DNA of 64,000 nucleotides from contig CAZSQB010000001.1 of NCBI GenBank assembly GCA_964608945.1, positions 3,211-67,210 of the forward strand, in the 5' to 3' direction. The notes beneath the pieces were generated by a model, which saw only the letters and a program-made list of their open reading frames with translations, did not search any database and was not told the DNA's origin. Both the position numbers and the translations under genes were made by a program. Below are positions 1 to 64,000 of this stretch, one piece after another. The number at the start of each line of letters is the position of its first letter. The first letter of the stretch is position 1. The stretch comes from an uncultured Gammaproteobacteria bacterium. Lineage in GTDB: Bacteria > Patescibacteriota > Microgenomatia > Levybacterales > UBA12049.

Positions 1-7
1 AGTTGAG

Positions 8-841
8 TTGATTATCATTGATGATGCTTCAAAAGACGGGAGCGTTTCGTATATTGATTCATTCATTAAGCAAAATAAAACAGACATAGTTATTCACTTA
101 CAGAAGAATGAAAAAAACTTAGGTTTCTCTCCCACGATAAATAGAGCTGTTAAAAAAGCAACAGGCGAGATTGTTTATTTGTTGAACTCCGATGTATTGC
201 CGGAGGATGATTTTCTCTTGCCGCTTCTTTCCCATTTTGCTGATGAGCGAGTATTTGCAGTGGGCTCTATGGATAAAAGTAAGGAAAATGGCAAAATTAT
301 TTTACGAGGGAGAGGAATCGGCAGATGGAAAAAAGGTTTTCTCATTCATAGTCGGGGAGAAGTTGATAAAACGAATACGCTTTGGGTCAATGGGGGAAGT
401 GGTGCATTCAGAAAAGAGACTTGGGATAAGCTTGGAGGTTTTTGCGAATTATATGCTCCTTACTATTGGGAAGATATTGACTTGTCGTACCGTGCACAAA
501 AATCAGGCTATACCGTTATTTTTGAACCGAAAAGTGTAGTCATACATGAGCACAAAAAAGGAGCAATTTTTCGTACGCAAAAACCCCAAAAAATAAAAGC
601 AATAGCATACAGAAATCAGATTTTATTTACCTGGATCAACGCGACGGATGTGGATATATTACTACAGCATGTACTTTGGATGCCGTATTACATTATTGCT
701 GCGATAGTAAAGGGTGACTTGGTATTTCTTGCCGGTCTTGCTCAGGCTTTTATTCGCCTAGCAAATGTTATACAATTTAGAGCAAACATTTCAAAGCATT
801 TCATCAAAAGCGATCGAGAGATTATTTCGACTTTTTCCTAG
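8..841 (+). CDS. Glycosyltransferase family 2 (GT-A). 5'-truncated at the window edge; the frame is open back to position 2 with no credible start.
   Basis: IIIDDASKDGS (DxD-containing GT2 core) appears near the N-terminus of the visible part. A typical GT2 has about 40 aa before this motif, so the true start is upstream of the window. Confidence 0.7.
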   Translation: MIIIDDASKDGSVSYIDSFIKQNKTDIVIHLQKNEKNLGFSPTINRAVKKATGEIVYLLNSDVLPEDDFLLPLLSHFADERVFAVGSMDKSKENGKIILRGRGIGRWKKGFLIHSRGEVDKTNTLWVNGGSGAFRKETWDKLGGFCELYAPYYWEDIDLSYRAQKSGYTVIFEPKSVVIHEHKKGAIFRTQKPQKIKAIAYRNQILFTWINATDVDILLQHVLWMPYYIIAAIVKGDLVFLAGLAQAFIRLANVIQFRANISKHFIKSDREIISTFS

Positions 842-1549
842 ATGAAGTTATCTATAATTATTCCTGCGTTTAACGAAGAGAAAACAATAGGAAGCATAGT
901 AAAAAAAGTTGTATCCGTGAGACTTCCTGGTGTTGAGAGGGAAGTAATTATTGTTGATGATGGCTCAACAGATAACACTATTTCAAAAATCCCTAAAATC
1001 TATAAAAATCTCACCATTATTGTTCATAAAGTAAATCAGGGTAAAGGAGCGGCAATTATGTCGGGGGTAAAGAAAGCAAGCGGGGAATACATAGTTATTC
1101 AAGATGCAGATTTAGAGTATGATCCATCTGATATTATTAATCTCATTGAGCCTCTTAAAGAAAAAAAATATCAAGTTGTCTATGGATCGCGGCTTAAGAG
1201 AATGCCAAATTTCTTAAGAGACGAACGAACAGTTCGTTTTTTTACTCACTATCTCGGAAATAAATTTTTAAGTCTTATTACAAGCATCTTGTATGGACAA
1301 TGGATTACCGATATGGAAACAGGATATAAATTATTTCCTAAATCGTTGGTAAATAACATGAACATCCAGGCAAAGAGCTTTGATTTCGAACCAGAGATTA
1401 CTGCAAAATTCTTAAAGCGAGGTCATAATATTCTTGAAGTCCCCATTAGCACCAATCCGAGAAGCTATGATGAAGGAAAAAAGCTGATCACATTTAAAGA
1501 CGGACCTATCGCGCTTTGGACTTTGTTGAAATACAGATTTATTGATTAA
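842..1549 (+). CDS. GT2 polyprenyl-phosphate sugar synthase-like glycosyltransferase (DPM1/GtrB/ArnC-type).
   Basis: SIIIPAFNEE...EVIIVDDGSTDNT...GKGAA...IQDADLEYDP, the classic Dpm1-like GT2 motif order. The ATG abuts the stop of the upstream gene. Confidence 0.8.
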   Translation: MKLSIIIPAFNEEKTIGSIVKKVVSVRLPGVEREVIIVDDGSTDNTISKIPKIYKNLTIIVHKVNQGKGAAIMSGVKKASGEYIVIQDADLEYDPSDIINLIEPLKEKKYQVVYGSRLKRMPNFLRDERTVRFFTHYLGNKFLSLITSILYGQWITDMETGYKLFPKSLVNNMNIQAKSFDFEPEITAKFLKRGHNILEVPISTNPRSYDEGKKLITFKDGPIALWTLLKYRFID

Positions 1550-3042
1550 TGAATAATTTATTGTTAACCGTGCAGAAGAACAAGTATTTACTTATTTGTA
1601 TAGCTATTATTCTTCTTGCAACTTTTTTGCGTTTTTACAACTACGAAAACAGATGGGGACTTGCATATGACCAGGCACACGATGCGTTAGTTTCCAGATA
1701 CGCGGTTGAGGAGAAAAAATTACCACTCTTGGGCCCTTTTTCTTCTGCGGGTCCGTTTCAAACAGGAGGACAATGGTATTGGTTAATAATGATTCCAATT
1801 TTTATCTACCCTTATTCGGTTTTATCACCATGGATTTTTATAACACTTCTTTCTGTAGCATTTGTGGGAGTAATGATTTTTATAGGAAATAAGCTTGAAG
1901 GAAGATTCTTTTCTGTTATTGTCGGGTTATTTGCATGTGTTTCTACCGCACAAATTGCCCAGGCAGTCAGCCTGACGAATCAGTCGCCGCATGCTCTCCT
2001 AAGTGCTTTAGGCATTGCATCAATGATTTATTTTATTAAAACAAAAAAAACAAAATTCTTATTTTTGATTGGAGTTCTTGTAAGCTTGTCTGCAACCATT
2101 CATCTGCAGGGAGTAGCCCTTATTTTATTATTGGTAACTACGATTCTTTTTACCAAGACATTTTCTTTGAAAAAGATTACTATTGTTGCTCTTGGCGCGT
2201 GCACTGCGCTTATACCCATTCTCTTATATGATTTGCAACATGATTTTTTTAATATAAAAAACATGTATCAGTATTACTTATTCGATCAATATAAGATTTC
2301 ACTTGATGTATTAGGAAGAAGATGGTTAACCTATGGTGGAATATTTATCCCACGATCATGGGCTTATGTTATTGGCGGTTTTCCACCTGTTGGATATGTA
2401 GGAATAATTGGATCTGGATTGATGATTGTATATGCTGTTTTCAAAAAAAAACTTTCAAAAGAATGGTTTATCTTAGCGGTAGCTTTTGCTGGAATGGTTG
2501 GTATTTTAAAATATACCCGAACGCCCCTTTTTGACAGTTATTTGGTTTTTTTGCACCCATTTATTATTCTTTTAACTTCTCTTTTTGTACTCGATATGTA
2601 TAGATTTAATAGAATTGTAGGTTTGACTCTTTGTATCGGCATCGTGACCACGAGCTTATATAAAGACATCCCAGAATTAAAAGGCAGCTTTAATTATGCC
2701 GCGTTTATATCGAATAATTTTAAAAACGCTCTAACTGAAAAATATCCAAACGAAAAATTTGCAATATATGATCATAGATATTCGCAGAAAGATAAAAGTC
2801 TACCGCTCGTTTTATTTTTAGATGGTGAAGGTAAAATTAACGATAATGGACATAAAATAGGGATATACATACAAACTATGCAGTATGTAGCAAATAGTCC
2901 AGTTATTAAGGGAGAAAAAGGTGAATACCAATTAGTTGATTTAGATAGTTATTCAACTTTTGATTTATCGAAAGATCAATGGGTATTTGTTAATCCAAGT
3001 GAAATTTATCGGACAACAGAAGAATGGTATACTAAAAAATAA
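1549..3042 (+). CDS. Polytopic membrane protein, putative GT-C-fold glycosyltransferase. Unnamed family; paralog of 10994..12493.
   Basis: About 12 hydrophobic segments. The N-terminal loop motif AYDQAHDALVSRYA...LLGPFSSAGPF is shared with IDQGRDMMAV...LIGPYTSLQG in 10994..12493. Start overlaps the upstream stop (ATGA-type). Confidence 0.6.
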   Translation: MNNLLLTVQKNKYLLICIAIILLATFLRFYNYENRWGLAYDQAHDALVSRYAVEEKKLPLLGPFSSAGPFQTGGQWYWLIMIPIFIYPYSVLSPWIFITLLSVAFVGVMIFIGNKLEGRFFSVIVGLFACVSTAQIAQAVSLTNQSPHALLSALGIASMIYFIKTKKTKFLFLIGVLVSLSATIHLQGVALILLLVTTILFTKTFSLKKITIVALGACTALIPILLYDLQHDFFNIKNMYQYYLFDQYKISLDVLGRRWLTYGGIFIPRSWAYVIGGFPPVGYVGIIGSGLMIVYAVFKKKLSKEWFILAVAFAGMVGILKYTRTPLFDSYLVFLHPFIILLTSLFVLDMYRFNRIVGLTLCIGIVTTSLYKDIPELKGSFNYAAFISNNFKNALTEKYPNEKFAIYDHRYSQKDKSLPLVLFLDGEGKINDNGHKIGIYIQTMQYVANSPVIKGEKGEYQLVDLDSYSTFDLSKDQWVFVNPSEIYRTTEEWYTKK

Positions 3043-4286
3043 TGAAGAGTGTTCAGCTTGATTCGGTTCTCCTTTTTACATTTGTTATTCCCTTTGTCAT
3101 GGCCGTGCGAATCGGTCCCGGAGATACGCCATATTGGTTATTTGGAATAATCTTTTTTTTACTGTTCGGAAACATAGTATTGGATATAGTGTCGGTAAAA
3201 GAGAAACTACGTTCTTTACTAAAGCAAATAGTATTGTGGACAACCATTATCGTTGTTCTTGGTAGCGCTTTTGCTTCTGCAATTATGGTAAGACATCAGG
3301 TAGCCCCTGTCTATATGATTCATGACATAATATTGCAGCAAGAGTCAGCACTTCGCTTTTTATTAGATGGGATAAATCCATACGCGGTTACATATTTTGG
3401 AACTCCACTGGAGCAATGGAATTATTCTCCAACAGAGGTTAATCCTGCTTTGTACCACTTTGTCATGCAGCCTTTCTATCTATTGTTCGCCTTACCATTT
3501 TATTTTATCAGCAATCATACCATCGGTTACTTCGATGGAAGAATTCCGTTATTGTTTCTCTTTTTCTCGCTTCTTGTTCTTTCAAGTGCTTTGATAAAAG
3601 AAGAAGAGCGCAAACGATTATTCCTAGTTCTTCTTGCTTTCAACCCTGCGGTTCTTCCCTACACACTTGAGGGTAGATCGGATTTGTTTATGTATCCATT
3701 TCTTTTCTTAGGATTTTTCCTTCTCTATAAAAAACGCTATGTATGGGCAGGGATCCCGATCGCGCTTGCGTTTGCTGTGAAGCAGTCAGCGTGGTTGATA
3801 TTTCCATTCTATGTCGCGTATTTATTTTTTAATACAAAAAGCATCAAGGCAACAGTCCTCTCTCTTCTGCCATTTGCACTTGTCTTTGGCGCTATCGTCC
3901 TGCCTTTCTTCCTTTGGGACCAGAACGCATTTATCGATAGCACTGTACGATATCTATCAGGCGATACAAAGCACAGCTATCCGATTTCAGGATATGGTCT
4001 TGGTAGATTACTTCATGAGATTCACGTGATAAGGGACCTTAAGGGGCAATACCCATTTTTATACTGGCAAGCTGCAGCCGGTTTACCTCTCCTTATTGGG
4101 CTCCTCTATTACTTAAAGAAACGGCCGAGTGTTTCTCGCCTTATACTTGTTTACGCAATTTTTTCGTTCGTGTATTGGTATGTATCACGATACTTTAACA
4201 ACAGTCATCTATCGTACATCTCAATGGTTTTTATAACTGCATACTTCTGGCCGGAAACAAAAGATAGGAGTCATGAAAAGACTTAG
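3042..4286 (+). CDS. DUF2029/GT87-like polytopic membrane protein (putative mannosyltransferase-type GT-C).
   Basis: Multi-TM protein. The motif HDIILQQESALRFLLDGINPY matches YDIFNYIATAKVLFLYWENPY in 17902..19041 (D..(x)n..NPY loop motif typical of DUF2029 proteins). Confidence 0.5.
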   Translation: MKSVQLDSVLLFTFVIPFVMAVRIGPGDTPYWLFGIIFFLLFGNIVLDIVSVKEKLRSLLKQIVLWTTIIVVLGSAFASAIMVRHQVAPVYMIHDIILQQESALRFLLDGINPYAVTYFGTPLEQWNYSPTEVNPALYHFVMQPFYLLFALPFYFISNHTIGYFDGRIPLLFLFFSLLVLSSALIKEEERKRLFLVLLAFNPAVLPYTLEGRSDLFMYPFLFLGFFLLYKKRYVWAGIPIALAFAVKQSAWLIFPFYVAYLFFNTKSIKATVLSLLPFALVFGAIVLPFFLWDQNAFIDSTVRYLSGDTKHSYPISGYGLGRLLHEIHVIRDLKGQYPFLYWQAAAGLPLLIGLLYYLKKRPSVSRLILVYAIFSFVYWYVSRYFNNSHLSYISMVFITAYFWPETKDRSHEKT

Positions 4287-5943
4287 TATTTTTCTCCTCA
4301 TTTGTATTTTTCTCTCAGCTTTTTTTGTGCGCCTATATAAAGCTGGAGAAGTTCCATCAGGATTTCATCGCGATGAAGCGTTCTTAGGTTATAACGCATA
4401 CGCCATCTATAAAACCGGAAAAGATATGACCGGGAAGTTTCTTCCTCTTCATCTCGCATCATATCTCTACAGTCCAGCAGGGTATTCGTATTTAGCTATT
4501 CCCTCAATCGCGATATTTGGACTCAATGAATTCTCTATCCGATTACCATCCGCATTTTTTGGCGCACTCTCCATTCCCCTTCTTTATATTATGCTCAAAA
4601 AGCTATTTATACATAATCGATATAAAGAGCAGTTATCCATAATAGCTTCAGTTCTTTTTGCTATTACACCATGGCATATTAATCTCTCAAGAACGACGAC
4701 TGAAAATCCAGTTGTTTTGTTTTTCTTTCTCCTGGGATTAGTCTTTTTTTTCCACTGGAGAGCAAAACAAACTCTCCCCTTTTTACTGTTAAGTTTTCTA
4801 TCTTTTTTTGTGACAGTTTTTTTATATCAGGCTCCGCGGGCATTTCTCCCGTTTTTTCTCCCTTTTCTTTTTCTATCTTTGGCATATAAGCAAGCGCGTA
4901 AGCATATAAAAGTATTGCTGATGTTGTTTATCCTTATTGTTTTGCCCATTGGATATGTTATAAGCTCTTCTCATCTATCATTGCGAATTACATCGCTTAG
5001 TCTTACAAGCTCTCCTGAAGCGTCACTCATATTAACAGAAGCTATCCACCGTGATGGTGAGGAGGGAATACCGTCTCATATTGTACGAGTATTCCATAAT
5101 AAGCCACTTTTTTTTCTTGATAAATTTCTCACAAACTATTTTTCTCACTTCGATTACTCATTCCTTTTCGCAGACGAAGGGTATCCTGATAGATATCGAG
5201 TTCCAGGGGCAGGGTTGCTTTTGGTGACGCTGCTTCCGTTTCTATTGTTCGGTTTTTTTGAACTTTTAAAATCAAACAGACAGGAAGGATTACTCCTTTT
5301 AGGGTGGATCATTTTGACCCCGATCGGATCTGCGTTGACATTTGATGATGTCCCAAACCTTCAGCGGGCACTTTTTATGCTCCCTCCGTTATTAATTGGA
5401 GCATCGTTTGGAGCCGTGTCATTTTTCCATATAGTGCAAAAAAATAAAACACTCTCCACAATATTATTATTCGTTTTTGTCTTTTTTACTTCATTTTTAT
5501 TTGTCCGCTACCTTCATCAATACTATGTGCACGGGAATCCATACCGGCCATGGTATCGGCAAGACGGATATAGGGAGCTAGTTGCGAAGGTGAACAAGTA
5601 TCTACCAGGTTTCAAAAAAGCCATAATTACCGATAGGGAATCTGCTCCAACGATATTCTTTCTGTTTTACAGTCAGTATGACCCGGCAAAGTTTCAACAG
5701 GAAACGCAAAATTCTCCAATGCGAGATTTTGATAGGATAAACTTTGGAAAATATGAATTTTCTCAAGAAGAATGTCCATTTCCAACAGCGAAAACGCCAC
5801 CTGCTAAGAAGAAAGTAATAGTAGAGAAGGACGTGTTATATGTCAATAGCGGTCTGTGCGATAAGGCAGAAAAGGCCGAATACCTTGATATGATAAAACG
5901 AGAAGACAATTCTACTGTATTTGAGATTATCAATAAATTGTAG
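4273..5943 (+). CDS. PMT_2/ArnT-like GT-C glycosyltransferase (GT39/GT83-type). Tandem paralog 1 of 4.
   Basis: N-terminal TM then FHRDEAFLGYNAYAIYKTGKDMTGKFLPL (DE motif in first extracytoplasmic loop), ITPWHINLSRTT, many TM helices, and a C-terminal soluble domain of about 150 aa. Confidence 0.8.
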   Translation: MKRLSIFLLICIFLSAFFVRLYKAGEVPSGFHRDEAFLGYNAYAIYKTGKDMTGKFLPLHLASYLYSPAGYSYLAIPSIAIFGLNEFSIRLPSAFFGALSIPLLYIMLKKLFIHNRYKEQLSIIASVLFAITPWHINLSRTTTENPVVLFFFLLGLVFFFHWRAKQTLPFLLLSFLSFFVTVFLYQAPRAFLPFFLPFLFLSLAYKQARKHIKVLLMLFILIVLPIGYVISSSHLSLRITSLSLTSSPEASLILTEAIHRDGEEGIPSHIVRVFHNKPLFFLDKFLTNYFSHFDYSFLFADEGYPDRYRVPGAGLLLVTLLPFLLFGFFELLKSNRQEGLLLLGWIILTPIGSALTFDDVPNLQRALFMLPPLLIGASFGAVSFFHIVQKNKTLSTILLFVFVFFTSFLFVRYLHQYYVHGNPYRPWYRQDGYRELVAKVNKYLPGFKKAIITDRESAPTIFFLFYSQYDPAKFQQETQNSPMRDFDRINFGKYEFSQEECPFPTAKTPPAKKKVIVEKDVLYVNSGLCDKAEKAEYLDMIKREDNSTVFEIINKL

Positions 5944-6000
5944 CATAGTAACCTTACGCAATAAACTCTGCAATAATGATAAATAGTGCATGATTACGCT

Positions 6001-7638
6001 ATGAAATCAAAAACCCTAGTATTTCTCTTAAGCATTGTAATTCTCGCTTCTTTCTTGCGTTTTTACCAATTGGGCAGTAACCCGCCCTCGCTCACGTGGG
6101 ACGAGGTAGCCTGGGGGTACAATGCGTATTCTCTTGGGATTGACGGGAGGGACGAATTTGGAAAATTTTTGCCTGTAACCTATCTTGAATCCTTCGGCGA
6201 TTTCAAGCCACCACTCTATGCGTACCTGACAATACTTCCGGTTAAAATTTTTGGCCTTACGGAATTTGCAGTCCGGTTTGCGTCAGCATTCTTTGGTGTA
6301 CTGACAGTACTGGTTACATTTTTTCTGACAAAGAGGATTTTCTATAAATCCCCCCACGCAACGCCTATAGCGCTTGCTGCAGCATTTGTTATGAGTATTT
6401 CTCCCTGGCATATCAATCTATCCCGAGCAGCATTTGAGGCCAATGTCGCAACATTTTTTTTGGCAAGTGGGGTCTTCATGTTTTTAGGAGGAGTACAGGA
6501 TAAAAAATGGTATTTTGTTGGTTCGGCAGCGGCATTTGCTCTCTCTTTCTACACATTTAATACTGCCCGTATTGTCGCACCCCTCTTGGTGCTTGTTCTC
6601 GCTGTTGGTTTTTTCAAAATACTGATAAAACAAAAAAAAGAATCTATTATTTCGGGAATTGTAGGCGTTATTCTCTTGCTGCCGCTTCTTCCTTTTCTTT
6701 TCTCTCCCCAAGCGAGCCTTCGATTTAAAGAAGTGAATATTTTTTCAGATAGTGGTACAGTTGAGAGAGCAAATACACAGATTGCAAATGATAACAATGC
6801 TTTCTGGTCAAAGATTATTCACAATAGAAGATTTGCGTATTCTCGGGAATATCTGCATCACTACTTTGATAACCTTAACCCCCACTTCTTATTCATAAAA
6901 GGAGATGGTAATCCTAGATTCTCAACTCGCGACGTAGGGCAATTATATCTATGGGATCTACCTTTTCTGATTGTGGGATTGGTGTTGCTACTTAGGAAAA
7001 GAGAAGGACACTTTTGGATCATTCCCGTATGGCTTCTTATCGGCATTGCTCCTGCCGCGGTTGCTCGCGAAACTCCCCATGCGCTTCGAATAGAAGCAAC
7101 ACTCCCGACGTTTCAGATACTTGTCGCGTATGGATTTGCCTATCTATTACCTTTTAACGACGCATTAAGATCCAGAAAATTGCGATACTACCTCGTAAGT
7201 GGAGCAGTGCTCTTGTTATTTTTTAATTTCTTATACTATTTTCATGGATACCATACTCACTACCCAAGGAAATACTCAGGGGAGTGGCAATACGGATACA
7301 AGGATTCTATTCAATACGTAGAGTCGGTGCAGGATGAGTATGATGGTGTTTTTCAAACTTCGGCGCTTGGAAGACCATATGCTTACTACGCTTTCTATAC
7401 GCAAGAAGATCCAAACAAGTTTCGGGCATCAGCGCAGGTAAAGCGTGATGTTTTTGGTTTTGTTACTGTTGAGGGGTTTTCCAAATATCATTTTGCAAAA
7501 GATATTCATGCTGTAAAAGCTGATTCAAAAAATATACTGTATATTAATACGCCAGATAAAGTCCCGGATAACGCAACTGTCTTTAAGGTCTTTACGCTTA
7601 AAGATGGAAAACCTGTCTTTGTAGCATATACGTTGTAA
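6001..7638 (+). CDS. PMT_2/ArnT-like GT-C glycosyltransferase. Tandem paralog 2 of 4.
   Basis: TWDEVAWGYNAYSLGIDGRDEFGKFLPV, ISPWHINLSRAAFEANV. ATG at 6001 is preferred over the GTG at 5986 used by the ORF track. Confidence 0.8.
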   Translation: MKSKTLVFLLSIVILASFLRFYQLGSNPPSLTWDEVAWGYNAYSLGIDGRDEFGKFLPVTYLESFGDFKPPLYAYLTILPVKIFGLTEFAVRFASAFFGVLTVLVTFFLTKRIFYKSPHATPIALAAAFVMSISPWHINLSRAAFEANVATFFLASGVFMFLGGVQDKKWYFVGSAAAFALSFYTFNTARIVAPLLVLVLAVGFFKILIKQKKESIISGIVGVILLLPLLPFLFSPQASLRFKEVNIFSDSGTVERANTQIANDNNAFWSKIIHNRRFAYSREYLHHYFDNLNPHFLFIKGDGNPRFSTRDVGQLYLWDLPFLIVGLVLLLRKREGHFWIIPVWLLIGIAPAAVARETPHALRIEATLPTFQILVAYGFAYLLPFNDALRSRKLRYYLVSGAVLLLFFNFLYYFHGYHTHYPRKYSGEWQYGYKDSIQYVESVQDEYDGVFQTSALGRPYAYYAFYTQEDPNKFRASAQVKRDVFGFVTVEGFSKYHFAKDIHAVKADSKNILYINTPDKVPDNATVFKVFTLKDGKPVFVAYTL

Positions 7639-7644
7639 CAATTT

Positions 7645-9321
7645 ATGAGAAAATACACATATCTTCTCGTTTTTATTCTCCTTTTAGCTTCTGCATTACG
7701 GCTTTCAGCTCTTGGAAATGTGCCTCCCTCACCGGACTGGGACGAAGCATCACTGGGATACAATGCTTATTCGATACTAAAAACCGGAAACGATGAATAT
7801 GGGAAATTTTTGCCGGTCGTCCTTCGCTCTTTTGACGATTACAAACCCGCACTGTATATCTACTTTACTATCCCGTCAATCATTTTTTTTGGCGTGAATA
7901 CATTTGCCGTACGGCTACCGTCAGCGATCTTTGGTATCCTCACGGTTTTTGTTACCTACCTTTTTGTCAGGGAATTATTCGGGAGGGAAATAACAATACG
8001 AGGAAAGAACATCCAGACAGAGTATCTGGCACTCCTCTCCGCGTTCGTTTTAGCAATCTCACCCTGGCATATACAATTCTCTCGAATTGCTTTTGAGTCA
8101 AATGTCGGGATGGGGTTAAACCTTCTTGCCGCTTTCTTTTTTCTCAAAGGATTAAAGTCTCCATGGTTTCTTCTCGGGAGCGCTTTTGTTATGGGAATAA
8201 ATATTTATATGTATCAAAGCGAGAAAGTGTTCACGCCGCTTCTTCTCCTTGTTCTCGTTGCAGTCTATATAAAGCAACTGCAGAAGATTCCAAGAAAATA
8301 CATGATTCTTTCATGTATTGTTGGCTTTATCACAGTTATACCAATGGGGTATTATTTGCTCACTAATACTGAGGCCCTTTCAAGAGCACGGGGAGTCAGC
8401 GTTTTTGCTGACCAAACAGCGTTTTTGAAAGACAATGCAGAAAAAATTCTTCAGGATAAAAAATCAGGCGATATAGTGGGGCTGGTTCTTGATAACCGGA
8501 GAGTAGAGTATGGAAAGGCAGTACTGGCAAATTACATATCGCACATGGACTTAAATTGGCTATTTATAACTGGAGATATCGCTCGCCACCATGCTCCAGG
8601 CATGGGCCTGCTGTATCTTTTTGAATTACCATTTTTATTTCTTGGTATGTATTTTCTTTTGTTTGAGAGGATTGATAAAAAAATAAAACTATTACTTTTT
8701 CTCTGGTTGTTTATTACCCCTATTCCGGCATCAGTGACAAGCGGAGTGCCACACGCGGTACGCGCATTAAATTTCCTTCCAATCCTGCAAATTATTACTG
8801 CACTGGGACTGTTCACAGCTTTTGTAGAAGTATTAAGTATAAAGTATAAAGTATCAAGTATTCCGATGAGGTATTTTATATTTTCTCTATCATTCCTGCT
8901 TTTTCTTTTTAACTTTTTATATTACTTAAATCAATACTTTGTCCAGCAAAACTTTTACAACTCACTAGACTGGCAATATGGATACGAGAAAGCAATACCT
9001 GAGATACTGAAGGTTGAAGGGAGATATAAGAAAATCATTGTTTCAAACCAAGCACCGCTTGATCAGTCATATATATTTTTCTTGTTCTATCTTCTTTATC
9101 CACCAGGTCAATATCAAAAAGAGGCTCTGGAAGCGTCAGGTGGATTTCGTGAAGATCACCAGTTTGGCAAATACGAGTTTCGGCCGATAAGATGGGAGAG
9201 TGAGGAAAAGACTGAAGACACATTGTATATCGGACGGCCAGGTGATTTTCCTGATATTCCATCGATTAAAACTATCTACTATCTTGATAATACCCCTGCG
9301 ATCAAAATTGTAAGCGGTTAA
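7645..9321 (+). CDS. PMT_2/ArnT-like GT-C glycosyltransferase. Tandem paralog 3 of 4.
   Basis: DWDEASLGYNAYSILKTGNDEYGKFLPV, ISPWHIQFSRIAFESNV. Same architecture as its neighbours. Confidence 0.8.
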   Translation: MRKYTYLLVFILLLASALRLSALGNVPPSPDWDEASLGYNAYSILKTGNDEYGKFLPVVLRSFDDYKPALYIYFTIPSIIFFGVNTFAVRLPSAIFGILTVFVTYLFVRELFGREITIRGKNIQTEYLALLSAFVLAISPWHIQFSRIAFESNVGMGLNLLAAFFFLKGLKSPWFLLGSAFVMGINIYMYQSEKVFTPLLLLVLVAVYIKQLQKIPRKYMILSCIVGFITVIPMGYYLLTNTEALSRARGVSVFADQTAFLKDNAEKILQDKKSGDIVGLVLDNRRVEYGKAVLANYISHMDLNWLFITGDIARHHAPGMGLLYLFELPFLFLGMYFLLFERIDKKIKLLLFLWLFITPIPASVTSGVPHAVRALNFLPILQIITALGLFTAFVEVLSIKYKVSSIPMRYFIFSLSFLLFLFNFLYYLNQYFVQQNFYNSLDWQYGYEKAIPEILKVEGRYKKIIVSNQAPLDQSYIFFLFYLLYPPGQYQKEALEASGGFREDHQFGKYEFRPIRWESEEKTEDTLYIGRPGDFPDIPSIKTIYYLDNTPAIKIVSG

Positions 9322-9329
9322 AGGCGTTC

Positions 9330-10997
9330 ATGAAAAATTGGAACCCCAAAAGAACATTGCTTTTTTGCATCCTTATACTTGCATCGTTTCTGCGATTGTA
9401 TCAACTATCATCTGTTCCCCCAAGCCCGTCGCTTGATGAAGTTTCAATAGGCTATAATGCCTATTCTATTCTTCAGACCGGAAAGGATGAGTACGGGAAT
9501 AGTATTCCTGTACTCCTTCGAGCGTATGATGACTGGCGGCCAGGGCTCTACGTGTATTTTGTCATTCCTTTTTTGCCTATTTTTGGCCTGACAGCGCTTG
9601 CTGTCCGATTGCCATCAGTATTATTATCGATTTCTACTGTCTATCTTTCATATCTATTGGTCAGAGAATTTTTGGGAAACAAAAAATCGTCAGTTTTTAA
9701 TAAGGAGCTAGATACAAATTATCTTGCGCTGCTTACTTCTTTTTTGCTCGCGATTTCACCGTGGCATATTTATTTGTCAAGACTAGGTCATGAGGTAAAT
9801 CTTGGGCTAACTGCTTTCTTACTTGGTATATACTTTTTTGTAACAGCAGTGCAACATCCGAAGAGAAAAGGGTTGTACATTGTGTCGTCAATCTTCCTCG
9901 TTCTTTCTCTGTATGGTTATCAAAGTCAAAAATTCATTGTTCCTGTAGTGCTTTTCGGAGCAGTAGCATTGTTTTACAGGAACATAATGCAGCAGCTACG
10001 AGAGGTTACGCTCGCAGCGGTAATAGGAATTGTCCTCCTTATTCCGCTCATCATCGCATCATCAAATCCACAAGCGCTTATTCGATTTAACGCAACATCT
10101 GCATTTTCAAGTATTGACAGCAAATACCAGGAGAGCGCAGAAAACATACTTACGGCACGGGAGAAAGGAGATGTTATCGGTAAACTCCTCAATAATAGAA
10201 GATTCATTCTCCCGCAGGTATTTATAGCAAATTACGCTTCACATTTTAACCCACTCTGGTTATTTAGCGGCACAGAAAACGAGCAGCATAAAGTCCCAAA
10301 CCTCGGGCTCATATATATGTGGGAATCAATTTTTATTGTCGTCGGTATGCTTGTGTTTTTCTTCCTGAAAATAGACCGACGATACAAAATATTTGTTGTG
10401 CTTTGGTTTCTCTCCTCTCCCTTGGCCGCTGCAATCACAACTGGGGCGCCGCATGCAATGCGGTCGTATACATTTCTACCTCTCTGGCAGATGTTTTCGG
10501 CAATAGGTCTTATTTCCGCATATTTCTATTTTCAGAAATATCTTTCAGGAAAAATCCTTATCTTTCTCTTTTCGGTTGTATCACTTCTCAGTGTTATTTA
10601 TTTTGCTTACAATTATTATGTCGTTTTTCCAAAAACGCATTCTTCCTCTTTCCAATACGCTCTCTCAAAAGCTATTGCTTACACGATGAAACATGAAGGG
10701 AGATACCGCGAGGTTATTATTTCAAATAGAGAAAATCTCCATCAATCGTATATGTTTTTTCTGTTTAATTCTAAATACGACCCAAAACTCTATCTCTCTG
10801 AAGGCGGGACAAAGTCAGGTGGTTTTGCAGAAGAGCATAGTATTGGAGACTATCAATTTAAACCAGTTGAATATAGTATTATTCCAGATGGAGCGCTCGT
10901 GATTGGAAATAAATATGAAATTCCGAGCACTGCTAGCATTTTGCAAACACTTTCAAATCTTGATGGGATAGATGTGATATCAATCTCTGAAAAATGA
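9330..10997 (+). CDS. PMT_2/ArnT-like GT-C glycosyltransferase. Tandem paralog 4 of 4.
   Basis: SLDEVSIGYNAYSILQTGKDEYGNSIPV, ISPWHIYLSRLGHEVNL. Confidence 0.8.
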   Translation: MKNWNPKRTLLFCILILASFLRLYQLSSVPPSPSLDEVSIGYNAYSILQTGKDEYGNSIPVLLRAYDDWRPGLYVYFVIPFLPIFGLTALAVRLPSVLLSISTVYLSYLLVREFLGNKKSSVFNKELDTNYLALLTSFLLAISPWHIYLSRLGHEVNLGLTAFLLGIYFFVTAVQHPKRKGLYIVSSIFLVLSLYGYQSQKFIVPVVLFGAVALFYRNIMQQLREVTLAAVIGIVLLIPLIIASSNPQALIRFNATSAFSSIDSKYQESAENILTAREKGDVIGKLLNNRRFILPQVFIANYASHFNPLWLFSGTENEQHKVPNLGLIYMWESIFIVVGMLVFFFLKIDRRYKIFVVLWFLSSPLAAAITTGAPHAMRSYTFLPLWQMFSAIGLISAYFYFQKYLSGKILIFLFSVVSLLSVIYFAYNYYVVFPKTHSSSFQYALSKAIAYTMKHEGRYREVIISNRENLHQSYMFFLFNSKYDPKLYLSEGGTKSGGFAEEHSIGDYQFKPVEYSIIPDGALVIGNKYEIPSTASILQTLSNLDGIDVISISEK

Positions 10998-12493
10998 ATA
11001 AGATAACTATTTTCCTTTTCGTCGCCCTATTTATTCTCGGCTTTTTATTACGAGCACAAGAGACAATTTCCAGAAATTTTATTTTTCTGATTGACCAAGG
11101 TCGCGATATGATGGCGGTTAAGAACATAGTCTTTGACCATCATCTAACACTCATTGGGCCATACACAAGTTTACAGGGGGTATTCCAGGGTCCCTTGTGG
11201 TATTACTTACTCGCTATTCCGGCATTTCTTGCGGATGGAGATCCCTGGGGTAGTGTCGTGCTTATGCTACTGATCAGCCTTGCAATACTCGTGCTTGTTT
11301 TCTTCTGGCTCAAAACAGATTTCGGAAAGGCAACAGCGCTTTTAACTGCATTTTTATTCGCCGTTTCTCCGGAAGCTGTAGCTGCAGCGACATACAGCTG
11401 GAACCCGCATCCGATGTGGCTTTTAATTCCGATCTCAGCACTATCTTTCTATGAGGTTACAAAGAAGAGGTTTAGATTTCATCTTGTTCTTTGGCCCTCT
11501 CTTAGCCTGATGTTCCATTTTGAGACAGCACTTGCGGTATTCTTGTCTATTGCCAGCCTTATTGTTTCGGTAGTATTTTACAGAGCAAATTTGAAAAATA
11601 AATTCTTTTTGTATGGACTGCTTATCGCAGGTATATTTTTTCTTCCGCAGGTACTGTTTGATCTGCGACATGACTTTCTCATGAGCCGCTCGGTGTTAAA
11701 CATTTTTGCGGGAGAGGACCAAGGATTAATAGTAAAAGGTGAGAGCCTGCAGTATATACACGTAATGCAAAACCATGTCGTAGTATTCTTTGAAAACTTC
11801 CGCTCTTCATTTAGCGATGGGAGAAAAATTGTTTTATTTGCAAAGCTATTATCACTCGTTATTGTATTTTTTCTTTTTTTTGGTAAGAAATATAAATTTT
11901 TTTCAAAGGATGAAGACATCTTTGGCATATTGCTGGCAAGAATACTTATCGTTGTCTACTTGTTATCATTTCTTTATCCTTTTCCAATTCGATATTGGTT
12001 TCTCACTGGTTTTCAATCCTATTATCTGCTTCTGTTTGGGTTAGTATTAGGTGCTCTTTGGAGATTTAAAAAGGGAAGAGTATTTGTTTTAGTAACAACA
12101 TTTCTTTTTCTATCTCTTGCCTTACAGAGATTGTACCCACTTTATATTGCTCCACCAAATGATGGAGGAGTGGCAAAAATAAAAGGAAAAATTGATGCAA
12201 TAGATTATATTTATAGTAAAGCTCAGGATAAAAACTTCGGGTTACTAGTTTTTACGCCTCCCGTGAGTACTGACGCATACGACTATCTGATCTGGTGGCA
12301 GGGGAAAAAGAAATATAACTACGTACCGCATAAAGATAAGAAGGGAGAGTTTTATTTGCTGATTGAGCCTGATCCGGGCCAACCCTGGACCTATCAAGGA
12401 TGGCTTGATACTGTAATAAAAACAGGTAAGATTAAAAATACGGTAACTCTGCCGAGCGGATTTATTATTCAACAACGGTACGAAGCTTTATGA
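10994..12493 (+). CDS. Polytopic membrane protein, putative GT-C-like. Paralog of 1549..3042.
   Basis: Shares the IDQGRD...LIGPYTSLQGVFQGPLWYY motif with 1549..3042. About 12 TM segments. Start overlaps the upstream stop. Confidence 0.6.
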   Translation: MNKITIFLFVALFILGFLLRAQETISRNFIFLIDQGRDMMAVKNIVFDHHLTLIGPYTSLQGVFQGPLWYYLLAIPAFLADGDPWGSVVLMLLISLAILVLVFFWLKTDFGKATALLTAFLFAVSPEAVAAATYSWNPHPMWLLIPISALSFYEVTKKRFRFHLVLWPSLSLMFHFETALAVFLSIASLIVSVVFYRANLKNKFFLYGLLIAGIFFLPQVLFDLRHDFLMSRSVLNIFAGEDQGLIVKGESLQYIHVMQNHVVVFFENFRSSFSDGRKIVLFAKLLSLVIVFFLFFGKKYKFFSKDEDIFGILLARILIVVYLLSFLYPFPIRYWFLTGFQSYYLLLFGLVLGALWRFKKGRVFVLVTTFLFLSLALQRLYPLYIAPPNDGGVAKIKGKIDAIDYIYSKAQDKNFGLLVFTPPVSTDAYDYLIWWQGKKKYNYVPHKDKKGEFYLLIEPDPGQPWTYQGWLDTVIKTGKIKNTVTLPSGFIIQQRYEAL

Positions 12494-14142
12494 AAATTAC
12501 TAATAGGCTTTTGCTATCAGTGCTTTTTGTTCTCTCTTTACTTCCCCTTTATGACTTGACTCATCCAGGCCTGCCTGTTACACATGATGGACAGGATCAT
12601 GTCATTCGAATTGCAAATTTTTATCAGAATTTAACCGAGGGGAACATTATTCCCCGCTGGAGTAGTAACGTGAACTATAGATTTGGTCATCCGGTACTGA
12701 TGTTTTTCTATCCGCTACCGTATTACGTTGCTTCACTGTTTCATTTTTTTGGGCTTTCTTTGATTGACAGCACGAAAATCGTATTTGCTCTAGCCTATGT
12801 CCTGAGTGGTTATGCGATGTATCTATTCATAAAATCGTTGTTAAACAAGGAAGCAGGATTTGTGGCAGCCATGCTTTACTTATTTGCTCCGTACAGATTT
12901 GTTGATTTTTATGTTCGAGGTGCAATCGGAGAGCATGTCGCTTTTCTCTTCCCACCGCTTGTACTTTATTTTCTTCTTAGATTGTATAAAAAGCAGACAT
13001 ATTGGAGTTTCTTGGGCGGAGTCCTATCGATTGCTGGGCTTATCCTCTCTCACAACGCCATGAGCCTCATGTTTTTGCCGCTCATTTTATTTTTTGGGTG
13101 CTTTTTGCTTTGGAAGGCAAAGTTTCAGAGAAAACTCCTTTTTCAGTTTTTGGCACTCCTTACGCTTGGTTTTGGTGTATCTGCATTTTTTTGGTTTCCT
13201 GCTATGTTTGAGGCAAAATATACGCTTCGAACAATTGTAACAGCTGGTGAGTATGCAAAGAGATTTATCGATCCTTTTGCTCTTTTTGCAGGACCATGGA
13301 GTTATGGTGGATCAGGCGAGCTGAGCGTACAAATCGGCTTAGTGCAAATTGCTCTCGCAGTCGCGGCAGCATTATTTCTCCTAAGCTCTCGTAAAAAGCA
13401 TCGAGAGCAATTTCTGTTTATGCTCGCATTATTGACATATTCGTTAGGAGCAATATTCCTCATGCTGCCAGCCTCAGATTTTATCTGGAGACACATCTCG
13501 ATTTTACAGAGTTTCCAGTTCCCCTGGCGATTTTTATCTGTTATCGTATTCACGACCGCTGTTCTTGGAGCACTCTTTTTTCATACACTCCCCAAAAAAA
13601 TTACCCCCCTTTTTTTAGTCGGTATCGTAATTATCCTTTTGCTAACCACGTATACCTTCTGGAAAGCAAAAGATTTTCTCATAGAGAGTGACTCTTTCTT
13701 TACTCGTGTACAGAGAACAACTACCAATGATACCGGCGAAAGCAGTCCGATCTGGTCGGTGCGATTCATGGAGACAAAGCCAAAAGCCGCAATCGAGGTG
13801 ATTGACGGGAAGGCAGAAGTAAGAAAGCTTGAAAGAAATATTACAAAACACTCATACGAAATTACCACAGATAGTAGGGCGAGAATTCGTGAGAATACGT
13901 TATATTTTCCTGGATGGCAGGTTCTTATTGATGGGACGCCCGTATCTATTGAATTTCAAGATCCGAGAAGCAGAGGGTTAATCACGTTTTTCGTTGAGAG
14001 AGGAAAACACACTGTCTCACTGGTCTTTTCAGAAACAAAACTGCGCCACTTTGCCGATATACTTTCACTTTTCAGTACACTTGTTTTAGTGTTGTTATAT
14101 TTCATCCCTAAGAAATGGATATATGTTCAAAAAACTCGATAG
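12490..14142 (+). CDS. Membrane protein with PTPS-related domain (pfam10131-like). Paralog 1.
   Basis: LTHPGLPVTHDGQDHVIRIANFYQNLTEGNIIPRWSSNVNYRFGHPVLMFFYPLPYY, followed by many TM segments and a C-terminal YFPGWQVLIDGTPVSIE beta-rich domain. Paralogous to 19017..20657. Confidence 0.65.
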   Translation: MKITNRLLLSVLFVLSLLPLYDLTHPGLPVTHDGQDHVIRIANFYQNLTEGNIIPRWSSNVNYRFGHPVLMFFYPLPYYVASLFHFFGLSLIDSTKIVFALAYVLSGYAMYLFIKSLLNKEAGFVAAMLYLFAPYRFVDFYVRGAIGEHVAFLFPPLVLYFLLRLYKKQTYWSFLGGVLSIAGLILSHNAMSLMFLPLILFFGCFLLWKAKFQRKLLFQFLALLTLGFGVSAFFWFPAMFEAKYTLRTIVTAGEYAKRFIDPFALFAGPWSYGGSGELSVQIGLVQIALAVAAALFLLSSRKKHREQFLFMLALLTYSLGAIFLMLPASDFIWRHISILQSFQFPWRFLSVIVFTTAVLGALFFHTLPKKITPLFLVGIVIILLLTTYTFWKAKDFLIESDSFFTRVQRTTTNDTGESSPIWSVRFMETKPKAAIEVIDGKAEVRKLERNITKHSYEITTDSRARIRENTLYFPGWQVLIDGTPVSIEFQDPRSRGLITFFVERGKHTVSLVFSETKLRHFADILSLFSTLVLVLLYFIPKKWIYVQKTR

Positions 14143-15544
14143 GTATTCTCTCTGTTTTGTACTTGTCCTCATTTTGTTTTCCTTCCTGCTTTTTTTTAGA
14201 CTGTCGGACACCTATCTGACAAATTGGGATGAAGCGTGGTATGGGGATATTATCCGAAATATGGCAAAGAATGGGGATCTTTTGACGCCTATTTGGAATA
14301 AAGAACCCTTTTTTGATAAACCGCCACTGTATTTTTGGTTTTCAGCCCTTTCATACAAACTATTTTCGTCTCATGAGTTTGCAATACGGTTTTTTTCGGC
14401 GCTTTCCGCTGCGGGTACTGCGGTTGTGTTATTTTTCCTCGCAACATTACTTTTTAATAAGAAAGTCGCATTGATTTCCGTAGCGGTTCTCATTTCAACG
14501 GTCGGATTTCTGTATCGGGCGAGAACGGGAAATTTGGATGTATTTCTCGCTTTCTGGCTTCTTTTTGCAATTTTTTCTTTTTACAAAGGTTATAAAGAAA
14601 ATAGGCCACGATGGTATTTGATGATGGGTTTTACTACCGCAATGGCTTTTTTAACAAAAGGGGCAATTGCCTATGTTTTTCCTGTCTTTGCGGCTTTGTT
14701 TTTATTGGTGCGAAAGGATCTCAAACAAAATTTTTTTTGGGTAAGCCTTTTATTAAGCATTTCCACTGTTGGGGTGTGGTATGTTGTTAGTTATCTTGTC
14801 AATGGTCCGGAATTTCTACGGACATTTTCAACACACCAATTTATAAAAATATCAAATTCTTATGTGTTCTGGGAAAATTTTTCACTCGATTTTGTTTCCT
14901 ATCTGAAGAGTGGATTAAAAGTATGGTTTCTCTTTTTTGTTCCTGCCTTTCTTTACAGCGTGTACAGATTGAGAAAGACCCCTGTTGTACTACTTTTAGT
15001 CTATCTTTTATTTTTTCTTATTCTTTTGAGTTTCTCGGAGAACAAAAGCAATTGGTTCTTGGTGCCGTTCTACCCCATTATTGCACTTATTGTCGGATAT
15101 AGTATTTCTAACTGGATAACAAAAACTTTGCGAAATAAGTACTCCTTACTTGCCGTGATTGTCGTATTTCTACTGGCCGTTATACAACTCTACATGTATA
15201 AACCTGAGTACATTGTTCCCGATATTGCAGGGAACGAAGCAAGACTCGCCTTGTACGCAAATGAGCACACAAAAGACTCCGATATTCTTTATTTAACAAA
15301 CTATTACTATCCAACGACTATATATTACAGTCGGCGGAGGGTGTATGCGGTATATAGTGATTTTGAGAAGGGAAATGCTTCCTGGATAAAGCCGAAATCG
15401 GACTGGAAGAGAATTTTTCAGAAAGACGATGTGTATATTATTACGACAAAAAATGAATATGATGAACTGCTGCACGCATTTCCAAAGCAGAAATTTACTA
15501 TACTCTTTCAGTCTGGTGATAAATTGTTTGTAAAAAAGATATAA
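14123..15544 (+). CDS. ArnT/PMT-like GT-C glycosyltransferase (undecaprenyl-phosphate-sugar dependent).
   Basis: TNWDEAWYGDIIRNMAKNGDLLTP...FFDKPPLYFWFSA is the classic ArnT N-terminal signature. Multi-TM. Confidence 0.75.
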   Translation: MFKKLDRYSLCFVLVLILFSFLLFFRLSDTYLTNWDEAWYGDIIRNMAKNGDLLTPIWNKEPFFDKPPLYFWFSALSYKLFSSHEFAIRFFSALSAAGTAVVLFFLATLLFNKKVALISVAVLISTVGFLYRARTGNLDVFLAFWLLFAIFSFYKGYKENRPRWYLMMGFTTAMAFLTKGAIAYVFPVFAALFLLVRKDLKQNFFWVSLLLSISTVGVWYVVSYLVNGPEFLRTFSTHQFIKISNSYVFWENFSLDFVSYLKSGLKVWFLFFVPAFLYSVYRLRKTPVVLLLVYLLFFLILLSFSENKSNWFLVPFYPIIALIVGYSISNWITKTLRNKYSLLAVIVVFLLAVIQLYMYKPEYIVPDIAGNEARLALYANEHTKDSDILYLTNYYYPTTIYYSRRRVYAVYSDFEKGNASWIKPKSDWKRIFQKDDVYIITTKNEYDELLHAFPKQKFTILFQSGDKLFVKKI

Positions 15545-15613
15545 TAGTCATATGCCCATTCGACTCTCCGCCAACTGGCGGATCGCTCAGGGCAATAGTG
15601 AGTTTATCGAACT

Positions 15614-16372
15614 ATGAGTCTTTCGGTCGTGCTTGCAACATACAATGAGGAGAAAAACCTTCCTAAATGCCTATCCTCGGTAAAAGACATTGCGAATGAG
15701 ATTATTATTGTAGATGGCGGCTCACGTGATAAAACTTTGGAAATAGCAAAATCTTTCGGAGCTCAGGTTATTAGCACTGATAACCCACCGATTTTTCATA
15801 TCAACAAACAAAAAGCGATTGATAAGGCAACGAAAGATTGGGTGTTACAGCTTGATGCGGATGAAAAATTAACTCCACAGTTGCGAGCGGAGATTAAAGA
15901 AGTGATTCACAGTAAATCAGCAGCAGATGGCTACTGGATCCCCCGAAAAAACTGGTTTCTTGGTCGTTACCTTATGAAGGGTGGGCAGTATCCTGACTAC
16001 ACACTCAGGCTTTATAGAAGAGGAAAGGGTAGGTTGCCGCAAAAAAGCGTACATGAGCAGGCGGTTGTGGACGGGAGCGTTTCGTATTTACAGCATCCCT
16101 TATTACACAACGCAGACCCAAGCTTTAGGAGGTATTTGCTTCGTTTTGGAAGATATACCGACCTTATAGAGAAAGAGCTCAGGAAAAAAAAGGTAGGATA
16201 CAATCCGCTACATGCAGTAAATAATTTAGCGCTCTTGCCAACGTGGTGGTTTTTTCTGACCTACATTCGTCATAAGGGATTTATGGATTCCTGGCAGGGG
16301 TTTATCTTTTCTTTTTTTTCCTCTTTAAGATTTCCAGTTGCTTATATAAAATATATAAAGAGGAGGAAATAA
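15614..16372 (+). CDS. GT2 glycosyltransferase (WaaE/KdtX-like).
   Basis: LSVVLATYNEEKNLPKCL...IIVDGGSRDKTLEIA...QLDADEKL. Confidence 0.75.
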   Translation: MSLSVVLATYNEEKNLPKCLSSVKDIANEIIIVDGGSRDKTLEIAKSFGAQVISTDNPPIFHINKQKAIDKATKDWVLQLDADEKLTPQLRAEIKEVIHSKSAADGYWIPRKNWFLGRYLMKGGQYPDYTLRLYRRGKGRLPQKSVHEQAVVDGSVSYLQHPLLHNADPSFRRYLLRFGRYTDLIEKELRKKKVGYNPLHAVNNLALLPTWWFFLTYIRHKGFMDSWQGFIFSFFSSLRFPVAYIKYIKRRK

Positions 16373-16373
16373 T

Positions 16374-17387
16374 ATGCGAGTACTCGTTACTGGTGGGGCT
16401 GGATACATTGGTAGCTTCATGACAAAGAGACTGCTGAATGAAGGGTATGATGTCATTGTGCTCGACAGCCTTGAAAATGGTCATAGAGAAGTAATTGACG
16501 AAAAAGCGACCTTTGTACAAGGTAATACTCTTGATAAGAAATTTCTTATTGGAGTGTTTGAGAAATACTCATTTGATGCAGTATTTCACTTTGCTGCGTA
16601 TATATCCATGGGAGAGTCTATGGAGAAGCCAGGAATGTATATTGAGAACAATGTATTTGGAGCCATGCACATCCTTGATGCCATGGTCAAACACAATGTT
16701 AAGACATTTATTTTTTCCTCAACTGCCGGTGTGTACGGTAATCCGGAGGTGGTTCCGATTCCTGAAGATCACCCAAAGCACCCGACAAATCCGTATGGAG
16801 AAAGCAAGCTGTTTGTTGAAAAAATCCTTCATTGGTATCATGTCATTCACGGTATTAATTTTGCTTGTTTACGGTATTTTAATGCCGCGGGCGCAGCATT
16901 AGATGGTTCTTTAGGGGAAGATCATACTCCTGAGACGCATATTATATCCAATATCATAAACGCTGTCCTTAACAATGAAGAGTTCACGCTCTTTGGTACT
17001 GATTACAATACAGATGATGGCACATGTATTCGCGATTATATTCACGTTGTTGATTTGGTTGAGGCGCATATGTTATCCCTAAAAAAATTGCAGAATGAAA
17101 AAGGAGCCTTGTATTACAATGTTGGTACAGGTAAAGGCTACTCTAATAAAGAAGTTATAGAGATGATTAAGAAAGTTTCTTCCAGTGAAATAAAAATAAA
17201 ACATGCAGAAAGAAGACCGGGTGATGCACAGATCCTGGTTGCAAATCCAGACAGGATAAAAAAAGATATAGGTTTTATCCCGAAATACTCAGATCTTGAA
17301 ACGATAATTATAACTGCATGGGAATGGCACAGACGCAAGTCTCGTCCAAAGGACGATCAGCCTTTGGCTGAAAATAATTCAAAATGA
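16374..17387 (+). CDS. galE: UDP-glucose 4-epimerase.
   Basis: MRVLVTGGAGYIGS...SSTAGVYG...NPYGESKLFVEK...LRYFNAAGA...FGTDYNTDDGTCIRDYIHV. End-to-end GalE motif order. Strong SD AGGAGGA 7 nt upstream. Confidence 0.9.
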   Translation: MRVLVTGGAGYIGSFMTKRLLNEGYDVIVLDSLENGHREVIDEKATFVQGNTLDKKFLIGVFEKYSFDAVFHFAAYISMGESMEKPGMYIENNVFGAMHILDAMVKHNVKTFIFSSTAGVYGNPEVVPIPEDHPKHPTNPYGESKLFVEKILHWYHVIHGINFACLRYFNAAGAALDGSLGEDHTPETHIISNIINAVLNNEEFTLFGTDYNTDDGTCIRDYIHVVDLVEAHMLSLKKLQNEKGALYYNVGTGKGYSNKEVIEMIKKVSSSEIKIKHAERRPGDAQILVANPDRIKKDIGFIPKYSDLETIIITAWEWHRRKSRPKDDQPLAENNSK

Positions 17388-17911
17388 GAATACATCTCCT
17401 GATTCTCATCGCAACTCTCTTTTTTCTCTTTCTTCCTAAACATATATCATACGCCGAGTCGAGTTATGTTCTACCCTATCCTTCTGAAATGCCTGGTAGC
17501 AAGTTTTATCATGCATTTGCTCTGTGGGACAAAATTATGGAGTATTGGCACTTTGGAAGCTTAAGTCAATTCCGTTACAACCGGGAGCAATCTGATAAAT
17601 ATTTGGTTGAGGCAAAGACGCTTTTTGAATATAAGCAGTATCTTCTGGCGCTGCCAGCGCTTAAAAAATCGGATACATATTTTGAACAAGCAAAATTTTG
17701 GCTTGAAAAAGCAAAAAAAGAACAAAAAACTGATTCAAGAATAACATCACTGTTCCGAGAAGCAGCGTTAAAACATATTGAAGTATTGTTGTTGGTAAAG
17801 AAACAAAGTCCGGAAACATTTGTGTGGCAGCCGGAAAACAAACAGTCAACAGCCCTCTATTTAAAAAATGATATCGAAAAGGCAATCCTGGTTCGACAAT
17901 CATGTCTGTAA
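17384..17911 (+). CDS. Hypothetical secreted protein (N-terminal signal peptide, predicted helical).
   Basis: MRIHLLILIATLFFLFLPKHISYA then a hydrophilic Lys/Glu-rich sequence. Overlaps galE's stop by 4 nt. No recognisable family. Confidence 0.5.
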   Translation: MRIHLLILIATLFFLFLPKHISYAESSYVLPYPSEMPGSKFYHAFALWDKIMEYWHFGSLSQFRYNREQSDKYLVEAKTLFEYKQYLLALPALKKSDTYFEQAKFWLEKAKKEQKTDSRITSLFREAALKHIEVLLLVKKQSPETFVWQPENKQSTALYLKNDIEKAILVRQSCL

Positions 17912-19041
17912 AACAAATATTGTTTATTAGTTACGCGCTCTTTTTGTTATCCGTAACAGTATTTTCGTATACGTTTGTTGATAGCAACCTCTCCTACTTA
18001 AACTTCTTATATTCCGGTTTTGCAACGCAAAAAAGAGCAATAGTGACGATCTTGTTTATTTTCATTATTTCTCTTTCATTTGTTTATTATTTTCTTTTCC
18101 TTCGTCTTTTACAAAAAAAACAACTATCTCTCACTGAAGTAAAAATTCTTATCGGCATAGCCATTGGCTTGTTATTCTTTTCTTATCCTGCAATGCTTTC
18201 CTATGACATTTTCAACTATATCGCAACGGCAAAAGTCCTTTTTTTATATTGGGAGAACCCATATATTTTGATGCCAATCGATTTCCCTCATGAACCGCTC
18301 CTTGCTTTTATGCACGCCGCAAACAAAACAGCGTTGTATGGGCCAAGCTGGCTCGTGATCAGCGGAGTACCACATAGTATTGGGGTAGGAAATTTTCTAC
18401 TAACACTTTTCAGTTTTAAGCTATTCATAGTTCTATTCTTTCTTGCAACGGTTCGCCTTATTTGGAAAATATCAAATAACACTTTCTCTGTTTTGTTGTT
18501 TTCTCTCAATCCGCTTATCATTGTTGAAACAATCGTTAGTGGTCATAATGATATCGTCATGATATTTTTTGCTCTCATGGCATATTATTTATTGGTAAGA
18601 AAAAAAATATGGTTGGCAATACCATTTTTTTTACTCTCCGTGTTTATTAAGTATGCAACGTTATTTCTTGTGCCGGTTTTTGCTTACGCGTTATGGAAAA
18701 CATATAGAAAAGAAAAAGTGCATTGGAGTGGCATTTTTTACTACTCATGTCTTTCCCTCTTTGTAATTTTCTTTCTTTCACCAATCCGCGAGGAAATATA
18801 TCCTTGGTACGCGCTGTGGTTTTTGCCCTTTGCATTTTTGATTCCTGAAAGAAAACTGCTTCTTTTTATTTCTCTCATTTTTTCCTTTAGTCTGCTGTTT
18901 CGGTATATTCCCTTTATGCTTACGGGAAACTATTTTGGCATGACGCCTGTTTTGAAGATAGCACTTACTTTTTTTCCTCTTTGTATCGGCTTGGTGTTAC
19001 TTATGATTAATAAACTATGGCGAAAAACGTACTTCCGATAA
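17902..19041 (+). CDS. DUF2029/GT87-like polytopic membrane protein.
   Basis: YPAMLSYDIFNYIATAKVLFLYWENPY motif shared with 3042..4286. About 10 TM segments. Confidence 0.5.
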   Translation: MSVKQILFISYALFLLSVTVFSYTFVDSNLSYLNFLYSGFATQKRAIVTILFIFIISLSFVYYFLFLRLLQKKQLSLTEVKILIGIAIGLLFFSYPAMLSYDIFNYIATAKVLFLYWENPYILMPIDFPHEPLLAFMHAANKTALYGPSWLVISGVPHSIGVGNFLLTLFSFKLFIVLFFLATVRLIWKISNNTFSVLLFSLNPLIIVETIVSGHNDIVMIFFALMAYYLLVRKKIWLAIPFFLLSVFIKYATLFLVPVFAYALWKTYRKEKVHWSGIFYYSCLSLFVIFFLSPIREEIYPWYALWFLPFAFLIPERKLLLFISLIFSFSLLFRYIPFMLTGNYFGMTPVLKIALTFFPLCIGLVLLMINKLWRKTYFR

Positions 19042-20657
19042 TCATCTGTCTAGTTTTTGCCTTTATTGCTGGATTTGCCTTACTGCATCCAGGTCTCCCG
19101 CCAACCCATGATGGAGAATCTCATGTCATACGGTTCTATGAGTTTGATAAAACATTAAGGGATGGAAACGTTTATCCAAGGTGGGCACCTGACTTAAACA
19201 ATGGATATGGCGTACCATTATTTAACTACGTTTATCCGCTTCCCAATTACATAGCCTCATTTTTCCATTTCTTTGGGTTTAGTTTTATCGATGCGCTTAA
19301 ATTAAATCTTTTTTTTGCAACGATGTTTGGGGCAGTGTTTTTTTATGCTTGGTCAAAAGAATATTGGGGCAATCTTGGAGGTATTGTATCGTCAGTTTTT
19401 TATACTTTTTCTCCCTATCGATTCGTTGATATCTATGTCAGAGGATCTGTTGGGGAAGTGTGGGCGCTTGCTTTTTTTCCTGCATTTTTGTGGTCATTTG
19501 ATCAGGTTGTTAAAAGGGAAAAAAATATATATATACCTCTTTCTGCAGTATTTTTGTCACTTATTATTTTTTCTCACAATATTTTGGCAGTAATGTTTTT
19601 TTGTTTTGTTATTTTTTATGCTCTGTATTATCTATTACAACAAAAAAATAAAAAATCTTCTGTCATACCAGTGTTCACTATTGTATTTATTGGTCTTGGC
19701 ATGTCTGCGATTTTTTGGCTGCCTGCCCTGCTGGAGCAAAAATATGCAACAGGCTTGCAGATATTTGATATAAGACAAAATTTTCCGGAAGTTTATGAAC
19801 TATTAATTCCTTCTTGGGGATCAGGTTTTTCTAGAGAAAGCTTAGGGAATAAAATGTCTTACCAGATAGGTGTGTCAAACCTCATTGCGACTTTCATCTC
19901 ATTTATTGGCTGGATTGTTTTATTAAAACGTAAAGATAAAAAAACAGCAAATCTATTACTGTTTTTCCTTGTATCGTTTGCAGTTATATGCTTTCTTATG
20001 CTTAAACAATCACTCTCGATTTGGGAAAAGGTTTCGATTATGCAGTATTTTCAATTTCCATGGCGGTTTTTGAGCCTCATTATTCTTATAACTTCTTTTT
20101 TGGCGGGGAGTATATACAAGTTTTGGACAAATAAAATACTCTTTTTTATTATGATCGGATCTACCGTGCTACTTACGATCGGATATACAAAACCTGCCTA
20201 TTACCACCGCAGACAGGACGCCTACTATCTCACAAGAAGCAATTTTATTGACGGAACAAATAGTCCCGGAAATTTCTTCAATACGATATGGTTTGACAAG
20301 ACGCTGAAAAAACAGACGGCAAAATTAAAGCTGACAGACGCGAAGGATGGACGCATTGCTCAGAATACTGTACAATCGCAATACCATTCGTTTACAGTGG
20401 AAACTGCTAGTGCCACGTCTGCTTCCTTGCAAACCGCTTATTTTCCCGGCTGGAAAGTTTTTCTTGATGGAAAACCAACGGTTATAACAGAGAAGAACGG
20501 TATAATTATCTTTCATCTACAAAAAGGGAGACATATTGTTGAAGCAAAGTTTACTGATACAATAGTAAGAAGGGTTGCTATGATGATTAGTCTTTTGTCG
20601 TTCGCTGTTTTACTGTATATAACGTATAGATCTTTAAATCTTTCCAAGCAAAGATGA
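19017..20657 (+). CDS. Membrane protein with PTPS-related domain. Paralog 2.
   Basis: LLHPGLPPTHDGESHVIRFYEFDKTLRDGNVYPRWAPDLNNGYGVPLFNYVYPLPNY. C-terminal YFPGWKVFLDGKPTVI domain. Same architecture as 12490..14142. Confidence 0.65.
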   Translation: MAKNVLPIIICLVFAFIAGFALLHPGLPPTHDGESHVIRFYEFDKTLRDGNVYPRWAPDLNNGYGVPLFNYVYPLPNYIASFFHFFGFSFIDALKLNLFFATMFGAVFFYAWSKEYWGNLGGIVSSVFYTFSPYRFVDIYVRGSVGEVWALAFFPAFLWSFDQVVKREKNIYIPLSAVFLSLIIFSHNILAVMFFCFVIFYALYYLLQQKNKKSSVIPVFTIVFIGLGMSAIFWLPALLEQKYATGLQIFDIRQNFPEVYELLIPSWGSGFSRESLGNKMSYQIGVSNLIATFISFIGWIVLLKRKDKKTANLLLFFLVSFAVICFLMLKQSLSIWEKVSIMQYFQFPWRFLSLIILITSFLAGSIYKFWTNKILFFIMIGSTVLLTIGYTKPAYYHRRQDAYYLTRSNFIDGTNSPGNFFNTIWFDKTLKKQTAKLKLTDAKDGRIAQNTVQSQYHSFTVETASATSASLQTAYFPGWKVFLDGKPTVITEKNGIIIFHLQKGRHIVEAKFTDTIVRRVAMMISLLSFAVLLYITYRSLNLSKQR

Positions 20658-21718
20658 ATATTGCTATTGATATATCGCCGCTTACAACCGGACACTATCT
20701 CAAGCATAGAGTGCGGGGGACTGGGTTTTATCTCGAAAACCTGCAGAAAAGTTTAAAAAAATATTTCCCGCAGCATACATACATGTCATTTCATCAGGGT
20801 TTGCAGGAACCAAAGAACGCTGACCTCGTTCATTATCCGTATTTTGAACCGTTTTTTCTTACCTTACCTCTTCTGAAACGTAAAAAGCGCGTTGTCACAG
20901 TTCATGATTTGACACCACTCGTTTTTCCGAAGCATTTCCCACCTGGCATAAAAGGAAATATCCGCTGGTGGATACAAAAAAAAGCGCTTGCTGGATCTGA
21001 TGCGATTATTACCGATTCTGAATCGTCAAAGAAAGATATTATCCGCTTTGTTGGCGTCCCGACTACAAAAGTTCACACAATATATCTGGCAGCAGGAAAG
21101 GAGTTTGGGCAAGTTGATAAGCGCAAAGCAAAAAACGCACTGCAGGACGAATATGGTCTTCCTGACAAATTTGCGCTGTATGTCGGAGATGCTACGTGGA
21201 ACAAAAATTTACCGAATTTGATAAAAGCAATAAAAAAAACTGACATTCCACTTGTTATGACTGGAAAGGCACTCGTTGATGCAAATATTGATCATAATAA
21301 TCCTTGGAACAGGGATTTGATAGAGGTGCAACAACTGGTGAAAGAAGATAGGCATATTGTGCGTTTGGGTTTTGTTCCGATTGATGATCTTGTCAGTCTG
21401 TATAATGCGGCAACGGTTTTTGTTATGCCATCCTCATATGAAGGATTTGGGCTTCCTGTCCTTGAGGCTATGCAGAGCGGATGTCCTGTTGTTACGAGTA
21501 GGAACGGCTCGATCCCCGAAATTGCTCAAGACGCAGTTTACTTTGTTGATGCTGATAACGATGAGAGTATTGCTGAGGGTATTTCGACTGTTTTTCATAG
21601 TGAAAAACTTCGTCATACGTTGAGTACGAAAGGGCTTGGGCAGGCAGCTTTGTTTTCATGGAAAAAATGCGCTTCACAAACTCTGGATGTATATAAAGCT
21701 GTATTAAAAACCTCATGA
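20654..21718 (+). CDS. GT4 family glycosyltransferase (GT-B, retaining type).
   Basis: C-terminal VMPSSYEGFGLPVLEAMQSGCPVVTS (the E-x7-E region of GT4), and an upstream FALYVGDATWNKNLPNLIKA. Confidence 0.85.
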   Translation: MNIAIDISPLTTGHYLKHRVRGTGFYLENLQKSLKKYFPQHTYMSFHQGLQEPKNADLVHYPYFEPFFLTLPLLKRKKRVVTVHDLTPLVFPKHFPPGIKGNIRWWIQKKALAGSDAIITDSESSKKDIIRFVGVPTTKVHTIYLAAGKEFGQVDKRKAKNALQDEYGLPDKFALYVGDATWNKNLPNLIKAIKKTDIPLVMTGKALVDANIDHNNPWNRDLIEVQQLVKEDRHIVRLGFVPIDDLVSLYNAATVFVMPSSYEGFGLPVLEAMQSGCPVVTSRNGSIPEIAQDAVYFVDADNDESIAEGISTVFHSEKLRHTLSTKGLGQAALFSWKKCASQTLDVYKAVLKTS

Positions 21719-22959
21719 TTAAAACATTACTCTCTAATCGTTTCGTTCATGCAGCTTTGTGGATGTATGTCGCTGTTGGCGTTACAAGTATTGGGAATTA
21801 TATCTATCATCTTCTTATGGCGCGGATGCTCAATCCATCTTCTCTGCTTGGGGAACTAGAAGGCGTCATATCTTTTATGTATATTTTGTCTGTGCCTCTT
21901 CTTACTGTCTCGTTGGCAGTCGTTAAGTTTGTTTCTGTATATAAAGGGAAAAATAGAACTCAGGAAATAAGTGGTTTTTATTTTTTTCTTCGCAGTAAGG
22001 TGTTGCTTTTTGGTGGCGTTGCGAGTGTCATACTACTTCTTTTCTCGCCTTTTCTAAAAAGCTTCCTCCATCTTTCATCCTATTCTCTTGTTTTGTTGCT
22101 AGTTATTAATTTTGTTGTTGGGACATATGTTGTTGTTGGTCGGAGTATATTGCAGGGACTTTCGGATTTCTTTGGTTTTGCAATATCGACTAGTGTCGAA
22201 ACCATTGTCAAACTCGTCCTTGCAGTGTTACTGGTTTCTGTTGGTTTTAAAGTCGTTGGAGCGTTTGGAGCAATAATTATTGGGAGTGTCATTGGAGCGT
22301 TTGTTTTGTATGGCTTGCTGAAGTCGTTTCAGGCAAAATCTACGGAATTTATAGACGCATCGGCATTTTATCGGTACATAGTACCGGTATTTTTTACCAT
22401 GTTGGCTGTCACTTCTTTGTACTCAACTGATGTCATCTTGGTACGGCATTTTTTTCCGGGTAATCAGTCTGGTGATTATGCTGTGTTATCGATTATGGGT
22501 AAAGTTATCTTTTTTGCAGTATCTCCTATTTCTATAGTTTTGTTCCCATTGATATCTGAACGTCACACAAAAGGGGAAAAATATGATCGATTTTTGTGGA
22601 CAGGGTTTGGGTTGACTTTTGTAGGAGCTGCAATAATCACTGCGATTTATTTTTGGCAAGGAGAATTAATGATATTACTTTTGCCTGGAGAGAACTACCT
22701 GCATGTTGCTTCACTTTTGGGTCTTATGGGGATTTTTATTGGGTTCTATTCTCTCTGTGTTCTTATGGCGAATTTCTATCTTTCTATTCATAAAACGAGG
22801 CAAAATTTTTTTATTGTATCCGCAGCGATAGCGCAAATACTAGGCATCTATTTTTTTCATAGAGACCTGTCTCAGGTGATTCAGGTTTCTATTATCGTAT
22901 CGTTTGTACTCCTTATTTCCCTTTTGCTATACTACCCCTATGTTTGGGACAGGAAATAG
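21715..22959 (+). CDS. Wzx-like oligosaccharide/polysaccharide flippase (MOP superfamily).
   Basis: 414 aa with about 12 evenly spaced TM helices. Located inside a GT cluster. No strongly diagnostic motif, so the call rests mainly on topology and context. Confidence 0.5.
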   Translation: MIKTLLSNRFVHAALWMYVAVGVTSIGNYIYHLLMARMLNPSSLLGELEGVISFMYILSVPLLTVSLAVVKFVSVYKGKNRTQEISGFYFFLRSKVLLFGGVASVILLLFSPFLKSFLHLSSYSLVLLLVINFVVGTYVVVGRSILQGLSDFFGFAISTSVETIVKLVLAVLLVSVGFKVVGAFGAIIIGSVIGAFVLYGLLKSFQAKSTEFIDASAFYRYIVPVFFTMLAVTSLYSTDVILVRHFFPGNQSGDYAVLSIMGKVIFFAVSPISIVLFPLISERHTKGEKYDRFLWTGFGLTFVGAAIITAIYFWQGELMILLLPGENYLHVASLLGLMGIFIGFYSLCVLMANFYLSIHKTRQNFFIVSAAIAQILGIYFFHRDLSQVIQVSIIVSFVLLISLLLYYPYVWDRK

Positions 22960-22974
22960 CCGCTTATTTTCTCT

Positions 22975-23775
22975 ATGAAAAAGAAGATGCATCTTATCTC
23001 CGTCATTATTCCTGCATACAAACAGGAAAAAACAATTAAAGATGATTTAATACGCATTAAACACGTCCTGGATCAACTCCGATATGATTATGAAATCATT
23101 CTTGTTGTCGATGGTAACGTTGATAAGACTTTGCAGAACGTCCAAAAAATGAAATTTAACAAAATTGTTGCAACTGGATACAACGTCAACAAAGGAAAAG
23201 GGCATGCTGTCAGATTTGGGATGGCAAAGGCAAAAGGAGATATTATCGCCTTCATTGACGCCGGTATGGATATAAATCCGAATGGACTTTCGATGCTCAT
23301 GGAACATTTTGAGTGGTACAATGCTGATATTATTGTAGGAAGTAAATTACATCCTGTATCAAAAGTTGACTATCCAGTTACGAGAAAGATCCTTTCTTGG
23401 GGGTATAGGACATTAGTAAGGTTGCTATTCGGCTTATCAGTCAGAGACACACAAGTGGGTATGAAATTTTTCAGAAAAAAAGTATTAGAAGATGTTCTTC
23501 CCCGACTGTTGGTAAAAACGTATGCGTTTGACATAGAAATTATTGCTGTTGCGCATTACTTAGGATACAAACGAATATTTGAAGCTCCCATCGAACTTGA
23601 TTTTACTGGCGTATCTTCAATAACCTCAAAAAATTTTTGGAACACTATCTTTTTTATGTTACGGGATACTATTGCTGTATTCTATAGATTGAAAATTTTG
23701 CATTATTATGACCGTGGTAACAGACGAAAATGGAAGTTTGATCCCGAGTTAAACTTTCGCATTAATGTTCCATAG
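22975..23775 (+). CDS. GT2 polyprenyl-phosphate sugar synthase-like glycosyltransferase.
   Basis: ISVIIPAYKQEKTI...IILVVDGNVDKT...GKGHAVRFG...AFIDAGMDINP. Confidence 0.75.
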   Translation: MKKKMHLISVIIPAYKQEKTIKDDLIRIKHVLDQLRYDYEIILVVDGNVDKTLQNVQKMKFNKIVATGYNVNKGKGHAVRFGMAKAKGDIIAFIDAGMDINPNGLSMLMEHFEWYNADIIVGSKLHPVSKVDYPVTRKILSWGYRTLVRLLFGLSVRDTQVGMKFFRKKVLEDVLPRLLVKTYAFDIEIIAVAHYLGYKRIFEAPIELDFTGVSSITSKNFWNTIFFMLRDTIAVFYRLKILHYYDRGNRRKWKFDPELNFRINVP

Positions 23776-25105
23776 AAATTTTAAGATGAAAAGATATCTT
23801 CATAGTATGCGATACGCTCTTCTCATCATTCTTGTGATCGGATTTTTGCTTCGATTGTACAACTTTACTGTATGGCCACGGCACGGAGCAACGTTTGATG
23901 AGTTTGCCTGGACATGGCTTGGCATAAATTTGATACAAAAAGGAGTACCTATTTCATGGTCCCCACATCCTCAGTATACATATCGCGAACACGTACGATA
24001 TCAAGGTGCGGCATTTTGGGTGGTAAAACCATACCTTGAGCACCCTCCTTTATTTGGACTAATAGCAGGATCTTTTTCTCTATTGAATGGTGCAAAAGAC
24101 ATGTACGAAGTAACGCTTCATACTATGCGACCTCTTGCGCTTCTTTTTGGCACGGTATCAATTCTCGCAATATTTCTTTTGATGAATCAACTATACGGCG
24201 TGTATGTTGGTTTATTGACTAGCTTATTATACGCTACAATCCCAACGATTGTGGTCGGATCTCGAATTGTCCAGAACGAGAATTTCTTGATACCAGTCTG
24301 GCTGTTTGCATTATTTTTTATCACTAAATACTTAAAAACCAATAAGAAAAGATACAGAAATATAGCAGCAATAATTGCTGGGTTATTATCGCTTGCAAAG
24401 GTACCATGGCTGGTTGCCGGTTTTTCGTTATCGATAATAATGGCATATAGGGGAAAATGGAAAGACACATTTATTGTAGGAAGCATTAGTTTTTTATTAT
24501 TTTCACTGTATATAATCTATGGAGTTTATTATGATAAAGAACTTTTCATAAAACTTTTACAACTTCAGACTGCGCGGTACGATATTAGTTTTAATGGTTT
24601 TTTCTCTATCTTCACCTCACCGCTACTTGTAGATAGGTACTATCTAGATGGATGGATTCTTTTTGGATGGATTGCAATAGCACTTCTTTTCAGAGATATA
24701 AAAAAGCATTTCTTAATTATTTTTCCATTCCTAGCATACTTAATAATTTATATAGCGGGAATACCTGACGAGCCAGGACATGGATGGTATCGGTATCCAT
24801 TTTATCCATTTTTGGTTGCAAGTATAGCATTGTTTCTTAAGGAATATTTTGTTAAAAATAGAATATTAACGTTTTTATTCCTAGTTTTTATTGGCTTTTC
24901 TCTATTTCATTCTTCTTGGGTGAATATGTTCGGTTTTTCTTATACTCTATATAGGTTGATTATTCTAGGATTTTTATTCGTGCTAACGCCATTATTTATA
25001 AAATCTAGTTCCCTCACAAAAATTACAAAAGTCATATCATACATCTGGCTTTTCTTTTTTATTCTTTTGAATATTTGGTCAGTAATACTCTATAATGAAC
25101 AATGA
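23765..25105 (+). CDS. PMT/ArnT-like GT-C glycosyltransferase.
   Basis: GATFDEFAWTWLGINLIQKGVPISWS...EHPPLFGLIAGSF (DE motif plus the HPPL box). Multi-TM. An alternative start at 23786 (MKRY...) is possible. Confidence 0.7.
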   Translation: MFHRNFKMKRYLHSMRYALLIILVIGFLLRLYNFTVWPRHGATFDEFAWTWLGINLIQKGVPISWSPHPQYTYREHVRYQGAAFWVVKPYLEHPPLFGLIAGSFSLLNGAKDMYEVTLHTMRPLALLFGTVSILAIFLLMNQLYGVYVGLLTSLLYATIPTIVVGSRIVQNENFLIPVWLFALFFITKYLKTNKKRYRNIAAIIAGLLSLAKVPWLVAGFSLSIIMAYRGKWKDTFIVGSISFLLFSLYIIYGVYYDKELFIKLLQLQTARYDISFNGFFSIFTSPLLVDRYYLDGWILFGWIAIALLFRDIKKHFLIIFPFLAYLIIYIAGIPDEPGHGWYRYPFYPFLVASIALFLKEYFVKNRILTFLFLVFIGFSLFHSSWVNMFGFSYTLYRLIILGFLFVLTPLFIKSSSLTKITKVISYIWLFFFILLNIWSVILYNEQ

Positions 25106-26625
25106 GCTTTTTTCTTTTATTGCTATTTTCGTTTCCGCTCACTTTTGTTGCTTTTATCTATGAAAGTTATCCTCGTTTCATCAATAGAGAATTTGGGGTT
25201 GATATATGGACTCACCTTTTATATCTACAGGAGTATCATAAGCAGAAAGAGATACCAAAGAATATAGAAAATGGATTTCTCATTAAAGGAATCTATGATT
25301 ATCCCCCAGCATTTATTTTTATTCTTTCTAAATTTTCTTACCCACTCGTTGAAAAGTACGAATTCCTATTCTCGCCATTTTTTGATGCAATTCACCTTAC
25401 TATCATATTTTTTGCCTCATTTTATCTTACTGGAAATTTGTATATAGCATTTTTGGCGCAGGCACTCTATGTTCTAACACCTATAATAATTCTTGAAAAT
25501 GCAAGCGCAACACCGAGATCTTTAGGATATACACTTTTTACTATTGTGTTTATGAGTTTATTTTTTTACTCAGTTTATTCAAATATATTATTCCTTCCTA
25601 TTGCGTTTATCGCAGGAACATTCATATTTATTTCACATCGATTTACAACACAGGGATACCTTTTTTTTTCACTGTTTTTTACGATCATTACTAAAGATTT
25701 ATTGTATATCGGTGTGTTCATTTTTACATTTTTGACTGCAATTATCCTGACTAAGGGATTTTATGTAAAGGTTCTTAGAGGACATATAGGGAACTTGAAA
25801 TTTTGGTATAAAAATATTGATGTCAGATTTGCCCATCAAGTAAAAGGGAATTATAAAGAGCATAAAACAAAAGATTTTGTATTTCTAGTTTACAATGAAT
25901 TCTTGAAGTTTCCACCTTTTGTTCTCGCAATTACTAATCCCTGGACACTTCCCGTGCTTTTTGTCGCGATAGTATTTCAAGTTCCTTTTCTACAACTTCG
26001 ATCAGTGAATGATTATATCGGGATGTGGGTTCTTTTTTCGTATGTTCTGGCACTTCTGACAATTTGGGTGCCAAAACTTCGGTTTTTGGGAGAAGGGCAA
26101 AGGTATCTTGAATTGTCTGCATTTCCAACTGCCTTCCTCTCAGCTTCAATTCTTTTAGGAACTAATGGCGTTTTGAAACCAATATTCGTCGTGGTGTATA
26201 TCCTTATGGGAATTGGGGCATTTTTAACAGTTGTTGTCGTTCAACGAAAAGCAATTATTAAAGATACGCTTCGAAGTTTGACACCGGCAATGCAACAAAT
26301 GTTTCGTTATCTTAAGAATTTACAAGACAAGCCAAAGTTACTATGTATTCCTCATCAAATAACGACAAATACTATTTATCACACAGGATGTCAAGTCTTG
26401 GTAAATGCCGACTATACAAATATCGAAAAAATTTCAGATATCTATCCGTACATTAAAAAACCCATATCAGATATTATGAGCAAGTATAATTTGAATATGA
26501 TTTTATTAAATCAAGATTATGCCCAAATCTCCGATTTAAAAATAGCTCGTTATAGAATTATTAAACACTATGATAATTTTATTCTTATACAAGTTATAAA
26601 AACTGATAATCGGACTAATCGCTAA
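25102..26625 (+). CDS. Uncharacterised polytopic membrane protein. + strand member of an inverted paralog pair.
   Basis: ESYPRFINREFGVDIWTHLL...GIYDYPPAFIFILSKF and C-terminal LLCIPHQITTNTIYHTGCQVLVNADYTNIEKISDIYPYIKK. Both regions recur in 29416..30930 (-). Confidence 0.6.
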   Translation: MSFFLLLLFSFPLTFVAFIYESYPRFINREFGVDIWTHLLYLQEYHKQKEIPKNIENGFLIKGIYDYPPAFIFILSKFSYPLVEKYEFLFSPFFDAIHLTIIFFASFYLTGNLYIAFLAQALYVLTPIIILENASATPRSLGYTLFTIVFMSLFFYSVYSNILFLPIAFIAGTFIFISHRFTTQGYLFFSLFFTIITKDLLYIGVFIFTFLTAIILTKGFYVKVLRGHIGNLKFWYKNIDVRFAHQVKGNYKEHKTKDFVFLVYNEFLKFPPFVLAITNPWTLPVLFVAIVFQVPFLQLRSVNDYIGMWVLFSYVLALLTIWVPKLRFLGEGQRYLELSAFPTAFLSASILLGTNGVLKPIFVVVYILMGIGAFLTVVVVQRKAIIKDTLRSLTPAMQQMFRYLKNLQDKPKLLCIPHQITTNTIYHTGCQVLVNADYTNIEKISDIYPYIKKPISDIMSKYNLNMILLNQDYAQISDLKIARYRIIKHYDNFILIQVIKTDNRTNR

Positions 26626-26629
26626 CTTT

Positions 26630-28363
26630 ATGAAAATCAAAAAATTTATTAAATTTCTCAAGCTTCATAAATATATTTTTTTATTAACAATATTTTCATT
26701 TGGTTTTTTAGCAAGCGTCGTTCGGTATGGACTAAGAACGTACCAAATTCCAGTATGGGATGAGCAGCACTACATGCGTATGGCAACGGAGTTCTATAGA
26801 TTGCTTCAAAATCCAACACTTTCTACTCCAAGTGACATGCTGCAAGTTGTACCCTTCAGACAGCCAGGGTATCCTTTGCTCATGCAACCATTTTTATTTT
26901 TTTTTGGATTGTCAAACTCTTATTTTTGGGCACAGATAACCAATGGAGTTCTCTATGTTGTTAGTATTTTTGGGATATACTTTATTGCTAAAAACTACCT
27001 AAGTAAATTAGCTTCATTTTTAGCAGCGTTTATCTTTGCTTTTTATGGTTGGACTCTTCTTCATGTTCACCTTACCTATTCAGAAACAGCAACGTCTGCA
27101 ATGTCCATACTAACTATTTTATTTTTAATAAAATCCAATTATTTCCAAAATAGAAAATATTCTATTCTTTTTGGTATTTTTTTGGGCTTAGGACTTTTGG
27201 TAAAGTGGATAATCCTAGTATTTGTTTCAGGACCGCTGTTATATGTTTTGTATCACATTTTCAAAAAGCGCTTATTTACACACAAAGAGGTGTTACTCCA
27301 CGGAGTGACTGCAATCGTTATTGCGTTTGTATTATCTTTCTATCCCTATAGTAAGAATTCATATTGGATATTTAACTATTTTTACGGTCATAGAGTAGGT
27401 GGTCCCATGTGGCAAATAGTTCCAGAACAAGAAAGAAATCCTCTTTCAGTCTACTCTCTTACATTTTATCTAAATTCTTTTGCACAACTTGGTATTGTTC
27501 AGTTTATTTTATTTATTTCCGGATTTATCTTAGCCTTCAGACAGAAAAGCACGTTAAAGCCTATCTTCCTTACTGTAATAATCTCCTATATATTCTATTG
27601 CTATGCGCTATTAAAAGCAGAACGACACATTGTCCCCATTTTTCCATATCTTGCTATTTTGTCTGCTGGGGTATTTGATGCTATTAAACACACACGTTAT
27701 AAAACAATATTAGTCGTTGTTACTGTAGTAGTATCAACCTTTACATTCTTGGGAAGTGTATGGGGAAGAGGACCGATGAGGGAGAGTTTGTATGCACTTC
27801 CTCTTCAGCTTCCGTTTGGTCAGTGGAATAAAATATATCTTACTTCCATTTCCCGACCACCATATATTTATAAAATTAGCGGGAGGGAAGTTTTGGATTT
27901 TATCGCTGGAGATAGTAAAAGTAATGGGATAGTAGATCCGCAAATATTAGCCCTATTTTACTATCGTCCTCTTGATGAGCCTCTCATGGTTTACAATCTC
28001 TATAATCAGGAAAACCCATTACAGATTAATAATTATCTTGGAACAATCATTCAAGACCCAGAGAAGGAGTCAGGTATTCTTATACAACAAATATTTAAAA
28101 ATACTGATTATCTTTTAATAAAAAGTGGCAAAAAAACAGATGATTATTTTGCAGCGAACAATTATCAAACCTTAAAAGCACTAATTGCGTTATTTGATAA
28201 CCATGTTTCTCTTTCAGATTATTATGAAAAAAGGGCAGAGATTTGGATATATCAAGATAGTAGCATAGTAACAATATTAAAGAAAAAAAAGGAGATACCT
28301 GATGAAGAGTTGGAGAAAATGAAAGTAGAGTTTGTGAAGCTTTTGAGGGTAGAGAAAAAATAA
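26630..28363 (+). CDS. ArnT/PMT-like GT-C glycosyltransferase with a C-terminal soluble extension.
   Basis: YQIPVWDEQHYMRMATEFYRLL...FRQPGYPLLMQPF, then multi-TM and a Lys/Glu-rich tail. Confidence 0.7.
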   Translation: MKIKKFIKFLKLHKYIFLLTIFSFGFLASVVRYGLRTYQIPVWDEQHYMRMATEFYRLLQNPTLSTPSDMLQVVPFRQPGYPLLMQPFLFFFGLSNSYFWAQITNGVLYVVSIFGIYFIAKNYLSKLASFLAAFIFAFYGWTLLHVHLTYSETATSAMSILTILFLIKSNYFQNRKYSILFGIFLGLGLLVKWIILVFVSGPLLYVLYHIFKKRLFTHKEVLLHGVTAIVIAFVLSFYPYSKNSYWIFNYFYGHRVGGPMWQIVPEQERNPLSVYSLTFYLNSFAQLGIVQFILFISGFILAFRQKSTLKPIFLTVIISYIFYCYALLKAERHIVPIFPYLAILSAGVFDAIKHTRYKTILVVVTVVVSTFTFLGSVWGRGPMRESLYALPLQLPFGQWNKIYLTSISRPPYIYKISGREVLDFIAGDSKSNGIVDPQILALFYYRPLDEPLMVYNLYNQENPLQINNYLGTIIQDPEKESGILIQQIFKNTDYLLIKSGKKTDDYFAANNYQTLKALIALFDNHVSLSDYYEKRAEIWIYQDSSIVTILKKKKEIPDEELEKMKVEFVKLLRVEKK

Positions 28364-28441
28364 CTAAAATATTCACGACCTGAATGAAGATTGGCAATTC
28401 CACCTGATGATTTTAAGTGGTGCACATTTCAATGAGAAAAC

Positions 28442-28460
28442 GATGCGTTCGGATCGCATC
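28442..28460 (+). terminator. Candidate intrinsic terminator hairpin downstream of 26630..28363.
   Basis: GATGCG-TTCGGAT-CGCATC (6-bp GC-rich stem) followed by the A/T-rich ATTATTAAATCAATTCTTTT. It sits in the only sizeable (about 290 nt) + strand intergenic gap. Confidence 0.35.
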
Positions 28461-28651
28461 ATTATTAAATCAATTCTTTTCAAATTGACCGATAGAGTGA
28501 AGACATTTATGGATGATATACAATCTCTGTTTGACCACTTGTTAATTCTCTTGTAACAGGGGAAGAATTATAACATAAAATAAAATGTAATAAATGCGTT
28601 TTATGGAAATTTATAGCAGAGTATTATATACTTGCTCGTACTCTTCAGCAT

Positions 28652-29404
28652 ATGAGTTATTCATGGGAAATTTCATCATTTGATAGCGAAATCTTCGGAC
28701 AAAAAGTTGCAAGGATTACCTCTAATAACAAAGTGAAAACGCGTCTTCATAAAACACTTAAAAGTTTAATTGAAGATTTAAAAGAAAGTAAAATTTGGTA
28801 TGCAACATACAGAGTAAACGCTAACTTTTATCATATTATTCACGAACTTGAAAAGTACGATTTTTTGCTTGTTGATGGACTTATCACTTTGGAGACCATG
28901 CCTGATAATAAACAAATAGAATATCTGCCAAAACAAATACGACACGCAAAGACAAAAGACATTAAACAACTTTTAAAAATCTCAGGGTCAGTATTTGCTG
29001 TAACTCGCTATTACCATGATCCACTAATTCCTAAAGAGAAAGCAGATATTGTTTATCAAAAATGGGTTACTAATTCACTGAGCGAAAAATCATCAAAAAT
29101 GGTTTTGGTCTGGGAAAAAAATAAAAAAATCCTGGGACTTACGACTCTTGATAAAAAAGGACAGATTATTCTTCTTGGTGTATCTGAGAAAGTAAGAGGG
29201 AAAGGAATTGGTAGAGAACTCATCAAAGGAGCATTGAACAAGTTTAGAGAGTTAAAAAGAGAACGAGTAATCGTTGAAACACAGATTACGAATATTCCAG
29301 CCCTTCGACTTTATCAATCTTTGGGTTTTAAAATAATTGACTCGTTTTTGACATATCGATGGTATAGACCAGATAAACCTAAAGAAAATATTAACAAGAA
29401 ATAA
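28652..29404 (+). CDS. GNAT N-acetyltransferase, WecD-like (dTDP-4-amino-4,6-dideoxy-sugar N-acyltransferase-type).
   Basis: C-terminal GNAT core ILGLTTLDKKGQIILLGVSEKVRGKGIGRELI...ETQITNIPALRLYQSLGFK, with an N-terminal domain of about 120 aa as in WecD. Context supports the call (RmlB and a sugar aminotransferase lie nearby). Confidence 0.65.
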   Translation: MSYSWEISSFDSEIFGQKVARITSNNKVKTRLHKTLKSLIEDLKESKIWYATYRVNANFYHIIHELEKYDFLLVDGLITLETMPDNKQIEYLPKQIRHAKTKDIKQLLKISGSVFAVTRYYHDPLIPKEKADIVYQKWVTNSLSEKSSKMVLVWEKNKKILGLTTLDKKGQIILLGVSEKVRGKGIGRELIKGALNKFRELKRERVIVETQITNIPALRLYQSLGFKIIDSFLTYRWYRPDKPKENINKK

Positions 29405-29415
29405 TCATGTCGAAA

Positions 29416-30930
29416 TCAATTTCTGCTTTTCATTTCAAAATGTATGGCAACAAGTAAAATATCTCCTGATTTGTAGAGTATGTTTGGATATTTTATTTTG
29501 AGATCATTAAGGGTTGCATAACTTTCACGGAGAAGTAAGTAGTCGAGATTATATTCTCTCGAGAGCTCGGAGATAGATTTCTTAAGGACTGGATAGATAT
29601 CCGCAATTTTCATAAGACCTGCGTTATCTGCATTGACAAGTACATAGGCTTTTGTATTGTAAACTGTCATTGTAGTTATCTGATGCGGAATACATAAAAT
29701 TCGGGGTCTGCCAGGGAGCTTATTGATAAACGCATACATTTTAGTAAGCTCTTTTGTAAGTGATCGATTTTTATCTTTTATTATACCTTTTATCTGTAGT
29801 GCCAAAATCATAGCGAGATTGCCTAAGAGAACAATTAAAAAAACTATCAATACCGGTAATCCCCATTTCTCATAGCTGTAGTAGAAAAAAATGGCTGAAA
29901 GTATACTAGCCGGAACAGACGCCATCTCAAGATAGCGCTGTCCTTCACCAATTGGGATAAGTCGTTTTATACGTAAAATAATAGATCCAATAATATAAAA
30001 AAATACTATCCATAAACTCATTTTAAAAAAGATACTATTCTGAGGAAAACCAGAGGTTTTATTATAAAATATGTATAGATAGATAAAGGCAGAAAGTATC
30101 CAGCAGTTCGTTATAATAATCATAAGCGGCGACAATGCTGAAAGCAGTGGATAAATTTTCGCTACCCAGTCTTGTTTTTTCGGTTTCACATTTCCATATA
30201 TTTGATGAGCAAATCTAAATTCATAATTTTTTACCCAGAAATAAATGTTATACAGATGACCTTTGGCTACCCGTAAATAAAATCCATTTGTAAATAATAC
30301 AGCAGATATAAACGCAAATAAAAATGTCAATATGTATATGAGTGATTTATCAACAAAAGTAAAAAAGATTGAAATAAATAGAAGTGATTGGAGAGCAAAA
30401 CGATGGACTAGAAAAAGCATCGTACTAAACAAAAATCCAGCGAAGAGATAACGAAGGTCATTATTAATATGAAACATCATAAGAGGATAAAATGCTAAAG
30501 TAAACATGAAATAGCCAAATGATCGAGGAGTAAGATAACTATTCTCAATAGGAATTATGGGAATTGAAGCATATATTAATTGCGAAACAAGAGATATCGT
30601 CACATTCCCCGTTAGTTGGAATGTTATAGCATAAACAAGAATATTTTGTAAAATATCGAAAAATGGAGAAACGAATCCTTGTACTGAAAGTAAAAATTTT
30701 TTTGAGAAAAAAGAAAACAGCCAAGGAAAGATTATCGGATAATCAAAATATCCCTGAATAATAAAACCCTTCTTAATTTTACCTGGTATTCTACGCTTTG
30801 CTTTTTTAACATGTTCAATCTCAAGGAGTCTTGTCCAAACATCGACACCGAAATACCGATTAAAAAAACGCGGGTACGACTGAAGAAAGAAGCTGAAAAG
30901 TGGAATGATAAGCGCTAAAAAATAATGCAT
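29416..30930 (-). CDS. Uncharacterised polytopic membrane protein. - strand member of the inverted paralog pair.
   Basis: QSYPRFFNRYFGVDVWTRLL...GYFDYPIIFPWLFSFF and ILCIPHQITTMTVYNTKAYVLVNADNAGLMKIADIYPVLKK. Colinear with 25102..26625. Confidence 0.6.
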   Translation of the reverse strand: MHYFLALIIPLFSFFLQSYPRFFNRYFGVDVWTRLLEIEHVKKAKRRIPGKIKKGFIIQGYFDYPIIFPWLFSFFSKKFLLSVQGFVSPFFDILQNILVYAITFQLTGNVTISLVSQLIYASIPIIPIENSYLTPRSFGYFMFTLAFYPLMMFHINNDLRYLFAGFLFSTMLFLVHRFALQSLLFISIFFTFVDKSLIYILTFLFAFISAVLFTNGFYLRVAKGHLYNIYFWVKNYEFRFAHQIYGNVKPKKQDWVAKIYPLLSALSPLMIIITNCWILSAFIYLYIFYNKTSGFPQNSIFFKMSLWIVFFYIIGSIILRIKRLIPIGEGQRYLEMASVPASILSAIFFYYSYEKWGLPVLIVFLIVLLGNLAMILALQIKGIIKDKNRSLTKELTKMYAFINKLPGRPRILCIPHQITTMTVYNTKAYVLVNADNAGLMKIADIYPVLKKSISELSREYNLDYLLLRESYATLNDLKIKYPNILYKSGDILLVAIHFEMKSRN

Positions 30931-31027
30931 GAGCTACATTTTATATTGATGAATTAAAAGTTATTATACAACAATTTTCTTGTGATATTGCCAAAAAAGA
31001 TTTTTTGCATTATCATGTTGAGAAATT

Positions 31028-31726
31028 ATGAATATACCAAAACCAATGTCATTTTCAGAGAAGGTTGATGTCACTGAGGCAAAAGGGGAACATAAGTTCT
31101 ACTATTCATTTACAAAAAATTATATAAAAGGTAAAAATGTTCTTAACATTGGATCATGGACAGGTCCATATGAATTACTCATTTATAACACTGCAGCATC
31201 TATTACTGCAACAGATATAGAGAAGAAAGCATTACGGGTACTCAAAAAAAAATTACCAAAAGTAAAAACTATTTATGCATTCTCACATAAGCTTCCCTTC
31301 AAGGATAATACATTTGATGTTGTAACGTTCTGGGACGTTATTGAACATATTCCTATTGGATATGAACTCACATCATTACAGGAAATTAATAGAGTCCTCA
31401 AAAAAAATGGATATTTTTTCCTCGCAACAGTAAGTAAGAATTTTTGGAGCGATTTATTAGATCCAGCATACTGGCTGGCAGGGCATAGGCATTATACAGA
31501 ACAACAATTACTTTCAATGCTTACTGATGCCGGGTTTCGAACTGAAAAATCGGTACAAGTCGGTTCTTTTTTTAGCTCTTTTTATGCTTTGAGCTTCTAC
31601 TTTTTTAAACATATTCTCAGAATGAAGATGCCAACAATACAGTATGTTGAGGAAAGAATGGAGAAAAATATCTCTTCACCAGGATATATACAAATCGCAA
31701 TTAGGGCAAAAAAAGTTTATAGATAA
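31028..31726 (+). CDS. Class I SAM-dependent methyltransferase (Methyltransf_11-like).
   Basis: VLNIGSWTGPYELLIYN (motif I-like)...FDVVTFWDVIEHIP...LKKNGYFFL. Confidence 0.65.
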   Translation: MNIPKPMSFSEKVDVTEAKGEHKFYYSFTKNYIKGKNVLNIGSWTGPYELLIYNTAASITATDIEKKALRVLKKKLPKVKTIYAFSHKLPFKDNTFDVVTFWDVIEHIPIGYELTSLQEINRVLKKNGYFFLATVSKNFWSDLLDPAYWLAGHRHYTEQQLLSMLTDAGFRTEKSVQVGSFFSSFYALSFYFFKHILRMKMPTIQYVEERMEKNISSPGYIQIAIRAKKVYR

Positions 31727-32844
31727 ACAGCTTCCTTTACTTTTTTTGTAATATAATTTACTTCTTTATTGGTAAGTTTTGAGTAGAGAGGCAGTGATAT
31801 TTCTCTTCTTCCAATATCCTCTGCAACTGGAAACTGCCCTTCTTTCGTGCCATATTGGGTGCGATAAAATGAAAATAGGTGAATCGCTGGGTAATTGATA
31901 ACTGCTCCCACACCTTTTTCTTTTAAATAATCAAGAATTGTATCTCGTTTTTTAGGATCAACCCAAATCGGGAAAATATGTCTACCATGCTTTGATTCTT
32001 TATATTCATGAGGAAGTGTTATACGATCCACGTTCTCAAATGCTTTCCTGTATCTTTGCGCTATCAATTCCCGTTTCTTCCAAAATTTCTCTGCTTTTTT
32101 AACTTGGTGGAGAAGTAGTGCAGCCTGAAGATTATCCATATTATATTTCCATCCTAGAACATCAACATCGTATCCTCTTAACCCGGTTCTCACTCTCTGG
32201 GCCAATTCACTCGTAATACCATGAGAGCGAAATTTCTTTATTAACTTAGCTATTTCTTGGGAGTTTGTTGTAAATGCTCCTCCTTCTGCAGAAGTAATAC
32301 TTTTCGTGGCATAGAAACTGAAACAGGAGCCAAATGACCTTTGGCCTGGTTTTATTCCATCACGCTTTGCTTCAAGTGCATGAGCAGCATCTTCTATTAC
32401 TACAAGGTTATGTTTCTTTGCAATTGAGAGGATCTTTTTCATATCGACCATCTGACCGTACAGATGGACAGGAAGAATTGCTTTTGTTCGTTTTGTTATT
32501 GCTTTTTCAATAAGATCAGGGTCAATATTTCCCGTTTTTTCTTCTACATCGACAAATACTGGTGTTGCCCCTGTCATAACAATTGCATTTGCTGTTGCGA
32601 CAAAGGACATTGGTGTCGTTATGACCTCATCACCTCTTCCAACTCCAGCTGCAAGGAGCGCTAAGTGAAGTGCCGCTGTGCAACTTGTTAGTCCAACTGT
32701 ATATTTTGTCTCTAAATACTTCGCAAAAGCATTTTCGAATTCATCAACGTATTTTCCCGTTGTAAGAAAAAGGGAGCGCAGTACCTTTACAGCCTCGTTA
32801 ATTTCTTGAGAACCGATATTATGTTTGTAAAATTCTACCTTCAT
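31717..32844 (-). CDS. DegT/DnrJ/EryC1-family PLP-dependent sugar aminotransferase (WecE/ArnB-like).
   Basis: GDEVITTPMSFVATANAI...AILPVHLYGQMVDM...FSFYATKSITSAEGG. The conserved Schiff-base Lys is present in the SxxK-type motif. Confidence 0.85.
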   Translation of the reverse strand: MKVEFYKHNIGSQEINEAVKVLRSLFLTTGKYVDEFENAFAKYLETKYTVGLTSCTAALHLALLAAGVGRGDEVITTPMSFVATANAIVMTGATPVFVDVEEKTGNIDPDLIEKAITKRTKAILPVHLYGQMVDMKKILSIAKKHNLVVIEDAAHALEAKRDGIKPGQRSFGSCFSFYATKSITSAEGGAFTTNSQEIAKLIKKFRSHGITSELAQRVRTGLRGYDVDVLGWKYNMDNLQAALLLHQVKKAEKFWKKRELIAQRYRKAFENVDRITLPHEYKESKHGRHIFPIWVDPKKRDTILDYLKEKGVGAVINYPAIHLFSFYRTQYGTKEGQFPVAEDIGRREISLPLYSKLTNKEVNYITKKVKEAVYL

Positions 32845-32848
32845 ATTG

Positions 32849-33919
32849 TTAATGATATTCTATTGTCCCATCGTGTAATTGGATTGGAACTTTTCTAAGC
32901 CATGTTTGTTGTTCCCACACATTTTGATTATTTCTATACCATTTGATAGCCTCTTTGAGGCCTTTACTAAAGCTCTTTTTGGGCTCCCAGTTTAACAGCT
33001 TTTTAATTTTTCTATAATCACATGCAAATGTCGATACCTGGCCTGGTCTTTCTTTCACGAATTTAATTTGTGATACTGGTATCTTCATATATTTTGCTAT
33101 TTTTTTTGCGATGTCTAAGATTGAGATTGCCTTTCCTGATCCAACATTAAATACTTCACCTTTTATTTTAGATAATGGCGCGTGCATAATCAAGTCAATT
33201 GCATAGGCAACATCGCTTACGTGCATATAATCTCTTTCTGATTTTCCGCTTCCATGGACAGTTAATGGCTCGTTGAGAAGCGCACTAGTTATAAATCGTG
33301 GTACAGCCTTTTCTAAATGTTGACGAGGTCCATAAATATTAAAAGGTCGAACAATCGTTGCAGGAATATCATATGTTACAAAATAGGAATAGACAAGACG
33401 ATCTGCCCCTGCTTTTGCTGCGGCATAAGGGCTATGTGGATTAAGTTGATGTTTTTCATTCATTCTTTTTGTGAGACCTGCTCCATATACTTCACATGTT
33501 GAAATATGAATTAGTCGTTCTACGTTTTTTTTATGATGGTATATGGCGTTCACAATAGATTGTGTTCCCAAGACATCGGTTTCAAAAAACTTTACGTTAT
33601 CGTAGATGGAACGTGTTACATGTGTTTCTGCTGCAAAATGGATAACAATGTCAGATTTCTCCACAAGGTCATCAACTACAGAAACGTTGCGAATATCGCC
33701 ATACTCGAAGCGAAATCGAGAACTTTTTCGCATCTCTTGAGAAAAGTTCTTCAAATTTCCCGCATAAGTTAATGCATCAAGAACGATAAAAGAATAATTA
33801 GGGTAAGTGGTGAAGAGATATTCAAGGACATTACTTCCAACAAAACCAGCCGCTCCAGTTATTAGAATTTTTTTCGTTTTTCTATCTCTTTTTGTTATAT
33901 TTTTATTTTCTTTAGCCAC
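32849..33919 (-). CDS. NDP-sugar 4,6-dehydratase, RmlB-like (dTDP-glucose 4,6-dehydratase family).
   Basis: ILITGAAGFVGSNVLEYL...LDALTYAGNLKN...HFAAETHVTRS...ISTCEVYG...YAAAKAGADRLV. Cys replaces the usual Asp in the STDEVYG motif, so substrate assignment is tentative. Confidence 0.75.
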   Translation of the reverse strand: MAKENKNITKRDRKTKKILITGAAGFVGSNVLEYLFTTYPNYSFIVLDALTYAGNLKNFSQEMRKSSRFRFEYGDIRNVSVVDDLVEKSDIVIHFAAETHVTRSIYDNVKFFETDVLGTQSIVNAIYHHKKNVERLIHISTCEVYGAGLTKRMNEKHQLNPHSPYAAAKAGADRLVYSYFVTYDIPATIVRPFNIYGPRQHLEKAVPRFITSALLNEPLTVHGSGKSERDYMHVSDVAYAIDLIMHAPLSKIKGEVFNVGSGKAISILDIAKKIAKYMKIPVSQIKFVKERPGQVSTFACDYRKIKKLLNWEPKKSFSKGLKEAIKWYRNNQNVWEQQTWLRKVPIQLHDGTIEYH

Positions 33920-34024
33920 ATGTACAATTAAAAATGTCTCAATTAATGTATTTATACACTAGTTTTTTTTATTTAGCAATAGGGAGGAAAAGCAATTTCT
34001 ATAGTTGAAGATTCAGTCTTCTTA
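33920..34024. promoter_or_regulatory. Divergent intergenic region between the RmlB-like gene (-) and the RfbF-like gene (+). Presumed to hold divergent promoters.
   Basis: 105-nt AT-rich spacer separating oppositely oriented genes. Contains TTTATACACT and TATAGTT -10-like hexamers. No experimental evidence. Confidence 0.3.
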
Positions 34025-34813
34025 ATGTATAGTTATACCATGAAAATGCCAGTAGTAATTTTTTGCGGGGGGACAGGGACGAGGATGAAGGAAGAGACAG
34101 AATTTCGGCCCAAACCCATGGTATCCTTGGGTGGTAAACCAATCCTTTGGCATATAATGAAAATATATAGCCACTTTGGACTTAACGAATTTATTATTGC
34201 CTTAGGATATAAAGGTGATTACATCAAAAATTACTTTCTCGATCAAGATTATTTTCAACACGATTTTTTTATTAACACAAAAACAGGAAAAAAACTTTTA
34301 TATAGAAAAAGTAGGCGTAGACACGACGATTTTAAAATCACGTTTGTTGATACGGGAGCGGAAACTCCAACTGGAGACAGACTCGTAAAAGTCAAAAAAT
34401 ATATAAAGGGAGAAAAATTTATGGTGACCTACGGAGACGGAGTTTCGGATGTTGATATAAAAAAAATTTTAGATTTTTTCGAAGAAAAAAAAGTGACAGG
34501 TGTTATAACAGGAGTTCACCCTAAATCAAAGTGGGGACTTATTATTTCAGGGAAAGACGGAATAGTAAAAAGATTTCAAGAAAAACCAAGATTTAATCAA
34601 TATGTGAATGGCGGGTTTATGGTGTTTACAAAGAAAATTTTCGAGTATTTAAGACCTGGGGACATGATCCATGATGCTTTTCCAAGACTAAGCCACGACC
34701 GTCAGCTTGCCGTTTACATTCACGAAGGATTTTGGGCTGCAATGGATACTTATCAAGATATGGAAGAATTAAATAAGCAGTGGAAAAAAGACCCCAAATG
34801 GAAGGTATGGTAA
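34025..34813 (+). CDS. Glucose-1-phosphate cytidylyltransferase-like sugar nucleotidyltransferase (RfbF/DdhA-type).
   Basis: VVIFCGGTGTRMKEETEFRPKPMVSLGGKPILWHIMKIYSHFGLNEFIIALGYKGDYIKNYF closely follows the RfbF N-terminal signature. The start may be the internal Met at 34040. Confidence 0.8.
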   Translation: MYSYTMKMPVVIFCGGTGTRMKEETEFRPKPMVSLGGKPILWHIMKIYSHFGLNEFIIALGYKGDYIKNYFLDQDYFQHDFFINTKTGKKLLYRKSRRRHDDFKITFVDTGAETPTGDRLVKVKKYIKGEKFMVTYGDGVSDVDIKKILDFFEEKKVTGVITGVHPKSKWGLIISGKDGIVKRFQEKPRFNQYVNGGFMVFTKKIFEYLRPGDMIHDAFPRLSHDRQLAVYIHEGFWAAMDTYQDMEELNKQWKKDPKWKVW

Positions 34814-34850
34814 CTATAATTTTCAATTTTCAATTTGAAATAAAACTTAA

Positions 34851-35909
34851 ATGTTTAAAACTAAAAATTTAACAATGAAGGTTTTAGTTACTGGCGATAG
34901 AGGCTATATAGGTTCGGTACTTGTTCCGTTATTGCTTAAGAAAAAATACCAAGTTGTCGGGCTTGATTCTGACTTCTTTAAGAATAATCTTGCATTTAGG
35001 GTCCCTGAACCTAAATATAAAAAAATCACAAAAGATATTCGAGATATTAAAGAAAAAGACTTGGAAGGAATTGAAGCTATAATTCATCTTTGTGCTCTTT
35101 CAAACGATCCAATGGGAGAGATTGATCCTGCTCTAACAGAGGAAATAAATTTCAAGTTGAGTATAAAATTGGCAAAACTTGCTAAAAAGCTTGGTGTCAA
35201 AAGATTTTTATTTTCCTCCTCATGTAGTATTTATGGTATTGCAAAAAAAGATTTCGTTGATGAGCAATCTGAGGTAAATCCGCTAACAGCCTATGCAAAA
35301 TCAAAAATTGACACAGAGAAAGAACTCTTAAAGCTTTCTGATAAAAACTTTTGCGTAGGAATTTTGAGAAATTCAACTATATATGGATTTTCTCCAAATT
35401 TTAGAAGTGATTTAGTAGTTAACAACCTTGTTTGTTCTGCTCTTGCATATGAGCGAATTAGCATTATGAGCGATGGCAGTCCATGGAGACCGTTTATTGA
35501 TGTAAGAGATCTTGCTGGGATATTCATTGAGTTTGTAGAAGCCCCTAAAAAGCTCATTAACGGTAAAATAATTAATATTGGTTTTTCAGAAAACAATTTT
35601 CAAGTAAAAGATATTATTTCCACAGTTCAAAAATATGTGCCAAACTGCGAGGTAGTTTATACAGGAGAACACGGAAAAGACACGAGAAGTTACAGGGTTA
35701 ATTTTGCCAAATTTAAATCACTTTTCCCAAAAACCAAGCAAGAATGGAGCCTGGATAAGTCTGTTAAAGACATGGTGGAAAATCTTAAGATGTTAAAGTT
35801 TTCAAAAAAAGATTTTGAGTCGGGGAATTTCACAAGACTAACAATCCTTAAAAACTTAATGTCAAAAAATTTGATAAACTCAAAGTTGTTTTGGATTAAG
35901 ACTAAATAA
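34851..35909 (+). CDS. NAD-dependent epimerase/dehydratase (extended SDR). Candidate CDP-sugar 4,6-dehydratase or epimerase/reductase.
   Basis: MKVLVTGDRGYIGSVLV Rossmann motif, YAKSKIDTEK (YxxxK). An alternative start exists at 34875. Confidence 0.7.
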   Translation: MFKTKNLTMKVLVTGDRGYIGSVLVPLLLKKKYQVVGLDSDFFKNNLAFRVPEPKYKKITKDIRDIKEKDLEGIEAIIHLCALSNDPMGEIDPALTEEINFKLSIKLAKLAKKLGVKRFLFSSSCSIYGIAKKDFVDEQSEVNPLTAYAKSKIDTEKELLKLSDKNFCVGILRNSTIYGFSPNFRSDLVVNNLVCSALAYERISIMSDGSPWRPFIDVRDLAGIFIEFVEAPKKLINGKIINIGFSENNFQVKDIISTVQKYVPNCEVVYTGEHGKDTRSYRVNFAKFKSLFPKTKQEWSLDKSVKDMVENLKMLKFSKKDFESGNFTRLTILKNLMSKNLINSKLFWIKTK

Positions 35910-35914
35910 TTGAC

Positions 35915-36451
35915 ATGAAATATAAACAGACAAAAATTAAAGGAGTATATATTATTACAATTGAACCTAGGGAAGATTCAAGAGGTTACTTCTCTCGGGT
36001 ATTTGCAAAAGAAGAACTTAAAAAGCAAGGTATACCGTACTCTATTGTTCATATTAACAGATCCTTAACGCATGCAAAGGGAACGATTAGGGGAATTCAT
36101 TACCAAACAAAACCTTACCAAGAAGACAAAATAATACAATGTCTTTCGGGCAGGGTTCTTGATGTAGCGGTAGATATCAGGAGGACGTCTCCTACTTTTG
36201 GAAAATGGGTAGGAATTGAGCTTTCGGGAACAAATAAGAAAATGATTCTTATTCCTCGCGGTTGCGCACATGGATTTCAGACGCTTGAAAAAGATTGTCT
36301 TATTGAGTATTTTGTTTCAGAGTATTATGCGCCGGAATATGAAAGAGGAATTCACTGGAAAGATCCATTTTTTAAAATAAAATGGCCAATAAAAAAGGCA
36401 ATTCTTTCAGAAAAAGATCAAAATTGGCCAGATTTTCACCCTGTTAAATAA
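35915..36451 (+). CDS. rmlC: dTDP-4-dehydrorhamnose 3,5-epimerase-like cupin.
   Basis: 178 aa. IKGVYIITIEPREDSRGYFSRVF...GIHYQ...QCLSGRVLDVAVDIRRTSPTFGKW matches the RmlC fold motifs. Confidence 0.8.
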   Translation: MKYKQTKIKGVYIITIEPREDSRGYFSRVFAKEELKKQGIPYSIVHINRSLTHAKGTIRGIHYQTKPYQEDKIIQCLSGRVLDVAVDIRRTSPTFGKWVGIELSGTNKKMILIPRGCAHGFQTLEKDCLIEYFVSEYYAPEYERGIHWKDPFFKIKWPIKKAILSEKDQNWPDFHPVK

Positions 36452-37320
36452 TGAAAATTTTACTTATTGGAAAAAACGGACAACTTGGAGCAGAAATTAA
36501 TAAACAATCAGTTGAAAGAGGATATAGTATTCGTTCTTTCGGACATGAAAGACTTGATATTACAGATAATGAGAAAGTCAAATTAGAAATAGATAAATTC
36601 AAACCGGATGTGATTATTAACGCCTCTGCATTTCATGTTGTCCCGGAGTGTGAAGATAAACCAGACCAAGCTTTTTTAGTAAATGCAACCGCACTTAAAC
36701 CGGTTGCACAAATTTGTTCAGAGCAAAATATAAGATTTGTGCATTTTTCAACTGATTACGTTTTTGACGGACTAACAGGATCGCAATATCTTGAGGAAGA
36801 TAAGCCCAGTCCCGTACAAATGTATGGTATATCAAAAGTAGCGGGAGAATACATTATGCTTGCCTACTCTCAAACAAGCGTTGTAATAAGAAGCTCTGGA
36901 GTTTATGGAGGGGAAAAAGGAAGCAGGTCAAAAAAAGGAAATTTTGCTCTCAATATATTGAAACAAGCAGAAAAAGAGAATGTGATTGAAGTGGCATCAG
37001 AACAGATTGTTAATCCAACTTATGCGTTGGATTTGGCAAAAGCGACATTTGATCTTTTAGAGAGTAAAGACACCAGTGGTATTTACCATTTGGTTAATGA
37101 GGGCTATTGTTCTTGGGCGGATTTTGCGAAGGAAATTATTAAAATTAAAAATATGTCAACAAAAATCATTCCTGTTGATAGAGGAGGATTGGCAGGAACA
37201 CTGCGAAGACCGCTTTTTTCAGCGCTTAAAAACAATCGAGCGGCAAAACTCGGAATTAAACTCCCGATATGGCAAGACGCAATTAAAAGATACTGTCAGA
37301 CCATTAGTAAAGATGAATAA
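36451..37320 (+). CDS. rmlD: dTDP-4-dehydrorhamnose reductase.
   Basis: MKILLIGKNGQLGAE...PDVIINASAF...HFSTDYVFDG...YGISKVAGE. The start overlaps the rmlC stop (ATGA). Confidence 0.8.
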   Translation: MKILLIGKNGQLGAEINKQSVERGYSIRSFGHERLDITDNEKVKLEIDKFKPDVIINASAFHVVPECEDKPDQAFLVNATALKPVAQICSEQNIRFVHFSTDYVFDGLTGSQYLEEDKPSPVQMYGISKVAGEYIMLAYSQTSVVIRSSGVYGGEKGSRSKKGNFALNILKQAEKENVIEVASEQIVNPTYALDLAKATFDLLESKDTSGIYHLVNEGYCSWADFAKEIIKIKNMSTKIIPVDRGGLAGTLRRPLFSALKNNRAAKLGIKLPIWQDAIKRYCQTISKDE

Positions 37321-40039
37321 CAAATTACTTAAGACATTATTGATTCCATTTATAATTACGGCTGTTTTTTTTGTGATCCAAGCTTTTTCCTTAATCAAGG
37401 ACTTTGGATTCTTCTCTGTCATTGAAGAGAATCGGGTTAGTTTTCAAAGAGATAAACCTTTACAGTCGCCTCTCTTAAAGAGTGAAAAAATAGTCGGAAG
37501 ATTTAAAGGTGCAGAGAACAACTTTGGTGTCATACTCTTGAGATTTGTTAAATTTGGGAAAGGTTCGGATACTCTAATATTTAGACTTAAGGAAAAGGGG
37601 AGTAGAGACTGGTATTATGAAAATAAATACGATGGCGAACTATTTCAAAACAATGAATATTATCCATTTGGTTTTCCATCTATTTCTAGTTCAAAGAATA
37701 AGTCTTATCTTTTTGAAATAAAATCAACTTCAGGAAGTGATAAGAATGGTGTTGCTTTAAGCGATGCTAAACCTCAGTTAGCACTAGTTTATACATATTC
37801 CCAAGATCAAATTAGGAATCCTGCATCTCTACTTTCATTCGTTTATAAAAAAATGATCTACGTCATTGGAAACACTAATTATTTGATGATGTTGGGCGTG
37901 TTTTTTCTTTTCTTACTTATTAGGCTTTCAGCAAAGAGAATTTCAAAACTGTTTTTCAAATTTAAGAAAAATCCCAGAAAATTCGCTGATGAAATTATAG
38001 CCGCTATAAATATAAAGAATTTCACCGGGCGTTCTAAAGAGAGAGGGTTCCAATTTAATAAAGTCAAAATCTATCAGTATCTATTAAATACAAATACGAA
38101 GAGAAGAGTATTAATCGCAATACTACTATTTCTCATCGCATTTTTATTTAGATATTCTTCGTCGCTAGTTAATCAGTCTAGCATATTTTATTACACGTTG
38201 GGTGGAGGAGGAGACTATGATCAATTTATGAGAGCATCTACTTGCGCTTTAAATTTTTGTTCGTGGATTATACACCAAAATCTTCTCATTGAATCACTTA
38301 TTTTAGGTTCTTTTTATCAACTTTTTGGATTTGTAGGAGGTCTTAAGACGTATTCACATCTCATGTTACTTCTCTCCTCAATAGTTGCTACTCTTCCATA
38401 TGTCCTTCTTTCAAGGAAGACTTGGTTCTCAATTGGTGGAATTGTGGGCTCATTATTTCTTACAACCTCAGACTTTTTAACTACCGTTGCGTTAAACTTC
38501 CCCCCCGACAACGGATCTGCCTTTATCTTCTCAATGTTCTATATAGTTTATTTGTTGACTATGCATTATGGAACAATTCGTTGGCTAGCAGCTCTGGGGT
38601 TGACAGGATTTTTTGATGGGATGTTTAAAGCATTCTTTCTAATCAATGACCTTGCGGCATTGGCTCTTTTTGCTCCCGCCTTCTTTTATGAGAAAACAAG
38701 GAAAACGGCCCTACCGCGAGCTAAACAGTTAAGGGTAATTCTTAAGCGAAAAAATATTAAAATACTACTTTTAGCTTTATTACCATTCCTAATTTTCTTG
38801 ATTTTGTACTCGGCTTGGGAATATTTTGTGCAAATAAAATTCTCAGCACCCTATTTTCTAAGAATGTTAGTTGAGACTACGGGATCGAATTTCAGGTCTG
38901 AAACGTTATTCTATGATAGAAATTCTGGAAAAGCAGAACAGGATCTCTTACTGCAATTATTTTACCTTTTAATCTCAGGATTAGTTATGATTAAGCGAAT
39001 GATTAGTATCTCTGATTTACAGGTAATTTTTCTAGCGCCAATTTTCTTCGGACTTCTACTCTTTTCCTTTATAAAATCAAGCTCCAAAATTAAACTCTCT
39101 CCTCTAAAGCTCGGTACGATATTCGTTTTTTCGTTTATAAATATCGTTTTACTAGTAAGTGTTAAAAATAATTACTTAGGTATTCATCAAATCTTTCCCG
39201 GAGAATATATTTACGCCAATTGGACTTTAAAGACTTATATCTCTATCTTCCTCTTTGCATCTATAATTTTTCTTTTTATACTAAATTTTAGGTATCAAGC
39301 TTTTAAACTTGCTCTTCCAATAGTGCCTTACGTTATAATGCTTATTATCCTGACCAAGAATGCTCCCTGGGAAAGGCTTTTGGCGCACGTTATTGTATGG
39401 AGTATAATTTTATTTTCCTTCCTTATTGATTGGATTTTAAGCAATACTAAGAAGAACCTGCCTGCCCTGCCTGCCGGCAGGCAGGGCGGCAGGCATGGTT
39501 ATGCATTAAAAAGATTATGGATTGGTCCTATCCTTCTAGTTCTATTCATCTTTTTTTATACAATTCCTAAAACATCGAGTATGGTAGCGCAACTGCGTTC
39601 AGGTATTAACAACACAAGAGGCGAAGTTGAATACTTAAAATGGGTAAACTCAGAATTACCAAAAAATGCCATAATTCTTGCAGGAGGGAAAAGTGATCTA
39701 GTAACTGTTACCGAAAATATAAATAGACCTATTATTTATAATACTTTGTGGTCCACCTCTTTACTAATTCGTCCAAATAGAATTCCTGGAGTATCACCGC
39801 AAGATTTCACTCTCACAGGGGAATTGAGGAATAAAGAAAATTTTAATAAAAAAAGATATTTTGTTTTAGAGAGCGATGTCTATTTATGGAGGGGAAGGCT
39901 TCAAGGTGTAGGAGATAACGTCTTTACAACAGAGCCAAAATCTAATATTGCTCTTCACGCGCAAGATTTCTCAATAAAAGTTTACAAAACAAGTCAAGAA
40001 CTTAATAAAAACATCTATGAGTTGAGACCAAAAGAATGA
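37313..40039 (+). CDS. Giant polytopic membrane protein A (about 908 aa): N-terminal TM, extracytoplasmic beta-rich domain, multi-TM core. Putative GT-C-type glycan polymerase/transferase.
   Basis: The ATG at 37313 overlaps the rmlD stop by 8 nt; the ORF-track start at 37076 is an in-frame read-through of rmlD. Colinear homology with 42253..45111 throughout (KGAENNFGVILLRF / KASENNFGILLFRF, GGDYDQFMRA / QGDYDQFIRA), with about 167 aa of 100% identity near the C-terminus. Confidence 0.7.
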   Translation: MNNKLLKTLLIPFIITAVFFVIQAFSLIKDFGFFSVIEENRVSFQRDKPLQSPLLKSEKIVGRFKGAENNFGVILLRFVKFGKGSDTLIFRLKEKGSRDWYYENKYDGELFQNNEYYPFGFPSISSSKNKSYLFEIKSTSGSDKNGVALSDAKPQLALVYTYSQDQIRNPASLLSFVYKKMIYVIGNTNYLMMLGVFFLFLLIRLSAKRISKLFFKFKKNPRKFADEIIAAINIKNFTGRSKERGFQFNKVKIYQYLLNTNTKRRVLIAILLFLIAFLFRYSSSLVNQSSIFYYTLGGGGDYDQFMRASTCALNFCSWIIHQNLLIESLILGSFYQLFGFVGGLKTYSHLMLLLSSIVATLPYVLLSRKTWFSIGGIVGSLFLTTSDFLTTVALNFPPDNGSAFIFSMFYIVYLLTMHYGTIRWLAALGLTGFFDGMFKAFFLINDLAALALFAPAFFYEKTRKTALPRAKQLRVILKRKNIKILLLALLPFLIFLILYSAWEYFVQIKFSAPYFLRMLVETTGSNFRSETLFYDRNSGKAEQDLLLQLFYLLISGLVMIKRMISISDLQVIFLAPIFFGLLLFSFIKSSSKIKLSPLKLGTIFVFSFINIVLLVSVKNNYLGIHQIFPGEYIYANWTLKTYISIFLFASIIFLFILNFRYQAFKLALPIVPYVIMLIILTKNAPWERLLAHVIVWSIILFSFLIDWILSNTKKNLPALPAGRQGGRHGYALKRLWIGPILLVLFIFFYTIPKTSSMVAQLRSGINNTRGEVEYLKWVNSELPKNAIILAGGKSDLVTVTENINRPIIYNTLWSTSLLIRPNRIPGVSPQDFTLTGELRNKENFNKKRYFVLESDVYLWRGRLQGVGDNVFTTEPKSNIALHAQDFSIKVYKTSQELNKNIYELRPKE
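39251..39751 (+). repeat. Copy 1 of a perfect 501-bp direct repeat inside giant membrane protein gene A.
   Basis: Base-for-base identical to 44275..44775 on manual alignment (offset 5,024 bp). Flanks diverge immediately on both sides. Confidence 0.9.
39457..39495 (+). repeat. GC-rich near-perfect palindrome (CCTGCCTGCCCTGCCTGCC|GGCAGGCAGGGCGGCAGGCA) in-frame within gene A, encoding LPALPAGRQGGRH.
   Basis: About 77% GC over 39 nt in an approximately 30% GC gene. The arms are reverse complements of each other apart from a single base. Confidence 0.8.
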
Positions 40040-40063
40040 ATCTTCTTGTGATAAAATTGGGAA

Positions 40064-41107
40064 ATGTTAAAATCGAATCCTAAAGTTTCCATAGTTATTC
40101 TTAACTATAACGGTAAGAGGTGGCTTGAAAAGTTGCTTCCTACGATTGAGAAAATAAAATATAAGCCTCTTGAAGTTATTATTGTAAATAACGGATCAAC
40201 AGATGACAGTGGAGAATTTGTAAAAAATAAATATCCCCATTTCCGTTTAATTGAGATAATGCCAAACAGAGGGTTTGCCGGAGCAAATAATTATGGAGTA
40301 AAGCATGCGAAAGGAAAATACGTGCTACTTATTAATAATGATACTCAGGTTCCACCAGATTTTCTTGCTCCAATGGTTGGCCGAATGGAAGTCGATAAAA
40401 CTGTAGGCGTAATACAACCAATGATAAGGAGTTTAAGAAATAGAAATGTTCTTGACGCTGCATGCTCTTTCTATACTTCAACTGGTTTTCAATATCACTA
40501 TGGGTATTACCAACCATATAAGAAGAAGCAATATAATAAGGAACATTACGTTTATTCTGCTAAGGGAGCGTGTTTATTTACCCGTCGAGATCTTTATTTA
40601 AAACTTGGGGGACTGGATGAGGACTTTGTGTGCTACGTAGAGGAGTCCGATTATTGTCATCGCATTTGGTTGTCGGGTAAAAAAGTTTTGTATTTTCCAC
40701 AAAGCTATATTTATCACTGGGGCGGTGGAGATATGTCAGTAATGGAAAAAAGCGAGACCACAATTTTCCGCTCTTTTAGGAATAGATATTACTCATACAT
40801 TAAGAATCTAAGCTTTGTAGAGCTTATCAAATTATTACCAGCCCACTTTGTGTTTTCTGAAGCAATGATTTTCTCAGCACTTGCAAGAGGCATAATTCGT
40901 TATGGACTTTCTGCACAACTTGGAACTTTATGGTGGATTTTCCATCTTCCTCGGATCCTTAAAAAGAGAAGATACATACAAAGGAAAATTAGGAAAGTGT
41001 CTGATGCTGACTTCATACCACTGATAAAACATGATCCACCTTTATCATACTACCCGCACTTTCTAAGAAATCCTGAAGCAAAATATAATGAATCGCCGAT
41101 AGACTAA
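40064..41107 (+). CDS. GT2 glycosyltransferase (tandem paralog a). Rhamnosyl/galactofuranosyl-transferase-like long GT2.
   Basis: VSIVILNYNGKRWLEKLLPTIE...VIIVNNGSTDDS...PNRGFAGANNYG...LLINNDTQV. Confidence 0.75.
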   Translation: MLKSNPKVSIVILNYNGKRWLEKLLPTIEKIKYKPLEVIIVNNGSTDDSGEFVKNKYPHFRLIEIMPNRGFAGANNYGVKHAKGKYVLLINNDTQVPPDFLAPMVGRMEVDKTVGVIQPMIRSLRNRNVLDAACSFYTSTGFQYHYGYYQPYKKKQYNKEHYVYSAKGACLFTRRDLYLKLGGLDEDFVCYVEESDYCHRIWLSGKKVLYFPQSYIYHWGGGDMSVMEKSETTIFRSFRNRYYSYIKNLSFVELIKLLPAHFVFSEAMIFSALARGIIRYGLSAQLGTLWWIFHLPRILKKRRYIQRKIRKVSDADFIPLIKHDPPLSYYPHFLRNPEAKYNESPID

Positions 41108-41178
41108 AATGGCAAAGCCGTTTCGACTATTAAATCTGGCTGGTGGGGAGCATGACCAAAAAACAGAATTATTAGAAA

Positions 41179-42237
41179 ATGAATTTAAAAATTGTTGAAA
41201 GTTCTAAGGTTCCAAAAGTGACCGTACTTATACCCAACTACAATGGAAAAAAGTGGCTTGAAAAGTTGCTTCCTACTGTTGAAAAAACAACTTACCCAAA
41301 CAAAGAAATTCTCGTTGTAAACAACGGATCTACAGATAACAGTGGTCAGTTTCTTAAAAAAAACTATCCCAATGTTCGTGTTGTAGAGGTTAAAAAGAAC
41401 AGAGGTTACGCAGGGGCGAATAATTTTGGCGTAAAGTTTGCCAAAGGTAAATATATTTTATTTCTCAATAATGATACTCAAGTTACTCCAAGCTTTTTAG
41501 AACCTTTGGTTGAAAGGATGGAAAAAGATAATACCGTAGGTGCTGTTCAGCCTCAGATAAGACACATGGTTAAAAAAGACGTCATTGATTCAATAGGCTC
41601 CCTTTTTACGTTTACAGGATTTTTATACCACTATGGGTATTTTCAATCCTACAAAGAAAGGAAATATCAAAAAGAACTATCTGTATATTCTGTCAAAGGA
41701 GCATGTTTTCTTATGAGTAAAGAAGATTATATAGATCTTGGGGGAATTGATGAGAGCTTTGTAACCTATGTTGAGGAATCAGATCTTTGCCATAGAATTT
41801 TGTTAAGTGGTAAGAAAATAGTTTACGTTCCAAAAAGCGTTGTTTACCATTTTGGGGGAGGGGATATGAACATCATGACAAAAAGTGAAGTAGTGATATT
41901 TCGATCCTTTAGAAATAGATTTGTGTCTTATTTAAAAAATTTAGGGGTGAAAAAACTTATCCTTGTTCTGCCGGTCCATTTTGTTCTATGCGAAATGCTT
42001 ATTTTCATGAGCCTTCTGCGGGGAAAGTTCAAACAGGCCATAGCGTCTCAAGTTGGAGTCGTAGGATGGATCCCAAATTTCTTTTCGATTTTAAAACAGA
42101 GAAAATATATACAGTCGCGTATAAGAAAGATAAGTGATGATGAACTCTTCGCATCCGTTGAACATAACCCCAGTTTCGGATATTACTCTCATTTCTTTTT
42201 TGACCCTTATGGCAAATTTAGCGAAAAAGAGCTATAA
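41179..42237 (+). CDS. GT2 glycosyltransferase (tandem paralog b).
   Basis: VTVLIPNYNGKKWLEKLLPTVE...ILVVNNGSTDNS...KNRGYAGANNFG...LFLNNDTQV. Colinear with 40064..41107. Confidence 0.75.
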   Translation: MNLKIVESSKVPKVTVLIPNYNGKKWLEKLLPTVEKTTYPNKEILVVNNGSTDNSGQFLKKNYPNVRVVEVKKNRGYAGANNFGVKFAKGKYILFLNNDTQVTPSFLEPLVERMEKDNTVGAVQPQIRHMVKKDVIDSIGSLFTFTGFLYHYGYFQSYKERKYQKELSVYSVKGACFLMSKEDYIDLGGIDESFVTYVEESDLCHRILLSGKKIVYVPKSVVYHFGGGDMNIMTKSEVVIFRSFRNRFVSYLKNLGVKKLILVLPVHFVLCEMLIFMSLLRGKFKQAIASQVGVVGWIPNFFSILKQRKYIQSRIRKISDDELFASVEHNPSFGYYSHFFFDPYGKFSEKEL

Positions 42238-42252
42238 TTTTTTACGTTTTCG

Positions 42253-45111
42253 ATGAAGCACTTTAAATTATTTATCATTTCATTGTTTTTGGTATTTGGA
42301 TATTTAATATTGATTTCGTATCCTTATTTTTTTTCCAAGATTACGCGTTTTGATTCACTCGGACCTCTTTCATTAGTGGAAGAAAAATCGGTAAATATCC
42401 AAAAAACGTTCAGTCCAGACCGCAGAACCGATCAATTTGACAATCACTTGCTTAAAGGAGAAAAGGTCACTGTTAAACTTAAAGCTTCCGAAAACAATTT
42501 TGGTATTTTATTGTTTAGATTCGCGCAACTATCTGACAATGTAACAGATACGGTTGTTTTTAGAGTAAAAGAAGAAGGAAAAGAATGGCACTATGAAAAT
42601 AATTATAAGGCAAACCAATTTCAGCCAGATCAGTATTTTACTTTTGGTTTTCCTCCTTTTAAAAATTCCAAAAACAACACCTACGTTTTTGAGATAGAAT
42701 CTCTTTCAGGCACATACAAGAATGGAATTGGGGTGAGTTTGAGAGAACCGCAAGTCGCGTTAGTTTATAAATACACACGAGCCGATCTAACGAATTTTAA
42801 TACGCTTTTCCCTTTTATTTTTAAAAAATTTGTTTATGTAGCAAGAAACGTAAATTTCCTTCAAGATAGGCAGTTATTTATAATATTTTTTTCGTCATTT
42901 CTTTTTACTCTTTATTTGAAAAATAAAAGAAAAATAAAATTGCCAAAGCCTAAAAAGAAGTATCGTAAATTTTTAAAAATGGTTGTCGGTGAAATAATCT
43001 TCGATTATGTATTATTTGAAAAGAAGCTATTTAAACCTTTAAAAAAATCAGTCCTCAGATTTACCAGATCCAAATTTTATTTAAAATACTTAGATACAAA
43101 TGCTAAAAAAAGATTAGCAATTGTTTTATTAGTATTTTTAATCGCGATTCTTTACCGATTTTCCGCAGCTTCAGTTGATCAATTAGGTGTGTTCTCATTT
43201 TATGCGGGTTTAGGTGGTCAGGGTGATTATGATCAATTTATAAGAGCTGCAACATGTGCAGTAAGAAACTTTTGCCCTGCCATCTTAGGACAAAACTTTC
43301 TTATTGAATCATCTATCTTAGGGACGTTTTACGAAATATTCGGATTTGCGGGGGGACTTAAAGCATATCTATATTTCATGATTATTCTAAGCTCAATTGT
43401 TGCTACTCTTCCTTACGTTCTTTTGTCTCGAAAACACTTTATCACAATAGGTGGAATAATCGGCAGTCTTTTTCTTGCAACTTCAGATTATTTAACTCAT
43501 ATGGCCCTTAATCTTCCACCAGACAACGCGTCTCTATTTGCCTTCTCAATGTTCTTTATAGTTTATCTAATTACGATTCATATTGGAACCATTCGTTGGC
43601 TTTTATTTTTTGGCTTGATAGGTTTAATAGATGGATTAAATAAATTATTATTATTAATAAATGATTTAGCAGTATTTATGCTATTTGTTCCGGTTTTCTT
43701 CTATGAAAAGGCAAATAAGACTAAGAAGTTTCCTTTTGTTAAATTAAACCCAAAATTGATCTTCTATTCTATACTGCCACTTTTAGTTTTCCTCGTGATT
43801 TATTCGGCATGGGAGTATGTTGTACAAATGAAATTCTCAACTCCCTACTATTTGAGAGCATTGATAGAAGGAGGTTCTACCTATCAATCATCCACTGACG
43901 CAGGATCTATGTCCATCAATGAAAGTCTTTCACAAGGCAATATATTGGAAAAATTATTTTATTATGCAGGATTGTCTGTCGTTATGCTAAAACGAGTAAT
44001 TCAGAATGCTGGTCTTAATGATATCTTTCTTATTCCCATTTTATTCGGTTTATTATTCGCGACTTTCAGAAAGTCCCCATTCGATGGATTCGACAAGCTC
44101 ACCACAAGTAATCTCAGGGCAAGAAAATTTTCTGTCACGAAATTAATATCTATGGTAATTTTTGCAAGCCTTGCTTTTACGACCCTACAATTATTCAAAG
44201 AAAACTTTCTGGGCATACAAGATATTGGACAATATGTCTATGCATGGTCCAATGATATTTATGTTAATGTATTTCTCTTTGCATCTATAATTTTTCTTTT
44301 TATACTAAATTTTAGGTATCAAGCTTTTAAACTTGCTCTTCCAATAGTGCCTTACGTTATAATGCTTATTATCCTGACCAAGAATGCTCCCTGGGAAAGG
44401 CTTTTGGCGCACGTTATTGTATGGAGTATAATTTTATTTTCCTTCCTTATTGATTGGATTTTAAGCAATACTAAGAAGAACCTGCCTGCCCTGCCTGCCG
44501 GCAGGCAGGGCGGCAGGCATGGTTATGCATTAAAAAGATTATGGATTGGTCCTATCCTTCTAGTTCTATTCATCTTTTTTTATACAATTCCTAAAACATC
44601 GAGTATGGTAGCGCAACTGCGTTCAGGTATTAACAACACAAGAGGCGAAGTTGAATACTTAAAATGGGTAAACTCAGAATTACCAAAAAATGCCATAATT
44701 CTTGCAGGAGGGAAAAGTGATCTAGTAACTGTTACCGAAAATATAAATAGACCTATTATTTATAATACTTTGTGGACAGCGGCGTTACTGATTATACCAA
44801 ATGAAATTCCAGGAGCAAAACCCACTGATTTTGCTATATTAAATCAGTTGAAAATCAATGAGATACCAGGAGTAAGCCCAAGTGATTTTAGTATAATACG
44901 GGAGTTGAGAAACAAGGATAATTTCGGGAAAAACAAGTATATGATTTTAGAAGATGACGTTTATATATGGCGAGATAGAGTAGCAGGAGTAGGAGATAAT
45001 CTTTTTTCTACATCTTCTGCTGCGTTGCTTAATGGAGAGGATTACTTAATCAAAGTCTATAAATCCAATCCAATTCTAAAAAAAGCTATCTACGAATTAA
45101 AGCTTAAGTAG
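42253..45111 (+). CDS. Giant polytopic membrane protein B (952 aa). Paralog of 37313..40039.
   Basis: Same domain order as protein A. Carries the second copy of the 501-bp identical segment. Confidence 0.7.
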   Translation: MKHFKLFIISLFLVFGYLILISYPYFFSKITRFDSLGPLSLVEEKSVNIQKTFSPDRRTDQFDNHLLKGEKVTVKLKASENNFGILLFRFAQLSDNVTDTVVFRVKEEGKEWHYENNYKANQFQPDQYFTFGFPPFKNSKNNTYVFEIESLSGTYKNGIGVSLREPQVALVYKYTRADLTNFNTLFPFIFKKFVYVARNVNFLQDRQLFIIFFSSFLFTLYLKNKRKIKLPKPKKKYRKFLKMVVGEIIFDYVLFEKKLFKPLKKSVLRFTRSKFYLKYLDTNAKKRLAIVLLVFLIAILYRFSAASVDQLGVFSFYAGLGGQGDYDQFIRAATCAVRNFCPAILGQNFLIESSILGTFYEIFGFAGGLKAYLYFMIILSSIVATLPYVLLSRKHFITIGGIIGSLFLATSDYLTHMALNLPPDNASLFAFSMFFIVYLITIHIGTIRWLLFFGLIGLIDGLNKLLLLINDLAVFMLFVPVFFYEKANKTKKFPFVKLNPKLIFYSILPLLVFLVIYSAWEYVVQMKFSTPYYLRALIEGGSTYQSSTDAGSMSINESLSQGNILEKLFYYAGLSVVMLKRVIQNAGLNDIFLIPILFGLLFATFRKSPFDGFDKLTTSNLRARKFSVTKLISMVIFASLAFTTLQLFKENFLGIQDIGQYVYAWSNDIYVNVFLFASIIFLFILNFRYQAFKLALPIVPYVIMLIILTKNAPWERLLAHVIVWSIILFSFLIDWILSNTKKNLPALPAGRQGGRHGYALKRLWIGPILLVLFIFFYTIPKTSSMVAQLRSGINNTRGEVEYLKWVNSELPKNAIILAGGKSDLVTVTENINRPIIYNTLWTAALLIIPNEIPGAKPTDFAILNQLKINEIPGVSPSDFSIIRELRNKDNFGKNKYMILEDDVYIWRDRVAGVGDNLFSTSSAALLNGEDYLIKVYKSNPILKKAIYELKLK
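44275..44775 (+). repeat. Copy 2 of the perfect 501-bp direct repeat inside giant membrane protein gene B.
   Basis: Identical to 39251..39751. Confidence 0.9.
44481..44519 (+). repeat. Second copy of the GC-rich palindrome (inside the 501-bp repeat).
   Basis: Same 39-nt sequence as 39457..39495. Confidence 0.8.
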
Positions 45112-45172
45112 ACTGAAAATCTTTGACATATGTTTGACATTCACTCACAATTAACATAAACTTCATTTACAA

Positions 45173-45796
45173 ATGATGGGTAAAAACAATAATCTTTATC
45201 GTAAAAAAGCAGAAACGCATTTAACCGAAAGCATCAAAGTTAAACAGGCAACGCTTGAAAAATGCATGAATTCAATTCTTGCTGCAGCTCAATTAATTGT
45301 GGATACTTTTTTATCCGGGGGTAAGGTTTTACTCTGCGGCAACGGTGGGAGTGCTGCCGATTGCCAGCACATGGCGACAGAACTTGTTAATACACTAGAT
45401 AAGAATTTTATTCGTCCCAGTCTGCCTGCCTTTGCCCTCACTACCGATACGTCAGTAATGACATCTTTTGCCAATGACTTTGGTTTTGATGGAGTCTTTG
45501 AACGCCAAATTCAAGGTTTGGGTAAGCCTAACGATTTATTAATAGGTCTCTCAACCAGTGGAAATTCCAAAAACATCATCAGAGCCATGACAGCGGCCAA
45601 TACTATCAAAATGCACACCCTGGCTTTAACCGGCAATTCCGGTAAACTACAAAAAATAGCAGATGTGGTAATTTCTATCCCTAGTAAAAATACACAATAC
45701 ATCCAAGAAGCACACTTGACTGTTGAACATATCCTTTGCGAATTGGTTGAGCATTATCTTTTTGTGGGTATAAAGAAAAAAGAACTATGGTCATAA
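45173..45796 (+). CDS. gmhA: Phosphoheptose isomerase (sedoheptulose-7-phosphate isomerase, SIS domain).
   Basis: LLCGNGGSAADCQHMATELV...LLIGLSTSGNSKNI...HTLALTGNSGKL, the diagnostic GmhA SIS motifs. Confidence 0.85.
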   Translation: MMGKNNNLYRKKAETHLTESIKVKQATLEKCMNSILAAAQLIVDTFLSGGKVLLCGNGGSAADCQHMATELVNTLDKNFIRPSLPAFALTTDTSVMTSFANDFGFDGVFERQIQGLGKPNDLLIGLSTSGNSKNIIRAMTAANTIKMHTLALTGNSGKLQKIADVVISIPSKNTQYIQEAHLTVEHILCELVEHYLFVGIKKKELWS

Positions 45797-46812
45797 GCAG
45801 AACTCCTTTTCGAATTTCTTTCTTTGGTGGAGGTACGGATTATCCTGCCTGGTATCGCAATAATGGTGGTGCAGTTCTCGCTACAACAATCAATAAGTAC
45901 TGCTACCTGAACGTAAGATTCCTGCCCCCTTTTTTTTGGCATAAATTTCGTATTGTCTATTCAAGGATAGAGAGTTGTAATACAATCGACGAAATTACTC
46001 ATCCAGCTGTGCGCGAAATTTTACGTTTCTTAAAGATTAATCAAGGATTAGAAATCCATCATGATGGTGATTTACCAGCCAGATCGGGACTCGGCTCTAG
46101 CTCTGCTTTTACAGTGGGACTTCTTAATGCACTTTATGCTCTGCTTGGGCATATGCCCAATAAGCACAACTTAGCAAAAGAAGGTATATACCTGGAACAA
46201 GAGGTTTTAAAAGAAACAGTTGGTTCTCAGGATCAAATCCTTGCGGCACATGGGGGTTTCAATCATATAACTTTTCATAAAAATGGGGAGATTACACTTA
46301 AACCTATAACCCTTTCTTCTAAGCGTATTAAGGAACTTGAAAATCATCTAATGTTATTCTATACAGGAATTCCTCGTATTGCTTCAAAAGTAGCTAAAAG
46401 CTATGTAAAAAAAATTAAAACCCGAGAAAAACAACTTAGCATTATGCAAGATTCGGTAGAAGAAGCTCTCTCCATTTTAACGGGTAAGCGCGATATGAAA
46501 AGTTTTGGTGAACTCTTAAACAAGTTTTGGCAAATAAAGAGAACCTTAAGCCCTCAAGTTTCCAATTCCACTATCGATGAAATTTATAAAAAATCCCTAT
46601 CTTCAGGCGCTATTGGGGGAAAGCTAATAGGTGCAGGCGGCGGCGGATTCTTACTTTTGTTTGTTCCTCCACGAAGTCAAAAAAAGGTAAGAGAAAGCTT
46701 AAAAAAACTTATTTATGTCCCTTTCAAATTTGAATCCCAAGGATCTCAAATTATCTTTTTTGACAGACAAGAAGATTACACAAACGAGATTAAACGCAAA
46801 CTCAGAACATGA
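45787..46812 (+). CDS. GHMP-family sugar kinase, HddA-like (D-glycero-D-manno-heptose 7-phosphate kinase-type).
   Basis: RTPFRISFFGGGTDYPAWY N-terminus typical of HddA/WcbL-like kinases. PARSGLGSSSAF is the GHMP ATP-binding motif. Overlaps the gmhA stop. Confidence 0.7.
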   Translation: MVISRTPFRISFFGGGTDYPAWYRNNGGAVLATTINKYCYLNVRFLPPFFWHKFRIVYSRIESCNTIDEITHPAVREILRFLKINQGLEIHHDGDLPARSGLGSSSAFTVGLLNALYALLGHMPNKHNLAKEGIYLEQEVLKETVGSQDQILAAHGGFNHITFHKNGEITLKPITLSSKRIKELENHLMLFYTGIPRIASKVAKSYVKKIKTREKQLSIMQDSVEEALSILTGKRDMKSFGELLNKFWQIKRTLSPQVSNSTIDEIYKKSLSSGAIGGKLIGAGGGGFLLLFVPPRSQKKVRESLKKLIYVPFKFESQGSQIIFFDRQEDYTNEIKRKLRT

Positions 46813-47813
46813 ATAAAAATCGTCATATCAGATGTGTACTTATCATTGGGATAAGTGGGTCTGGAGGTAGCTACCTTGCAGAGTATATAGTAAATAATCA
46901 CCCAAAAGTGGAAGTACATGGAATTTCCCGATGGCACTCAACCACAATAGATAATTTAGATAAGGTTCAAAGACAGGTTATCGTGCATGAAGCTGATTTA
47001 ATGGATATGGCTTCTGTAATTGAGGTTTTACAAAAAGTAAAACCTGACGCCATTTTTCATTTAGCAGCCCATGCAAATGTCAGAACTTCTTTTATAACAC
47101 CTACTTCGGTTTTAAGTAATAATATATTAGGTACCAGCAATCTTTTGGAAGCAATAAGGATTCTAAATATAAAGCCTATTGTACAAATTTGTAGTACTTC
47201 TGAAGTTTACGGCCAAGTAAATCCCAGAGATGTTCCAATCAAAGAGTTGTGCCCTTTAAATCCGATGAGCCCTTATGCCGTTTCCAAGACGACACAAGAT
47301 CTTTTAGGCGCTGTTTATTTTCGCGCGTATGATATGAAAATAATTCGCACCAGAATGTTTGCCTATATTAATCCTCGTAGAGAAGATCTTTTTGCTACCT
47401 TCTTTGCTATGCAGGTCGCACGTATTGAGGAAGGATTGCAGAAAGAACTTTTGCACGGCAACCTTGACTCTATCCGAACCCTGATTGATGTCCGTGACGC
47501 AATGGGGTCCTATTGGGTTGCGGTCGAAAAGTGCCGCTTCGGGCAGGTGTACAATATTGGGGGAAATACTGTAATTACAGTAGGAGAATTTCTAGATTTC
47601 TTAAGAAAGAAAGCGAAAGTTGCGATTCCCCTGCGCCTTTCTCCTAACTTACTTCGTCCCACTGACGTAACACTTCAAATCCCCGATGTTACAAAATTTA
47701 CTAAGGAAACTGGTTGGAGGCCGAAATATAGTTTTGAAGAGAGCGTAGAATTTTTATTGAATATTTGCAGGAGTACGGTGGCACGGAAAAACAGCGCGCG
47801 AAGCGCTAATTAA
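46809..47813 (+). CDS. NDP-sugar 4,6-dehydratase of the GDP-mannose dehydratase (GMD/DmhA) family.
   Basis: LIIGISGSGGSYLAEYIVNNHPKVEVHGISR, STSEVYG, SPYAVSK. The motif order and spacing match GMD. Confidence 0.75.
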   Translation: MNKNRHIRCVLIIGISGSGGSYLAEYIVNNHPKVEVHGISRWHSTTIDNLDKVQRQVIVHEADLMDMASVIEVLQKVKPDAIFHLAAHANVRTSFITPTSVLSNNILGTSNLLEAIRILNIKPIVQICSTSEVYGQVNPRDVPIKELCPLNPMSPYAVSKTTQDLLGAVYFRAYDMKIIRTRMFAYINPRREDLFATFFAMQVARIEEGLQKELLHGNLDSIRTLIDVRDAMGSYWVAVEKCRFGQVYNIGGNTVITVGEFLDFLRKKAKVAIPLRLSPNLLRPTDVTLQIPDVTKFTKETGWRPKYSFEESVEFLLNICRSTVARKNSARSAN

Positions 47814-47816
47814 ACA

Positions 47817-48992
47817 ATGTATAGATATAAATTAGCTGAAAGAATTATTGATAAAGAAGATATAGCTGCGTTCACTGCTTGGCTTAGTACAAAAGACAAT
47901 TCCCTGCCGCAGCTTACCAAGGGCCAATTGACCAATAAGCTTGAAATGAGTTGGGCTAAATGGGTTGGTACTAAATATGCGGTTTTTGTAAATTCCGGGT
48001 CCTCAGCTAACTTCCTGATGGCATATGCGGCTCTTCTTACAAAAAAGCTACGCAACAAAAAAGTTATTGTACCGAGTGTGGGATGGGTTACAACAATAAG
48101 CCCTTTTATGCAGCTTGGTTTCGAGCCCATAATGTGCGGAGCAAATCCCGATACTTTAGGGTTTGATCCCAATCACCTCGAAGCCTTGTTGAAAAAACAC
48201 CGACCGGCGCTGGTTATTATGGTTCATGTTCTAGGTGTACCTGATAATATGGACGTATTAAAGCATTTCCAGAAAAAGTATAAATTTATGCTATTGGAAG
48301 ACGCCTGTGCTGCTTTGGGTGCGGAATACGATGGTAAAAAGGTAGGAACGTTTGGTGATATGTCCTCCTTTTCTTTTTATTTTGGACACCAGCTCTCAAC
48401 TATTGAAGGCGGGATGATAAATACTAATAACAAAAAACTCTATGACCTGCTTGTGCTTTTACGAAGCCATGGGTGGGGCAAAGATTTGGACGAGAAAACT
48501 CACTTAAGATTAATGAAAAAATATAAGATAGATGGCTCCCATAAATCCTTCACGTTTTTTGTGCCGGGACTTAATCTGCGAAACACCGAGGTCGGTGCAT
48601 TTTTAGGGCTTCGCATGATGAAAAAAGCTGATCTGGTCACGAGAATTCGCAAGCGTAACCATTTAATATATGCCGCAAGCCTTAAAAATGTTACTTTTCA
48701 GAGGTGGAATAATAAGTCTGTGCCCTGTAGCATTTCGTTTGCTGTTCTCGCAAGAGATGGGGCACACCGAAAGGCATTAGTCAAGGAGCTTAACCGTAAC
48801 GGAATAGAGATACGCATATTTACGGCGGGGAATCTTGGCTTGCATCCTTTCTGGTTTGAAAATTATGGAAGATTTCATCATCCAGTTTCTGATGCAGTGT
48901 ACAGTCGTGGATTCTTTTTGCCAAACCATGAGTCGCTTGCGCCGCAAGATGTAAAATCAATTTGTAAGGTGGTGAACAAAGTAAATCTATGA
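47817..48992 (+). CDS. DegT-family PMP/PLP enzyme with His in place of the active-site Lys. Predicted NDP-4-keto-6-deoxy-sugar 3-dehydratase (ColD/E1-like).
   Basis: FSFYFGHQLSTIEGG. The His codon CAC at 48387..48389 aligns with the Lys of the aminotransferase FYATKSITSAEGG encoded at 31717..32844. The remainder is a typical DegT fold. Confidence 0.7.
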   Translation: MYRYKLAERIIDKEDIAAFTAWLSTKDNSLPQLTKGQLTNKLEMSWAKWVGTKYAVFVNSGSSANFLMAYAALLTKKLRNKKVIVPSVGWVTTISPFMQLGFEPIMCGANPDTLGFDPNHLEALLKKHRPALVIMVHVLGVPDNMDVLKHFQKKYKFMLLEDACAALGAEYDGKKVGTFGDMSSFSFYFGHQLSTIEGGMINTNNKKLYDLLVLLRSHGWGKDLDEKTHLRLMKKYKIDGSHKSFTFFVPGLNLRNTEVGAFLGLRMMKKADLVTRIRKRNHLIYAASLKNVTFQRWNNKSVPCSISFAVLARDGAHRKALVKELNRNGIEIRIFTAGNLGLHPFWFENYGRFHHPVSDAVYSRGFFLPNHESLAPQDVKSICKVVNKVNL

Positions 48993-49921
48993 AAGTTTTA
49001 GTTACCGGCGGTGCCGGCTACATCGGTTCTATACTAGTTCCTATGCTGCTTGAGAAAGGTGCCGCGGTAACGGTAGTGGACAATTTTTTTTATAACCAAA
49101 ATTCACTTCTAGACGTGTGTTATCATCCGAGACTAAAGGTTGTACGGGCAGATGCGCGGGGGGATAAACTCATGGCATCTTTAATGAAAGGACAAGACTA
49201 TATTTTGCCCCTGGCGTGTCTTGTGGGTGCGCCCCTTTGCGAGAAATTCCCGCAGGAAGCAAGAGCCGTAAATCTTGAAGCGATAAAAATGATTTTAAAA
49301 CTCCGAAAGCCTGGCCAGAAAATTATCTTTCCGAATACAAACAGCGGCTACGGCATTGGTAAGGCCGGGATTTATTGTAATGAGGCAACACCCCTTAGGC
49401 CGATTTCTTTATATGGACGGTTGAAAGTAGAAGCTGAAGAGGCGATACTTGCCGCCGGGAACGCCATTACTCTTCGCCTTGCGACCGTTTTTGGCATAAG
49501 TCCTAGAATGAGACTCGATCTTTTAGTGAATGACTTTGTTTACAGGGCTGTGCACGACGGCTATGTAGTCCTTTTTGAGGCAGGTTTTAAGCGAAATTAC
49601 ATTCACATTCGGGATGTAGCACGCGCATTTATCCATTGCATAGATAATTTCAAGAATTTGAAAAATGAACCCTACAATGTAGGACTAACGGATGCCAACC
49701 TTTCCAAACTAGAGCTTTGTGAGGAAATTAAAAGGCAGATTCCGGATTTTACTTTCGTTGTTTCTCCTATCGGTCGCGATCCGGATCAACGCAATTACAT
49801 TGTTTCAAACGTTAAGATAGAAAAGACTGGCTTTATGCCACAGATTTCTTTGCGAGACGGCATAACAGAGCTAATAAAGGGATATCAGATTATAAGGAGG
49901 CATGATTTTACCAACTTATGA
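48989..49921 (+). CDS. NAD(P)-dependent epimerase/dehydratase (extended SDR).
   Basis: MKVLVTGGAGYIGSILV...YGRLKVEAE (YxxxK). Confidence 0.7.
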   Translation: MKVLVTGGAGYIGSILVPMLLEKGAAVTVVDNFFYNQNSLLDVCYHPRLKVVRADARGDKLMASLMKGQDYILPLACLVGAPLCEKFPQEARAVNLEAIKMILKLRKPGQKIIFPNTNSGYGIGKAGIYCNEATPLRPISLYGRLKVEAEEAILAAGNAITLRLATVFGISPRMRLDLLVNDFVYRAVHDGYVVLFEAGFKRNYIHIRDVARAFIHCIDNFKNLKNEPYNVGLTDANLSKLELCEEIKRQIPDFTFVVSPIGRDPDQRNYIVSNVKIEKTGFMPQISLRDGITELIKGYQIIRRHDFTNL

Positions 49922-50871
49922 AGTTGCTGGAAATTTATAGAAAGCTTTATCTTATTCGGAGGAGCGAAGAATTGATTATTAAGCATTATAAAGAAAATGA
50001 AATGAAGACGCCCATGCATATGTCCATGGGTGAAGAAGCCATTGTAGTAGGAGTAGTCGCGGCTCTTCAAAAAAGAGATCAGGTGTTTGGTACTTATAGA
50101 AGTCATGGTTTATATCTGGCGAAGACCGATGATACGGATAAATTTTTTGCCGAACTTTACGGTAAGGTGACCGGTAGCGCTCGCGGAAGGGCGGGGTCAA
50201 TGCATCTTGCCTCGCCCAAGAATTGGATGATGCTTACCTCCGCAGTAGTAGGAACAACCATTCCCGCCGCAGTCGGAGCAGCACTGGCAAATAAATTTCT
50301 AAAGAACCAAAAGGTGGTTGCCTCATTTTTCGGCGATGGTGCGCTTAATGAGGGTGTTTTTTGGGAGAGTTTGAATTTCGCCTGCCTTAAAAAACTGCCA
50401 GTTCTTTTTGTATGCGAAGACAATAATTTTGCTATACACTCGCCAGTTGGCGAGCGCATAGGATATAAATCCATAGTGCAGGTGGTGTCGCAATTCTACT
50501 GTCATGTAGCTGGCAGTGATACTACCGACGTCTTTGAGATTTGTAGGGAAACTTCCGAGATGATTAAGAAAATGAAACAGACCGGCAAGCCGGGATTTCT
50601 TCACTTAAAATACTATCGGTATCTTGAGCATGTAGGCGTGGAGGAGGATTTTCATTTCGGTTATAGGTCAAGACAGGAATTTTTAAAGTGGAAAAGAGTC
50701 GATCCGCTGCTTGTCGCCCGAAGATATTTACTTCGCGCCCGCGTGAAAGAAAACGATATAACCGCCGAAGAATTTATTGTTGACCAAAATCTAGCTCAGA
50801 GTCTTAACAAAGCGCGAAAAGCGCCGTATCCAACCGATGCGGAGTTATTTGCTGATATATATGGCTCGTAG
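49918..50871 (+). CDS. Thiamine-diphosphate-dependent dehydrogenase E1 component, alpha subunit (PDH/acetoin-DH E1-alpha family).
   Basis: FFGDGALNEGVFWESLNFACLKKLPVLFVCEDNNFAI is the GDG-x(25-30)-NN TPP-binding motif. YRSHG. Confidence 0.8.
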   Translation: MKLLEIYRKLYLIRRSEELIIKHYKENEMKTPMHMSMGEEAIVVGVVAALQKRDQVFGTYRSHGLYLAKTDDTDKFFAELYGKVTGSARGRAGSMHLASPKNWMMLTSAVVGTTIPAAVGAALANKFLKNQKVVASFFGDGALNEGVFWESLNFACLKKLPVLFVCEDNNFAIHSPVGERIGYKSIVQVVSQFYCHVAGSDTTDVFEICRETSEMIKKMKQTGKPGFLHLKYYRYLEHVGVEEDFHFGYRSRQEFLKWKRVDPLLVARRYLLRARVKENDITAEEFIVDQNLAQSLNKARKAPYPTDAELFADIYGS

Positions 50872-51907
50872 AATCATTACCTTTGAAAAAGCGGTTAACG
50901 AAGCTATTTTTTTGGAAATGAAACGCGACAAACGCGTTTTCCTTTTCGGTCTTGACGTAACAGATCATAAGAGAATTTTTGGTACAACTGAGGGGTTGGA
51001 GATATTCGGCAGGAACAGGTTTTTTGGAACGCCGCTTTCTGAGGACGCTATGATCGGCGTCGCGCTCGGAGCGGCGATAACGGGGTTAAGACCAATCCAC
51101 GTTCATATACGCGTTGACTTTCTCCTTTTGGCAATGAATCAACTTATAAATATGGTTGCCACAACGGCCTTTGGCAGCGCTGGAAAGTTAAAAGCACCTC
51201 TGGTTATTAGGGCAATTATTGGGCGCGGATGGGGTCAGGGATTTCAACATTCTAAATCATTGCAATCAGTATTTGCTCATATGCCTGGTCTTAAAGTCGT
51301 AATGCCGTCTCGGCCGTCGGACGCCAAGGGATTATTAATATCGGCAATTCGGGACGATAATCCCGTAATTTTTTTGGAGCATCGATGGCTTTATTGGCTG
51401 CAAGGAGATGTGCCGTCGAATGCATACACCATACCGCTTGGGGAATCGTGCATTTTGAGAGCTGGCCGCGACATTACCATCGTGGCAACATCATGGATGA
51501 ACGTTGAGGCCGCGAAAGCTGCGGAGATTCTTTCACGCATACACGGCGTCGAAGCAGAAATCATTGATGTTAGAACAATATACCCCCTTGACGACGAAGC
51601 AATCGTAAAGTCCGTGATAAAGACAGGTCGCTTAATCGTGGCCGATTACGATTGGGAATTCTGTGGATTTAGCGCCGAAGTTGCAGCACGTGTCGCTGAG
51701 AAATGTTTTAATAAATTGAAGTCACCTGTAAGTAGAATCGCCTTTCCTCATACGTCATGTCCCACCACGCGTCCGCTGGAAAACGCATTTTATCCCAATG
51801 CTGCAACTATCATTCGCGAGGTTGAAAAGAAATTGGGGCTCGCGAGAGCGGACTTGCGAAGCGAGGATTTTTATAGTTGGGAGAATAGGTTTAAAGGACC
51901 TTTTTAA
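50861..51907 (+). CDS. TPP-dependent dehydrogenase E1 component, beta subunit (transketolase-like Pyr plus C-terminal domains).
   Basis: FGLDVTDHKRIFGTTEGL...FGTPLSEDAMIGVALGAAITGLRPI...GQGFQHSQSLQSVFAHMPGLKVVMPS. ATG at 50861 is preferred over the track's 50837; it overlaps the alpha stop by 11 nt. Confidence 0.75.
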   Translation: MARRIITFEKAVNEAIFLEMKRDKRVFLFGLDVTDHKRIFGTTEGLEIFGRNRFFGTPLSEDAMIGVALGAAITGLRPIHVHIRVDFLLLAMNQLINMVATTAFGSAGKLKAPLVIRAIIGRGWGQGFQHSKSLQSVFAHMPGLKVVMPSRPSDAKGLLISAIRDDNPVIFLEHRWLYWLQGDVPSNAYTIPLGESCILRAGRDITIVATSWMNVEAAKAAEILSRIHGVEAEIIDVRTIYPLDDEAIVKSVIKTGRLIVADYDWEFCGFSAEVAARVAEKCFNKLKSPVSRIAFPHTSCPTTRPLENAFYPNAATIIREVEKKLGLARADLRSEDFYSWENRFKGPF

Positions 51908-51908
51908 A

Positions 51909-53096
51909 ATGAAAAAATTAAACTGGCCACTCATGAAAAAAAATATTTTAAGGGAAGATTTAGATGCTGTTGTAAAATTTCTTAAAGCTAAAGATGATCT
52001 AATTCTTACCCAATCTAAGAATGTGCGAAAATTTGAAGAAGAATGGTCCAAGTGGCTAGGGGTCAAATACAGTGTTTTAGTTAACTCCGGTGCATCAGCC
52101 AATCTTTTAAGCATCTTAGCAATTCGGCAAATGTATGGTTTGGGTGAGATAATTGTTCCTCCGTTAACTTGGGTATCTGATATTGCATCTGTTATCCAGT
52201 GTGGTTTCAAACCAGTGTTTGTGGATATCAATCCAAGGACACTTGGGATGGATAATGAGCTAGTTTTGAGAAAAATTACCCGTAATACAAAGGCTGTTTT
52301 TTTGACCCATATCTTAGGAATAAACGGCCTCAGTCAAAAATTGTTGGACGAATTGCGCGCAAAAAAAATTCCGCTTGTTGAAGACGTTTGTGAATCATAC
52401 GGAGCAACTTTTAAAGGAAAAAAGCTAGGCACATTTGGCCTTATATCAAATTTTTCTTTCTACTATGCTCATCATATGAGTAGTATTGAAGGAGGAATGA
52501 TTTCCACAAATGATCCTGACATATACGAGATGATCCGTATGGGGCGTAGCCATGGAATGGTACGTGAGGCTGATTCGGAGTCACTAAAAAAATCTTATCA
52601 AAAAAAATATCCTGATCTAAATCCAGATTTTATATTTGCATTTCCAGCATATAATATGCGCTCTACTGAAATAAATGCTGTCATAGGATTATCTCAACTT
52701 CGAAGGCTTTCTAAAAACAATAAAATTCGTTCAAAAAATTTAAAAATATTTTTATCAAATCTGAATCCTAACATATACCAAACAGACTTTGAGACCCGCG
52801 GTAGTTGTAACTATGCATTTGTTTTAGTTCTGAAACAACCTAGTCCCTTACTTGCAAAGAAAGTTATGAGGACGCTTAACGCTTATGGTGTCGAGTTTCG
52901 TAGGGGAACTTCAGGTGGAGGAAATCAGTTAAGGCAACCCTATTTAAGAAAGATTGTTGGCGATAAAGAGTATAAAAAATATCCAAATGTTGAGCATATA
53001 CACTTTTATGGCCTTTATATTGGTAACTACCCTACCTTAGAAGAGAAGAAAATTTACAAGTTGTGCGATGTTCTAAATAATCTTAAGAAGTCGTAG
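51909..53096 (+). CDS. Second DegT-family enzyme with His in place of Lys. Predicted sugar 3-dehydratase (ColD/E1-like).
   Basis: FSFYYAHHMSSIEGG (His codons at 52470..52475). ATG at 51909 lies immediately after the E1-beta stop; the track start at 51798 is a read-through. Confidence 0.7.
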   Translation: MKKLNWPLMKKNILREDLDAVVKFLKAKDDLILTQSKNVRKFEEEWSKWLGVKYSVLVNSGASANLLSILAIRQMYGLGEIIVPPLTWVSDIASVIQCGFKPVFVDINPRTLGMDNELVLRKITRNTKAVFLTHILGINGLSQKLLDELRAKKIPLVEDVCESYGATFKGKKLGTFGLISNFSFYYAHHMSSIEGGMISTNDPDIYEMIRMGRSHGMVREADSESLKKSYQKKYPDLNPDFIFAFPAYNMRSTEINAVIGLSQLRRLSKNNKIRSKNLKIFLSNLNPNIYQTDFETRGSCNYAFVLVLKQPSPLLAKKVMRTLNAYGVEFRRGTSGGGNQLRQPYLRKIVGDKEYKKYPNVEHIHFYGLYIGNYPTLEEKKIYKLCDVLNNLKKS

Positions 53097-53097
53097 C

Positions 53098-54051
53098 ATG
53101 AAAAAGAATAAAGTCTTAGTTTGCGGAGCCAGTGGATTCATTGGTCGCAATATTGCAGAAAGGCTAGGTAAACGCCCTGATATGAAGGTTTATGGAACCT
53201 ATTTTGAAACAAAGCCCAGTATAAAAGGTATTTCTTTGATTAGAGTTGATTTAACAAATAAATCAGAAGTTAGCCAAATTGTCAGGGGTATGGATATTGT
53301 AATCCAGGCGGCTGCAGTAACCTCAGGATCAAAAGATATTGTTACAAAACCATACATTCATGTTACAGATAATGCTATTATGAATAGCCTAATTTTTAAG
53401 TCATGCTTTGATAATCGCGTTAAACATGTTGTATTTTTTAGTTGCACAGTAATGTATCCAAGCAAAAATAATCCTGTAAAAGAGGAGGATTTTAATTATG
53501 AAATTACGGATAAATATTTCGGTGTTGGATGGACAAAAGTATATTTGGAAAAGATGTGTGAGTTCTACTCAAGGATTGGTAATACAAAATATACGGCCAT
53601 AAGACACACAAATATTTATGGTCCCTTTGATAAATACGACTTAGATAAATCTCATTTTTTTGGAGCAACAATAACTAAGGTTTTACGAGCCCGCGATAAC
53701 GAGATTGTTATTTGGGGAGACGGATCTGAAGAAAGAGATCTACTTTATGTTTCAGATTTAGTCGATTTTATTGAGATAGTTTTAAAAAAACAAAAAGAAC
53801 CATTCGAGTTAATTAACATAGGACTAGGAAAGAGTTTTTCTGTAAAAGATGTGATAGGCAAAATTATTGAAATTTCCGGTAAAAATAAAAGCATGGAATT
53901 TGACACCTCAAAGCCCACAATTAAATTTAATTTGGCTGTTAATATTGAGAAAGCACGAAAAAAATATAACTTTAGACCAAAGATTTCTCTTGAAAAAGGA
54001 ATAAAAAAAACAATATCTTGGTATAAGAAAAGCTTTTTAGAAAAAAAATAA
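53098..54051 (+). CDS. NAD(P)-dependent epimerase/reductase (GDP-fucose-synthase-like SDR).
   Basis: KVLVCGASGFIGRNIA...YLEKMCEFY. No 4,6-dehydratase signature, hence a reductase/epimerase call. Confidence 0.65.
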   Translation: MKKNKVLVCGASGFIGRNIAERLGKRPDMKVYGTYFETKPSIKGISLIRVDLTNKSEVSQIVRGMDIVIQAAAVTSGSKDIVTKPYIHVTDNAIMNSLIFKSCFDNRVKHVVFFSCTVMYPSKNNPVKEEDFNYEITDKYFGVGWTKVYLEKMCEFYSRIGNTKYTAIRHTNIYGPFDKYDLDKSHFFGATITKVLRARDNEIVIWGDGSEERDLLYVSDLVDFIEIVLKKQKEPFELINIGLGKSFSVKDVIGKIIEISGKNKSMEFDTSKPTIKFNLAVNIEKARKKYNFRPKISLEKGIKKTISWYKKSFLEKK

Positions 54052-55074
54052 ATGAGAAATACCAAACACAACTTCTATAGAGGTAAAAATGTACTTGTTA
54101 CCGGTGGGACTGGTTTAATAGGAAGACCCTTGGTGGAAATGCTTATTGAGGCCCAAGCTAAGGTAAGGGTTGTTTCTTTGGATGCTCCCTCAAGAGCCCA
54201 TCCTGCGGCGGAATTTTTAAGGTTGGATCTTACTGATGTCAATAATTGCCTAAAAGCTGCTCGGGGAATGAATTACGTGTTTCACCTTGCTGGTATAAAA
54301 GGGTCTCCGAAAATGACCAAAGAGCGTCCAGCAAGTTTCTTTGTCCCGACAATTCTTTTCAATACCAATATGATGGAGGCGGCAAGGCGAACAGGCGTCA
54401 AACACTATCTTTATACAAGTACTATTGGGGTATATGCTCCGGCCGAAGTATTTTATGAAGATGATGTATGGAAGAGTTTTCCTTCTGAAAATGACAAATT
54501 TGCTGGATGGGCAAAGCGTATGGGAGAACTTCAGGCGCAGGCATATAGAATAGAATACGGCTGGAATAAGATTTCCATTTTGAGACCTGCGAATGTGTAC
54601 GGACCTTACGACAACTTTGATCCGGAAAACGCCATGGTAATACCTTCAATCATCGCGCGCTCGCTTGGCGGAGAAAATCCGCTCGTGGTATGGGGTGACG
54701 GAACGCCTATTCGCGATTTCATTCATGCCAAAGACGTAGCGCGAGGAATGATGATGGCTATTGAAAAACGAGTTAATGTCCCAGTTAATTTAGGTAGTGG
54801 TACCGGAGTAACAATAAAACAGATTGCAGAAACAATTGCAAAGTTTGTTCCGGGAGAGCCTATTAAAATTGTTTGGGATAAAAGTAAGCCGATGGGTGAC
54901 AAGAAAAGATTGATGGATATAACAAGGGCAAAAAAACTTCTTGGATTTAAGCCAATAATGTCGCTTGATGAGGGAATTAAAGAAACCATAGATTGGTATC
55001 TAAAAAACAAATCTCTATTGAATAAAAGATATAATATTTTCAATGAACCCAAATCTAAAAAGAAAAAAAAGTAA
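54052..55074 (+). CDS. NAD(P)-dependent epimerase/reductase (GDP-L-fucose synthase family-like SDR).
   Basis: NVLVTGGTGLIGRPLVE...YAPAEV...WAKRMGE...RPANVYGPYDNFDPENAMVIPS. Confidence 0.7.
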   Translation: MRNTKHNFYRGKNVLVTGGTGLIGRPLVEMLIEAQAKVRVVSLDAPSRAHPAAEFLRLDLTDVNNCLKAARGMNYVFHLAGIKGSPKMTKERPASFFVPTILFNTNMMEAARRTGVKHYLYTSTIGVYAPAEVFYEDDVWKSFPSENDKFAGWAKRMGELQAQAYRIEYGWNKISILRPANVYGPYDNFDPENAMVIPSIIARSLGGENPLVVWGDGTPIRDFIHAKDVARGMMMAIEKRVNVPVNLGSGTGVTIKQIAETIAKFVPGEPIKIVWDKSKPMGDKKRLMDITRAKKLLGFKPIMSLDEGIKETIDWYLKNKSLLNKRYNIFNEPKSKKKKK

Positions 55075-55813
55075 TTATTTGATTACCGGTTCTGGAAGTG
55101 GTCTAGGTAAGTATTTTCATGATCAATTAGGGGGGACTTCCTTTAATAGAGATTTTGGGAATGTCGACGAAACAGAAGTACTTATTCATTGCGCTTTTAA
55201 TCTAGCAAGAGAAGTTAATTCCAAAGATCTTTACCAATACCTTCTTGATAATTTTTTTTTAACAAAAAAATTAGCTATAATTCCCCATAAAAAATTTATT
55301 TACGTATCATCAGTGGATGTGTACCCAAAAAATAACAAAAAACATTCTGAAAACGAAATAATAGATGTCAATCAAATATCTGGTTTTTACGGGGTAACCA
55401 AGCTTATGTCAGAAAGCCTAATTCAAAATCTTTGTCCGAACTTTTTGATACTAAGATGCTCAGCACTTCTTGGGAAGGATGCACGCACAAATAGTTTGAA
55501 AAAAATAATAAGAGAAGAGAATCCTACTTTAACTTTATCTTCCGAATCTGTATTCAATTTTATTTTACACAAGGACGTTTTAGAATTTGTAAAGATAGCA
55601 ACTGAAAAAGATCTACAAGGAGTATATAATTTAGTATCATCAGAAAATATCACCCTTTTCCAAATAGCAGAATTACTTGGAAAAAAAGTTAGCTTTGGAA
55701 GTTATATGTACAACGTAGGAGAAATAGATAATAAAAAGGCTTCTTTGGTGGCTTCGTCTTTTAAAAAGACCTCGCGGGAGATAGTAATTGAATTCATGGA
55801 TTTAATATCATGA
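55043..55813 (+). CDS. Short NAD-dependent epimerase/dehydratase-like protein (divergent SDR).
   Basis: YLITGSGSGLGKYF Rossmann motif, YGVTKLMSE (YxxxK). 256 aa. The start overlaps the upstream gene by about 30 nt and may lie further downstream. Confidence 0.5.
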   Translation: MNPNLKRKKSNYLITGSGSGLGKYFHDQLGGTSFNRDFGNVDETEVLIHCAFNLAREVNSKDLYQYLLDNFFLTKKLAIIPHKKFIYVSSVDVYPKNNKKHSENEIIDVNQISGFYGVTKLMSESLIQNLCPNFLILRCSALLGKDARTNSLKKIIREENPTLTLSSESVFNFILHKDVLEFVKIATEKDLQGVYNLVSSENITLFQIAELLGKKVSFGSYMYNVGEIDNKKASLVASSFKKTSREIVIEFMDLIS

Positions 55814-56472
55814 AAACGACTCTTTTTATCCCAACTTTAAATGAAATAGACGGCATGAAAGCTATCATGCCGCGCGTAAAAAAACAGTGGGTCGATGAAA
55901 TCTTGGTGCTCGACGGCAACTCTTCGGACGGCACGGTAGAATATGCTAAATCACTGGGCTATCGAGTCGTCATGCAAAAATCAAAAGGCATCACAAATGC
56001 TTATCGTGAAGCCTTAAAAATCGCTAAAGGCGACATCATTGTGGCTTTTAGCCCGGATGGAAATTCACTGCCAGAGGTCATACCCGAACTGGTCCGGAAA
56101 ATGAAGGAAGGTTACGACATGGTAATCGCCTCCCGGTACATAGGGGGAGCAAAAAGCGATGATGATGATCCGGTCACGGCTTTCGGTAATTGGATGTTTA
56201 CAACATTAATCAATATAGCTTTTGGTGGGAACTATACGGATTCGCTTGTAATGCTCCGAGCATTTAAGAAAGATATCGTTCAAGAACTTCACATCGATGT
56301 TCCGCGGGCCGGAATGGAACCGATTCTATCGATTCGATGCGCCAAGCAAAAACTAAAAGTCGCCGAAATTCCGGCCTCTGAGCCCAAACGCATTGGCGGC
56401 ACACGCAAGATGAATCCCCTTTTAAACGGCTTGGATATTCTCCGCTTGATCTTTGCGGAGCTGATGCACTAA
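55810..56472 (+). CDS. GT2 polyprenyl-phosphate sugar synthase (GtrB/ArnC/DPM1-like, short form).
   Basis: TLFIPTLNEIDGMK...ILVLDGNSSDGT...AFSPDGNSLPE. Noticeably GC-richer than the flanking genes. Confidence 0.75.
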   Translation: MKTTLFIPTLNEIDGMKAIMPRVKKQWVDEILVLDGNSSDGTVEYAKSLGYRVVMQKSKGITNAYREALKIAKGDIIVAFSPDGNSLPEVIPELVRKMKEGYDMVIASRYIGGAKSDDDDPVTAFGNWMFTTLINIAFGGNYTDSLVMLRAFKKDIVQELHIDVPRAGMEPILSIRCAKQKLKVAEIPASEPKRIGGTRKMNPLLNGLDILRLIFAELMH

Positions 56473-56543
56473 CCCAGACGCAGAAAAAATTCTAATCTGT
56501 GCCGCCGCCGCTATGTATTGCGCATTTCCAATTTTTAGGTATA

Positions 56544-58937
56544 ATGATCCAATTGGAGATTATAGGTTTAAGGAAATTAAAAAGGGCAAACAAAATTCTT
56601 GCTTTGATCGAGAATCGGCCATGGATTGTTTTTGTCGCGCTTTTAGTAGTCATCCTCTTTTTATTCCGCGGACTTTTTAATTCGTATTTTGAAGCGGATG
56701 AATGGTTTCATTTTACATATTACTTTCCGCTTACAAAAAGACCCGATGGGTTTTTAACAGCAATAATATCGACAATTATTAACTCGGGTCCCTTATCCGC
56801 GGGACAACATGTTGTTCCCGTTGCTTCCGCAATATATTTCCTGAATACAAAATTTTTTGGCATGAATTATGCACCTTATGCGTTTATGTCTTTGTCTCTT
56901 CATGCAGTAAATAGCTTTTTGGTATTCGTATTTATAAAAACTTTGTTACATAGAAAAGATATAATAACTAAAAATGTTTTCGCGCTTCTAGGCGCTGTTT
57001 TTTTTGCTCTTTCTCCACAGCATTCTCATACAATAACAGGCGCAGCCCCGTTTTACGGTCAGAATATTTTGTCTGTGACCTTTTTCCTATTATGTATTAT
57101 TTCATTTAAGCTTGCATATCTTCGTGAAAATAAAAAATTCATATACCTTTCTATACTTTTTCTTTTCTTATCACTTTTCACTAAGGAAACGGCAGTCTTT
57201 CTTTTTGTGCTCCTTCCGTTTATGGCTATAATCGAAAAAAAGGGTCTGCCTGCCAGCAGGCCCCGCACCGCTCTGGTGCAGGGCAGGCAGGTTTTTCCTC
57301 TGAAATTTTTAGGTAAACTGTTCATCCTAAGTTTAATTATATATGCGACATTTAGATTTTTAGTTCCGAATATTTATTATGGTGTTGGCCCGCTTGTTGA
57401 CAAACTAGTTGGAAATTATGTTTCGTCATCACTTCCGTCTTGGCAACAGCAGTCGCGCGAAACACCAAAAGTTCCTGATACTGGAACAATTGTTAGCACC
57501 GATCTTTCGATTCACAAGAATCTTCTGGGAGAAATTTTGTTTCGCAGCGTGACTTTTCCTGTAAAAATGACAGGAACTCTTTTTTTGCCAAGACAAACAG
57601 TATTTTCTATTGTCCAGTTTATTACGCCAATTGTTCAACCTGTGCCGCCTGGTGGAGATAGCGCGGATATGTCTCAAGCCCGACTTACATTTTTGTACGG
57701 TCCGGGAAATGGCTTCATTATTTACATAGTAGGTATTGGTATTATTATTTTTTGTGCAAGAGAGTATTTTAGCTTTGTTCGAGGGAAAAAGATAGAGGAG
57801 GCAAGAACACTCGCAACAGGATTTGCAATGATTGTTTTAAGCTCGCTGCCTTTGGTTGCAATTATATTTTCCTTTCCTCGTTGGGGATATGATTTTTATT
57901 TTGACTCGCGGTTTTATTATAATCCCAATGTCGGCGCGGCTATTATTTTCCCGTTTTTACTCTTGGGTTTTTCGGAGTTTATTTCCAAATCGTTTCAAAA
58001 GAAGACAGTTGTTCCCCTGATAGCTTTTACACTTTTCACTCTTTGGCTGATTAATAATATTGCTGTACTAAATGTAAGTATCAGGTATTTCACCCAGAAT
58101 TTTCAACCGGATCGACGGGAGGTCGTAGAACAGTTGAAAAAATATCTTCCAAGCCTTCCTAAGATTACTGTTTTCTATATTGAAACAGATGGTCTGAGTG
58201 CTTATGGTCCGAGTCTTCCATTTCAGACAGGCGTTGCCCCAGCGCTTAGCGTAGTTTATTATGATAACAACCCCTTACCGAATAGTTTTTTTAATAAACC
58301 ACTTTTTGATGGCAAGAAAGAAGGTTATTTATATTCGCAAGGTCGTGGATTTGGATATTATATATCTAAGAAGACGCTTGCAGAAGCGCTTCTTGCAAGT
58401 AAATTTAAGGTTTCTGATATCCGCGCTTTTTACTATAAAGCACAAGATGTAAAACTTATCGATACAACAGGCGAAGTTAGGGCAGAAATGGATAGCTATC
58501 TTACAGCTGCAAAAGAAAATTCTGATTGGAAAAACTACCTTGATCTTTCAACAGGGTTATCATTTTATTACCCTTCTCAAGCGGATATAGAAGAAGTGCC
58601 GCAAGATAGCGCGCAAAGCACAGCAACGTCGTTTGCAATTATTAGTCCAATATTTACCATAAGAATGACAATTTTCAATGTAACGCCTGCTTTTGCAGTG
58701 AATGAATACTCACAAATTCTGACAAACGGTAAATTAGGTATTGTTAATTCGCGAAAAGTTTCATATGATAAGTTTCATTATAATGACAGCCTAATTGTAA
58801 ATAACAATGGAAAAATTGAGTATTTAATTAAGCTTAATGATAGGTTAATAATAGTTGAAACAGAAAACCAGGACGCTGAGTCAATTTTAGCAGTAGAAAA
58901 GATTGCAGGTTCAGTTGAAATTATTAAGAAAGAATGA
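56544..58937 (+). CDS. Large GT-C-like membrane protein (about 797 aa) with a C-terminal extracytoplasmic domain. Probable partner transferase of the upstream GtrB-like GT2.
   Basis: FRGLFNSYFEADEWFHFTYYFPL (DE-type loop motif) and many TM segments. ATG at 56544 has AGGT 6 nt upstream; the track's 56499 start is less likely. Contains the GC-rich palindrome at 57246..57290. Confidence 0.65.
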   Translation: MIQLEIIGLRKLKRANKILALIENRPWIVFVALLVVILFLFRGLFNSYFEADEWFHFTYYFPLTKRPDGFLTAIISTIINSGPLSAGQHVVPVASAIYFLNTKFFGMNYAPYAFMSLSLHAVNSFLVFVFIKTLLHRKDIITKNVFALLGAVFFALSPQHSHTITGAAPFYGQNILSVTFFLLCIISFKLAYLRENKKFIYLSILFLFLSLFTKETAVFLFVLLPFMAIIEKKGLPASRPRTALVQGRQVFPLKFLGKLFILSLIIYATFRFLVPNIYYGVGPLVDKLVGNYVSSSLPSWQQQSRETPKVPDTGTIVSTDLSIHKNLLGEILFRSVTFPVKMTGTLFLPRQTVFSIVQFITPIVQPVPPGGDSADMSQARLTFLYGPGNGFIIYIVGIGIIIFCAREYFSFVRGKKIEEARTLATGFAMIVLSSLPLVAIIFSFPRWGYDFYFDSRFYYNPNVGAAIIFPFLLLGFSEFISKSFQKKTVVPLIAFTLFTLWLINNIAVLNVSIRYFTQNFQPDRREVVEQLKKYLPSLPKITVFYIETDGLSAYGPSLPFQTGVAPALSVVYYDNNPLPNSFFNKPLFDGKKEGYLYSQGRGFGYYISKKTLAEALLASKFKVSDIRAFYYKAQDVKLIDTTGEVRAEMDSYLTAAKENSDWKNYLDLSTGLSFYYPSQADIEEVPQDSAQSTATSFAIISPIFTIRMTIFNVTPAFAVNEYSQILTNGKLGIVNSRKVSYDKFHYNDSLIVNNNGKIEYLIKLNDRLIIVETENQDAESILAVEKIAGSVEIIKKE
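57246..57290 (+). repeat. Third GC-rich imperfect palindrome (CTGCCTGCC...GCACC...GGTGC...GGCAGGCAG) in-frame, encoding LPASRPRTALVQGRQ.
   Basis: The outer arms CTGCCTGCC / GGCAGGCAG are identical to those of the 39457 and 44481 elements. The sequence context is also the same (KK-x-LPA ... GRQ). Confidence 0.7.
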
Positions 58938-59611
58938 AGAAAAATAAAAAGAATTTTGAGAAATATTACTTTGAGGGATATTACAAAGGGATAGGGGATT
59001 TTAGTGTCAAACGAGATCGCGAGCTTTCAAATTGGTTTCGCGGGATGCTCGAATACATTAATAAATTTTATCCTATAAAGAATGGTAGAGGTAGAAAGTT
59101 AATTGAATTTGGTTGTGCAACAGGAGCAGCCGCAAATTTACTTGCCGATTATGGATTTAGTGTTTTCTCAAGCGATGTATCAAAATACGCTGTAAATTTA
59201 GCAGCGAAAAATTATCCGGATATAAAATTCATCGTCCATGATATGCAAAAACAATTCATGAAGGATGAGAATTTTGATGTAGCCGTTGCATTTGATGTAA
59301 TAGAACACTTGAAAGATCCAGAAATGTCTCTTAGGAATACTTATAAGATATTAAAACATGGTGGGACTATAATTCTAACAACACCCAATGATTACAAACA
59401 CATGTCAAATGATCCGACCCACATAAGCGTCAAGAAGCCTAATGAGTGGAGAAAAATTATGAGGAGGGTTGGCTTTAAGAACATTATGATTAAGCAAGTT
59501 GCATTTATTCCTTATTTTTACAGATTCCACTGGAGGTTGAATTACGCACTGCCGATAGCAATTTCATCGCCTTATGTAATTTCACCGGTTGTAATTATTG
59601 CTAAAAAATGA
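58934..59611 (+). CDS. Class I SAM-dependent methyltransferase.
   Basis: KLIEFGCATGAAANLLADYGFSVFSSDVS...FDVAVAFDVIEHL...LKHGGTIILT. Confidence 0.7.
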   Translation: MKKNKKNFEKYYFEGYYKGIGDFSVKRDRELSNWFRGMLEYINKFYPIKNGRGRKLIEFGCATGAAANLLADYGFSVFSSDVSKYAVNLAAKNYPDIKFIVHDMQKQFMKDENFDVAVAFDVIEHLKDPEMSLRNTYKILKHGGTIILTTPNDYKHMSNDPTHISVKKPNEWRKIMRRVGFKNIMIKQVAFIPYFYRFHWRLNYALPIAISSPYVISPVVIIAKK

Positions 59612-62600
59612 GAAAAAGAATTATTTTTGATCTTATTATCATATTCATTATTGGTTGTCTTCCTATTCTTTGGTTTAGAGACGGTTCGATTCTTTTAGGA
59701 CATGATGCGGGACTTGCGCTTGATCCGATCATGCATTTTCTTGACCGTATACATGTTTGGTCTCAAAGATTTAGTCTTGGGACAGATCAGAACGGAGCGC
59801 TCCTTGGAGCCTTCGCGATTCATGGATTCGAGGCTTTGCTCGCGTACTTAGGTTTCAATTTACACTGGGGTCAAATAATACAATTCATAGTTTGGTTTAC
59901 GCTACCAGGGCTCGCAATGTACTTTTTTGCTTCAAGAACTTTCCCGGACAAGACATATCTTCCGCTTATTGCATCCATCATTTACATGTTGAATTTTTAT
60001 CTTTTGCAAGGGTGGTTTATTGCCGAGCGTACCAAATTCTCAATTTATGTTGCATTTCCACTAGTTTTGTATTTTTTGATTATATATTTAAGAAAAAAAA
60101 CAAGTTTTCTTACGACTGTCGTCGTAACTGGAATTATACTTGGAGTATTTAACGGAGGAGGAAGTTTGCCCCTATATGGAGGACTTGCTCTTGGGGTTCT
60201 TCTTGTTTTTGTTTATATAAACGCAATTAACTTAAACTTGGAAACGGTCAGGAGGACTATTTTCTATTCAGTGGGGGTCTTCTTCTTCTATATTCTTCTA
60301 AACGCTTATTGGGTTATTCCCTATGCATTTTACCTTTTCGGTTTTGCAAGTCGTGATTTGGCAATAGCGGGTGGGACAGAAGGAGCTCTATCATGGGCAA
60401 GGTATCTATCTTCAGGGTCAACATTCATCAATTTATTCCGGGGACAGGGAATACCCGATTGGTATCTTAACCCTTACCACGCTTATTCAGCGGGGTATCT
60501 TTCAAATCCGATCCTAATAATCTCCTCATTTCTTTTCCCAATTCTAGCATTTGCATCTTTCTTAATTCAAAAAACAAGAAAAGAAGCATATATCATTTAT
60601 CTTATTTTTCTAATTTGTTTGGTCGGAATACTATTTTCATCGGGTCCAGAATCTCAATTCGGTTTTATCTTTGAGTTTATGGTGAACTATGTTCCCGGAT
60701 TCGCAATCTTTAGATCTGCATTTTTCAAATTCAACTACATGGTATGGTTTTCATACGGACTTCTCATTGGGTTCACGCTTGACCATATACTTTCGCGTAT
60801 TGAATTTAAATATTTCAAAAAAAACGCACTTGCCTTCTCAAAAATTAGCTTGCTCTTATTCGTTGTTCTCTACGTGTTCTACCACCAGCAGGTTTTAAAT
60901 GGTTCTTTTCTCGATTATTCCAAAGAACCCGGTAAAGAATTAACTACTCGTATCAAAGTTCCCGATTATATATTTGAGTTTGGAAAATGGGCAAATCAGC
61001 AGGATCCAAACGTTAGATTTCTTGTAATGCCTCAACTTGGGAATACAAGCTATATCTCTTATGATTGGCATTACTGGAGTATTGCTCCAGTTACTAGTTT
61101 GCTTTCAATAAATTCATTCGTTCATAATACTGCACTTGTTCCTGAGAGCGAAAGGGTACTTATGAGTGAAATGTACGCAGCATTTTTGCGGGGAGACATG
61201 GAAAGTTTTTCTGACTTTACTGAAGTTTTCGCTATTGATGCTATCGTACTTCAAAAAGACTATGATTGGAAGAATCCTTCCTGGGGTACTGTAAACCCGG
61301 AAAAATATGAAGAAGTCTTAACGTCTCATCCGGAATTATTTATTCGCGAAAAGACATTTGGAAGATGGAATGTGTATAAGATTGCAGAAAGGACACAATC
61401 TTTAAGAATAAATTCCAGCACAAAACTAAGTTTTCTGCAAGGAAAACTGGGCAAAGTTGTTTCATTTCCATTCTTTGCTCCTAAAACTCCATTGTTCATG
61501 AGTGATGTTGAGCAGAAAAATATTGACTATTACGCCCAAAACGCCAGCGATATGTATCTGGCGCCTGAATGTATTCAATGTGATCTTGAATATAAAGAAG
61601 AAACATTTAAATATTATAATCCTAAGCTTCTTCCTGGATCAATTCTATATCCCATCATCGTTTTACGTGAGCAGCAAGTCAAAGCTTTATCGCGTGACTT
61701 TTTGTCCCTTATCAATTTCTATATAACAGCTTCAAATAGAAGAATCACTGAGATTAAATGGATGGTTGATACAAAAAATAGAATAGAGCAAATACTTCCA
61801 ACAATTGAAAGGTATAGACAAACTCTGCGAGAACTTGCACAAGAACTAAAACAAAAAGATAGCGCCATAATTGAGAACAGAGCAGCACAGAGGGTAATGA
61901 ATAATATTATCCAGCAAGTAAACCTTATTGACTCAGTGTATAGCGAACCAATAATGAGCATTTACCAACGTCAAGCGCTGTCTCAATCCTACAATGAAAT
62001 TACTGAGATTGAGAGACTCGCAAAGGAGAAAATGTGGGTAACAGAGGACATGACGAATAAAAGATATATCTATGACCTTCCTCTTACGGGAGAGTATGAA
62101 ATATATGTAAAGCGCGGAAGCTTGACGAATCACGTGAGCGATCCCAAAGAGACAACCATCACATTCAAAGATTCACCGAATGTCTTAAAACCCATTACAA
62201 CAGTTGGTGACTGGCTATCATTTGGAAAGATTAACCTGACTAATAAAAAAACTTTTATAGGTCTAAAAGATGGAACAATGGCAAATCTGATTGATTCTAC
62301 ATCTCCTACTTTTCTAGATGGGAAAGAGGGGATAATTGTGGATAAAAATAATGTGACCTTTACAGTTGATAGTCTAAATAAATGTTTTTATTATCAATTC
62401 CATGATCTTGAATATTTAAATACTCAATATGTTGTCTCCTTCTCCTACAGGAATTTCTCAGACAAGAATACTTTAAGTTTCTTCAATCAAGCTGAGGGAG
62501 ATGAGTTCTTAAGGTACAGCGCAAAAAACTCTTCACTTGCAAGTTTTAGATATCTTAATAAATTTATCAAGTTAATTACACCAAAAGACGGAAATGTAAG

Positions 62601-63114
62601 ACTCGTTTTCTGTAATGGATTTTTATCAATAAATGAAATCGGCAATTTCCAGAAACAATTTGACGCTGATCTATTACCGGGAAGCCAAACATTAATCGAA
62701 ATTAAAAATATTACCTTTCATAAAGTAGCTTATCCTAATATTGTTTTTTATAAAAAACAGAAAGATGTGGATGATTCAAATACTGTTCAAAACTTTGTTA
62801 AAAAAGACCCTGTTACGTATGAGGTAGATTTGGCAAAAAATAATACTCCGGCTTCTCTTATCATGCGCGAAAGTTTTGGAAAATATTGGAGAGTATGTGA
62901 TGAGAAAAGTGTTTGTCTTCCATTTGGTGATCAGTCACATTTTCAGACCGGAGGTTTTGCAAATGCTTGGTACTTAAAAGATCATTCTCTTGGTGAGAAA
63001 TTAACAATTTATTATTATCCCCAAAGATGGTATGAAATCGGAACAATTATTACCATTGGTTCTATCGTGGTAATATTAGGAGGAGTATGTTTACGTTTAT
63101 TTATAAGAAAATAA
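59608..63114 (+). CDS. Giant membrane protein (1168 aa): N-terminal multi-TM GT-C-like domain, extracytoplasmic region of about 750 aa, C-terminal TM anchor. AftD-like architecture.
   Basis: LGHDAGLALDPIMHFLDRIHVWSQRFSLGTDQN... in the first loop, then about 12 TM segments, a long hydrophilic region, and a terminal IGTIITIGSIVVILGGVCL helix. Confidence 0.6.
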   Translation: MRKRIIFDLIIIFIIGCLPILWFRDGSILLGHDAGLALDPIMHFLDRIHVWSQRFSLGTDQNGALLGAFAIHGFEALLAYLGFNLHWGQIIQFIVWFTLPGLAMYFFASRTFPDKTYLPLIASIIYMLNFYLLQGWFIAERTKFSIYVAFPLVLYFLIIYLRKKTSFLTTVVVTGIILGVFNGGGSLPLYGGLALGVLLVFVYINAINLNLETVRRTIFYSVGVFFFYILLNAYWVIPYAFYLFGFASRDLAIAGGTEGALSWARYLSSGSTFINLFRGQGIPDWYLNPYHAYSAGYLSNPILIISSFLFPILAFASFLIQKTRKEAYIIYLIFLICLVGILFSSGPESQFGFIFEFMVNYVPGFAIFRSAFFKFNYMVWFSYGLLIGFTLDHILSRIEFKYFKKNALAFSKISLLLFVVLYVFYHQQVLNGSFLDYSKEPGKELTTRIKVPDYIFEFGKWANQQDPNVRFLVMPQLGNTSYISYDWHYWSIAPVTSLLSINSFVHNTALVPESERVLMSEMYAAFLRGDMESFSDFTEVFAIDAIVLQKDYDWKNPSWGTVNPEKYEEVLTSHPELFIREKTFGRWNVYKIAERTQSLRINSSTKLSFLQGKLGKVVSFPFFAPKTPLFMSDVEQKNIDYYAQNASDMYLAPECIQCDLEYKEETFKYYNPKLLPGSILYPIIVLREQQVKALSRDFLSLINFYITASNRRITEIKWMVDTKNRIEQILPTIERYRQTLRELAQELKQKDSAIIENRAAQRVMNNIIQQVNLIDSVYSEPIMSIYQRQALSQSYNEITEIERLAKEKMWVTEDMTNKRYIYDLPLTGEYEIYVKRGSLTNHVSDPKETTITFKDSPNVLKPITTVGDWLSFGKINLTNKKTFIGLKDGTMANLIDSTSPTFLDGKEGIIVDKNNVTFTVDSLNKCFYYQFHDLEYLNTQYVVSFSYRNFSDKNTLSFFNQAEGDEFLRYSAKNSSLASFRYLNKFIKLITPKDGNVRLVFCNGFLSINEIGNFQKQFDADLLPGSQTLIEIKNITFHKVAYPNIVFYKKQKDVDDSNTVQNFVKKDPVTYEVDLAKNNTPASLIMRESFGKYWRVCDEKSVCLPFGDQSHFQTGGFANAWYLKDHSLGEKLTIYYYPQRWYEIGTIITIGSIVVILGGVCLRLFIRK

Positions 63115-63485
63115 TCAAAATTTACGATCAAGCGTCTATATTTGTTCGTGCAAACACTACGCAAATAGTTATTATTGTTGGCACATTTGTTTTTTTTGAA
63201 GTAATTCAGTCATTTCCATATATAAATATTGTCCCCAACTATCAGTTTTTAGTAATAGGTTTTACACTTCTCTTATCTATGGTCTTACTTAGAGTTTCTA
63301 TTTCTAATAAAAAAATAATGCTGGCTGTATTAATTCTTTTCTTTCTGGCCGCAATCATAACAATATTCGACATTAAACGTATTTTAGACCTGATCGGATT
63401 TATAATCTTCGTTCTAATAGCGCTCGTTGTAATCCGACAGATTATAAATGATCGAGAAAAACTGAAAAAACTCGATCTAGAATAA
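63087..63485 (+). CDS. Small membrane protein (3-4 TM), function unknown.
   Basis: 132 aa, hydrophobic. Overlaps the end of the giant gene by 28 nt, so the start is uncertain. Confidence 0.4.
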   Translation: MFTFIYKKIIKIYDQASIFVRANTTQIVIIVGTFVFFEVIQSFPYINIVPNYQFLVIGFTLLLSMVLLRVSISNKKIMLAVLILFFLAAIITIFDIKRILDLIGFIIFVLIALVVIRQIINDREKLKKLDLE

Positions 63486-63531
63486 GTGAGAAATAATGCA
63501 CCTATCCTCCTGCCCATTATAATTTTATTGC

Positions 63532-64000
63532 ATGAAGAGAAGAATTTTTTTTGATCTTGCCCTCATCTTAATTCTAGGGCTTATTCCGCTGTTGTGGCTT
63601 CCAAATGGCACAATTATCTTAGGGCATGACGCCGGATTAACATTGGATCCGGTAGCAAATTTTTTAGATAGACTTTATGTTTGGACCCAAAGATTCGGAA
63701 TAGGAACAGATCAAAGTTTTGCGCTCCTCGGAGCATTTTTGATTCACGGGCTTGAAGCATTCCTCGCATACATCGGACTTAATCTTCACTGGGGACAAAT
63801 AATCCAATTTATTTTTTGGTTTGTTTTGCCAGGATTAACAATGTACTTTCTGGCATATAAGCTCTGGCCGGAGAAAAGATATTTGCCTCTGATTGCCGCA
63901 ACCGTCTACATGATCAATTATTATCTCGTTCAGGCATGGTTTATTGCTGAGCGTACAAAATTTTCAATTTATGCAGGATTCCCAATATTTTTATATTTTC
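63532..64000 (+). CDS. Tandem paralog of the 59608..63114 giant membrane protein, 3'-truncated by the window end.
   Basis: Reading from the ATG at 63532 gives MKRRIFFDLALILILGLIPLLWLPNGTIILGHDAGLTLDPVANFLDRLYVWTQRFGIGTDQSFALLGAFLIHGLEAFLAYIGLNLHWGQIIQF, colinear with the N-terminus of the preceding gene. Confidence 0.7.
   Translation, partial: MKRRIFFDLALILILGLIPLLWLPNGTIILGHDAGLTLDPVANFLDRLYVWTQRFGIGTDQSFALLGAFLIHGLEAFLAYIGLNLHWGQIIQFIFWFVLPGLTMYFLAYKLWPEKRYLPLIAATVYMINYYLVQAWFIAERTKFSIYAGFPIFLYF

Follow-up and report, generated by a model that had tools for sequence, protein, structure and literature searches.

Four tandem ArnT/PMT-like GT-C paralogs in a glycosyltransferase-rich gene cluster of Microgenomates bacteria

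Introduction

Mycobacteria and corynebacteria build lipomannan, lipoarabinomannan and arabinogalactan with a set of GT-C glycosyltransferases (PimE, MptA/B/C, EmbA/B/C and AftA-D) whose donors are polyprenyl-phosphate-mannose or -arabinose. Two further GT-C families are ArnT (GT83), whose roughly 550 aa end in a small α/β periplasmic domain, and the PMTs (GT39; yeast Pmt1-Pmt2, 6P25, and Pmt4, 9E61, as well as actinobacterial Pmt). ArnT and the PMTs have a DE motif in loop 1 in common, and in ArnT this pair, D55/E56, forms the active site while K85 contacts the carrier phosphate (PMC7801869, PMC8698208). Three-component systems of a polyprenyl-phosphate-sugar synthase, a flippase and a GT-C, and GT-Cs with extra extracytoplasmic domains, have also been described, for example the GT136 system (Kelly et al. 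2024, PMC11127046).

Here we analyse 64,000 nucleotides of a Levybacterales contig (the window), in which a preliminary description had singled out four tandem ArnT/PMT-like genes. The CPR, or Patescibacteria, have genomes of about 1 Mb and a very sparse metabolism, and an attachment-dependent lifestyle has been proposed for them. A literature search that covered few subscription journals returned no description of these arrays; the nearest mentions were brief comments that Peregrinibacteria and Saccharibacteria have several copies of "dolichol-phosphate mannosyltransferase".

The window recalls the mycobacterial pathways in its apparent logic: by analogy, many GT-Cs would act outside the membrane, every one of them responsible for a single sugar in a single linkage, using donors from GT2-type synthases. 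It holds an AftD-like GT-C, and Emb, AftA, AftB, AftD and PimE structures are among the fold matches of one modelled paralog. In mycobacteria, however, the GT-C genes are dispersed, whereas the present cluster, in another phylum, gathers at least 17 GT-C-like genes in the same direction within about 63 kb, and the likeness is one of fold and logic. With GtrA/GtrB/GtrC, CsbB/GtcA/YfhO and the GT136 system the window shares a synthase-like GT2 upstream of GT-C genes, GT-Cs with an extra extracytoplasmic C-terminal domain, and YfhO/PTPS_related members; it differs in having many GT-Cs for few synthases instead of a 1:1:1 ratio, in the lack of a recognised flippase component within the window, and perhaps in the kind of C-terminal domain, which here is mixed α/β and at most a putative carbohydrate-binding module.

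Results

The open reading frames and full-length BLASTP similarity bear out four consecutive, related genes of about 550 codons (Table 1), which we call family A. Their products are 27-40% identical over nearly their full length (E values of 1e-48 to 1e-133), paralogs 3 and 4 at 40%, and the genes either overlap or are separated by 6-57 nt. Paralog 1, which overlaps the upstream gene by 14 nt, encodes a protein with an exact public counterpart, P0001, from a 94,439-bp NCBI contig, and the public gene call for paralog 2 begins at the ATG at 6001, as first proposed. An array size of four is correct for the close paralogs, but a fifth consecutive gene, the distant relative at 10994, also passes the PMT_2 profile.

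Table 1. Coordinates and principal features of the genes discussed, in window positions.
Feature	Coordinates	Strand	Length	Remarks
GT2, candidate donor synthase	842-1549	+	235 aa	AglJ 119 bits (full length), PpgS 69, ArnC 61
Polytopic GT-C-like protein, DQxxD type	1549-3042	+	497 aa	hhalign 98.2% against family A, 356 columns
Polytopic protein with NPY motif	3042-4286	+	414 aa	PMT_2 16 bits
GT-C paralog 1, family A	4273-5943	+	556 aa	RDEAFLGYNAY, KFLPL, TPWHI
GT-C paralog 2, family A	6001-7638	+	545 aa from ATG 6001; 550 aa from GTG 5986	WDEVAWGYNAY, KFLPV, SPWHI
GT-C paralog 3, family A	7645-9321	+	558 aa	copy used for structure modelling
GT-C paralog 4, family A	9330-10997	+	555 aa	LDEVSIGYNAY, NSIPV, SPWHI
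Distant GT-C relative, DQxxD first-loop motif	10994-12493	+	499 aa	PMT_2 27.4 bits
PTPS_related/YfhO-type GT-C	12490-14142	+	550 aa	PTPS_related 46, YfhO 38, PMT_2 32 bits
ArnT-like GT-C	14123-15544	+	473 aa	PMT_2 87 bits; bridge for active-site mapping
AftD-like GT-C	59608-63114			Pfam GT-C_AftD 27.8 bits

Pattern searches and alignment place a DE pair in the first loop of all four paralogs (residues 33-39), preceded by R, W, W and L, respectively; GYNAY is likewise common to all, as is [ST]PWHI, followed by LSR or FSR. KFLP[LV] occurs in three and gives way to NSIPV in paralog 4, so that of the motifs originally listed as shared DE and GYNAY hold throughout, whereas the GKFLPV box and the LSR triplet do not.

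An AF2 model of paralog 3 (pLDDT 94.8) comprises a polytopic membrane domain with the GT-C fold, its helical part resembling that of ArnT, and a single sizeable soluble domain, the C-terminal one, which is mixed α/β and spans about 115 aa (residues ~440-558). The C-terminal domains of the four paralogs are homologous, with 21-41% identity compared with 22-32% for the transmembrane core; they have diverged about as much as that core, and the proposal that each copy carries a different domain is wrong for these four. Nor is there a MIR-like module, a resemblance for which structure prediction had been suggested as a check: the modelled domain is no β-trefoil, and none of the four proteins has a MIR match in Pfam. 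Bacterial Pmts also lack MIR, and its absence excludes only the eukaryotic PMT architecture.

All four paralogs exceed the Pfam gathering threshold of 26.1 bits for PMT_2 (PF13231), with 35.3, 47.3, 30.5 and 28.7 bits in order. Against PMT (PF02366, cut-off 22.7), paralogs 1 and 2 alone pass (34.7 and 49.0 bits), paralog 3 falls just short at 22.1 and paralog 4 has no match. The bacterial Pmt equivalog NF058602 (cut-off 800) matches paralog 2 only, at 18.4 bits, and the ArnT equivalog NF009784 (cut-off 567) gives 17.7, 16.2 and 17.2 bits for paralogs 1, 2 and 4 and leaves paralog 3 unmatched; even the ArnT-like gene at 14123 reaches only 99 bits against the latter. In NCBIfam, three of the four match TIGR03663 ("flippase activity-associated protein Agl23") best, with 30-42 bits where the cut-off is 126, and relatives are named "glycosyltransferase family 39 protein" by the NCBI annotation pipeline. 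The profile searches, suggested as a way of placing each gene in GT39, GT83 or another family, did not establish membership of the four paralogs in either GT39 or GT83. Because the scores lie so far under the curated ArnT, Pmt and Agl23 thresholds, donor and acceptor are not readable by homology.

In fold comparisons the paralog 3 model scores equally well or better with ArnT, STT3 and ALG12 than with PMT, with only 12-14% identity to ArnT. ArnT (5EZM/5F15) is also the sole PDB sequence match of a five-sequence profile (E=5e-6); it weakens to E=0.007 with a deep 122-sequence profile, and PMT was found with neither. Given this weakening, we mapped the active site through gene 14123, by two chained sequence-level alignments. 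The family alignment matches D33/E34 and K67/P68 of family A to the WDE and KP motifs in gene 14123, whose WDE and KPP in turn fall on the DE and KPP of ArnT (phmmer against 5EZM, E=1.3e-14), that is, on chain residues D58/E59 and K88/P89, the published D55/E56 and K85/P86. An hhalign comparison between family A and the 14123 family was discarded, the small alignment of the latter being contaminated with two family-A sequences. Of the 232 family members, which come from 79 loci, 230 retain D33, 231 retain E34, 231 retain R147, and all have R90 and R373. The Lys/Arg-rich N-termini (MKR, MKSK, MRK and MKNWNPKR) place loop 1, with its DE pair, outside the cytoplasm by the positive-inside rule.

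Profile, fold and active-site alignment therefore support the original reading of the four paralogs as GT-C_A-class, ArnT/PMT-type enzymes, and the alignment of K/R67-P68 with the carrier-phosphate contact of ArnT, the invariant R373 and the synthase-like GT2s of the cluster would fit the use of lipid-phosphate-linked sugar donors. The catalytic Asp/Glu loop is present, and no assignment to transporters came up; in Foldseek, transporters surfaced only at E>0.2 and had TM scores near 0.1. Family A, a large family present in Patescibacteria (Microgenomates) that counts 6,704 clusters (50% identity) scoring E<=1e-30, stands between the ArnT and PMT families and is entirely uncharacterised.

Several features set the locus apart from the arn pathway. 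Neither an ArnA-type formyltransferase, nor an ArnD deformylase, nor ArnE/F was detected by Pfam among the 50 window ORFs, the nearest approach being generic DegT aminotransferases and ArnC-like GT2s, and lipid A, to which ArnT transfers its sugar, would not be expected in bacteria that probably have a single membrane.

The surroundings of the array match the earlier picture of an island in which GT-C-like membrane proteins predominate; GT2s and sugar-nucleotide enzymes accompany them. Hydropathy identifies 20 proteins with at least five TM segments, in line with the "about 20" first counted, and a 21st, an AftD-like paralog starting at 63532, runs past the window end. The other motifs that had been listed are all present: WDEAWYG (14123), FDEFAW (23765), WDEQHY (26630) and ADEWFHF (56499/56544) in first loops, HDG[QE][DS]H in 12490 and 19017-20657, both PTPS_related/YfhO proteins in Pfam and paralogs of 32% identity, NPY in 3042 and 17902, and DQxxD in 1549 and 10994. 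The label "DUF2029-like" for the NPY proteins has no Pfam support even at E<=10; 3042, which in hhalign reaches 93.7% with family A and 97.5% with the family of 17902, is probably a GT-C relative. The DQxxD proteins are paralogs of each other (28% identity); 10994 matches the family-A profile at 98.8% in hhalign, and 1549 has no Pfam match even in a relaxed search. The 25102/29416 family, whose C-terminal domain is AglB-like, goes unrecognised by profile libraries, and Pfam and NCBIfam both miss at least one GT-C family of the cluster. For the giants 37076 (also given as 37313) and 42253, of about 900 aa, and for 21715, Pfam at E<=10, PDB sequence searches and profile-profile comparison with the other window families were all null.

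Of the seven GT2s initially credited with making polyprenyl-phosphate sugars, only 842, 22975, 55810 and perhaps 15614 resemble such synthases, and those at 8, 40064 and 41179 are closer in appearance to standard Leloir enzymes of GT2. The first three best resemble AglJ, Dol-P-hexose transferase, PpgS and ArnC in NCBIfam, in every case under the curated cut-off, and 842 also has a partial match to PgfS. A GalE equivalog, Rml-like, DegT-type and heptose-pathway-like enzymes, many further sugar-nucleotide enzymes and a GT4 complete the inventory. Pfam recognised no donor flippase of the GtrA, SMR or MATE type among the window ORFs, and the window likewise showed no recognisable priming phosphoglycosyltransferase, Wzx/Wzy or ABC exporter; the only spare small membrane ORF, at 63087-63485, had no significant match. 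The pathway as seen in the window is thus incomplete, and a flippase gene may lie in another part of the genome. A scan found no tRNA genes in the window, and with them any sign of an integration site is missing.

In genomes of Levy-, Gottesman- and Chisholmbacteria each paralog has its own orthologs, and the order of the genes is kept; several relatives with complete or near-complete genomes measure 0.76-1.14 Mb. In a neighbour-joining tree, built without bootstrap values, the exclusive clades of paralogs 1 to 4 hold 59, 39, at least 23 and at least 5 sequences, the last two counts being lower bounds since loci were chosen around paralog-1 matches with 10-kb flanks. The paralog 1 clade draws on 52 loci, including Levy-, Gottesman-, Woese-, Ames- and Chisholmbacteria, and that of paralog 2 on 37, with orthologs of 56-61% identity in many; paralog 3 orthologs directly follow those of paralog 2 in 19 of 25 loci, and paralog 4 orthologs (41-42% identity) occur in Levybacteria loci L014, L025 and L001. 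The conserved order can be written GT2-GT2-[1549]-[3042]-[12490]-4273-...-5986-7645-10994-...-9330-15614-GalE. Orthologs of 3042 (53-67% identity) lie directly upstream of those of paralog 1, orthologs of 842 (54-63%) less than 7 kb upstream of them in 12 of 26 loci, 1549 has syntenic orthologs in 22 loci, and 10994 orthologs come after the paralog 2/3 pair. Arrays of 2-7 family-A members are found in 71 of 79 distinct related loci, and their composition varies between genomes, L017, L018 and L023 having gained additional paralogs at about 30% identity.

Since the paralogs are only 27-40% identical, their orthologs are 40-63% identical and gene order is kept, the four copies are ancient paralogs, their duplications older than the split of the lineages compared. 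They are no local expansion, and the idea of a PMT-like expansion whose members differ in acceptor specificity finds no support; ortholog clades and conserved order fit fixed, distinct pathway steps better than lineage-specific diversification.

Discussion

Overall, we consider it quite probable that the four paralogs are catalytically competent GT-Cs that carry out distinct, non-redundant steps in building or decorating one conserved cell-surface glycoconjugate. Separate ortholog lineages in an order kept across classes, together with some 13 other GT-C-like proteins, make distinct steps likely, which would differ in linkage or acceptor position. A single sugar might take the following route: the cytoplasmic GT2s 842, 22975 and 55810 would load it from a nucleotide sugar, supplied by the cluster's GalE, Rml-like, DegT-type and heptose-pathway-like enzymes, onto polyprenyl phosphate; a flippase would turn the lipid-linked sugar to the outer face of the membrane; and each GT-C would then pass it to an acceptor outside.

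As to that acceptor, we lean slightly towards a glycan or lipoglycan and hold a protein to be less likely. No test pointed to protein over glycan or lipid, with curated Pmt and ArnT scores of about 17-18 bits against 800 and 567. In its specific form, the protein reading has PMT-like paralogs, each preferring its own protein acceptors, O-glycosylate Ser/Thr residues of proteins that are secreted or exposed on the surface (S-layer proteins, pilins or adhesins, for instance), on the model of the eukaryotic PMT1/2/4 subfamilies and the streptococcal Pgf system. The PF02366 matches of paralogs 1 and 2 (and near-match of paralog 3), the DE motif common to PMTs and the partial match of GT2 842 to PgfS, the GT2 of the streptococcal system named in NCBIfam, all speak for it, and one could speculate that the strict adjacency of gene 2 and 3 orthologs would fit a Pmt1-Pmt2-like heterodimer. 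We nonetheless regard it as unlikely: fold scores are equal or higher to ArnT, with its lipid acceptor, and to STT3 and ALG12, the latter acting on a glycan, the curated Pmt score is 18 bits against 800, the C-terminal domain is α/β with no MIR, no candidate acceptor protein was found in the cluster, and the density of YfhO/PTPS-related and AftD-like GT-Cs, Leloir GT2s, a GT4 and many sugar-modifying enzymes is more in keeping with the making of a complex polymer.

A second alternative, in which the tandem copies arose recently within one lineage and diversified under selection, for instance to vary the surface antigen and escape recognition by phage or host, would leave partly redundant copies. 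Surface-glycan genes are commonly hypervariable (10.1101/2022.03.23.485478), and the tandem arrangement, the frequency of arrays in related loci and the insertions of about 30% identity agree with such a history, but the paralogs are less alike than orthologs in other classes, gene order is conserved and the catalytic residues are invariant in every copy, which makes it highly improbable. Equally little credence attaches to the idea that some or all copies are non-transferases, whether a GT-C-fold flipping helper like Agl23 or a non-catalytic subunit like PIGU/GAB1, for which the TIGR03663 matches and the want of a recognised flippase in the window could be cited, given how far those scores fall under the cut-off and that the DE pair, K/R-P and four arginines are kept in essentially all 232 members, as active enzymes would keep them.

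The preferred reading, of linked steps on one glycoconjugate, can be taken further, if only tentatively. The main surface glycopolymer of Microgenomates could be assembled largely outside the cytoplasm by a conserved, operon-encoded line of about 17-20 GT-Cs that arose separately from the mycobacterial arabinan/mannan machinery, with the four paralogs as consecutive linkage-specific steps. Such a line would include the 25102/29416 family and possibly the 37313/42253 family, and the products of 5986 and 7645, whose genes are strictly adjacent, might work together as a heterodimer.

Regardless of the specific chemistry, systems of this kind are known, the present one being unusually rich in GT-Cs, and no single element of it is mechanistically new. 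Family A, placed between ArnT and the PMTs, would be well suited to establishing a new GT-C specificity. At least 63 kb devoted to one surface-glycan cluster amounts to roughly 6-8% of a genome of the 0.76-1.14 Mb type. So large a share of a small genome, together with a core order kept across classes, suggests that the product is likely central to the cell envelope, perhaps tied to the attachment-dependent lifestyle proposed for these bacteria.

Four active-looking GT-C_A enzymes in tandem

The four ORFs at 4273, 5986/6001, 7645 and 9330 (genes 1-4; together, family A) are real and consecutive, as the preliminary description had proposed; the motifs it listed are all found in the sequences, and its start for gene 2, ATG 6001, is that of the public gene call. 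The four are 27-40% identical pairwise over nearly their full length, and all pass the Pfam PMT_2 threshold (28.7-47.3 bits against 26.1), genes 1 and 2 passing PMT (PF02366) as well. The adjoining 10994-12493 is a fifth, far more distant relative (PMT_2 27.4 bits) that carries DQxxD in its first loop, where the four carry DE. The sole PDB sequence match is to ArnT (5EZM), at E=5e-6 when the profile was shallow and 0.007 when it was deep. All four genes fall far under the cut-offs of the curated NCBIfam equivalogs for ArnT (at most 17.7 bits, cut-off 567), Pmt (18.4 bits, cut-off 800) and Agl23 (30-42 bits, cut-off 126), and functional GT39 or GT83 membership finds no support in the curated models. 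The description that suits them best is an uncharacterised GT-C family of the PMT_2 clan, with its centre in Microgenomates.

The AlphaFold2 model of gene 3, built from its alignment to 118 database relatives and the other three paralogs, has a pLDDT of 94.8 and a pTM of 0.93. In a Foldseek search of the PDB, its first 27 places are taken only by GT-C enzymes and the GT-C-like PIGU subunit, and the top matches include AglB, STT3A/B, ArnT, PglB, Pmt4, ALG9, EmbB/C and AftA/B. Because these leaders are all GT-C, the modelled fold is GT-C_A, with no clear leaning among the ArnT, OST and PMT branches. A transporter identity for gene 3 was considered and rejected, transporters appearing in Foldseek only at E>0.2 with a TM of about 0.1.

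Active-site residues were mapped with the ArnT-like gene 14123 as a bridge (PMT_2 87 bits; E=1.3e-14 against 5EZM). The WDE and KPP of 14123 align with ArnT chain residues D58-E59 and K88-P89-P90, which are the published D55-E56 and K85-P86-P87 if a 3-residue tag offset is assumed, and D33-E34 and K67-P68 of gene 3 share those columns in a 233-sequence family alignment. In ArnT, D55/E56 is the recognised active site and the counterpart of Pmt1 D77/E78, K85 contacts the lipid-carrier phosphate, and D55 and K85 mutants are inactive (PMC7801869, PMC8698208). Among 232 family members from 79 loci, D33 is conserved in 230, E34 in 231, R19 in 230, R90 in 232, R147 in 231, R373 in 232 and R247 in 220 (Lys in another 5), and no paralog lineage looks like a dead enzyme in this alignment. 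Assignment to transporters and absence of the Asp/Glu loop, which the preliminary description had named as grounds for abandoning its reading, were both examined, and neither was found.

Two suggestions about the C-terminal region did not hold. At residues ~440-558 the gene-3 model packs three helices and six short strands into a compact mixed α/β domain, which differs from a MIR-like module, an all-β trefoil. Nor does each paralog carry a different domain: we find one homologous C-terminal domain common to all four, because identity there (21-41% among paralogs) matches that of the TM core (22-32%) and Y431, G446, F481, P487 and F512 are conserved family-wide. The N-terminal loop region alone is better conserved, at 39-56%.

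Distribution, gene order and age of the paralogs

A profile search of a 5.8-billion-protein collection returned at least 692 relatives. Among the matches listed, those with a name come from Levybacteria or the "Patescibacteria group", and their annotation reads "glycosyltransferase family 39 protein" or "ArnT-like glycosyltransferase". Public databases already hold these proteins under a generic GT39-type name. When 1.84 billion cluster representatives were searched exhaustively by HMM, 6,704 scored E<=1e-30, and scanning one genome per species gave at least 581 encoding stretches, of which the best 78 loci with an informative name all belong to Microgenomates-type Patescibacteria (Levy-, Gottesman-, Woese-, Ames-, Chisholm- and Daviesbacteria). 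Within ±10 kb of the match, all but 8 related loci hold 2-7 family members, mostly head-to-tail.

With orthologs assigned by best hit, the recurring order is GT2(8)-GT2(842)-[1549]-[3042]-[12490-like]-4273-...-5986-7645-10994-...-9330-15614-GalE(16374)-DUF5667(17384). A neighbour-joining tree (233 sequences, no bootstrap support) places each window paralog in a clade of its own (59, 39, 23 and 5 sequences for genes 1-4), the gene-3 and gene-4 counts being lower bounds since the loci were centred on gene-1 matches. Levy-, Gottesman- and Chisholmbacteria are present within both the gene-1 and gene-2 clades. A gene-3 ortholog directly follows the gene-2 ortholog in 19 of 25 loci, often with a 4-nt overlap. 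Separate clades across classes, together with conserved adjacency, show that the duplications are old, and in the four-in-a-row seen here a conserved super-cluster has been locally compacted.

The adjacent gene-2/gene-3 orthologs occur in the related loci L001, L011, L012, L014, L017, L018, L022, L023, L025, L045 and others; such adjacency could reflect translational coupling, or the two products might form a heteromeric enzyme as Pmt1 and Pmt2 do. Thirty-four MAG records titled "uncultured Gammaproteobacteria bacterium" (loci L007, L010, L011, L015, L016, L018 and others) show the Microgenomates-type gene order, with orthologs 43-48% identical, one contig of 953,690 bp, and a GC of 29-49%, like that of named Microgenomates loci. 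The name Gammaproteobacteria on these records seems to be a mistake, or a placeholder used at submission.

A predicted glycan-biosynthesis super-cluster

Nearly the whole 64-kb window is filled by one co-directional (+) gene cluster of 32-45% GC, its genes mostly overlapping or a few bases apart, and a tRNA scan found no tRNA genes in it. From a Pfam scan of all 50 window ORFs of at least 150 aa, the window reads as a glycan-biosynthesis super-cluster (table below).

Features of the co-directional (+) cluster in the window; single numbers are gene starts, and hhalign probabilities to family A were obtained with a deep family-A profile
Position	Feature	Evidence	hhalign to family A
4273	gene 1	orthologs 42-52% identical	
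5986/6001	gene 2	orthologs 56-61% identical	
7645-9321	gene 3	orthologs 51-59% identical	
9330	gene 4	orthologs 41-42% identical	
1549 / 10994	paralog pair	28% identity; DQxxD motif	98.2% / 98.8%
3042 / 17902	paralog pair	NPY motif; hhalign 97.5%	93.7% (3042)
12490 / 19017	paralog pair	32% identity; Pfam PTPS_related/YfhO; HDG motif	
25102 / 29416	paralog pair	38% identity	
37313-40039 (listed from GTG 37076) / 42253-45111	paralog pair, ~900-950 aa, 12-13 TM	61% identity over C-terminal ~700 aa; N-termini differ	
23765	polytopic protein		97.4%
26630	polytopic protein		95.1%
56499	polytopic protein		93.8%
59608-63114	AftD-like giant	Pfam GT-C_AftD; hhalign 94.6% to 12490/YfhO-type family	
63532-64000	second AftD-like GT-C	first ~150 residues clearly similar to start of 59608-63114	
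window	GT2 x7, GT4 x1	Pfam	
16374	GalE equivalog	400 bits, cut-off 262	
17384-17911	DUF5667 protein	small, single-TM	
34025-37320	Rml-like block	Pfam	
49918-51907	PDH-E1 α/β-like pair	thiamine-diphosphate enzyme	
window	DegT aminotransferases x3, many SDR epimerases/reductases	Pfam	
window	GmhA- and HddA-like heptose genes	Pfam	
window	methyltransferases x2, GNAT x1	Pfam	
51798-53096	ORF	110-nt overlap with preceding gene; DegT match from residue 68	
55043-55813	256-aa ORF	SDR epimerase models match C-terminal two thirds only	

By hydropathy count, 20 window proteins have at least 5 TM segments, and a 21st polytopic protein, the second AftD-like one, starts at 63532 and runs past the window end, so the island extends outside the window. 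The other groupings put forward in the preliminary description are borne out as paralog pairs, and there is some evidence of GT-C membership for 17 of the 20. The 25102/29416 family has no match in Pfam or NCBIfam, and at least 302 "hypothetical proteins" belong to it at 58-66% identity. Protein 21715 received no assignment from Pfam, PDB sequence or profile-profile comparison. The 37313/42253 pair has no match in Pfam, the PDB or, by profile-profile comparison, the other window families; only 74 homologs were retrieved, all "hypothetical" (Roizmanbacteria/Patescibacteria), often several per contig. The first of the pair probably starts near 37313, given a length of 908 aa for its public gene product. 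In related loci the DUF5667 protein keeps synteny with GT2 15614 and GalE, and DUF5667 recurs at residues 674-763 of the AftD-like giant, in its extracytoplasmic part.

Among the seven GT2s, all under curated cut-offs, 842, 55810 and 22975 are nearest to polyprenyl-P-sugar synthases (AglJ, Dol-P-hexose transferase, PpgS, ArnC), 15614 is ambiguous between types, and 8, 40064 and 41179 have an ordinary EpsD-, PgaC- or rhamnosyltransferase-type look. No priming phosphoglycosyltransferase, Wzx/Wzy, ABC exporter or GtrA-type flippase was recognised among the window ORFs.

The PDH-E1-like pair is surrounded by DegT, SDR and GmhA/HddA-like heptose genes, a setting that hints at an unusual sugar, branched-chain or otherwise. 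GC around 48-52 kb is 42-45%, against ~32-40% elsewhere in the window. The overlap and late DegT match of ORF 51798 place its real start probably downstream, and the gene at 55043-55813 may have been truncated or split.

Proposed function and significance

Overall, four active-looking GT-C_A enzymes with an extracytoplasmic DE loop, ancient and separately conserved, sit in operon linkage with polyprenyl-P-sugar synthase-like GT2s and sugar-nucleotide genes. We infer that each paralog would carry out a distinct extracytoplasmic transfer of sugar from a polyprenyl-P-monosaccharide, the target being a growing or finished surface glycoconjugate. We favour a glycan or lipoglycan acceptor over a protein because several unrelated GT-C types (YfhO-, AftD- and ArnT-like) are mixed here with Leloir glycosyltransferases and many sugar-tailoring enzymes, and because the paralogs behave as fixed pathway parts; protein O-glycosylation, the alternative role for the paralogs, is still a serious contender, at about one chance in four. 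In logic, the nearest known precedents are the GT-C steps by which mycobacteria assemble LM/LAM/AG, along with three-component systems for side-chain glycosylation (PMC11127046).

The mechanism class is already known, and we found no paper describing these arrays in a searchable literature that is itself incomplete. The unusual feature is one of scale. At least one putative GT-C family of the cluster is unrecognised by profile libraries, and a single conserved cluster, 63 kb long or more, contains 17 or more GT-C-like genes, in an organism whose complete or near-complete relatives have 0.76-1.14 Mb.

What the first reader, a model, noticed from the sequence alone, without database searches (positions are those of the whole stretch)
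39251..44775. Perfect 501-bp direct repeat shared by two giant paralogous membrane-protein genes that bracket a tandem GT2 pair
Genes A (37313..40039) and B (42253..45111) are homologous along their length at roughly 50-60% protein identity by eye. A 501-bp block (39251..39751 = 44275..44775) is base-for-base identical. It encodes about 167 identical residues covering the last TM helices and the start of the C-terminal extracytoplasmic domain. Identity stops abruptly at both edges. This is the signature of recent gene conversion or homologous recombination between the paralogs, not of purifying selection. Together the two copies define a 5 kb unit, [A-3' part]-[GT2a]-[GT2b]-[B-5' part], that could be deleted or amplified by recombination between the repeats. 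The module [giant GT-C-like protein + GT2] x2 therefore looks like a recently duplicated and still-homogenising glycan polymerase/transferase cassette. It may be a substrate for surface-glycan variation.
Basis: seen in the sequence. Interest (0 to 1): 0.7.

Follow-up and report, generated by a model that had tools for sequence, protein, structure and literature searches.

The report
Gene-conversion patch carrying a mini-palindrome
Two old, diverged copies of a membrane sugar-transferase gene share a perfect 501-base patch that was recently copied from one copy to the other; this is ordinary gene conversion, but the patch carries a tiny GC-rich palindromic insertion whose core also sits in-frame in unrelated genes of many uncultured bacteria.

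Summary
Window 39251-39751 equals 44275-44775 base for base over 501 nt, while the flanks are about 40-65% identical.

A (908 aa) and B (952 aa) are GT-C-fold glycosyltransferases of a family I found only in Patescibacteria (CPR). They bracket two GT2 genes. None of this is a recent duplication. A, B, GT2a and GT2b each have their own orthologues in related genomes.

The block is a recent, non-reciprocal gene conversion from B into A.
- On both sides of the block, A matches A-orthologues and B matches B-orthologues.
- The block is 94-97% identical in its first third (78-97% overall) to the B orthologue of a separate metagenome assembly (L074).
- An independent Logan assembly breaks exactly 30 nt inside the block's right end and shows the junction from block to A-3'.

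The same segment shows an older conversion in another genome, so it appears to be a conversion-prone segment.

Near the block's centre is a 42-nt, 83% GC palindromic in-frame insertion (LPALPAGRQGGRHG).
- It is absent from 72 other family members.
- A 21-nt version sits at the same site in the L074 B orthologue.
- Its 24-nt core occurs exactly at 67 sites in 66 stretches of genomes from many phyla, in-frame in enolase, DNA ligase and topoisomerase.

The palindrome is most likely a passenger of the conversion. What the palindrome family is remains unexplained.

The parts
39251..39751 (+). Block copy inside gene A; the recipient of the conversion
   Evidence: It is identical to 44275-44775. Immediately outside it, A matches the A-orthologues JGI_A889 and L003_A. 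Inside it, A is 78-97% identical at nucleotide level to the L074 B orthologue, and 94-97% in the first third.
44275..44775 (+). Block copy inside gene B; the donor
   Evidence: B is 69-97% identical at nucleotide level to the L074 B orthologue along the compared stretch (residues 561-935), inside and outside the block, so B kept its own sequence. In the block tree, winA plus winB are sister to L074_B.
39458..39499 (+). 42-nt GC-rich near-palindromic in-frame insertion in A, encoding LPALPAGRQGGRHG. It contains the perfect 24-nt palindrome at 39464-39487.
   Evidence: It is 83% GC in a 36.8% GC window. Predicted hairpin energy is -20.9 kcal/mol as DNA and -34.6 as RNA, z about -4.2. It is absent from the other 72 family members found. 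It lies in a low-confidence loop of the model, residues 745-758.
44482..44523 (+). The same 42-nt insertion in B; the perfect palindrome is at 44488-44511
   Evidence: The L074 B orthologue has a 21-nt version, CTGCCTGCCGGCAGGCAAGGT (LPAGRQG), at the same codon position.
37313..40039 (+). Gene A, 908 aa: GT-C-fold membrane glycosyltransferase with an N-terminal CBM-like beta-sandwich
   Evidence: It is a homologue of B. No Pfam or NCBIfam family matches. It follows rmlC and rmlD, as the A-type orthologues do in L003 and L090.
42253..45111 (+). Gene B, 952 aa: paralogous GT-C-fold glycosyltransferase
40064..41107 (+). GT2a, a family 2 glycosyltransferase
   Evidence: PF00535, E = 1.7e-25. It is 79% identical to L001 GT2_345 and 55% to GT2b.
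41179..42237 (+). GT2b, a family 2 glycosyltransferase
   Evidence: PF00535, E = 5.8e-33. It is 78% identical to the single GT2 of L003.
57243..57290 (+). Second element of the same family: a 48-nt in-frame insertion (GLPASRPRTALVQGRQ) with arms CTGCCTGCC and GGCAGGCAG, inside another large membrane-protein gene (56499..58937)
   Evidence: It is absent from most homologues, but four homologues (P0087, P0089, P0095, P0096) carry shorter or degenerate inserts at the same site. P0089 has a CCTGCCG/CGGCAGG hairpin there. The element is present and 100% identical in the independent Logan contig L091.

Best explanation
A and B are ancient paralogous GT-C-fold glycosyltransferases in a large surface-glycan gene cluster of a Patescibacteria (CPR, Roizmanbacteria-like) genome. 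Very recently, a 501-bp stretch of B was copied into A by non-reciprocal homologous recombination (ectopic gene conversion). No substitution has accumulated since in 2 x 501 nt.

The tract covers the most conserved segment of the family, from the last transmembrane helices to the start of the C-terminal domain. It ends where A and B lose similarity.

The copy carried along a 42-nt GC-rich palindromic in-frame insertion that had lived in the B lineage since before the window genome split from the L074 genome. I infer that the palindrome was a passenger and not the cause. It belongs to a widespread family of palindromic mini-insertions, free of stop codons in all frames, whose way of spreading is unknown.

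Shown: the identity, the donor direction, the age of the paralogues, the GT-C fold, and that the palindrome is an insertion. Inferred: the recombination mechanism, the passenger role, and the enzymes' substrates.
For: - Exact 501-nt identity with complete codon identity, against diverged flanks.
- Clean boundaries. Left of 39251 and right of 39751, A matches the A-orthologues JGI_A889 and L003_A, and B matches L074_B.
- Segment trees. Upstream, A sits in the A clade and B is sister to L074_B. In the block, A plus B are sister to L074_B.
- Block-to-L074_B nucleotide identity is 94-97% at residues 681-740, against 65-82% to L003_A and 85-91% to JGI_A889 over the same windows.
- The insertion sits at the same site in L074_B only, as a 21-nt version.
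- The paralogues are old: GT2a/GT2b and A/B each have separate orthologues.
- An older conversion exists in the same segment in a genome with no palindrome in that segment. JGI_A889 against co-resident JGI_886 is 84-98% identical at residues 666-770, against 49-57% upstream.
- The independent Logan contig L092 equals window 39722-41940. It starts exactly 30 nt inside the block's right end, which is what a k=31 assembly graph does at a true repeat (the k value is from my own knowledge). It also shows the junction from B-type block to A-3'.
- GT-C fold.
Against: - No reads were available, so the left junction (A-5' to block) rests on the deposited assembly alone.
- Protein-level similarity in the block is ambiguous about the donor: 0.82 to both A-type P0059 and B-type P0013. 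Only the nucleotide comparison with L074 and the shared insertion settle the direction.
- The insertion centre lies about 22 nt from the tract centre. That fits, but does not prove, a causal role for the palindrome.
- No other related locus sampled has a tract of 90% identity or more, so conversions as recent as this one are rare.
Confidence: 0.85

Rival explanations
1. Palindrome-driven spread, analogous to homing. The GC-rich palindrome is an active element. A break at the empty site in A was repaired from B, copying the element together with about 210-250 bp of flank on each side.
For: - The insertion (39458-39499) lies within about 22 nt of the tract centre, with 207 nt on the left and 252 nt on the right.
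- Among the related loci sampled, the only paralogue pair with a perfect tract is also the only pair that both carry the palindrome.
- Family hairpins recur at identical sites in homologous genes.
- Yeast mitochondrial GC clusters are reported as recombination hotspots that mediate gene conversion (PMC4478555).
Against: - The same segment was converted in the JGI genome, where the aligned copies carry no palindrome.
- The tract coincides with the most conserved segment, which alone predicts its position.
- The palindrome sat in the B lineage since before the window/L074 split, and no non-B paralogue in L074 received it.
- No nuclease or transposase gene was identified.
- Given that the insertion lies somewhere in the tract, centrality this close has a probability of only about 0.09.
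Confidence: 0.15
2. Assembly artefact. The block in A is a mis-join, or a consensus built from B reads, in a metagenome-assembled genome.
For: - The source is a metagenome assembly.
- No reads could be inspected.
- The exact proteins A and B are on record from one NCBI contig only.
Against: - Both junctions need k-mers that join A-specific flank to block sequence. A de Bruijn assembler cannot invent these (inference).
- The independent Logan contig from another run, identical in 3 samples, carries A-3' flank preceded by 30 nt of B-type block and stops exactly there.
- The reading frame is intact.
- The palindrome in B is corroborated by the independent JGI assembly L074.
Confidence: 0.05
3. 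A recently duplicated [GT-C + GT2] cassette in which everything except the block has diverged; this is the first reader's model.
For: Gene order repeats as GT-C, GT2, GT2, GT-C.
Against: - A/B and GT2a/GT2b each have closer orthologues in other genomes than they have to each other.
- Flank nucleotide identity is about 40-65%, with diverged synonymous sites.
Confidence: 0.01

Closest known systems
Ectopic (interparalogue) gene conversion, or concerted evolution, in bacterial multigene families
   Same: A short, non-reciprocal tract of perfect identity lies inside otherwise diverged paralogues. Tree topology differs between the tract and its flanks. The tract sits in the most similar segment and has recurred there.
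   Different: It occurs in a CPR genome, between GT-C glycosyltransferase paralogues that are only about 55% identical. The tract also moved a heterologous 42-nt insertion.
GT-C fold glycosyltransferases (ArnT, PglB/STT3/AglB, PMT, ALG mannosyltransferases, Emb/Aft)
   Different: No Pfam, NCBIfam or PDB sequence match was found. The protein has an extra N-terminal CBM6/35-like beta-sandwich and its own C-terminal domain. I found the family only in Patescibacteria.
Rickettsia palindromic elements (RPEs)
   Same: Both are palindromic repeats inserted in-frame into unrelated protein-coding genes, including housekeeping genes, and are tolerated in surface loops (PMC10969869; here).
   Different: RPEs are about 150 bp and confined to Rickettsia. 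This module is 21-48 nt and GC-rich, and its core is shared exactly across many phyla.
Yeast mitochondrial GC clusters (for example GC42)
   Same: Both are short GC-rich hairpin-forming elements in AT-rich genomes. GC clusters are dispersed, show conserved stems, and are linked to recombination and gene conversion (PMC4478555).
   Different: GC clusters are mitochondrial, mostly intergenic, and have an AG target site. No such target was seen here.
REP / BIME / REPIN elements
   Same: Both are short (20-40 bp) GC-rich palindromes dispersed in bacterial genomes (PMC3733652 abstract).
   Different: REPs are extragenic and tagged by GTAG or CGTC at one end. The copies here are often intragenic, always a multiple of three in length, and lack those tags.

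Membership tests
Ectopic gene-conversion tract | A run of identity between paralogues far beyond the flanking similarity, including synonymous sites | tested here: met
   501 of 501 nt and 167 of 167 codons are identical; flanks are 36-70% identical at nucleotide level.
Ectopic gene-conversion tract | Phylogenetic incongruence: the tract groups with the donor lineage and the flanks group with their own orthologues | tested here: met
   Segment NJ trees and nucleotide identity profiles.
Ectopic gene-conversion tract | Non-reciprocal: the donor is unchanged | tested here: met
   B stays 69-97% identical to L074_B along the compared stretch, inside and outside the block.
Ectopic gene-conversion tract | Both junctions present in sequencing reads | tested here: inconclusive
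   The right A junction is seen in the independent Logan contig L092, which breaks at k-1 = 30 nt. The left junction could not be checked, because the look-ups found nothing.
GT-C glycosyltransferase superfamily | Multi-pass membrane GT-C fold | tested here: met
GT-C glycosyltransferase superfamily | Conserved acidic residues in the first extracytoplasmic loop | tested here: inconclusive
   D325 and Y326 are invariant and D327 is at least 90% conserved (GDYDQ) after an early helix. Membrane sidedness and structural equivalence to catalytic Asp residues were not checked.
GT-C glycosyltransferase superfamily | Sequence membership in a curated GT-C family (PMT_2, STT3, ArnT and others) | tested here: not met
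   No Pfam, NCBIfam or PDB profile hit.
GT-C glycosyltransferase superfamily | Use of a polyprenyl-phosphate-linked sugar donor | not testable with these tools
   This needs biochemistry.
Rickettsia palindromic elements / MITEs | Element of about 100-150 bp with terminal inverted repeats and target-site duplication | tested here: not met
   Inserts are 21, 24, 42 and 48 nt, and no direct target duplication was seen.
Rickettsia palindromic elements / MITEs | In-frame insertion into unrelated ORFs | tested here: met
   Found in enolase, ATP-dependent DNA ligase, topoisomerase I, cysteine desulfurase, a GH2-like enzyme and GT-C proteins.
Rickettsia palindromic elements / MITEs | Multi-copy dispersal within one genome | tested here: inconclusive
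   Only 3 copies lie in this 64-kb window, and two of them arose by the conversion. In other genomes, extra family hairpins occur within the same 8-10 kb stretch in 19 of the 67 fetched loci that hold the palindrome.
REP / RAYT elements | Extragenic location and a GTAG or CGTC tag at one end | tested here: not met
   All copies in this window are intragenic, and their flanks show no such tag.

The most novel reading that the evidence does not exclude
The CTGCCTGCC|GGCAGGCAG hairpin is a previously undescribed, cross-phylum family of tiny mobile or self-propagating palindromes. They carry no stop codon in any frame. They insert in units of 21-24 nt, almost always in the phase that reads LPA|GRQ, into loops of essential and surface proteins of CPR and other uncultured bacteria. 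They can nest within themselves and are spread between paralogues by gene conversion. The 501-bp tract would then be a caught-in-the-act copy event.
Probability: 0.4. Interest if true: 0.8.

Novelty: new variant of a known kind. Interest (0 to 1): 0.55.

Why it matters
The block itself is a textbook conversion tract. Its value is as a clean, dated example showing three things:
- CPR genomes, despite their small size, still recombine between diverged paralogues.
- Their very large glycosylation clusters evolve as mosaics.
- A 5-kb unit holding two GT2 genes is now flanked by recombination-competent direct repeats.

The more interesting result is the passenger. A 24-nt GC-rich palindrome is shared exactly across many phyla and sits in-frame in enolase, DNA ligase, topoisomerase and GT-C enzymes. 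If it is a true element, it is among the smallest intragenic repeats known. It would be a new source of protein-loop variation, and of assembly breaks, in uncultured bacteria.

Tried and rejected
- **Direction of conversion from proteins alone:** ambiguous, because the block is conserved across clades. It was resolved only with L074 DNA.
- **Known RNA family for the palindrome or the larger repeats that hold it:** Rfam at gathering thresholds found only tRNAs in the 18 of 67 palindrome loci scanned.
- **Literature searches:** the DNA string, the peptide LPAGRQG and descriptive terms gave nothing relevant.
- **Palindrome in cultured-organism collections:** no match in E. coli genomes, only chance-level matches in plasmids, and one IMG/VR contig.
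- **Conserved target motif next to the 24-mer:** none. The only signal is excess symmetry of the first flanking base, 42 of 67.
- **Recent conversion tracts in related loci:** none at 90% identity or more.
- **Look-ups of the window's own A, B, rmlD, GT2b, SIS and a B-3' fragment in the contig index:** not on record. The left junction and both B junctions therefore lack independent support.
- **Profile search of solved structures by sequence:** no hit.
- **Not possible:** Over-representation of the 24-mer therefore rests on composition arithmetic: fewer than 0.5 occurrences expected even at 70% GC, against 67 sites seen.
Full report
**1. The observation**

An in-register comparison at offset 5024 shows an uninterrupted run of 501 identical bases, 39251-39751 = 44275-44775. 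The repeat finder reports the same pair. Identity collapses at the left edge. On the right it falls to about 70% over the next 40-50 nt; blastn gives 97.3% over 548 nt with the edges included.

In a codon alignment of A (37313..40039, 908 aa) and B (42253..45111, 952 aa), sliding windows outside the block show 21-75% amino-acid identity and 36-70% nucleotide identity. There, only about 30-70% of conserved residues use the same codon. Inside the block every codon is identical. Neither chance nor purifying selection gives that pattern.

This is the only repeat of at least 60 nt at 90% identity or more in the whole 64-kb window. GT2a (40064..41107) and GT2b (41179..42237) both match PF00535.

**2. 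What the genes are**

A and B match no Pfam, NCBIfam or PDB sequence family. A database search found 74 homologues. Every source-given name is from Patescibacteria (Roizmanbacteria and the "Patescibacteria group"), and several paralogues often sit on one contig.

The window is one long glycan cluster. It holds rmlC and rmlD directly upstream of A, sugar-nucleotide enzymes, six tandem PMT_2-type GT-C genes at 4273-14142, and more GT-C-like giant proteins downstream. I infer that A and B transfer sugars from lipid-linked donors onto surface glycans or proteins.

**3. The paralogues are old**

Syntenic loci were fetched from independent assemblies.
- L003: rmlC-rmlD-(230-aa fragment ORF)-A'-GT2-B'-SIS-GHMP.
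- L001 and L090, one JGI contig: rmlD-A'-966-...-GT2-GT2-933-MT-970-886-SIS-GHMP.
- L074, a 574-kb JGI contig.

GT2a is 79% identical to an L001 GT2, GT2b is 78% identical to the L003 GT2, and the two are 55% identical to each other. In the tree of the 300 residues upstream of the block, A falls in a clade of A-type proteins from other genomes and B is sister to the L074 B orthologue. The "recently duplicated cassette" reading is therefore wrong.

**4. The block is a B-to-A conversion**

At nucleotide level, A matches its orthologues JGI_A889 and L003_A immediately left of 39251 and right of 39751, while B matches L074_B. Inside the block both copies are B-type.

In 30-codon windows at residues 681-740, block identity is 94-97% to L074_B, against 65-82% to L003_A and 85-91% to JGI_A889. 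B itself is 69-97% identical to L074_B across the compared stretch. In the block tree, A plus B are sister to L074_B. B is therefore unchanged and A received the patch.

With zero differences in 2 x 501 nt, the event is younger than roughly 0.3% divergence (inference).

**5. Is it an artefact?**

Reads were not available. Two arguments speak against an artefact.
- Junction k-mers that join A-specific flank to B-type block must exist in the reads for a de Bruijn assembler to write them (inference).
- A Logan contig from a different run, SRR12113430, identical in three samples, equals window 39722-41940 at 100%. It begins exactly 30 nt inside the right end of the block. That is k-1 for the k=31 graphs Logan uses (my knowledge). 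It is where a contig must stop if the block continues in two ways. The contig also shows directly the junction from B-type block end to A-3' flank.

The left junction could not be checked.

**6. A conversion-prone segment**

The block coincides with the most conserved part of the family. A-clade against B-clade identity is 0.57-0.73 there, against 0.26-0.44 just upstream.

In the JGI genome, the A orthologue and the co-resident paralogue JGI_886 are 84-98% identical at nucleotide level over residues 666-770, against 49-57% upstream, and their longest exact match is 67 nt. This is an older tract in the same place, in copies that carry no palindrome at the site. L003 shows no such tract. No other related locus has a tract of 90% identity or more.

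The segment therefore appears to be homogenised from time to time, and earlier rounds probably left enough similarity for the latest one.

**7. The palindrome**

Near the centre of the block, at 39458-39499 and 44482-44523, lies CTGCCTGCCCTGCCTGCCGGCAGGCAGGGCGGCAGGCATGGT.
- It is 83% GC in a 36.8% GC window.
- It contains a perfect 24-nt palindrome.
- It folds at -20.9 kcal/mol as DNA and -34.6 as RNA.
- It encodes LPALPAGRQGGRHG in a basic loop that the model leaves disordered.
- It is absent from the other 72 family members found.

The L074 B orthologue has a 21-nt version at the same codon: AAC|CTGCCTGCCGGCAGGCAAGGT|TTT, encoding LPAGRQG. The window's version equals that element with a second 21-nt unit nested at its centre. 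The insertion is therefore a B-lineage trait older than the window/L074 split, and the conversion delivered it to A.

A related 48-nt insertion with the same arms sits at 57243-57290 in another large membrane-protein gene. Most homologues lack it, but four homologues carry shorter or degenerate inserts at the same site, and the one whose DNA was read (P0089) holds a hairpin of the same kind.

**8. The palindrome elsewhere**

The exact 24-mer occurs at 67 sites in 66 stretches of species-representative genomes. By the record titles, 22 of these stretches come from CPR lineages. The rest come from Bacteroidota, Gammaproteobacteria, Chloroflexota, Planctomycetota and others, including one cultured isolate. 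From composition, fewer than 0.5 occurrences are expected.

- Flanks are unrelated, apart from a few repeat families within single genomes and two orthologous gene pairs.
- The palindrome contains no stop codon in any frame.
- Where it lies well inside long ORFs it reads ALPAGRQG in 17 of 24 cases. That includes every case from a locus below 50% GC.
- Hosts include enolase, ATP-dependent DNA ligase (same site in two MAGs), a topoisomerase I zinc ribbon and cysteine desulfurase. In enolase it is a 7-residue gap against solved enolases, within the N-terminal stretch between the NPTVEVE and PSGxS motifs.
- The first flanking bases are symmetric in 42 of 67 copies.
- Some copies are extended arrays of the form (CCTGCCTGC)n/(GCAGGCAGG)n.
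- 19 of the 67 fetched loci hold further family hairpins within the same 8-10 kb.
- No Rfam family overlapped the palindromes in the 18 loci scanned, and no paper matched.

The nearest analogues are Rickettsia palindromic elements, which are in-frame but about 150 bp (PMC10969869), and yeast mitochondrial GC clusters, which are GC-rich hairpins tied to recombination (PMC4478555). How the module spreads is unknown.

**9. Passenger or driver?**

The insertion lies about 22 nt from the tract centre, and this is the only paralogue pair with both the palindrome and a perfect tract. That hints at a homing-like copy event. Three points argue the other way.
- The same segment converted elsewhere in copies without a palindrome.
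- The position of the tract is explained by conservation alone.
- The palindrome sat in the B lineage for a long time without spreading to another paralogue.

I put the passenger reading well ahead, with about 0.15 for an active role.

**10. Verdict**

The gene-conversion reading is right and the recent-duplication reading is wrong. The block is an ordinary kind of event, documented here in an unusual lineage. The embedded palindrome family is the part worth following up.

Noticed in passing
window 57243-57290: A second GC-rich inverted-repeat insertion (arms CTGCCTGCC and GGCAGGCAG around 27 nt, 16 codons) lies in the 812-aa membrane-protein gene 56499..58937. Four homologues from other genomes carry shorter or degenerate inserts at exactly the same loop site.
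   Followed up: yes
L005-L070 (GTDB genomes) and L071 (IMG/VR): The exact 24-nt palindrome GCCCTGCCTGCCGGCAGGCAGGGC occurs at 67 sites in 66 stretches from many phyla, often in-frame as ALPAGRQG in housekeeping genes. In some genomes it is the core of larger repeats of about 80-170 nt, some with terminal inverted repeats. The viral contig L071 holds about seven related hairpins in 10 kb.
   Followed up: partly
L047 (Patescibacteria H52-bin120_1), about 1890-1975: The ATP-dependent DNA ligase carries, besides the C-terminal ALPAGRQG insert, an N-terminal tandem array LPAGRYG-PPAGRYG-LPAGRYG-LPAGRQG that is absent from its orthologue in L022.
   Followed up: no
window 4273-14142: Six tandem paralogous genes of about 500-560 aa encode PMT_2/YfhO-type GT-C glycosyltransferases. 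More lie at 19017-20657 and 26630-28363. This is an unusually dense GT-C array.
   Followed up: partly
window 59608-63485 and L091 7333-11201: There are tandem giant (1168 and 1170 aa) proteins with weak GT-C_AftD similarity, each followed by an ORF of about 130 aa. The second copy lies beyond the end of the window.
   Followed up: no
L003 5495-6187: A 230-aa ORF between rmlD and the A orthologue is 69% identical to the N-terminal CBM-like domain of B-type paralogues. It looks like the remnant of a lost or rearranged paralogue, which is evidence of locus plasticity.
   Followed up: partly
window about 44808-44864 (B residues about 853-871): Most B-type proteins aligned carry a roughly 19-residue stretch, absent from A-type proteins, that makes the NEIPG-x-xP-x-DF motif occur twice (NEIPGAKPTDFAILNQLKINEIPGVSPSDFS).
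   Followed up: no
window 48000-52000: GC is 42-45% here, against 36.8% for the window. The stretch includes ORFs 50837..51907 and 51798..53096, which overlap by 110 nt in different frames. It may be a foreign or differently constrained segment.
   Followed up: no
L075 1-141 and 2679-2819: A 2,819-nt metagenome contig that encodes a family member has identical 141-nt ends. This is most likely a k=141 assembly overlap and not biology.
   Followed up: no
P0051/P0052, P0009/P0048, P0002/P0010 (family proteins): Several other pairs of family members share long identical stretches of 205, 316 and 82 aa. Overall identity within these pairs was not computed. The stretches may reflect further mosaicism or strain-level duplicates.
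   Followed up: no

What the first reader, a model, noticed from the sequence alone, without database searches (positions are those of the whole stretch)
39457..57290. GC-rich palindromic mini-elements sitting in-frame inside three membrane-protein genes of an AT-rich genome
Three sites carry short (39-45 nt), roughly 75% GC, near-perfect inverted repeats built on CTGCCTGCC...GGCAGGCAG arms: 39457..39495, 44481..44519 and 57246..57290. The first two are identical because they lie within the 501-bp repeat. Each is in-frame and encodes a loop segment, LPALPAGRQGGRH or LPASRPRTALVQGRQ, that begins right after a KK motif following a TM helix. The local composition, symmetry and shared arm sequence are unexpected in genes that otherwise run near 30% GC. 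The situation is conceptually similar to the in-frame palindromic elements described in Rickettsia (RPEs), but much shorter. Alternatives are a hairpin with a regulatory or pausing role, or a recombination hotspot. One of these elements sits in the middle of the gene-conversion tract.
Basis: seen in the sequence. Interest (0 to 1): 0.6.

Follow-up and report, generated by a model that had tools for sequence, protein, structure and literature searches.

The report
Twenty-base palindrome inserted inside genes
The three GC-rich hairpins are copies of a 20-base perfect palindrome (CCTGCCTGCCGGCAGGCAGG) inserted into protein loops, and the identical 20-mer is scattered through genomes of many bacterial phyla and seems not to have been described.

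Summary
The three sites are the GC-richest spots of the window (about 75% GC in genes of 32-36% GC). They are in frame and lie in hydrophilic loops between hydrophobic segments.

They are insertions. About 70 homologs of genes 1/2 lack the 14-residue segment, and about 73 of 82 orthologs of gene 3 lack theirs.

The unit is a 20-nt perfect palindrome, CCTGCCTGCCGGCAGGCAGG, read as LPAGRQ. Sites 1/2 hold a compound copy. Site 3 has a second hairpin nested at its exact centre.

The same 20-mer has sharp ends, unrelated flanks and no target duplication in more than 150 places. Hosts include Patescibacteria, Bacteroidota (including cultured isolates), Omnitrophota, Planctomycetota and others. It is absent from 38 Gb of E. 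coli, plasmid and phage DNA.

It recurs independently at the same loop in scattered gene-3 orthologs and in an FtsK loop. It also sits in tRNA-gene fragments directly upstream of small GIY-YIG nuclease genes.

Best reading: a miniature, probably selfish, insertion element, conceptually like the Rickettsia palindromic elements but far smaller. How it moves is unknown; a break-linked or GIY-YIG-linked route is only inferred. No paper holding the sequence was found.

The parts
39458..39499 (+). 42-nt in-frame insert in gene 1, encoding LPALPAGRQGGRHG. It is a compound palindrome: duplicated or nested arms around an exact 20-mer.
   Evidence: Sequence, translation. Absent from about 70 homologs. 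76% GC. Hairpin of -34.5 to -35.9 kcal/mol.
39466..39485 (.). Exact copy of the 20-nt perfect palindrome CCTGCCTGCCGGCAGGCAGG, the core unit.
   Evidence: The unit was defined from 122 copies elsewhere: position -1 is C in 122/122 and +1 is G in 118/122.
44482..44523 (+). Identical 42-nt in-frame insert in gene 2. The exact 20-mer is at 44490-44509.
57243..57290 (+). 48-nt in-frame insert in gene 3, encoding GLPASRPRTALVQGRQ. The arms CTGCCTGCC and GGCAGGCAG are split at their exact centre by 27 nt.
   Evidence: Other orthologs carry the unsplit 20-mer at this codon (L122 exact; L121 and L123 decayed).
57261..57283 (.). Second GC-rich hairpin, CCCCGCACC-GCTCT-GGTGCAGGG, lying within the 27 nt that split the first element at its centre.
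   Evidence: Fold. The same 23-mer was found once in an unrelated intergenic context, L191 942-964.
39251..39751 (+). 501-nt tract identical to 44275-44775 (gene conversion between paralogs). The element lies at offset 208-249 of 501.
   Evidence: Flanking gene sequence is only 55-65% identical.
44275..44775 (+). Partner copy of the 501-nt identical tract.
37076..40039 (+). Host gene 1, a large multi-pass membrane protein with no Pfam family, in a glycan-synthesis cluster. The annotated start is probably further downstream.
   Evidence: (P0120).
42253..45111 (+). Host gene 2, a paralog of gene 1 (952 aa).
   Evidence: (P0084).
56499..58937 (+). Host gene 3, a multi-pass membrane protein. One homolog is named glycosyltransferase family 39 by NCBI. 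No Pfam family.
   Evidence: (P0001, P0025).

Best explanation
The three sites are copies of a miniature insertion element. Its unit is the 20-nt, 80% GC perfect palindrome CCTGCCTGCCGGCAGGCAGG.

Shown:
- It is inserted DNA, absent at the same codon in most orthologs.
- It has sharp 20-nt ends, no target-site duplication and essentially random flanks.
- The identical sequence lies in more than 150 unrelated places in at least ten bacterial phyla.
- In tRNA-derived sequence the insert is exactly 20 nt.
- The three protein-gene inserts measured against an empty site are multiples of three (21, 42 and 48 nt). Coding copies are read as LPAGRQ in variable loops, so they are the survivors of selection on the reading frame.
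- It has entered the same loop of gene 3 several times independently.
- Older copies decay like neutral sequence.

Inferred:
- It is selfish or neutral DNA with no service to the host protein.
- It enters at DNA breaks, or is moved in trans by a nuclease that recognises the hairpin. The best candidate is the small GIY-YIG nucleases next to which it is repeatedly found.
- The palindrome itself is fragile. This would explain why further hairpins nest at its exact centre, and why a 501-nt gene-conversion tract between the two paralogs is roughly centred on it.
For: Insertion status:
- About 70 homologs of genes 1/2 lack the 14 residues.
- About 73 of 82 gene-3 orthologs lack any insert.
- At DNA level the empty site is AAA AGA|ATT TTT. 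The filled site is AAA AGG AG[CCTGCCTGCCGGCAGGCAGG]TC.

Family and boundaries:
- Position -1 is C in 122/122 and +1 is G in 118/122. Other flank positions are near random, and there is no TSD.

Negative controls: zero exact copies in 7.3 Gb of plasmids, 2.3 Gb of phages and 28 Gb of E. coli.

Independent gains:
- Carriers are scattered on the ortholog tree, each with insert-free sisters.
- One carrier is offset by 3 nt (L161).
- There is a second site in P0018, where 99% of orthologs are gapped.
- An FtsK loop carries LPAGRQ in three lineages.

Decay series: L122 matches 20/20, L123 18/20, L121 17/20. P0081 reads TMPDGKQ and P0022 reads SKLAENQ.

Exact 20-nt insert in tRNA sequence.

Frame: in low-GC coding contexts the reading is LPAGRQ.

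Nesting at the centre: the window sites, and L174/L181.

GIY-YIG link:
- 7 of 9 small GIY-YIG ORFs in 1.17 Mb of element-bearing loci lie within 200 nt of a copy (permutation p <= 2e-4).
- Five have the copy 20-41 nt upstream.

Gene-conversion tract.
Against: - No mobilising enzyme or mechanism is demonstrated.
- No presence/absence polymorphism between near-identical strains was found. The empty-site search in JGI metagenomes was negative.
- A 20-nt insert shifts the frame. Every coding copy therefore needs an extra 1-nt change or an imprecise insertion, which is an awkward two-step history.
- Exact copies appear to be few per genome: one stretch each was returned from several 1-6 Mb contigs. 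That is unlike classical MITE or REP families.
- The same-site recurrence in gene 3 could partly reflect an old insertion with many precise losses.
- Identity across phyla could also reflect constraint on a binding site rather than recent spread.
- Targeting of hairpin loops was not supported overall (31% against 30% in controls).
- The window itself contains no GIY-YIG gene.
Confidence: 0.7

Rival explanations
1. The 20-mer is primarily a recognition or landing site for a selfish nuclease or recombinase. Candidates are the small GIY-YIG cassettes, or a tyrosine recombinase using a 7-6-7 core. Its spread would then be a by-product of that system, a two-component arrangement like REP and RAYT, rather than the 20-mer being an autonomous mobile unit.
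For: - In L038, L109, L157, L078 and L061 the host sequences are unrelated: three different tRNAs and an hsdS-like gene. They share only the 20-mer, which lies 20-41 nt upstream of the GIY-YIG domain.
- The adjacent GIY-YIGs share a C-terminal REKYLKSGxGRE motif.
- In L040 the same architecture carries a different GC-rich palindrome at the same D-loop position.
- In L087 a gene is bracketed by direct repeats that each contain a 20-mer variant.
Against: - Only about 4% of copies are next to a GIY-YIG gene.
- Clustering of neighbouring ORFs found no recurrent family.
- The distance from the 20-mer to the cassette junction varies from 8 to 26 nt.
- The sequence between them is host-derived.
- No cleavage data exist.
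- This reading does not by itself explain how solitary copies reach new sites.
Confidence: 0.15
2. The hairpins are cis-acting elements kept for a function in the host genes. Candidate functions are a translation pause after a transmembrane helix, an internal attenuator or terminator, or an mRNA-stability element.
For: - All three window copies follow a transmembrane segment plus KK.
- The same loop of gene 3 is hit repeatedly.
- At site 3 the hairpin lies between an A-run and a T-run, and the scan reports a terminator-like hairpin-plus-T-run site at its left arm on the minus strand.
- The hairpins are very stable.
Against: - Copies in orthologs lose the palindrome while the gene persists (L121, L123, P0081, P0022).
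- Most orthologs do without any insert.
- The same 20-mer lies in FtsK, in tRNA fragments and in intergenic DNA, with no common context.
- Sites 1/2 have no T-run.
Confidence: 0.08
3. The loops are ancestral sequence with chance symmetry, or they are an assembly or sequencing artefact.
For: - Perfect palindromes with sharp ends and random flanks are what adapter-type artefacts look like.
- Most carriers are metagenome-assembled genomes.
Against: - The insert is continuous with intact reading frames on both sides.
- Decayed copies exist at orthologous sites in independent samples.
- The element is present in cultured isolates and in long-read complete assemblies.
- It is absent from 38 Gb of E. 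coli, plasmid and phage assemblies.
- Shuffles of the window give none.
Confidence: 0.02

Closest known systems
Rickettsia palindromic elements (RPE)
   Same: Palindromic, hairpin-forming DNA inserted in frame into many unrelated protein genes as well as RNA genes and spacers. The inserts are translated as extra surface loops and are apparently selfish.
   Different: RPEs are about 100-150 bp, encode 30-50 residues, and are confined to Rickettsia (from my own knowledge). This unit is 20 nt (7 residues), 80% GC, and identical across many phyla. No sequence relationship was tested or is expected.
GC clusters of yeast mitochondrial DNA, and the hairpin or double-hairpin elements of fungal, sponge and placozoan mitochondria
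   Same: Short GC-rich palindromes dispersed in an AT-rich genome. Some are tolerated in frame inside a protein gene (var1). They are linked to recombination and gene conversion (from my own knowledge, and from titles found).
   Different: Those elements are organellar, usually 30-60 nt, and belong to lineage-specific families. Here the carriers are free-living bacteria of many phyla with one invariant 20-mer.
REP/REPIN sequences with their RAYT (Y1 HUH) transposases, and IS200/IS605-derived PATEs
   Same: Short hairpin elements without target duplications that are moved in trans by a single-copy nuclease gene found next to some copies. The 20-mer and GIY-YIG association resembles the REP and RAYT association.
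   Different: - REPs are extragenic imperfect palindromes with a conserved GTAG head. They are high-copy and species-specific.
- IS200/IS605 elements insert next to a fixed tetra- or pentanucleotide.
- Here there is no conserved flank, copy number per genome is low, copies lie inside genes, and the associated gene is a GIY-YIG nuclease rather than a Y1 transposase.
MITEs
   Same: Non-autonomous elements made of inverted ends.
   Different: - No target-site duplication.
- At 20 nt the unit is below the 50-500 nt MITE range.
- No parent IS with the same ends was found among neighbours.
GIY-YIG homing endonuclease genes (I-TevI and the T4 Seg proteins, including SegB in the T4 tRNA cluster)
   Same: Small GIY-YIG genes lodged in or beside tRNA and rRNA genes. 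Cleavage occurs at a distance from the insertion point, and flanks are co-converted (PMC2330249 abstract and PMC2988022, found).
   Different: - The ORFs here are single-domain proteins of about 85-90 residues with no DNA-binding extension.
- Their link to a fixed palindrome in the host sequence upstream has, as far as I could find, not been described.
PARCELs (palindromic amphipathic repeat coding elements)
   Same: Palindromic coding DNA that is horizontally distributed among distant microbes (PMC2996958).
   Different: PARCELs are tandem repeat-coding units inside surface proteins, not a solitary 20-nt insert that also lies in non-coding DNA.

Membership tests
Rickettsia palindromic elements | In-frame insertion into protein genes relative to orthologs | tested here: met
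Rickettsia palindromic elements | Length of about 100-150 bp, encoding tens of residues | tested here: not met
   The unit is 20 nt. Inserts are 21, 42 and 48 nt.
Rickettsia palindromic elements | Sequence similarity to the RPE consensus families, and a Rickettsia host | not tested
   No RPE sequences were available in the tools. The host is a Patescibacteria (Microgenomates-type) organism.
MITE | Target-site duplication flanking the element | tested here: not met
   Direct-repeat counts at offsets 0-1 from the 18-mer (the 18-mer and 20-mer boundaries) are at expectation for 122 copies; the small excesses at offsets 2-3 were not followed up. Removing exactly 20 nt restores the tRNA sequence.
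MITE | Terminal inverted repeats shared with an autonomous IS | tested here: inconclusive
   The whole element is two 10-nt inverted arms. No recurrent neighbouring ORF family was found. The split-arm search found no long element with conserved cargo.
REP/REPIN-RAYT | Extragenic, imperfect palindrome with a conserved GTAG head | tested here: not met
   The palindrome is perfect, the flanks are random, and copies lie inside genes.
REP/REPIN-RAYT | High copy number within one species and a species-specific sequence | tested here: not met
   Single stretches were returned from several 1-6 Mb contigs. The sequence is identical in at least ten phyla.
REP/REPIN-RAYT | Flanks a Y1 (RAYT) transposase gene | not tested
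   No RAYT profile was run. The associated gene found is a GIY-YIG nuclease.
IS200/IS605-type (PATE) | Insertion 3' of a fixed tetra- or pentanucleotide, with different left-end and right-end hairpins | tested here: not met
   No conserved flank beyond the element, only a weak excess of A at flank positions 1 and 3. There is a single symmetric hairpin.
Intrinsic terminator | GC-rich hairpin followed by a U-run at the end of a transcription unit | tested here: not met
   All three sites lie inside ORFs. Sites 1/2 have no T-run. Site 3 is followed by T5, and the scan flags its left arm on the minus strand.
Target or cleavage-site module of GIY-YIG homing-type cassettes | Non-random physical linkage to GIY-YIG genes | tested here: met
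   7 of 9 GIY-YIG ORFs lie within 200 nt of a copy, permutation p <= 2e-4.
Target or cleavage-site module of GIY-YIG homing-type cassettes | Cleavage or binding of the 20-mer by the nuclease | not testable with these tools
   This needs biochemistry.
Yeast mitochondrial GC clusters | GC-rich palindrome in an AT-rich genome that can lie in frame in a gene | tested here: met
Yeast mitochondrial GC clusters | Organellar location and membership of the known cluster sequence classes | tested here: not met
   The genomes are bacterial. The sequence classes were not compared.

The most novel reading that the evidence does not exclude
A previously unrecognised class of minimal mobile DNA. These would be perfect palindromes of about 20 nt with no cargo and no target duplication, led by CCTGCCTGCCGGCAGGCAGG, with other families such as TCCGCCAGCTGGCGGA.

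- They would spread across bacterial phyla as the partner of small selfish GIY-YIG nucleases, either as their recognition or cleavage site or as the filler sealed into the breaks they make.
- They would colonise tRNA genes, intergenic hairpins and, after frame correction, loops of proteins as essential as FtsK.
- They would seed gene conversion between paralogs.
Probability: 0.25. Interest if true: 0.85.

Novelty: new variant of a known kind. Interest (0 to 1): 0.72.

Why it matters
If correct, this is the smallest insertion element yet seen to colonise coding sequence. One invariant 20-mer is shared by Patescibacteria, Bacteroidota, PVC-group bacteria and others.

- It gives a concrete and easily searchable marker for a cross-phylum DNA-insertion process that leaves no target duplication.
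- It provides a natural experiment on how proteins tolerate random loop insertions, with LPAGRQ turning up even in FtsK.
- It offers a testable partner, the single-domain GIY-YIG nucleases, whose biology in these phyla is unknown.
- Annotators should know that LPAGRQ, PACRQAG and CLPAGR peptides in hypothetical proteins are footprints of this element.

Tried and rejected
1. Target-site duplication. None was found at the 18-mer or 20-mer boundaries.

2. A general preference for hairpin loops.
- In reconstructed empty sites the junction lies in a predicted loop in 31% of cases, against 30% for random positions.
- Only strong hairpins show a modest excess, 14% against 8%.
- I dropped this as a general rule. 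Several striking cases remain: tRNA loops, the A-run|T-run hot spots of gene 3, and the centre of the element itself.

3. Flank composition. There is only a weak A-left/T-right polarity (p = 0.016).

4. Recurrent neighbouring genes. All-against-all clustering of 152 flanking ORFs gave nothing relevant. The four-helix-bundle (23S IVP) seed found no neighbours.

5. Rfam on the window: no family. No tRNA in the window.

6. Literature. The 18-mer, a 12-mer core and LPAGRQ occur in no relevant paper. Keyword searches found only RPE, MITE, mitochondrial GC-cluster and T4 Seg papers.

7. Annotated collections. No exact copy, and so no annotation to borrow.

8. Strain-level empty allele of window site 1 in JGI metagenomes: none.

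9. The 30-nt compound variant of sites 1/2 in IMG/VR: none. That compound form is so far private to this genome.

10. An exact-protein look-up of gene 3 from its GTG start failed because the databases use a later start.
Full report
**What is in the window**

- Sites 1 and 2 read AAC|CTGCCTGCC CTGCCTGCC GGCAGGCAG GGC GGCAGGCAT GGT|TAT.
- Site 3 reads GGT CTGCCTGCC, then 27 nt, then GGCAGGCAG|GTT.
- They are in frame in three large multi-pass membrane-protein genes: 37076-40039, 42253-45111 and 56499-58937.
- These genes have no Pfam family. They sit among GT2 glycosyltransferase, SIS, epimerase and methyltransferase genes.
- The inserts are 75-76% GC in genes of 32-36% GC, and they fall in hydrophilic loops between two hydrophobic segments.
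- They are the three strongest GC islands of the window.
- The arm 9-mer occurs 11 times against 0.11 expected. The arm-gap-arm pattern occurs 5 times against none in 100 shuffles.
- Predicted hairpins are -34 to -36 kcal/mol, z = -3.1 to -4.6.
- Sites 1 and 2 are identical because 39251-39751 equals 44275-44775. This is a 501-nt perfect tract in genes that are otherwise 55-65% identical. The element lies at offset 208-249 of that tract.

**They are insertions**

The organism is a Patescibacteria of the Microgenomates/Roizmanbacteria type.

- Genes 1/2. The homologs that align over this region read ...NTKKN-YALKRLW... with nothing in between. Only the window's own two paralogs (P0084, P0120) carry LPALPAGRQGGRHG.
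- Gene 3. Most of 82 orthologs read ...IEKR-I/V-FPLKFLGK. A scattered minority carries a short insert at that codon: DLPAGRQ, SLPAGRQ, DLPSGSQ, TMPDGKQ, SKLAENQ, LPAGRPF and AGPPAGEVGRL.
- DNA level. The empty site is AAA AGA|ATT TTT (L124). L122 has AAA AGG AG[CCTGCCTGCCGGCAGGCAGG]TC TTT. L121 and L123 have the same 20-mer with 3 and 2 substitutions. The window has the same arms with 27 extra bases at the exact centre GCC|GGC.
- The core CTG CCT GCC GGC AGG CAG is a perfect palindrome that reads LPAGRQ on either strand.

**The unit and its distribution**

- Over 122 copies the base before is C in 122 and the base after is G in 118. Every position further out is close to random, and no direct repeat flanks the element at the 18-mer or 20-mer boundaries.
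- The unit is therefore the 20-nt perfect palindrome CCTGCCTGCCGGCAGGCAGG.
- From the record titles, my count of carriers is:

| Group | Carriers |
|---|---|
| Patescibacteria, many classes | 37 |
| Bacteroidota, including Ignavibacteria | 39 |
| Omnitrophota | 9 |
| Planctomycetota/PVC | 8 |
| Low-GC MAGs labelled Gammaproteobacteria | about 10 |

- Bdellovibrionales, Thermodesulfovibrionales, Desulfobacterota, Elusimicrobia and Chloroflexi are also represented.
- Bacteroidota carriers include cultured Winogradskyella, Flagellimonas, Longitalea, Flavivirga, Aquiflexum, Agriterribacter and Aestuariivivens.
- No Firmicutes, Actinobacteria, Cyanobacteria or Archaea appear in this truncated sample.
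- Most loci are 31-50% GC. Chance matches should instead come from GC-rich genomes. By my own arithmetic, about 9 chance 18-mers are expected in 596 Gb at 50% GC, and about 0.5 full 20-mers.
- Thirty-five IMG/VR stretches also hold it.
- As controls, 72,556 plasmids, 50,697 phage genomes and 5,426 E. coli genomes hold no exact copy. With the decayed orthologous copies and the isolates, this excludes a technical artefact.
- No paper in the searchable library contains the 18-mer or LPAGRQ. The only hits for the 12-mer core CCTGCCGGCAGG are two zebrafish papers.

**Behaviour in genes**

- On a distance tree of gene-3 orthologs the carriers are scattered, and each has insert-free sisters.
- One carrier (L161) has the insert one codon further on: AGA ATT|CTG CCT GCC GGC AGA CCG TTT|TTC. 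That is a separate event.
- P0018 carries a further copy at a second loop (KN-VLPAGRQ-IF) where 99% of orthologs have a gap. Its DNA reads AAT GT[C CTG CCT GCC GGC AGG CAG] ATT.
- Both gene-3 sites are junctions of an A-run and a T-run (AAAAGA|RTTTTT and AAAAAT|RTTTTT).
- In Patescibacteria FtsK, LPAGRQ sits in the variable loop SYNxN...EPLPY in three lineages. These are L014/P0157, P0184/L164 (exact 20-mer) and P0204. P0166 and P0167 read LPRQQAG and LPRRQAD and look like decayed copies.
- In low-GC loci where a long open frame is informative, the reading is LPAGRQ in L014, L044, L072 and L106. L015, L048 and L075 have shorter flanks and read the same. The only two other readings are in doubtful ORFs.
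- Together with the gene-3 family and the window, roughly a dozen independent coding copies use this one frame of three.

**Exact size of the insert**

- In tRNA-derived sequence, removing exactly 20 nt restores the canonical sequence:

| Locus | Restored sequence |
|---|---|
| L038 | GGTAGA\|GCAGC |
| L157 | GGTA\|GAGC |
| L086 | GGATA\|GAGC |
| L016 | GGTTAGA\|GCGC |
| L109 | TCAGC\|CTTCCAA |
| L150 | GAGG\|TCGCC |

- ARAGORN calls the L150 tRNA-Met with or without the insert. It calls an extra L030 tRNA-Val only after removal.
- In L061 an exact 20-nt copy shifts the frame of an hsdS-like gene.
- The three protein-gene inserts that could be measured against an empty site are 21 nt, 42 nt and 48 nt.
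- I read this as selection. A 20-nt insert is a +2 frameshift, and only copies with a compensating 1-nt change or an imprecise end persist. That would be easiest in multi-paralog families such as these membrane proteins. This step is inference.

**Nesting and recombination**

- Sites 1/2 look like a 20-mer inside, or duplicated within, another copy.
- Site 3 holds a different hairpin (CCCCGCACC-GCTCT-GGTGCAGGG) within the 27 nt inserted at the exact centre. The same 23-mer occurs once elsewhere, in an unrelated intergenic context (L191).
- In L174/L181 another perfect palindrome sits exactly at the centre of the 20-mer.
- The 501-nt conversion tract is roughly centred on the element.
- These points fit a fragile palindrome tip that attracts breaks and repair. 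This is not proven. By chance alone, a 42-nt element would fall inside a 501-nt tract of a 2.9-kb gene about one time in six.

**Link to GIY-YIG nucleases**

- A recurring architecture appears in unrelated genomes. It consists of a 5' fragment of a tRNA gene carrying the 20-mer in its D-loop or anticodon loop, then a GIY-YIG ORF of about 85-90 residues, then an intact copy of the same tRNA.
- It is seen in L038, L109, L157 and L078, and probably in L101 and L086. L040 has the same layout with a different GC-rich palindrome at the same D-loop position.
- In L061 the pair lies inside an hsdS-like gene.
- In 1.17 Mb of element-bearing loci there are 9 small GIY-YIG ORFs. Seven lie within 200 nt of a copy (permutation p <= 2e-4), and five have the copy 20-41 nt upstream.
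- The adjacent proteins share REKYLKSGxGRE.
- This resembles the REP and RAYT association, and the distance-cleaving habit of GIY-YIG homing enzymes. It makes these nucleases the best candidate for the agent that makes the breaks or recognises the hairpin.
- Only about 4% of copies are so placed, and nothing biochemical is known. I put this at about 0.25-0.3.

**What it is not**

- It is not an RPE (size, host). It is not a MITE (no duplication, too small, no parent IS).
- It is not a REP (perfect palindrome, intragenic, low copy number, cross-phylum).
- It is not an IS200/IS605 derivative (no fixed target).
- It is not an ordinary terminator.
- A selected pausing or regulatory role is unlikely. 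Orthologous copies lose the palindrome while the gene persists, and most orthologs have no insert.
- A general preference for hairpin loops was tested and not supported.

**Verdict**

The window shows three copies of an apparently undescribed 20-nt palindromic insertion element of very wide distribution. Its mechanism of spread is open. I rate it as a new variant of a known kind (palindromic mini-elements that colonise genes), with a real chance that it is something more distinct.

Noticed in passing
L038 2105-2480; L109 3678-4061; L157 495-870; L078 2686-3060 (minus strand); L075 2266-2600 (minus strand); L040 870-1100: Small GIY-YIG ORFs sit between a partial 5' duplicate (30-60 nt) of a tRNA gene and the intact tRNA. 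Different tRNAs and different phyla are involved. The upstream duplicate usually carries a GC-rich hairpin, though L075 has none.
   Followed up: partly
L061 3861-4160: An exact 20-mer that shifts the frame, followed by a GIY-YIG cassette, lies inside the central conserved region of an hsdS-like (type I restriction specificity) gene of a Thermodesulfobacteriota MAG.
   Followed up: partly
L095 4758-5042 (minus strand): A GIY-YIG ORF is embedded in what reads as a 23S rRNA gene of a Saccharibacteria MAG, an intervening sequence or intron with a nuclease gene.
   Followed up: no
L012 3331, L016 2857, L017 160, L032 966, L041 2960, L111 1246: A second perfect GC-rich palindrome, (C)TCCGCCAGCTGGCGGA(G), recurs in low-GC loci of different phyla. 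It is sometimes within 10-60 nt of the 20-mer, which suggests a class of such elements. In GC-rich contigs it may simply encode LRQLAE.
   Followed up: partly
L115 1890-2174: There is an array of the 22-nt perfect palindrome GGGACAGGTCGCGACCTGTCCC, repeated about every 88 nt, next to a copy of the 20-mer in a Bacteroidetes MAG.
   Followed up: no
L087 4005-5156: An alpha/beta-hydrolase-like gene in an Ignavibacteria MAG is bracketed by direct repeats (TTATTGGYAGTTGTT-[20-mer variant]-TTTTAAGTG). A third, exact 20-mer lies after its stop codon. The layout resembles a gene cassette.
   Followed up: no
window 19719-19727, 45422-45430, 21639-21647: Three further copies of the 9-mer arm lie in other genes. 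Two encode LPA tripeptides that are probably native (WLPALLE, and SLPAFAL in the SIS protein) using GC-rich codons. This is more than the 0.11 expected by chance, and it is unexplained.
   Followed up: partly
many loci, e.g. L051 3360-3440, L103 1816-1870, L147 6610-6680, L126 10596-11330: Intergenic copies are often embedded in odd short-word direct repeats (AGTGATCG x5, GAATTAC x3, GTGAGAGG, TTCGTAT x3). Others lie inside loops of other conserved hairpins of the GTCATCCCCGA...TCGGGGATC type.
   Followed up: no
IMGVR_UViG_3300037242_000417 (L146, L153, L154): One 29.5-kb IMG/VR contig holds six exact copies. Two (L146 9001 and 10422) are embedded in flanking sequences of about 25-30 nt per side that are reverse complements of each other, so they form a long inverted repeat bracketing 1.4 kb.
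   Followed up: no
window 40064-41107 and 41179-42237: Two tandem GT2 glycosyltransferase paralogs, about 70-79% identical over parts, lie between the two element-bearing membrane-protein paralogs. The whole block looks like a duplicated module.
   Followed up: no
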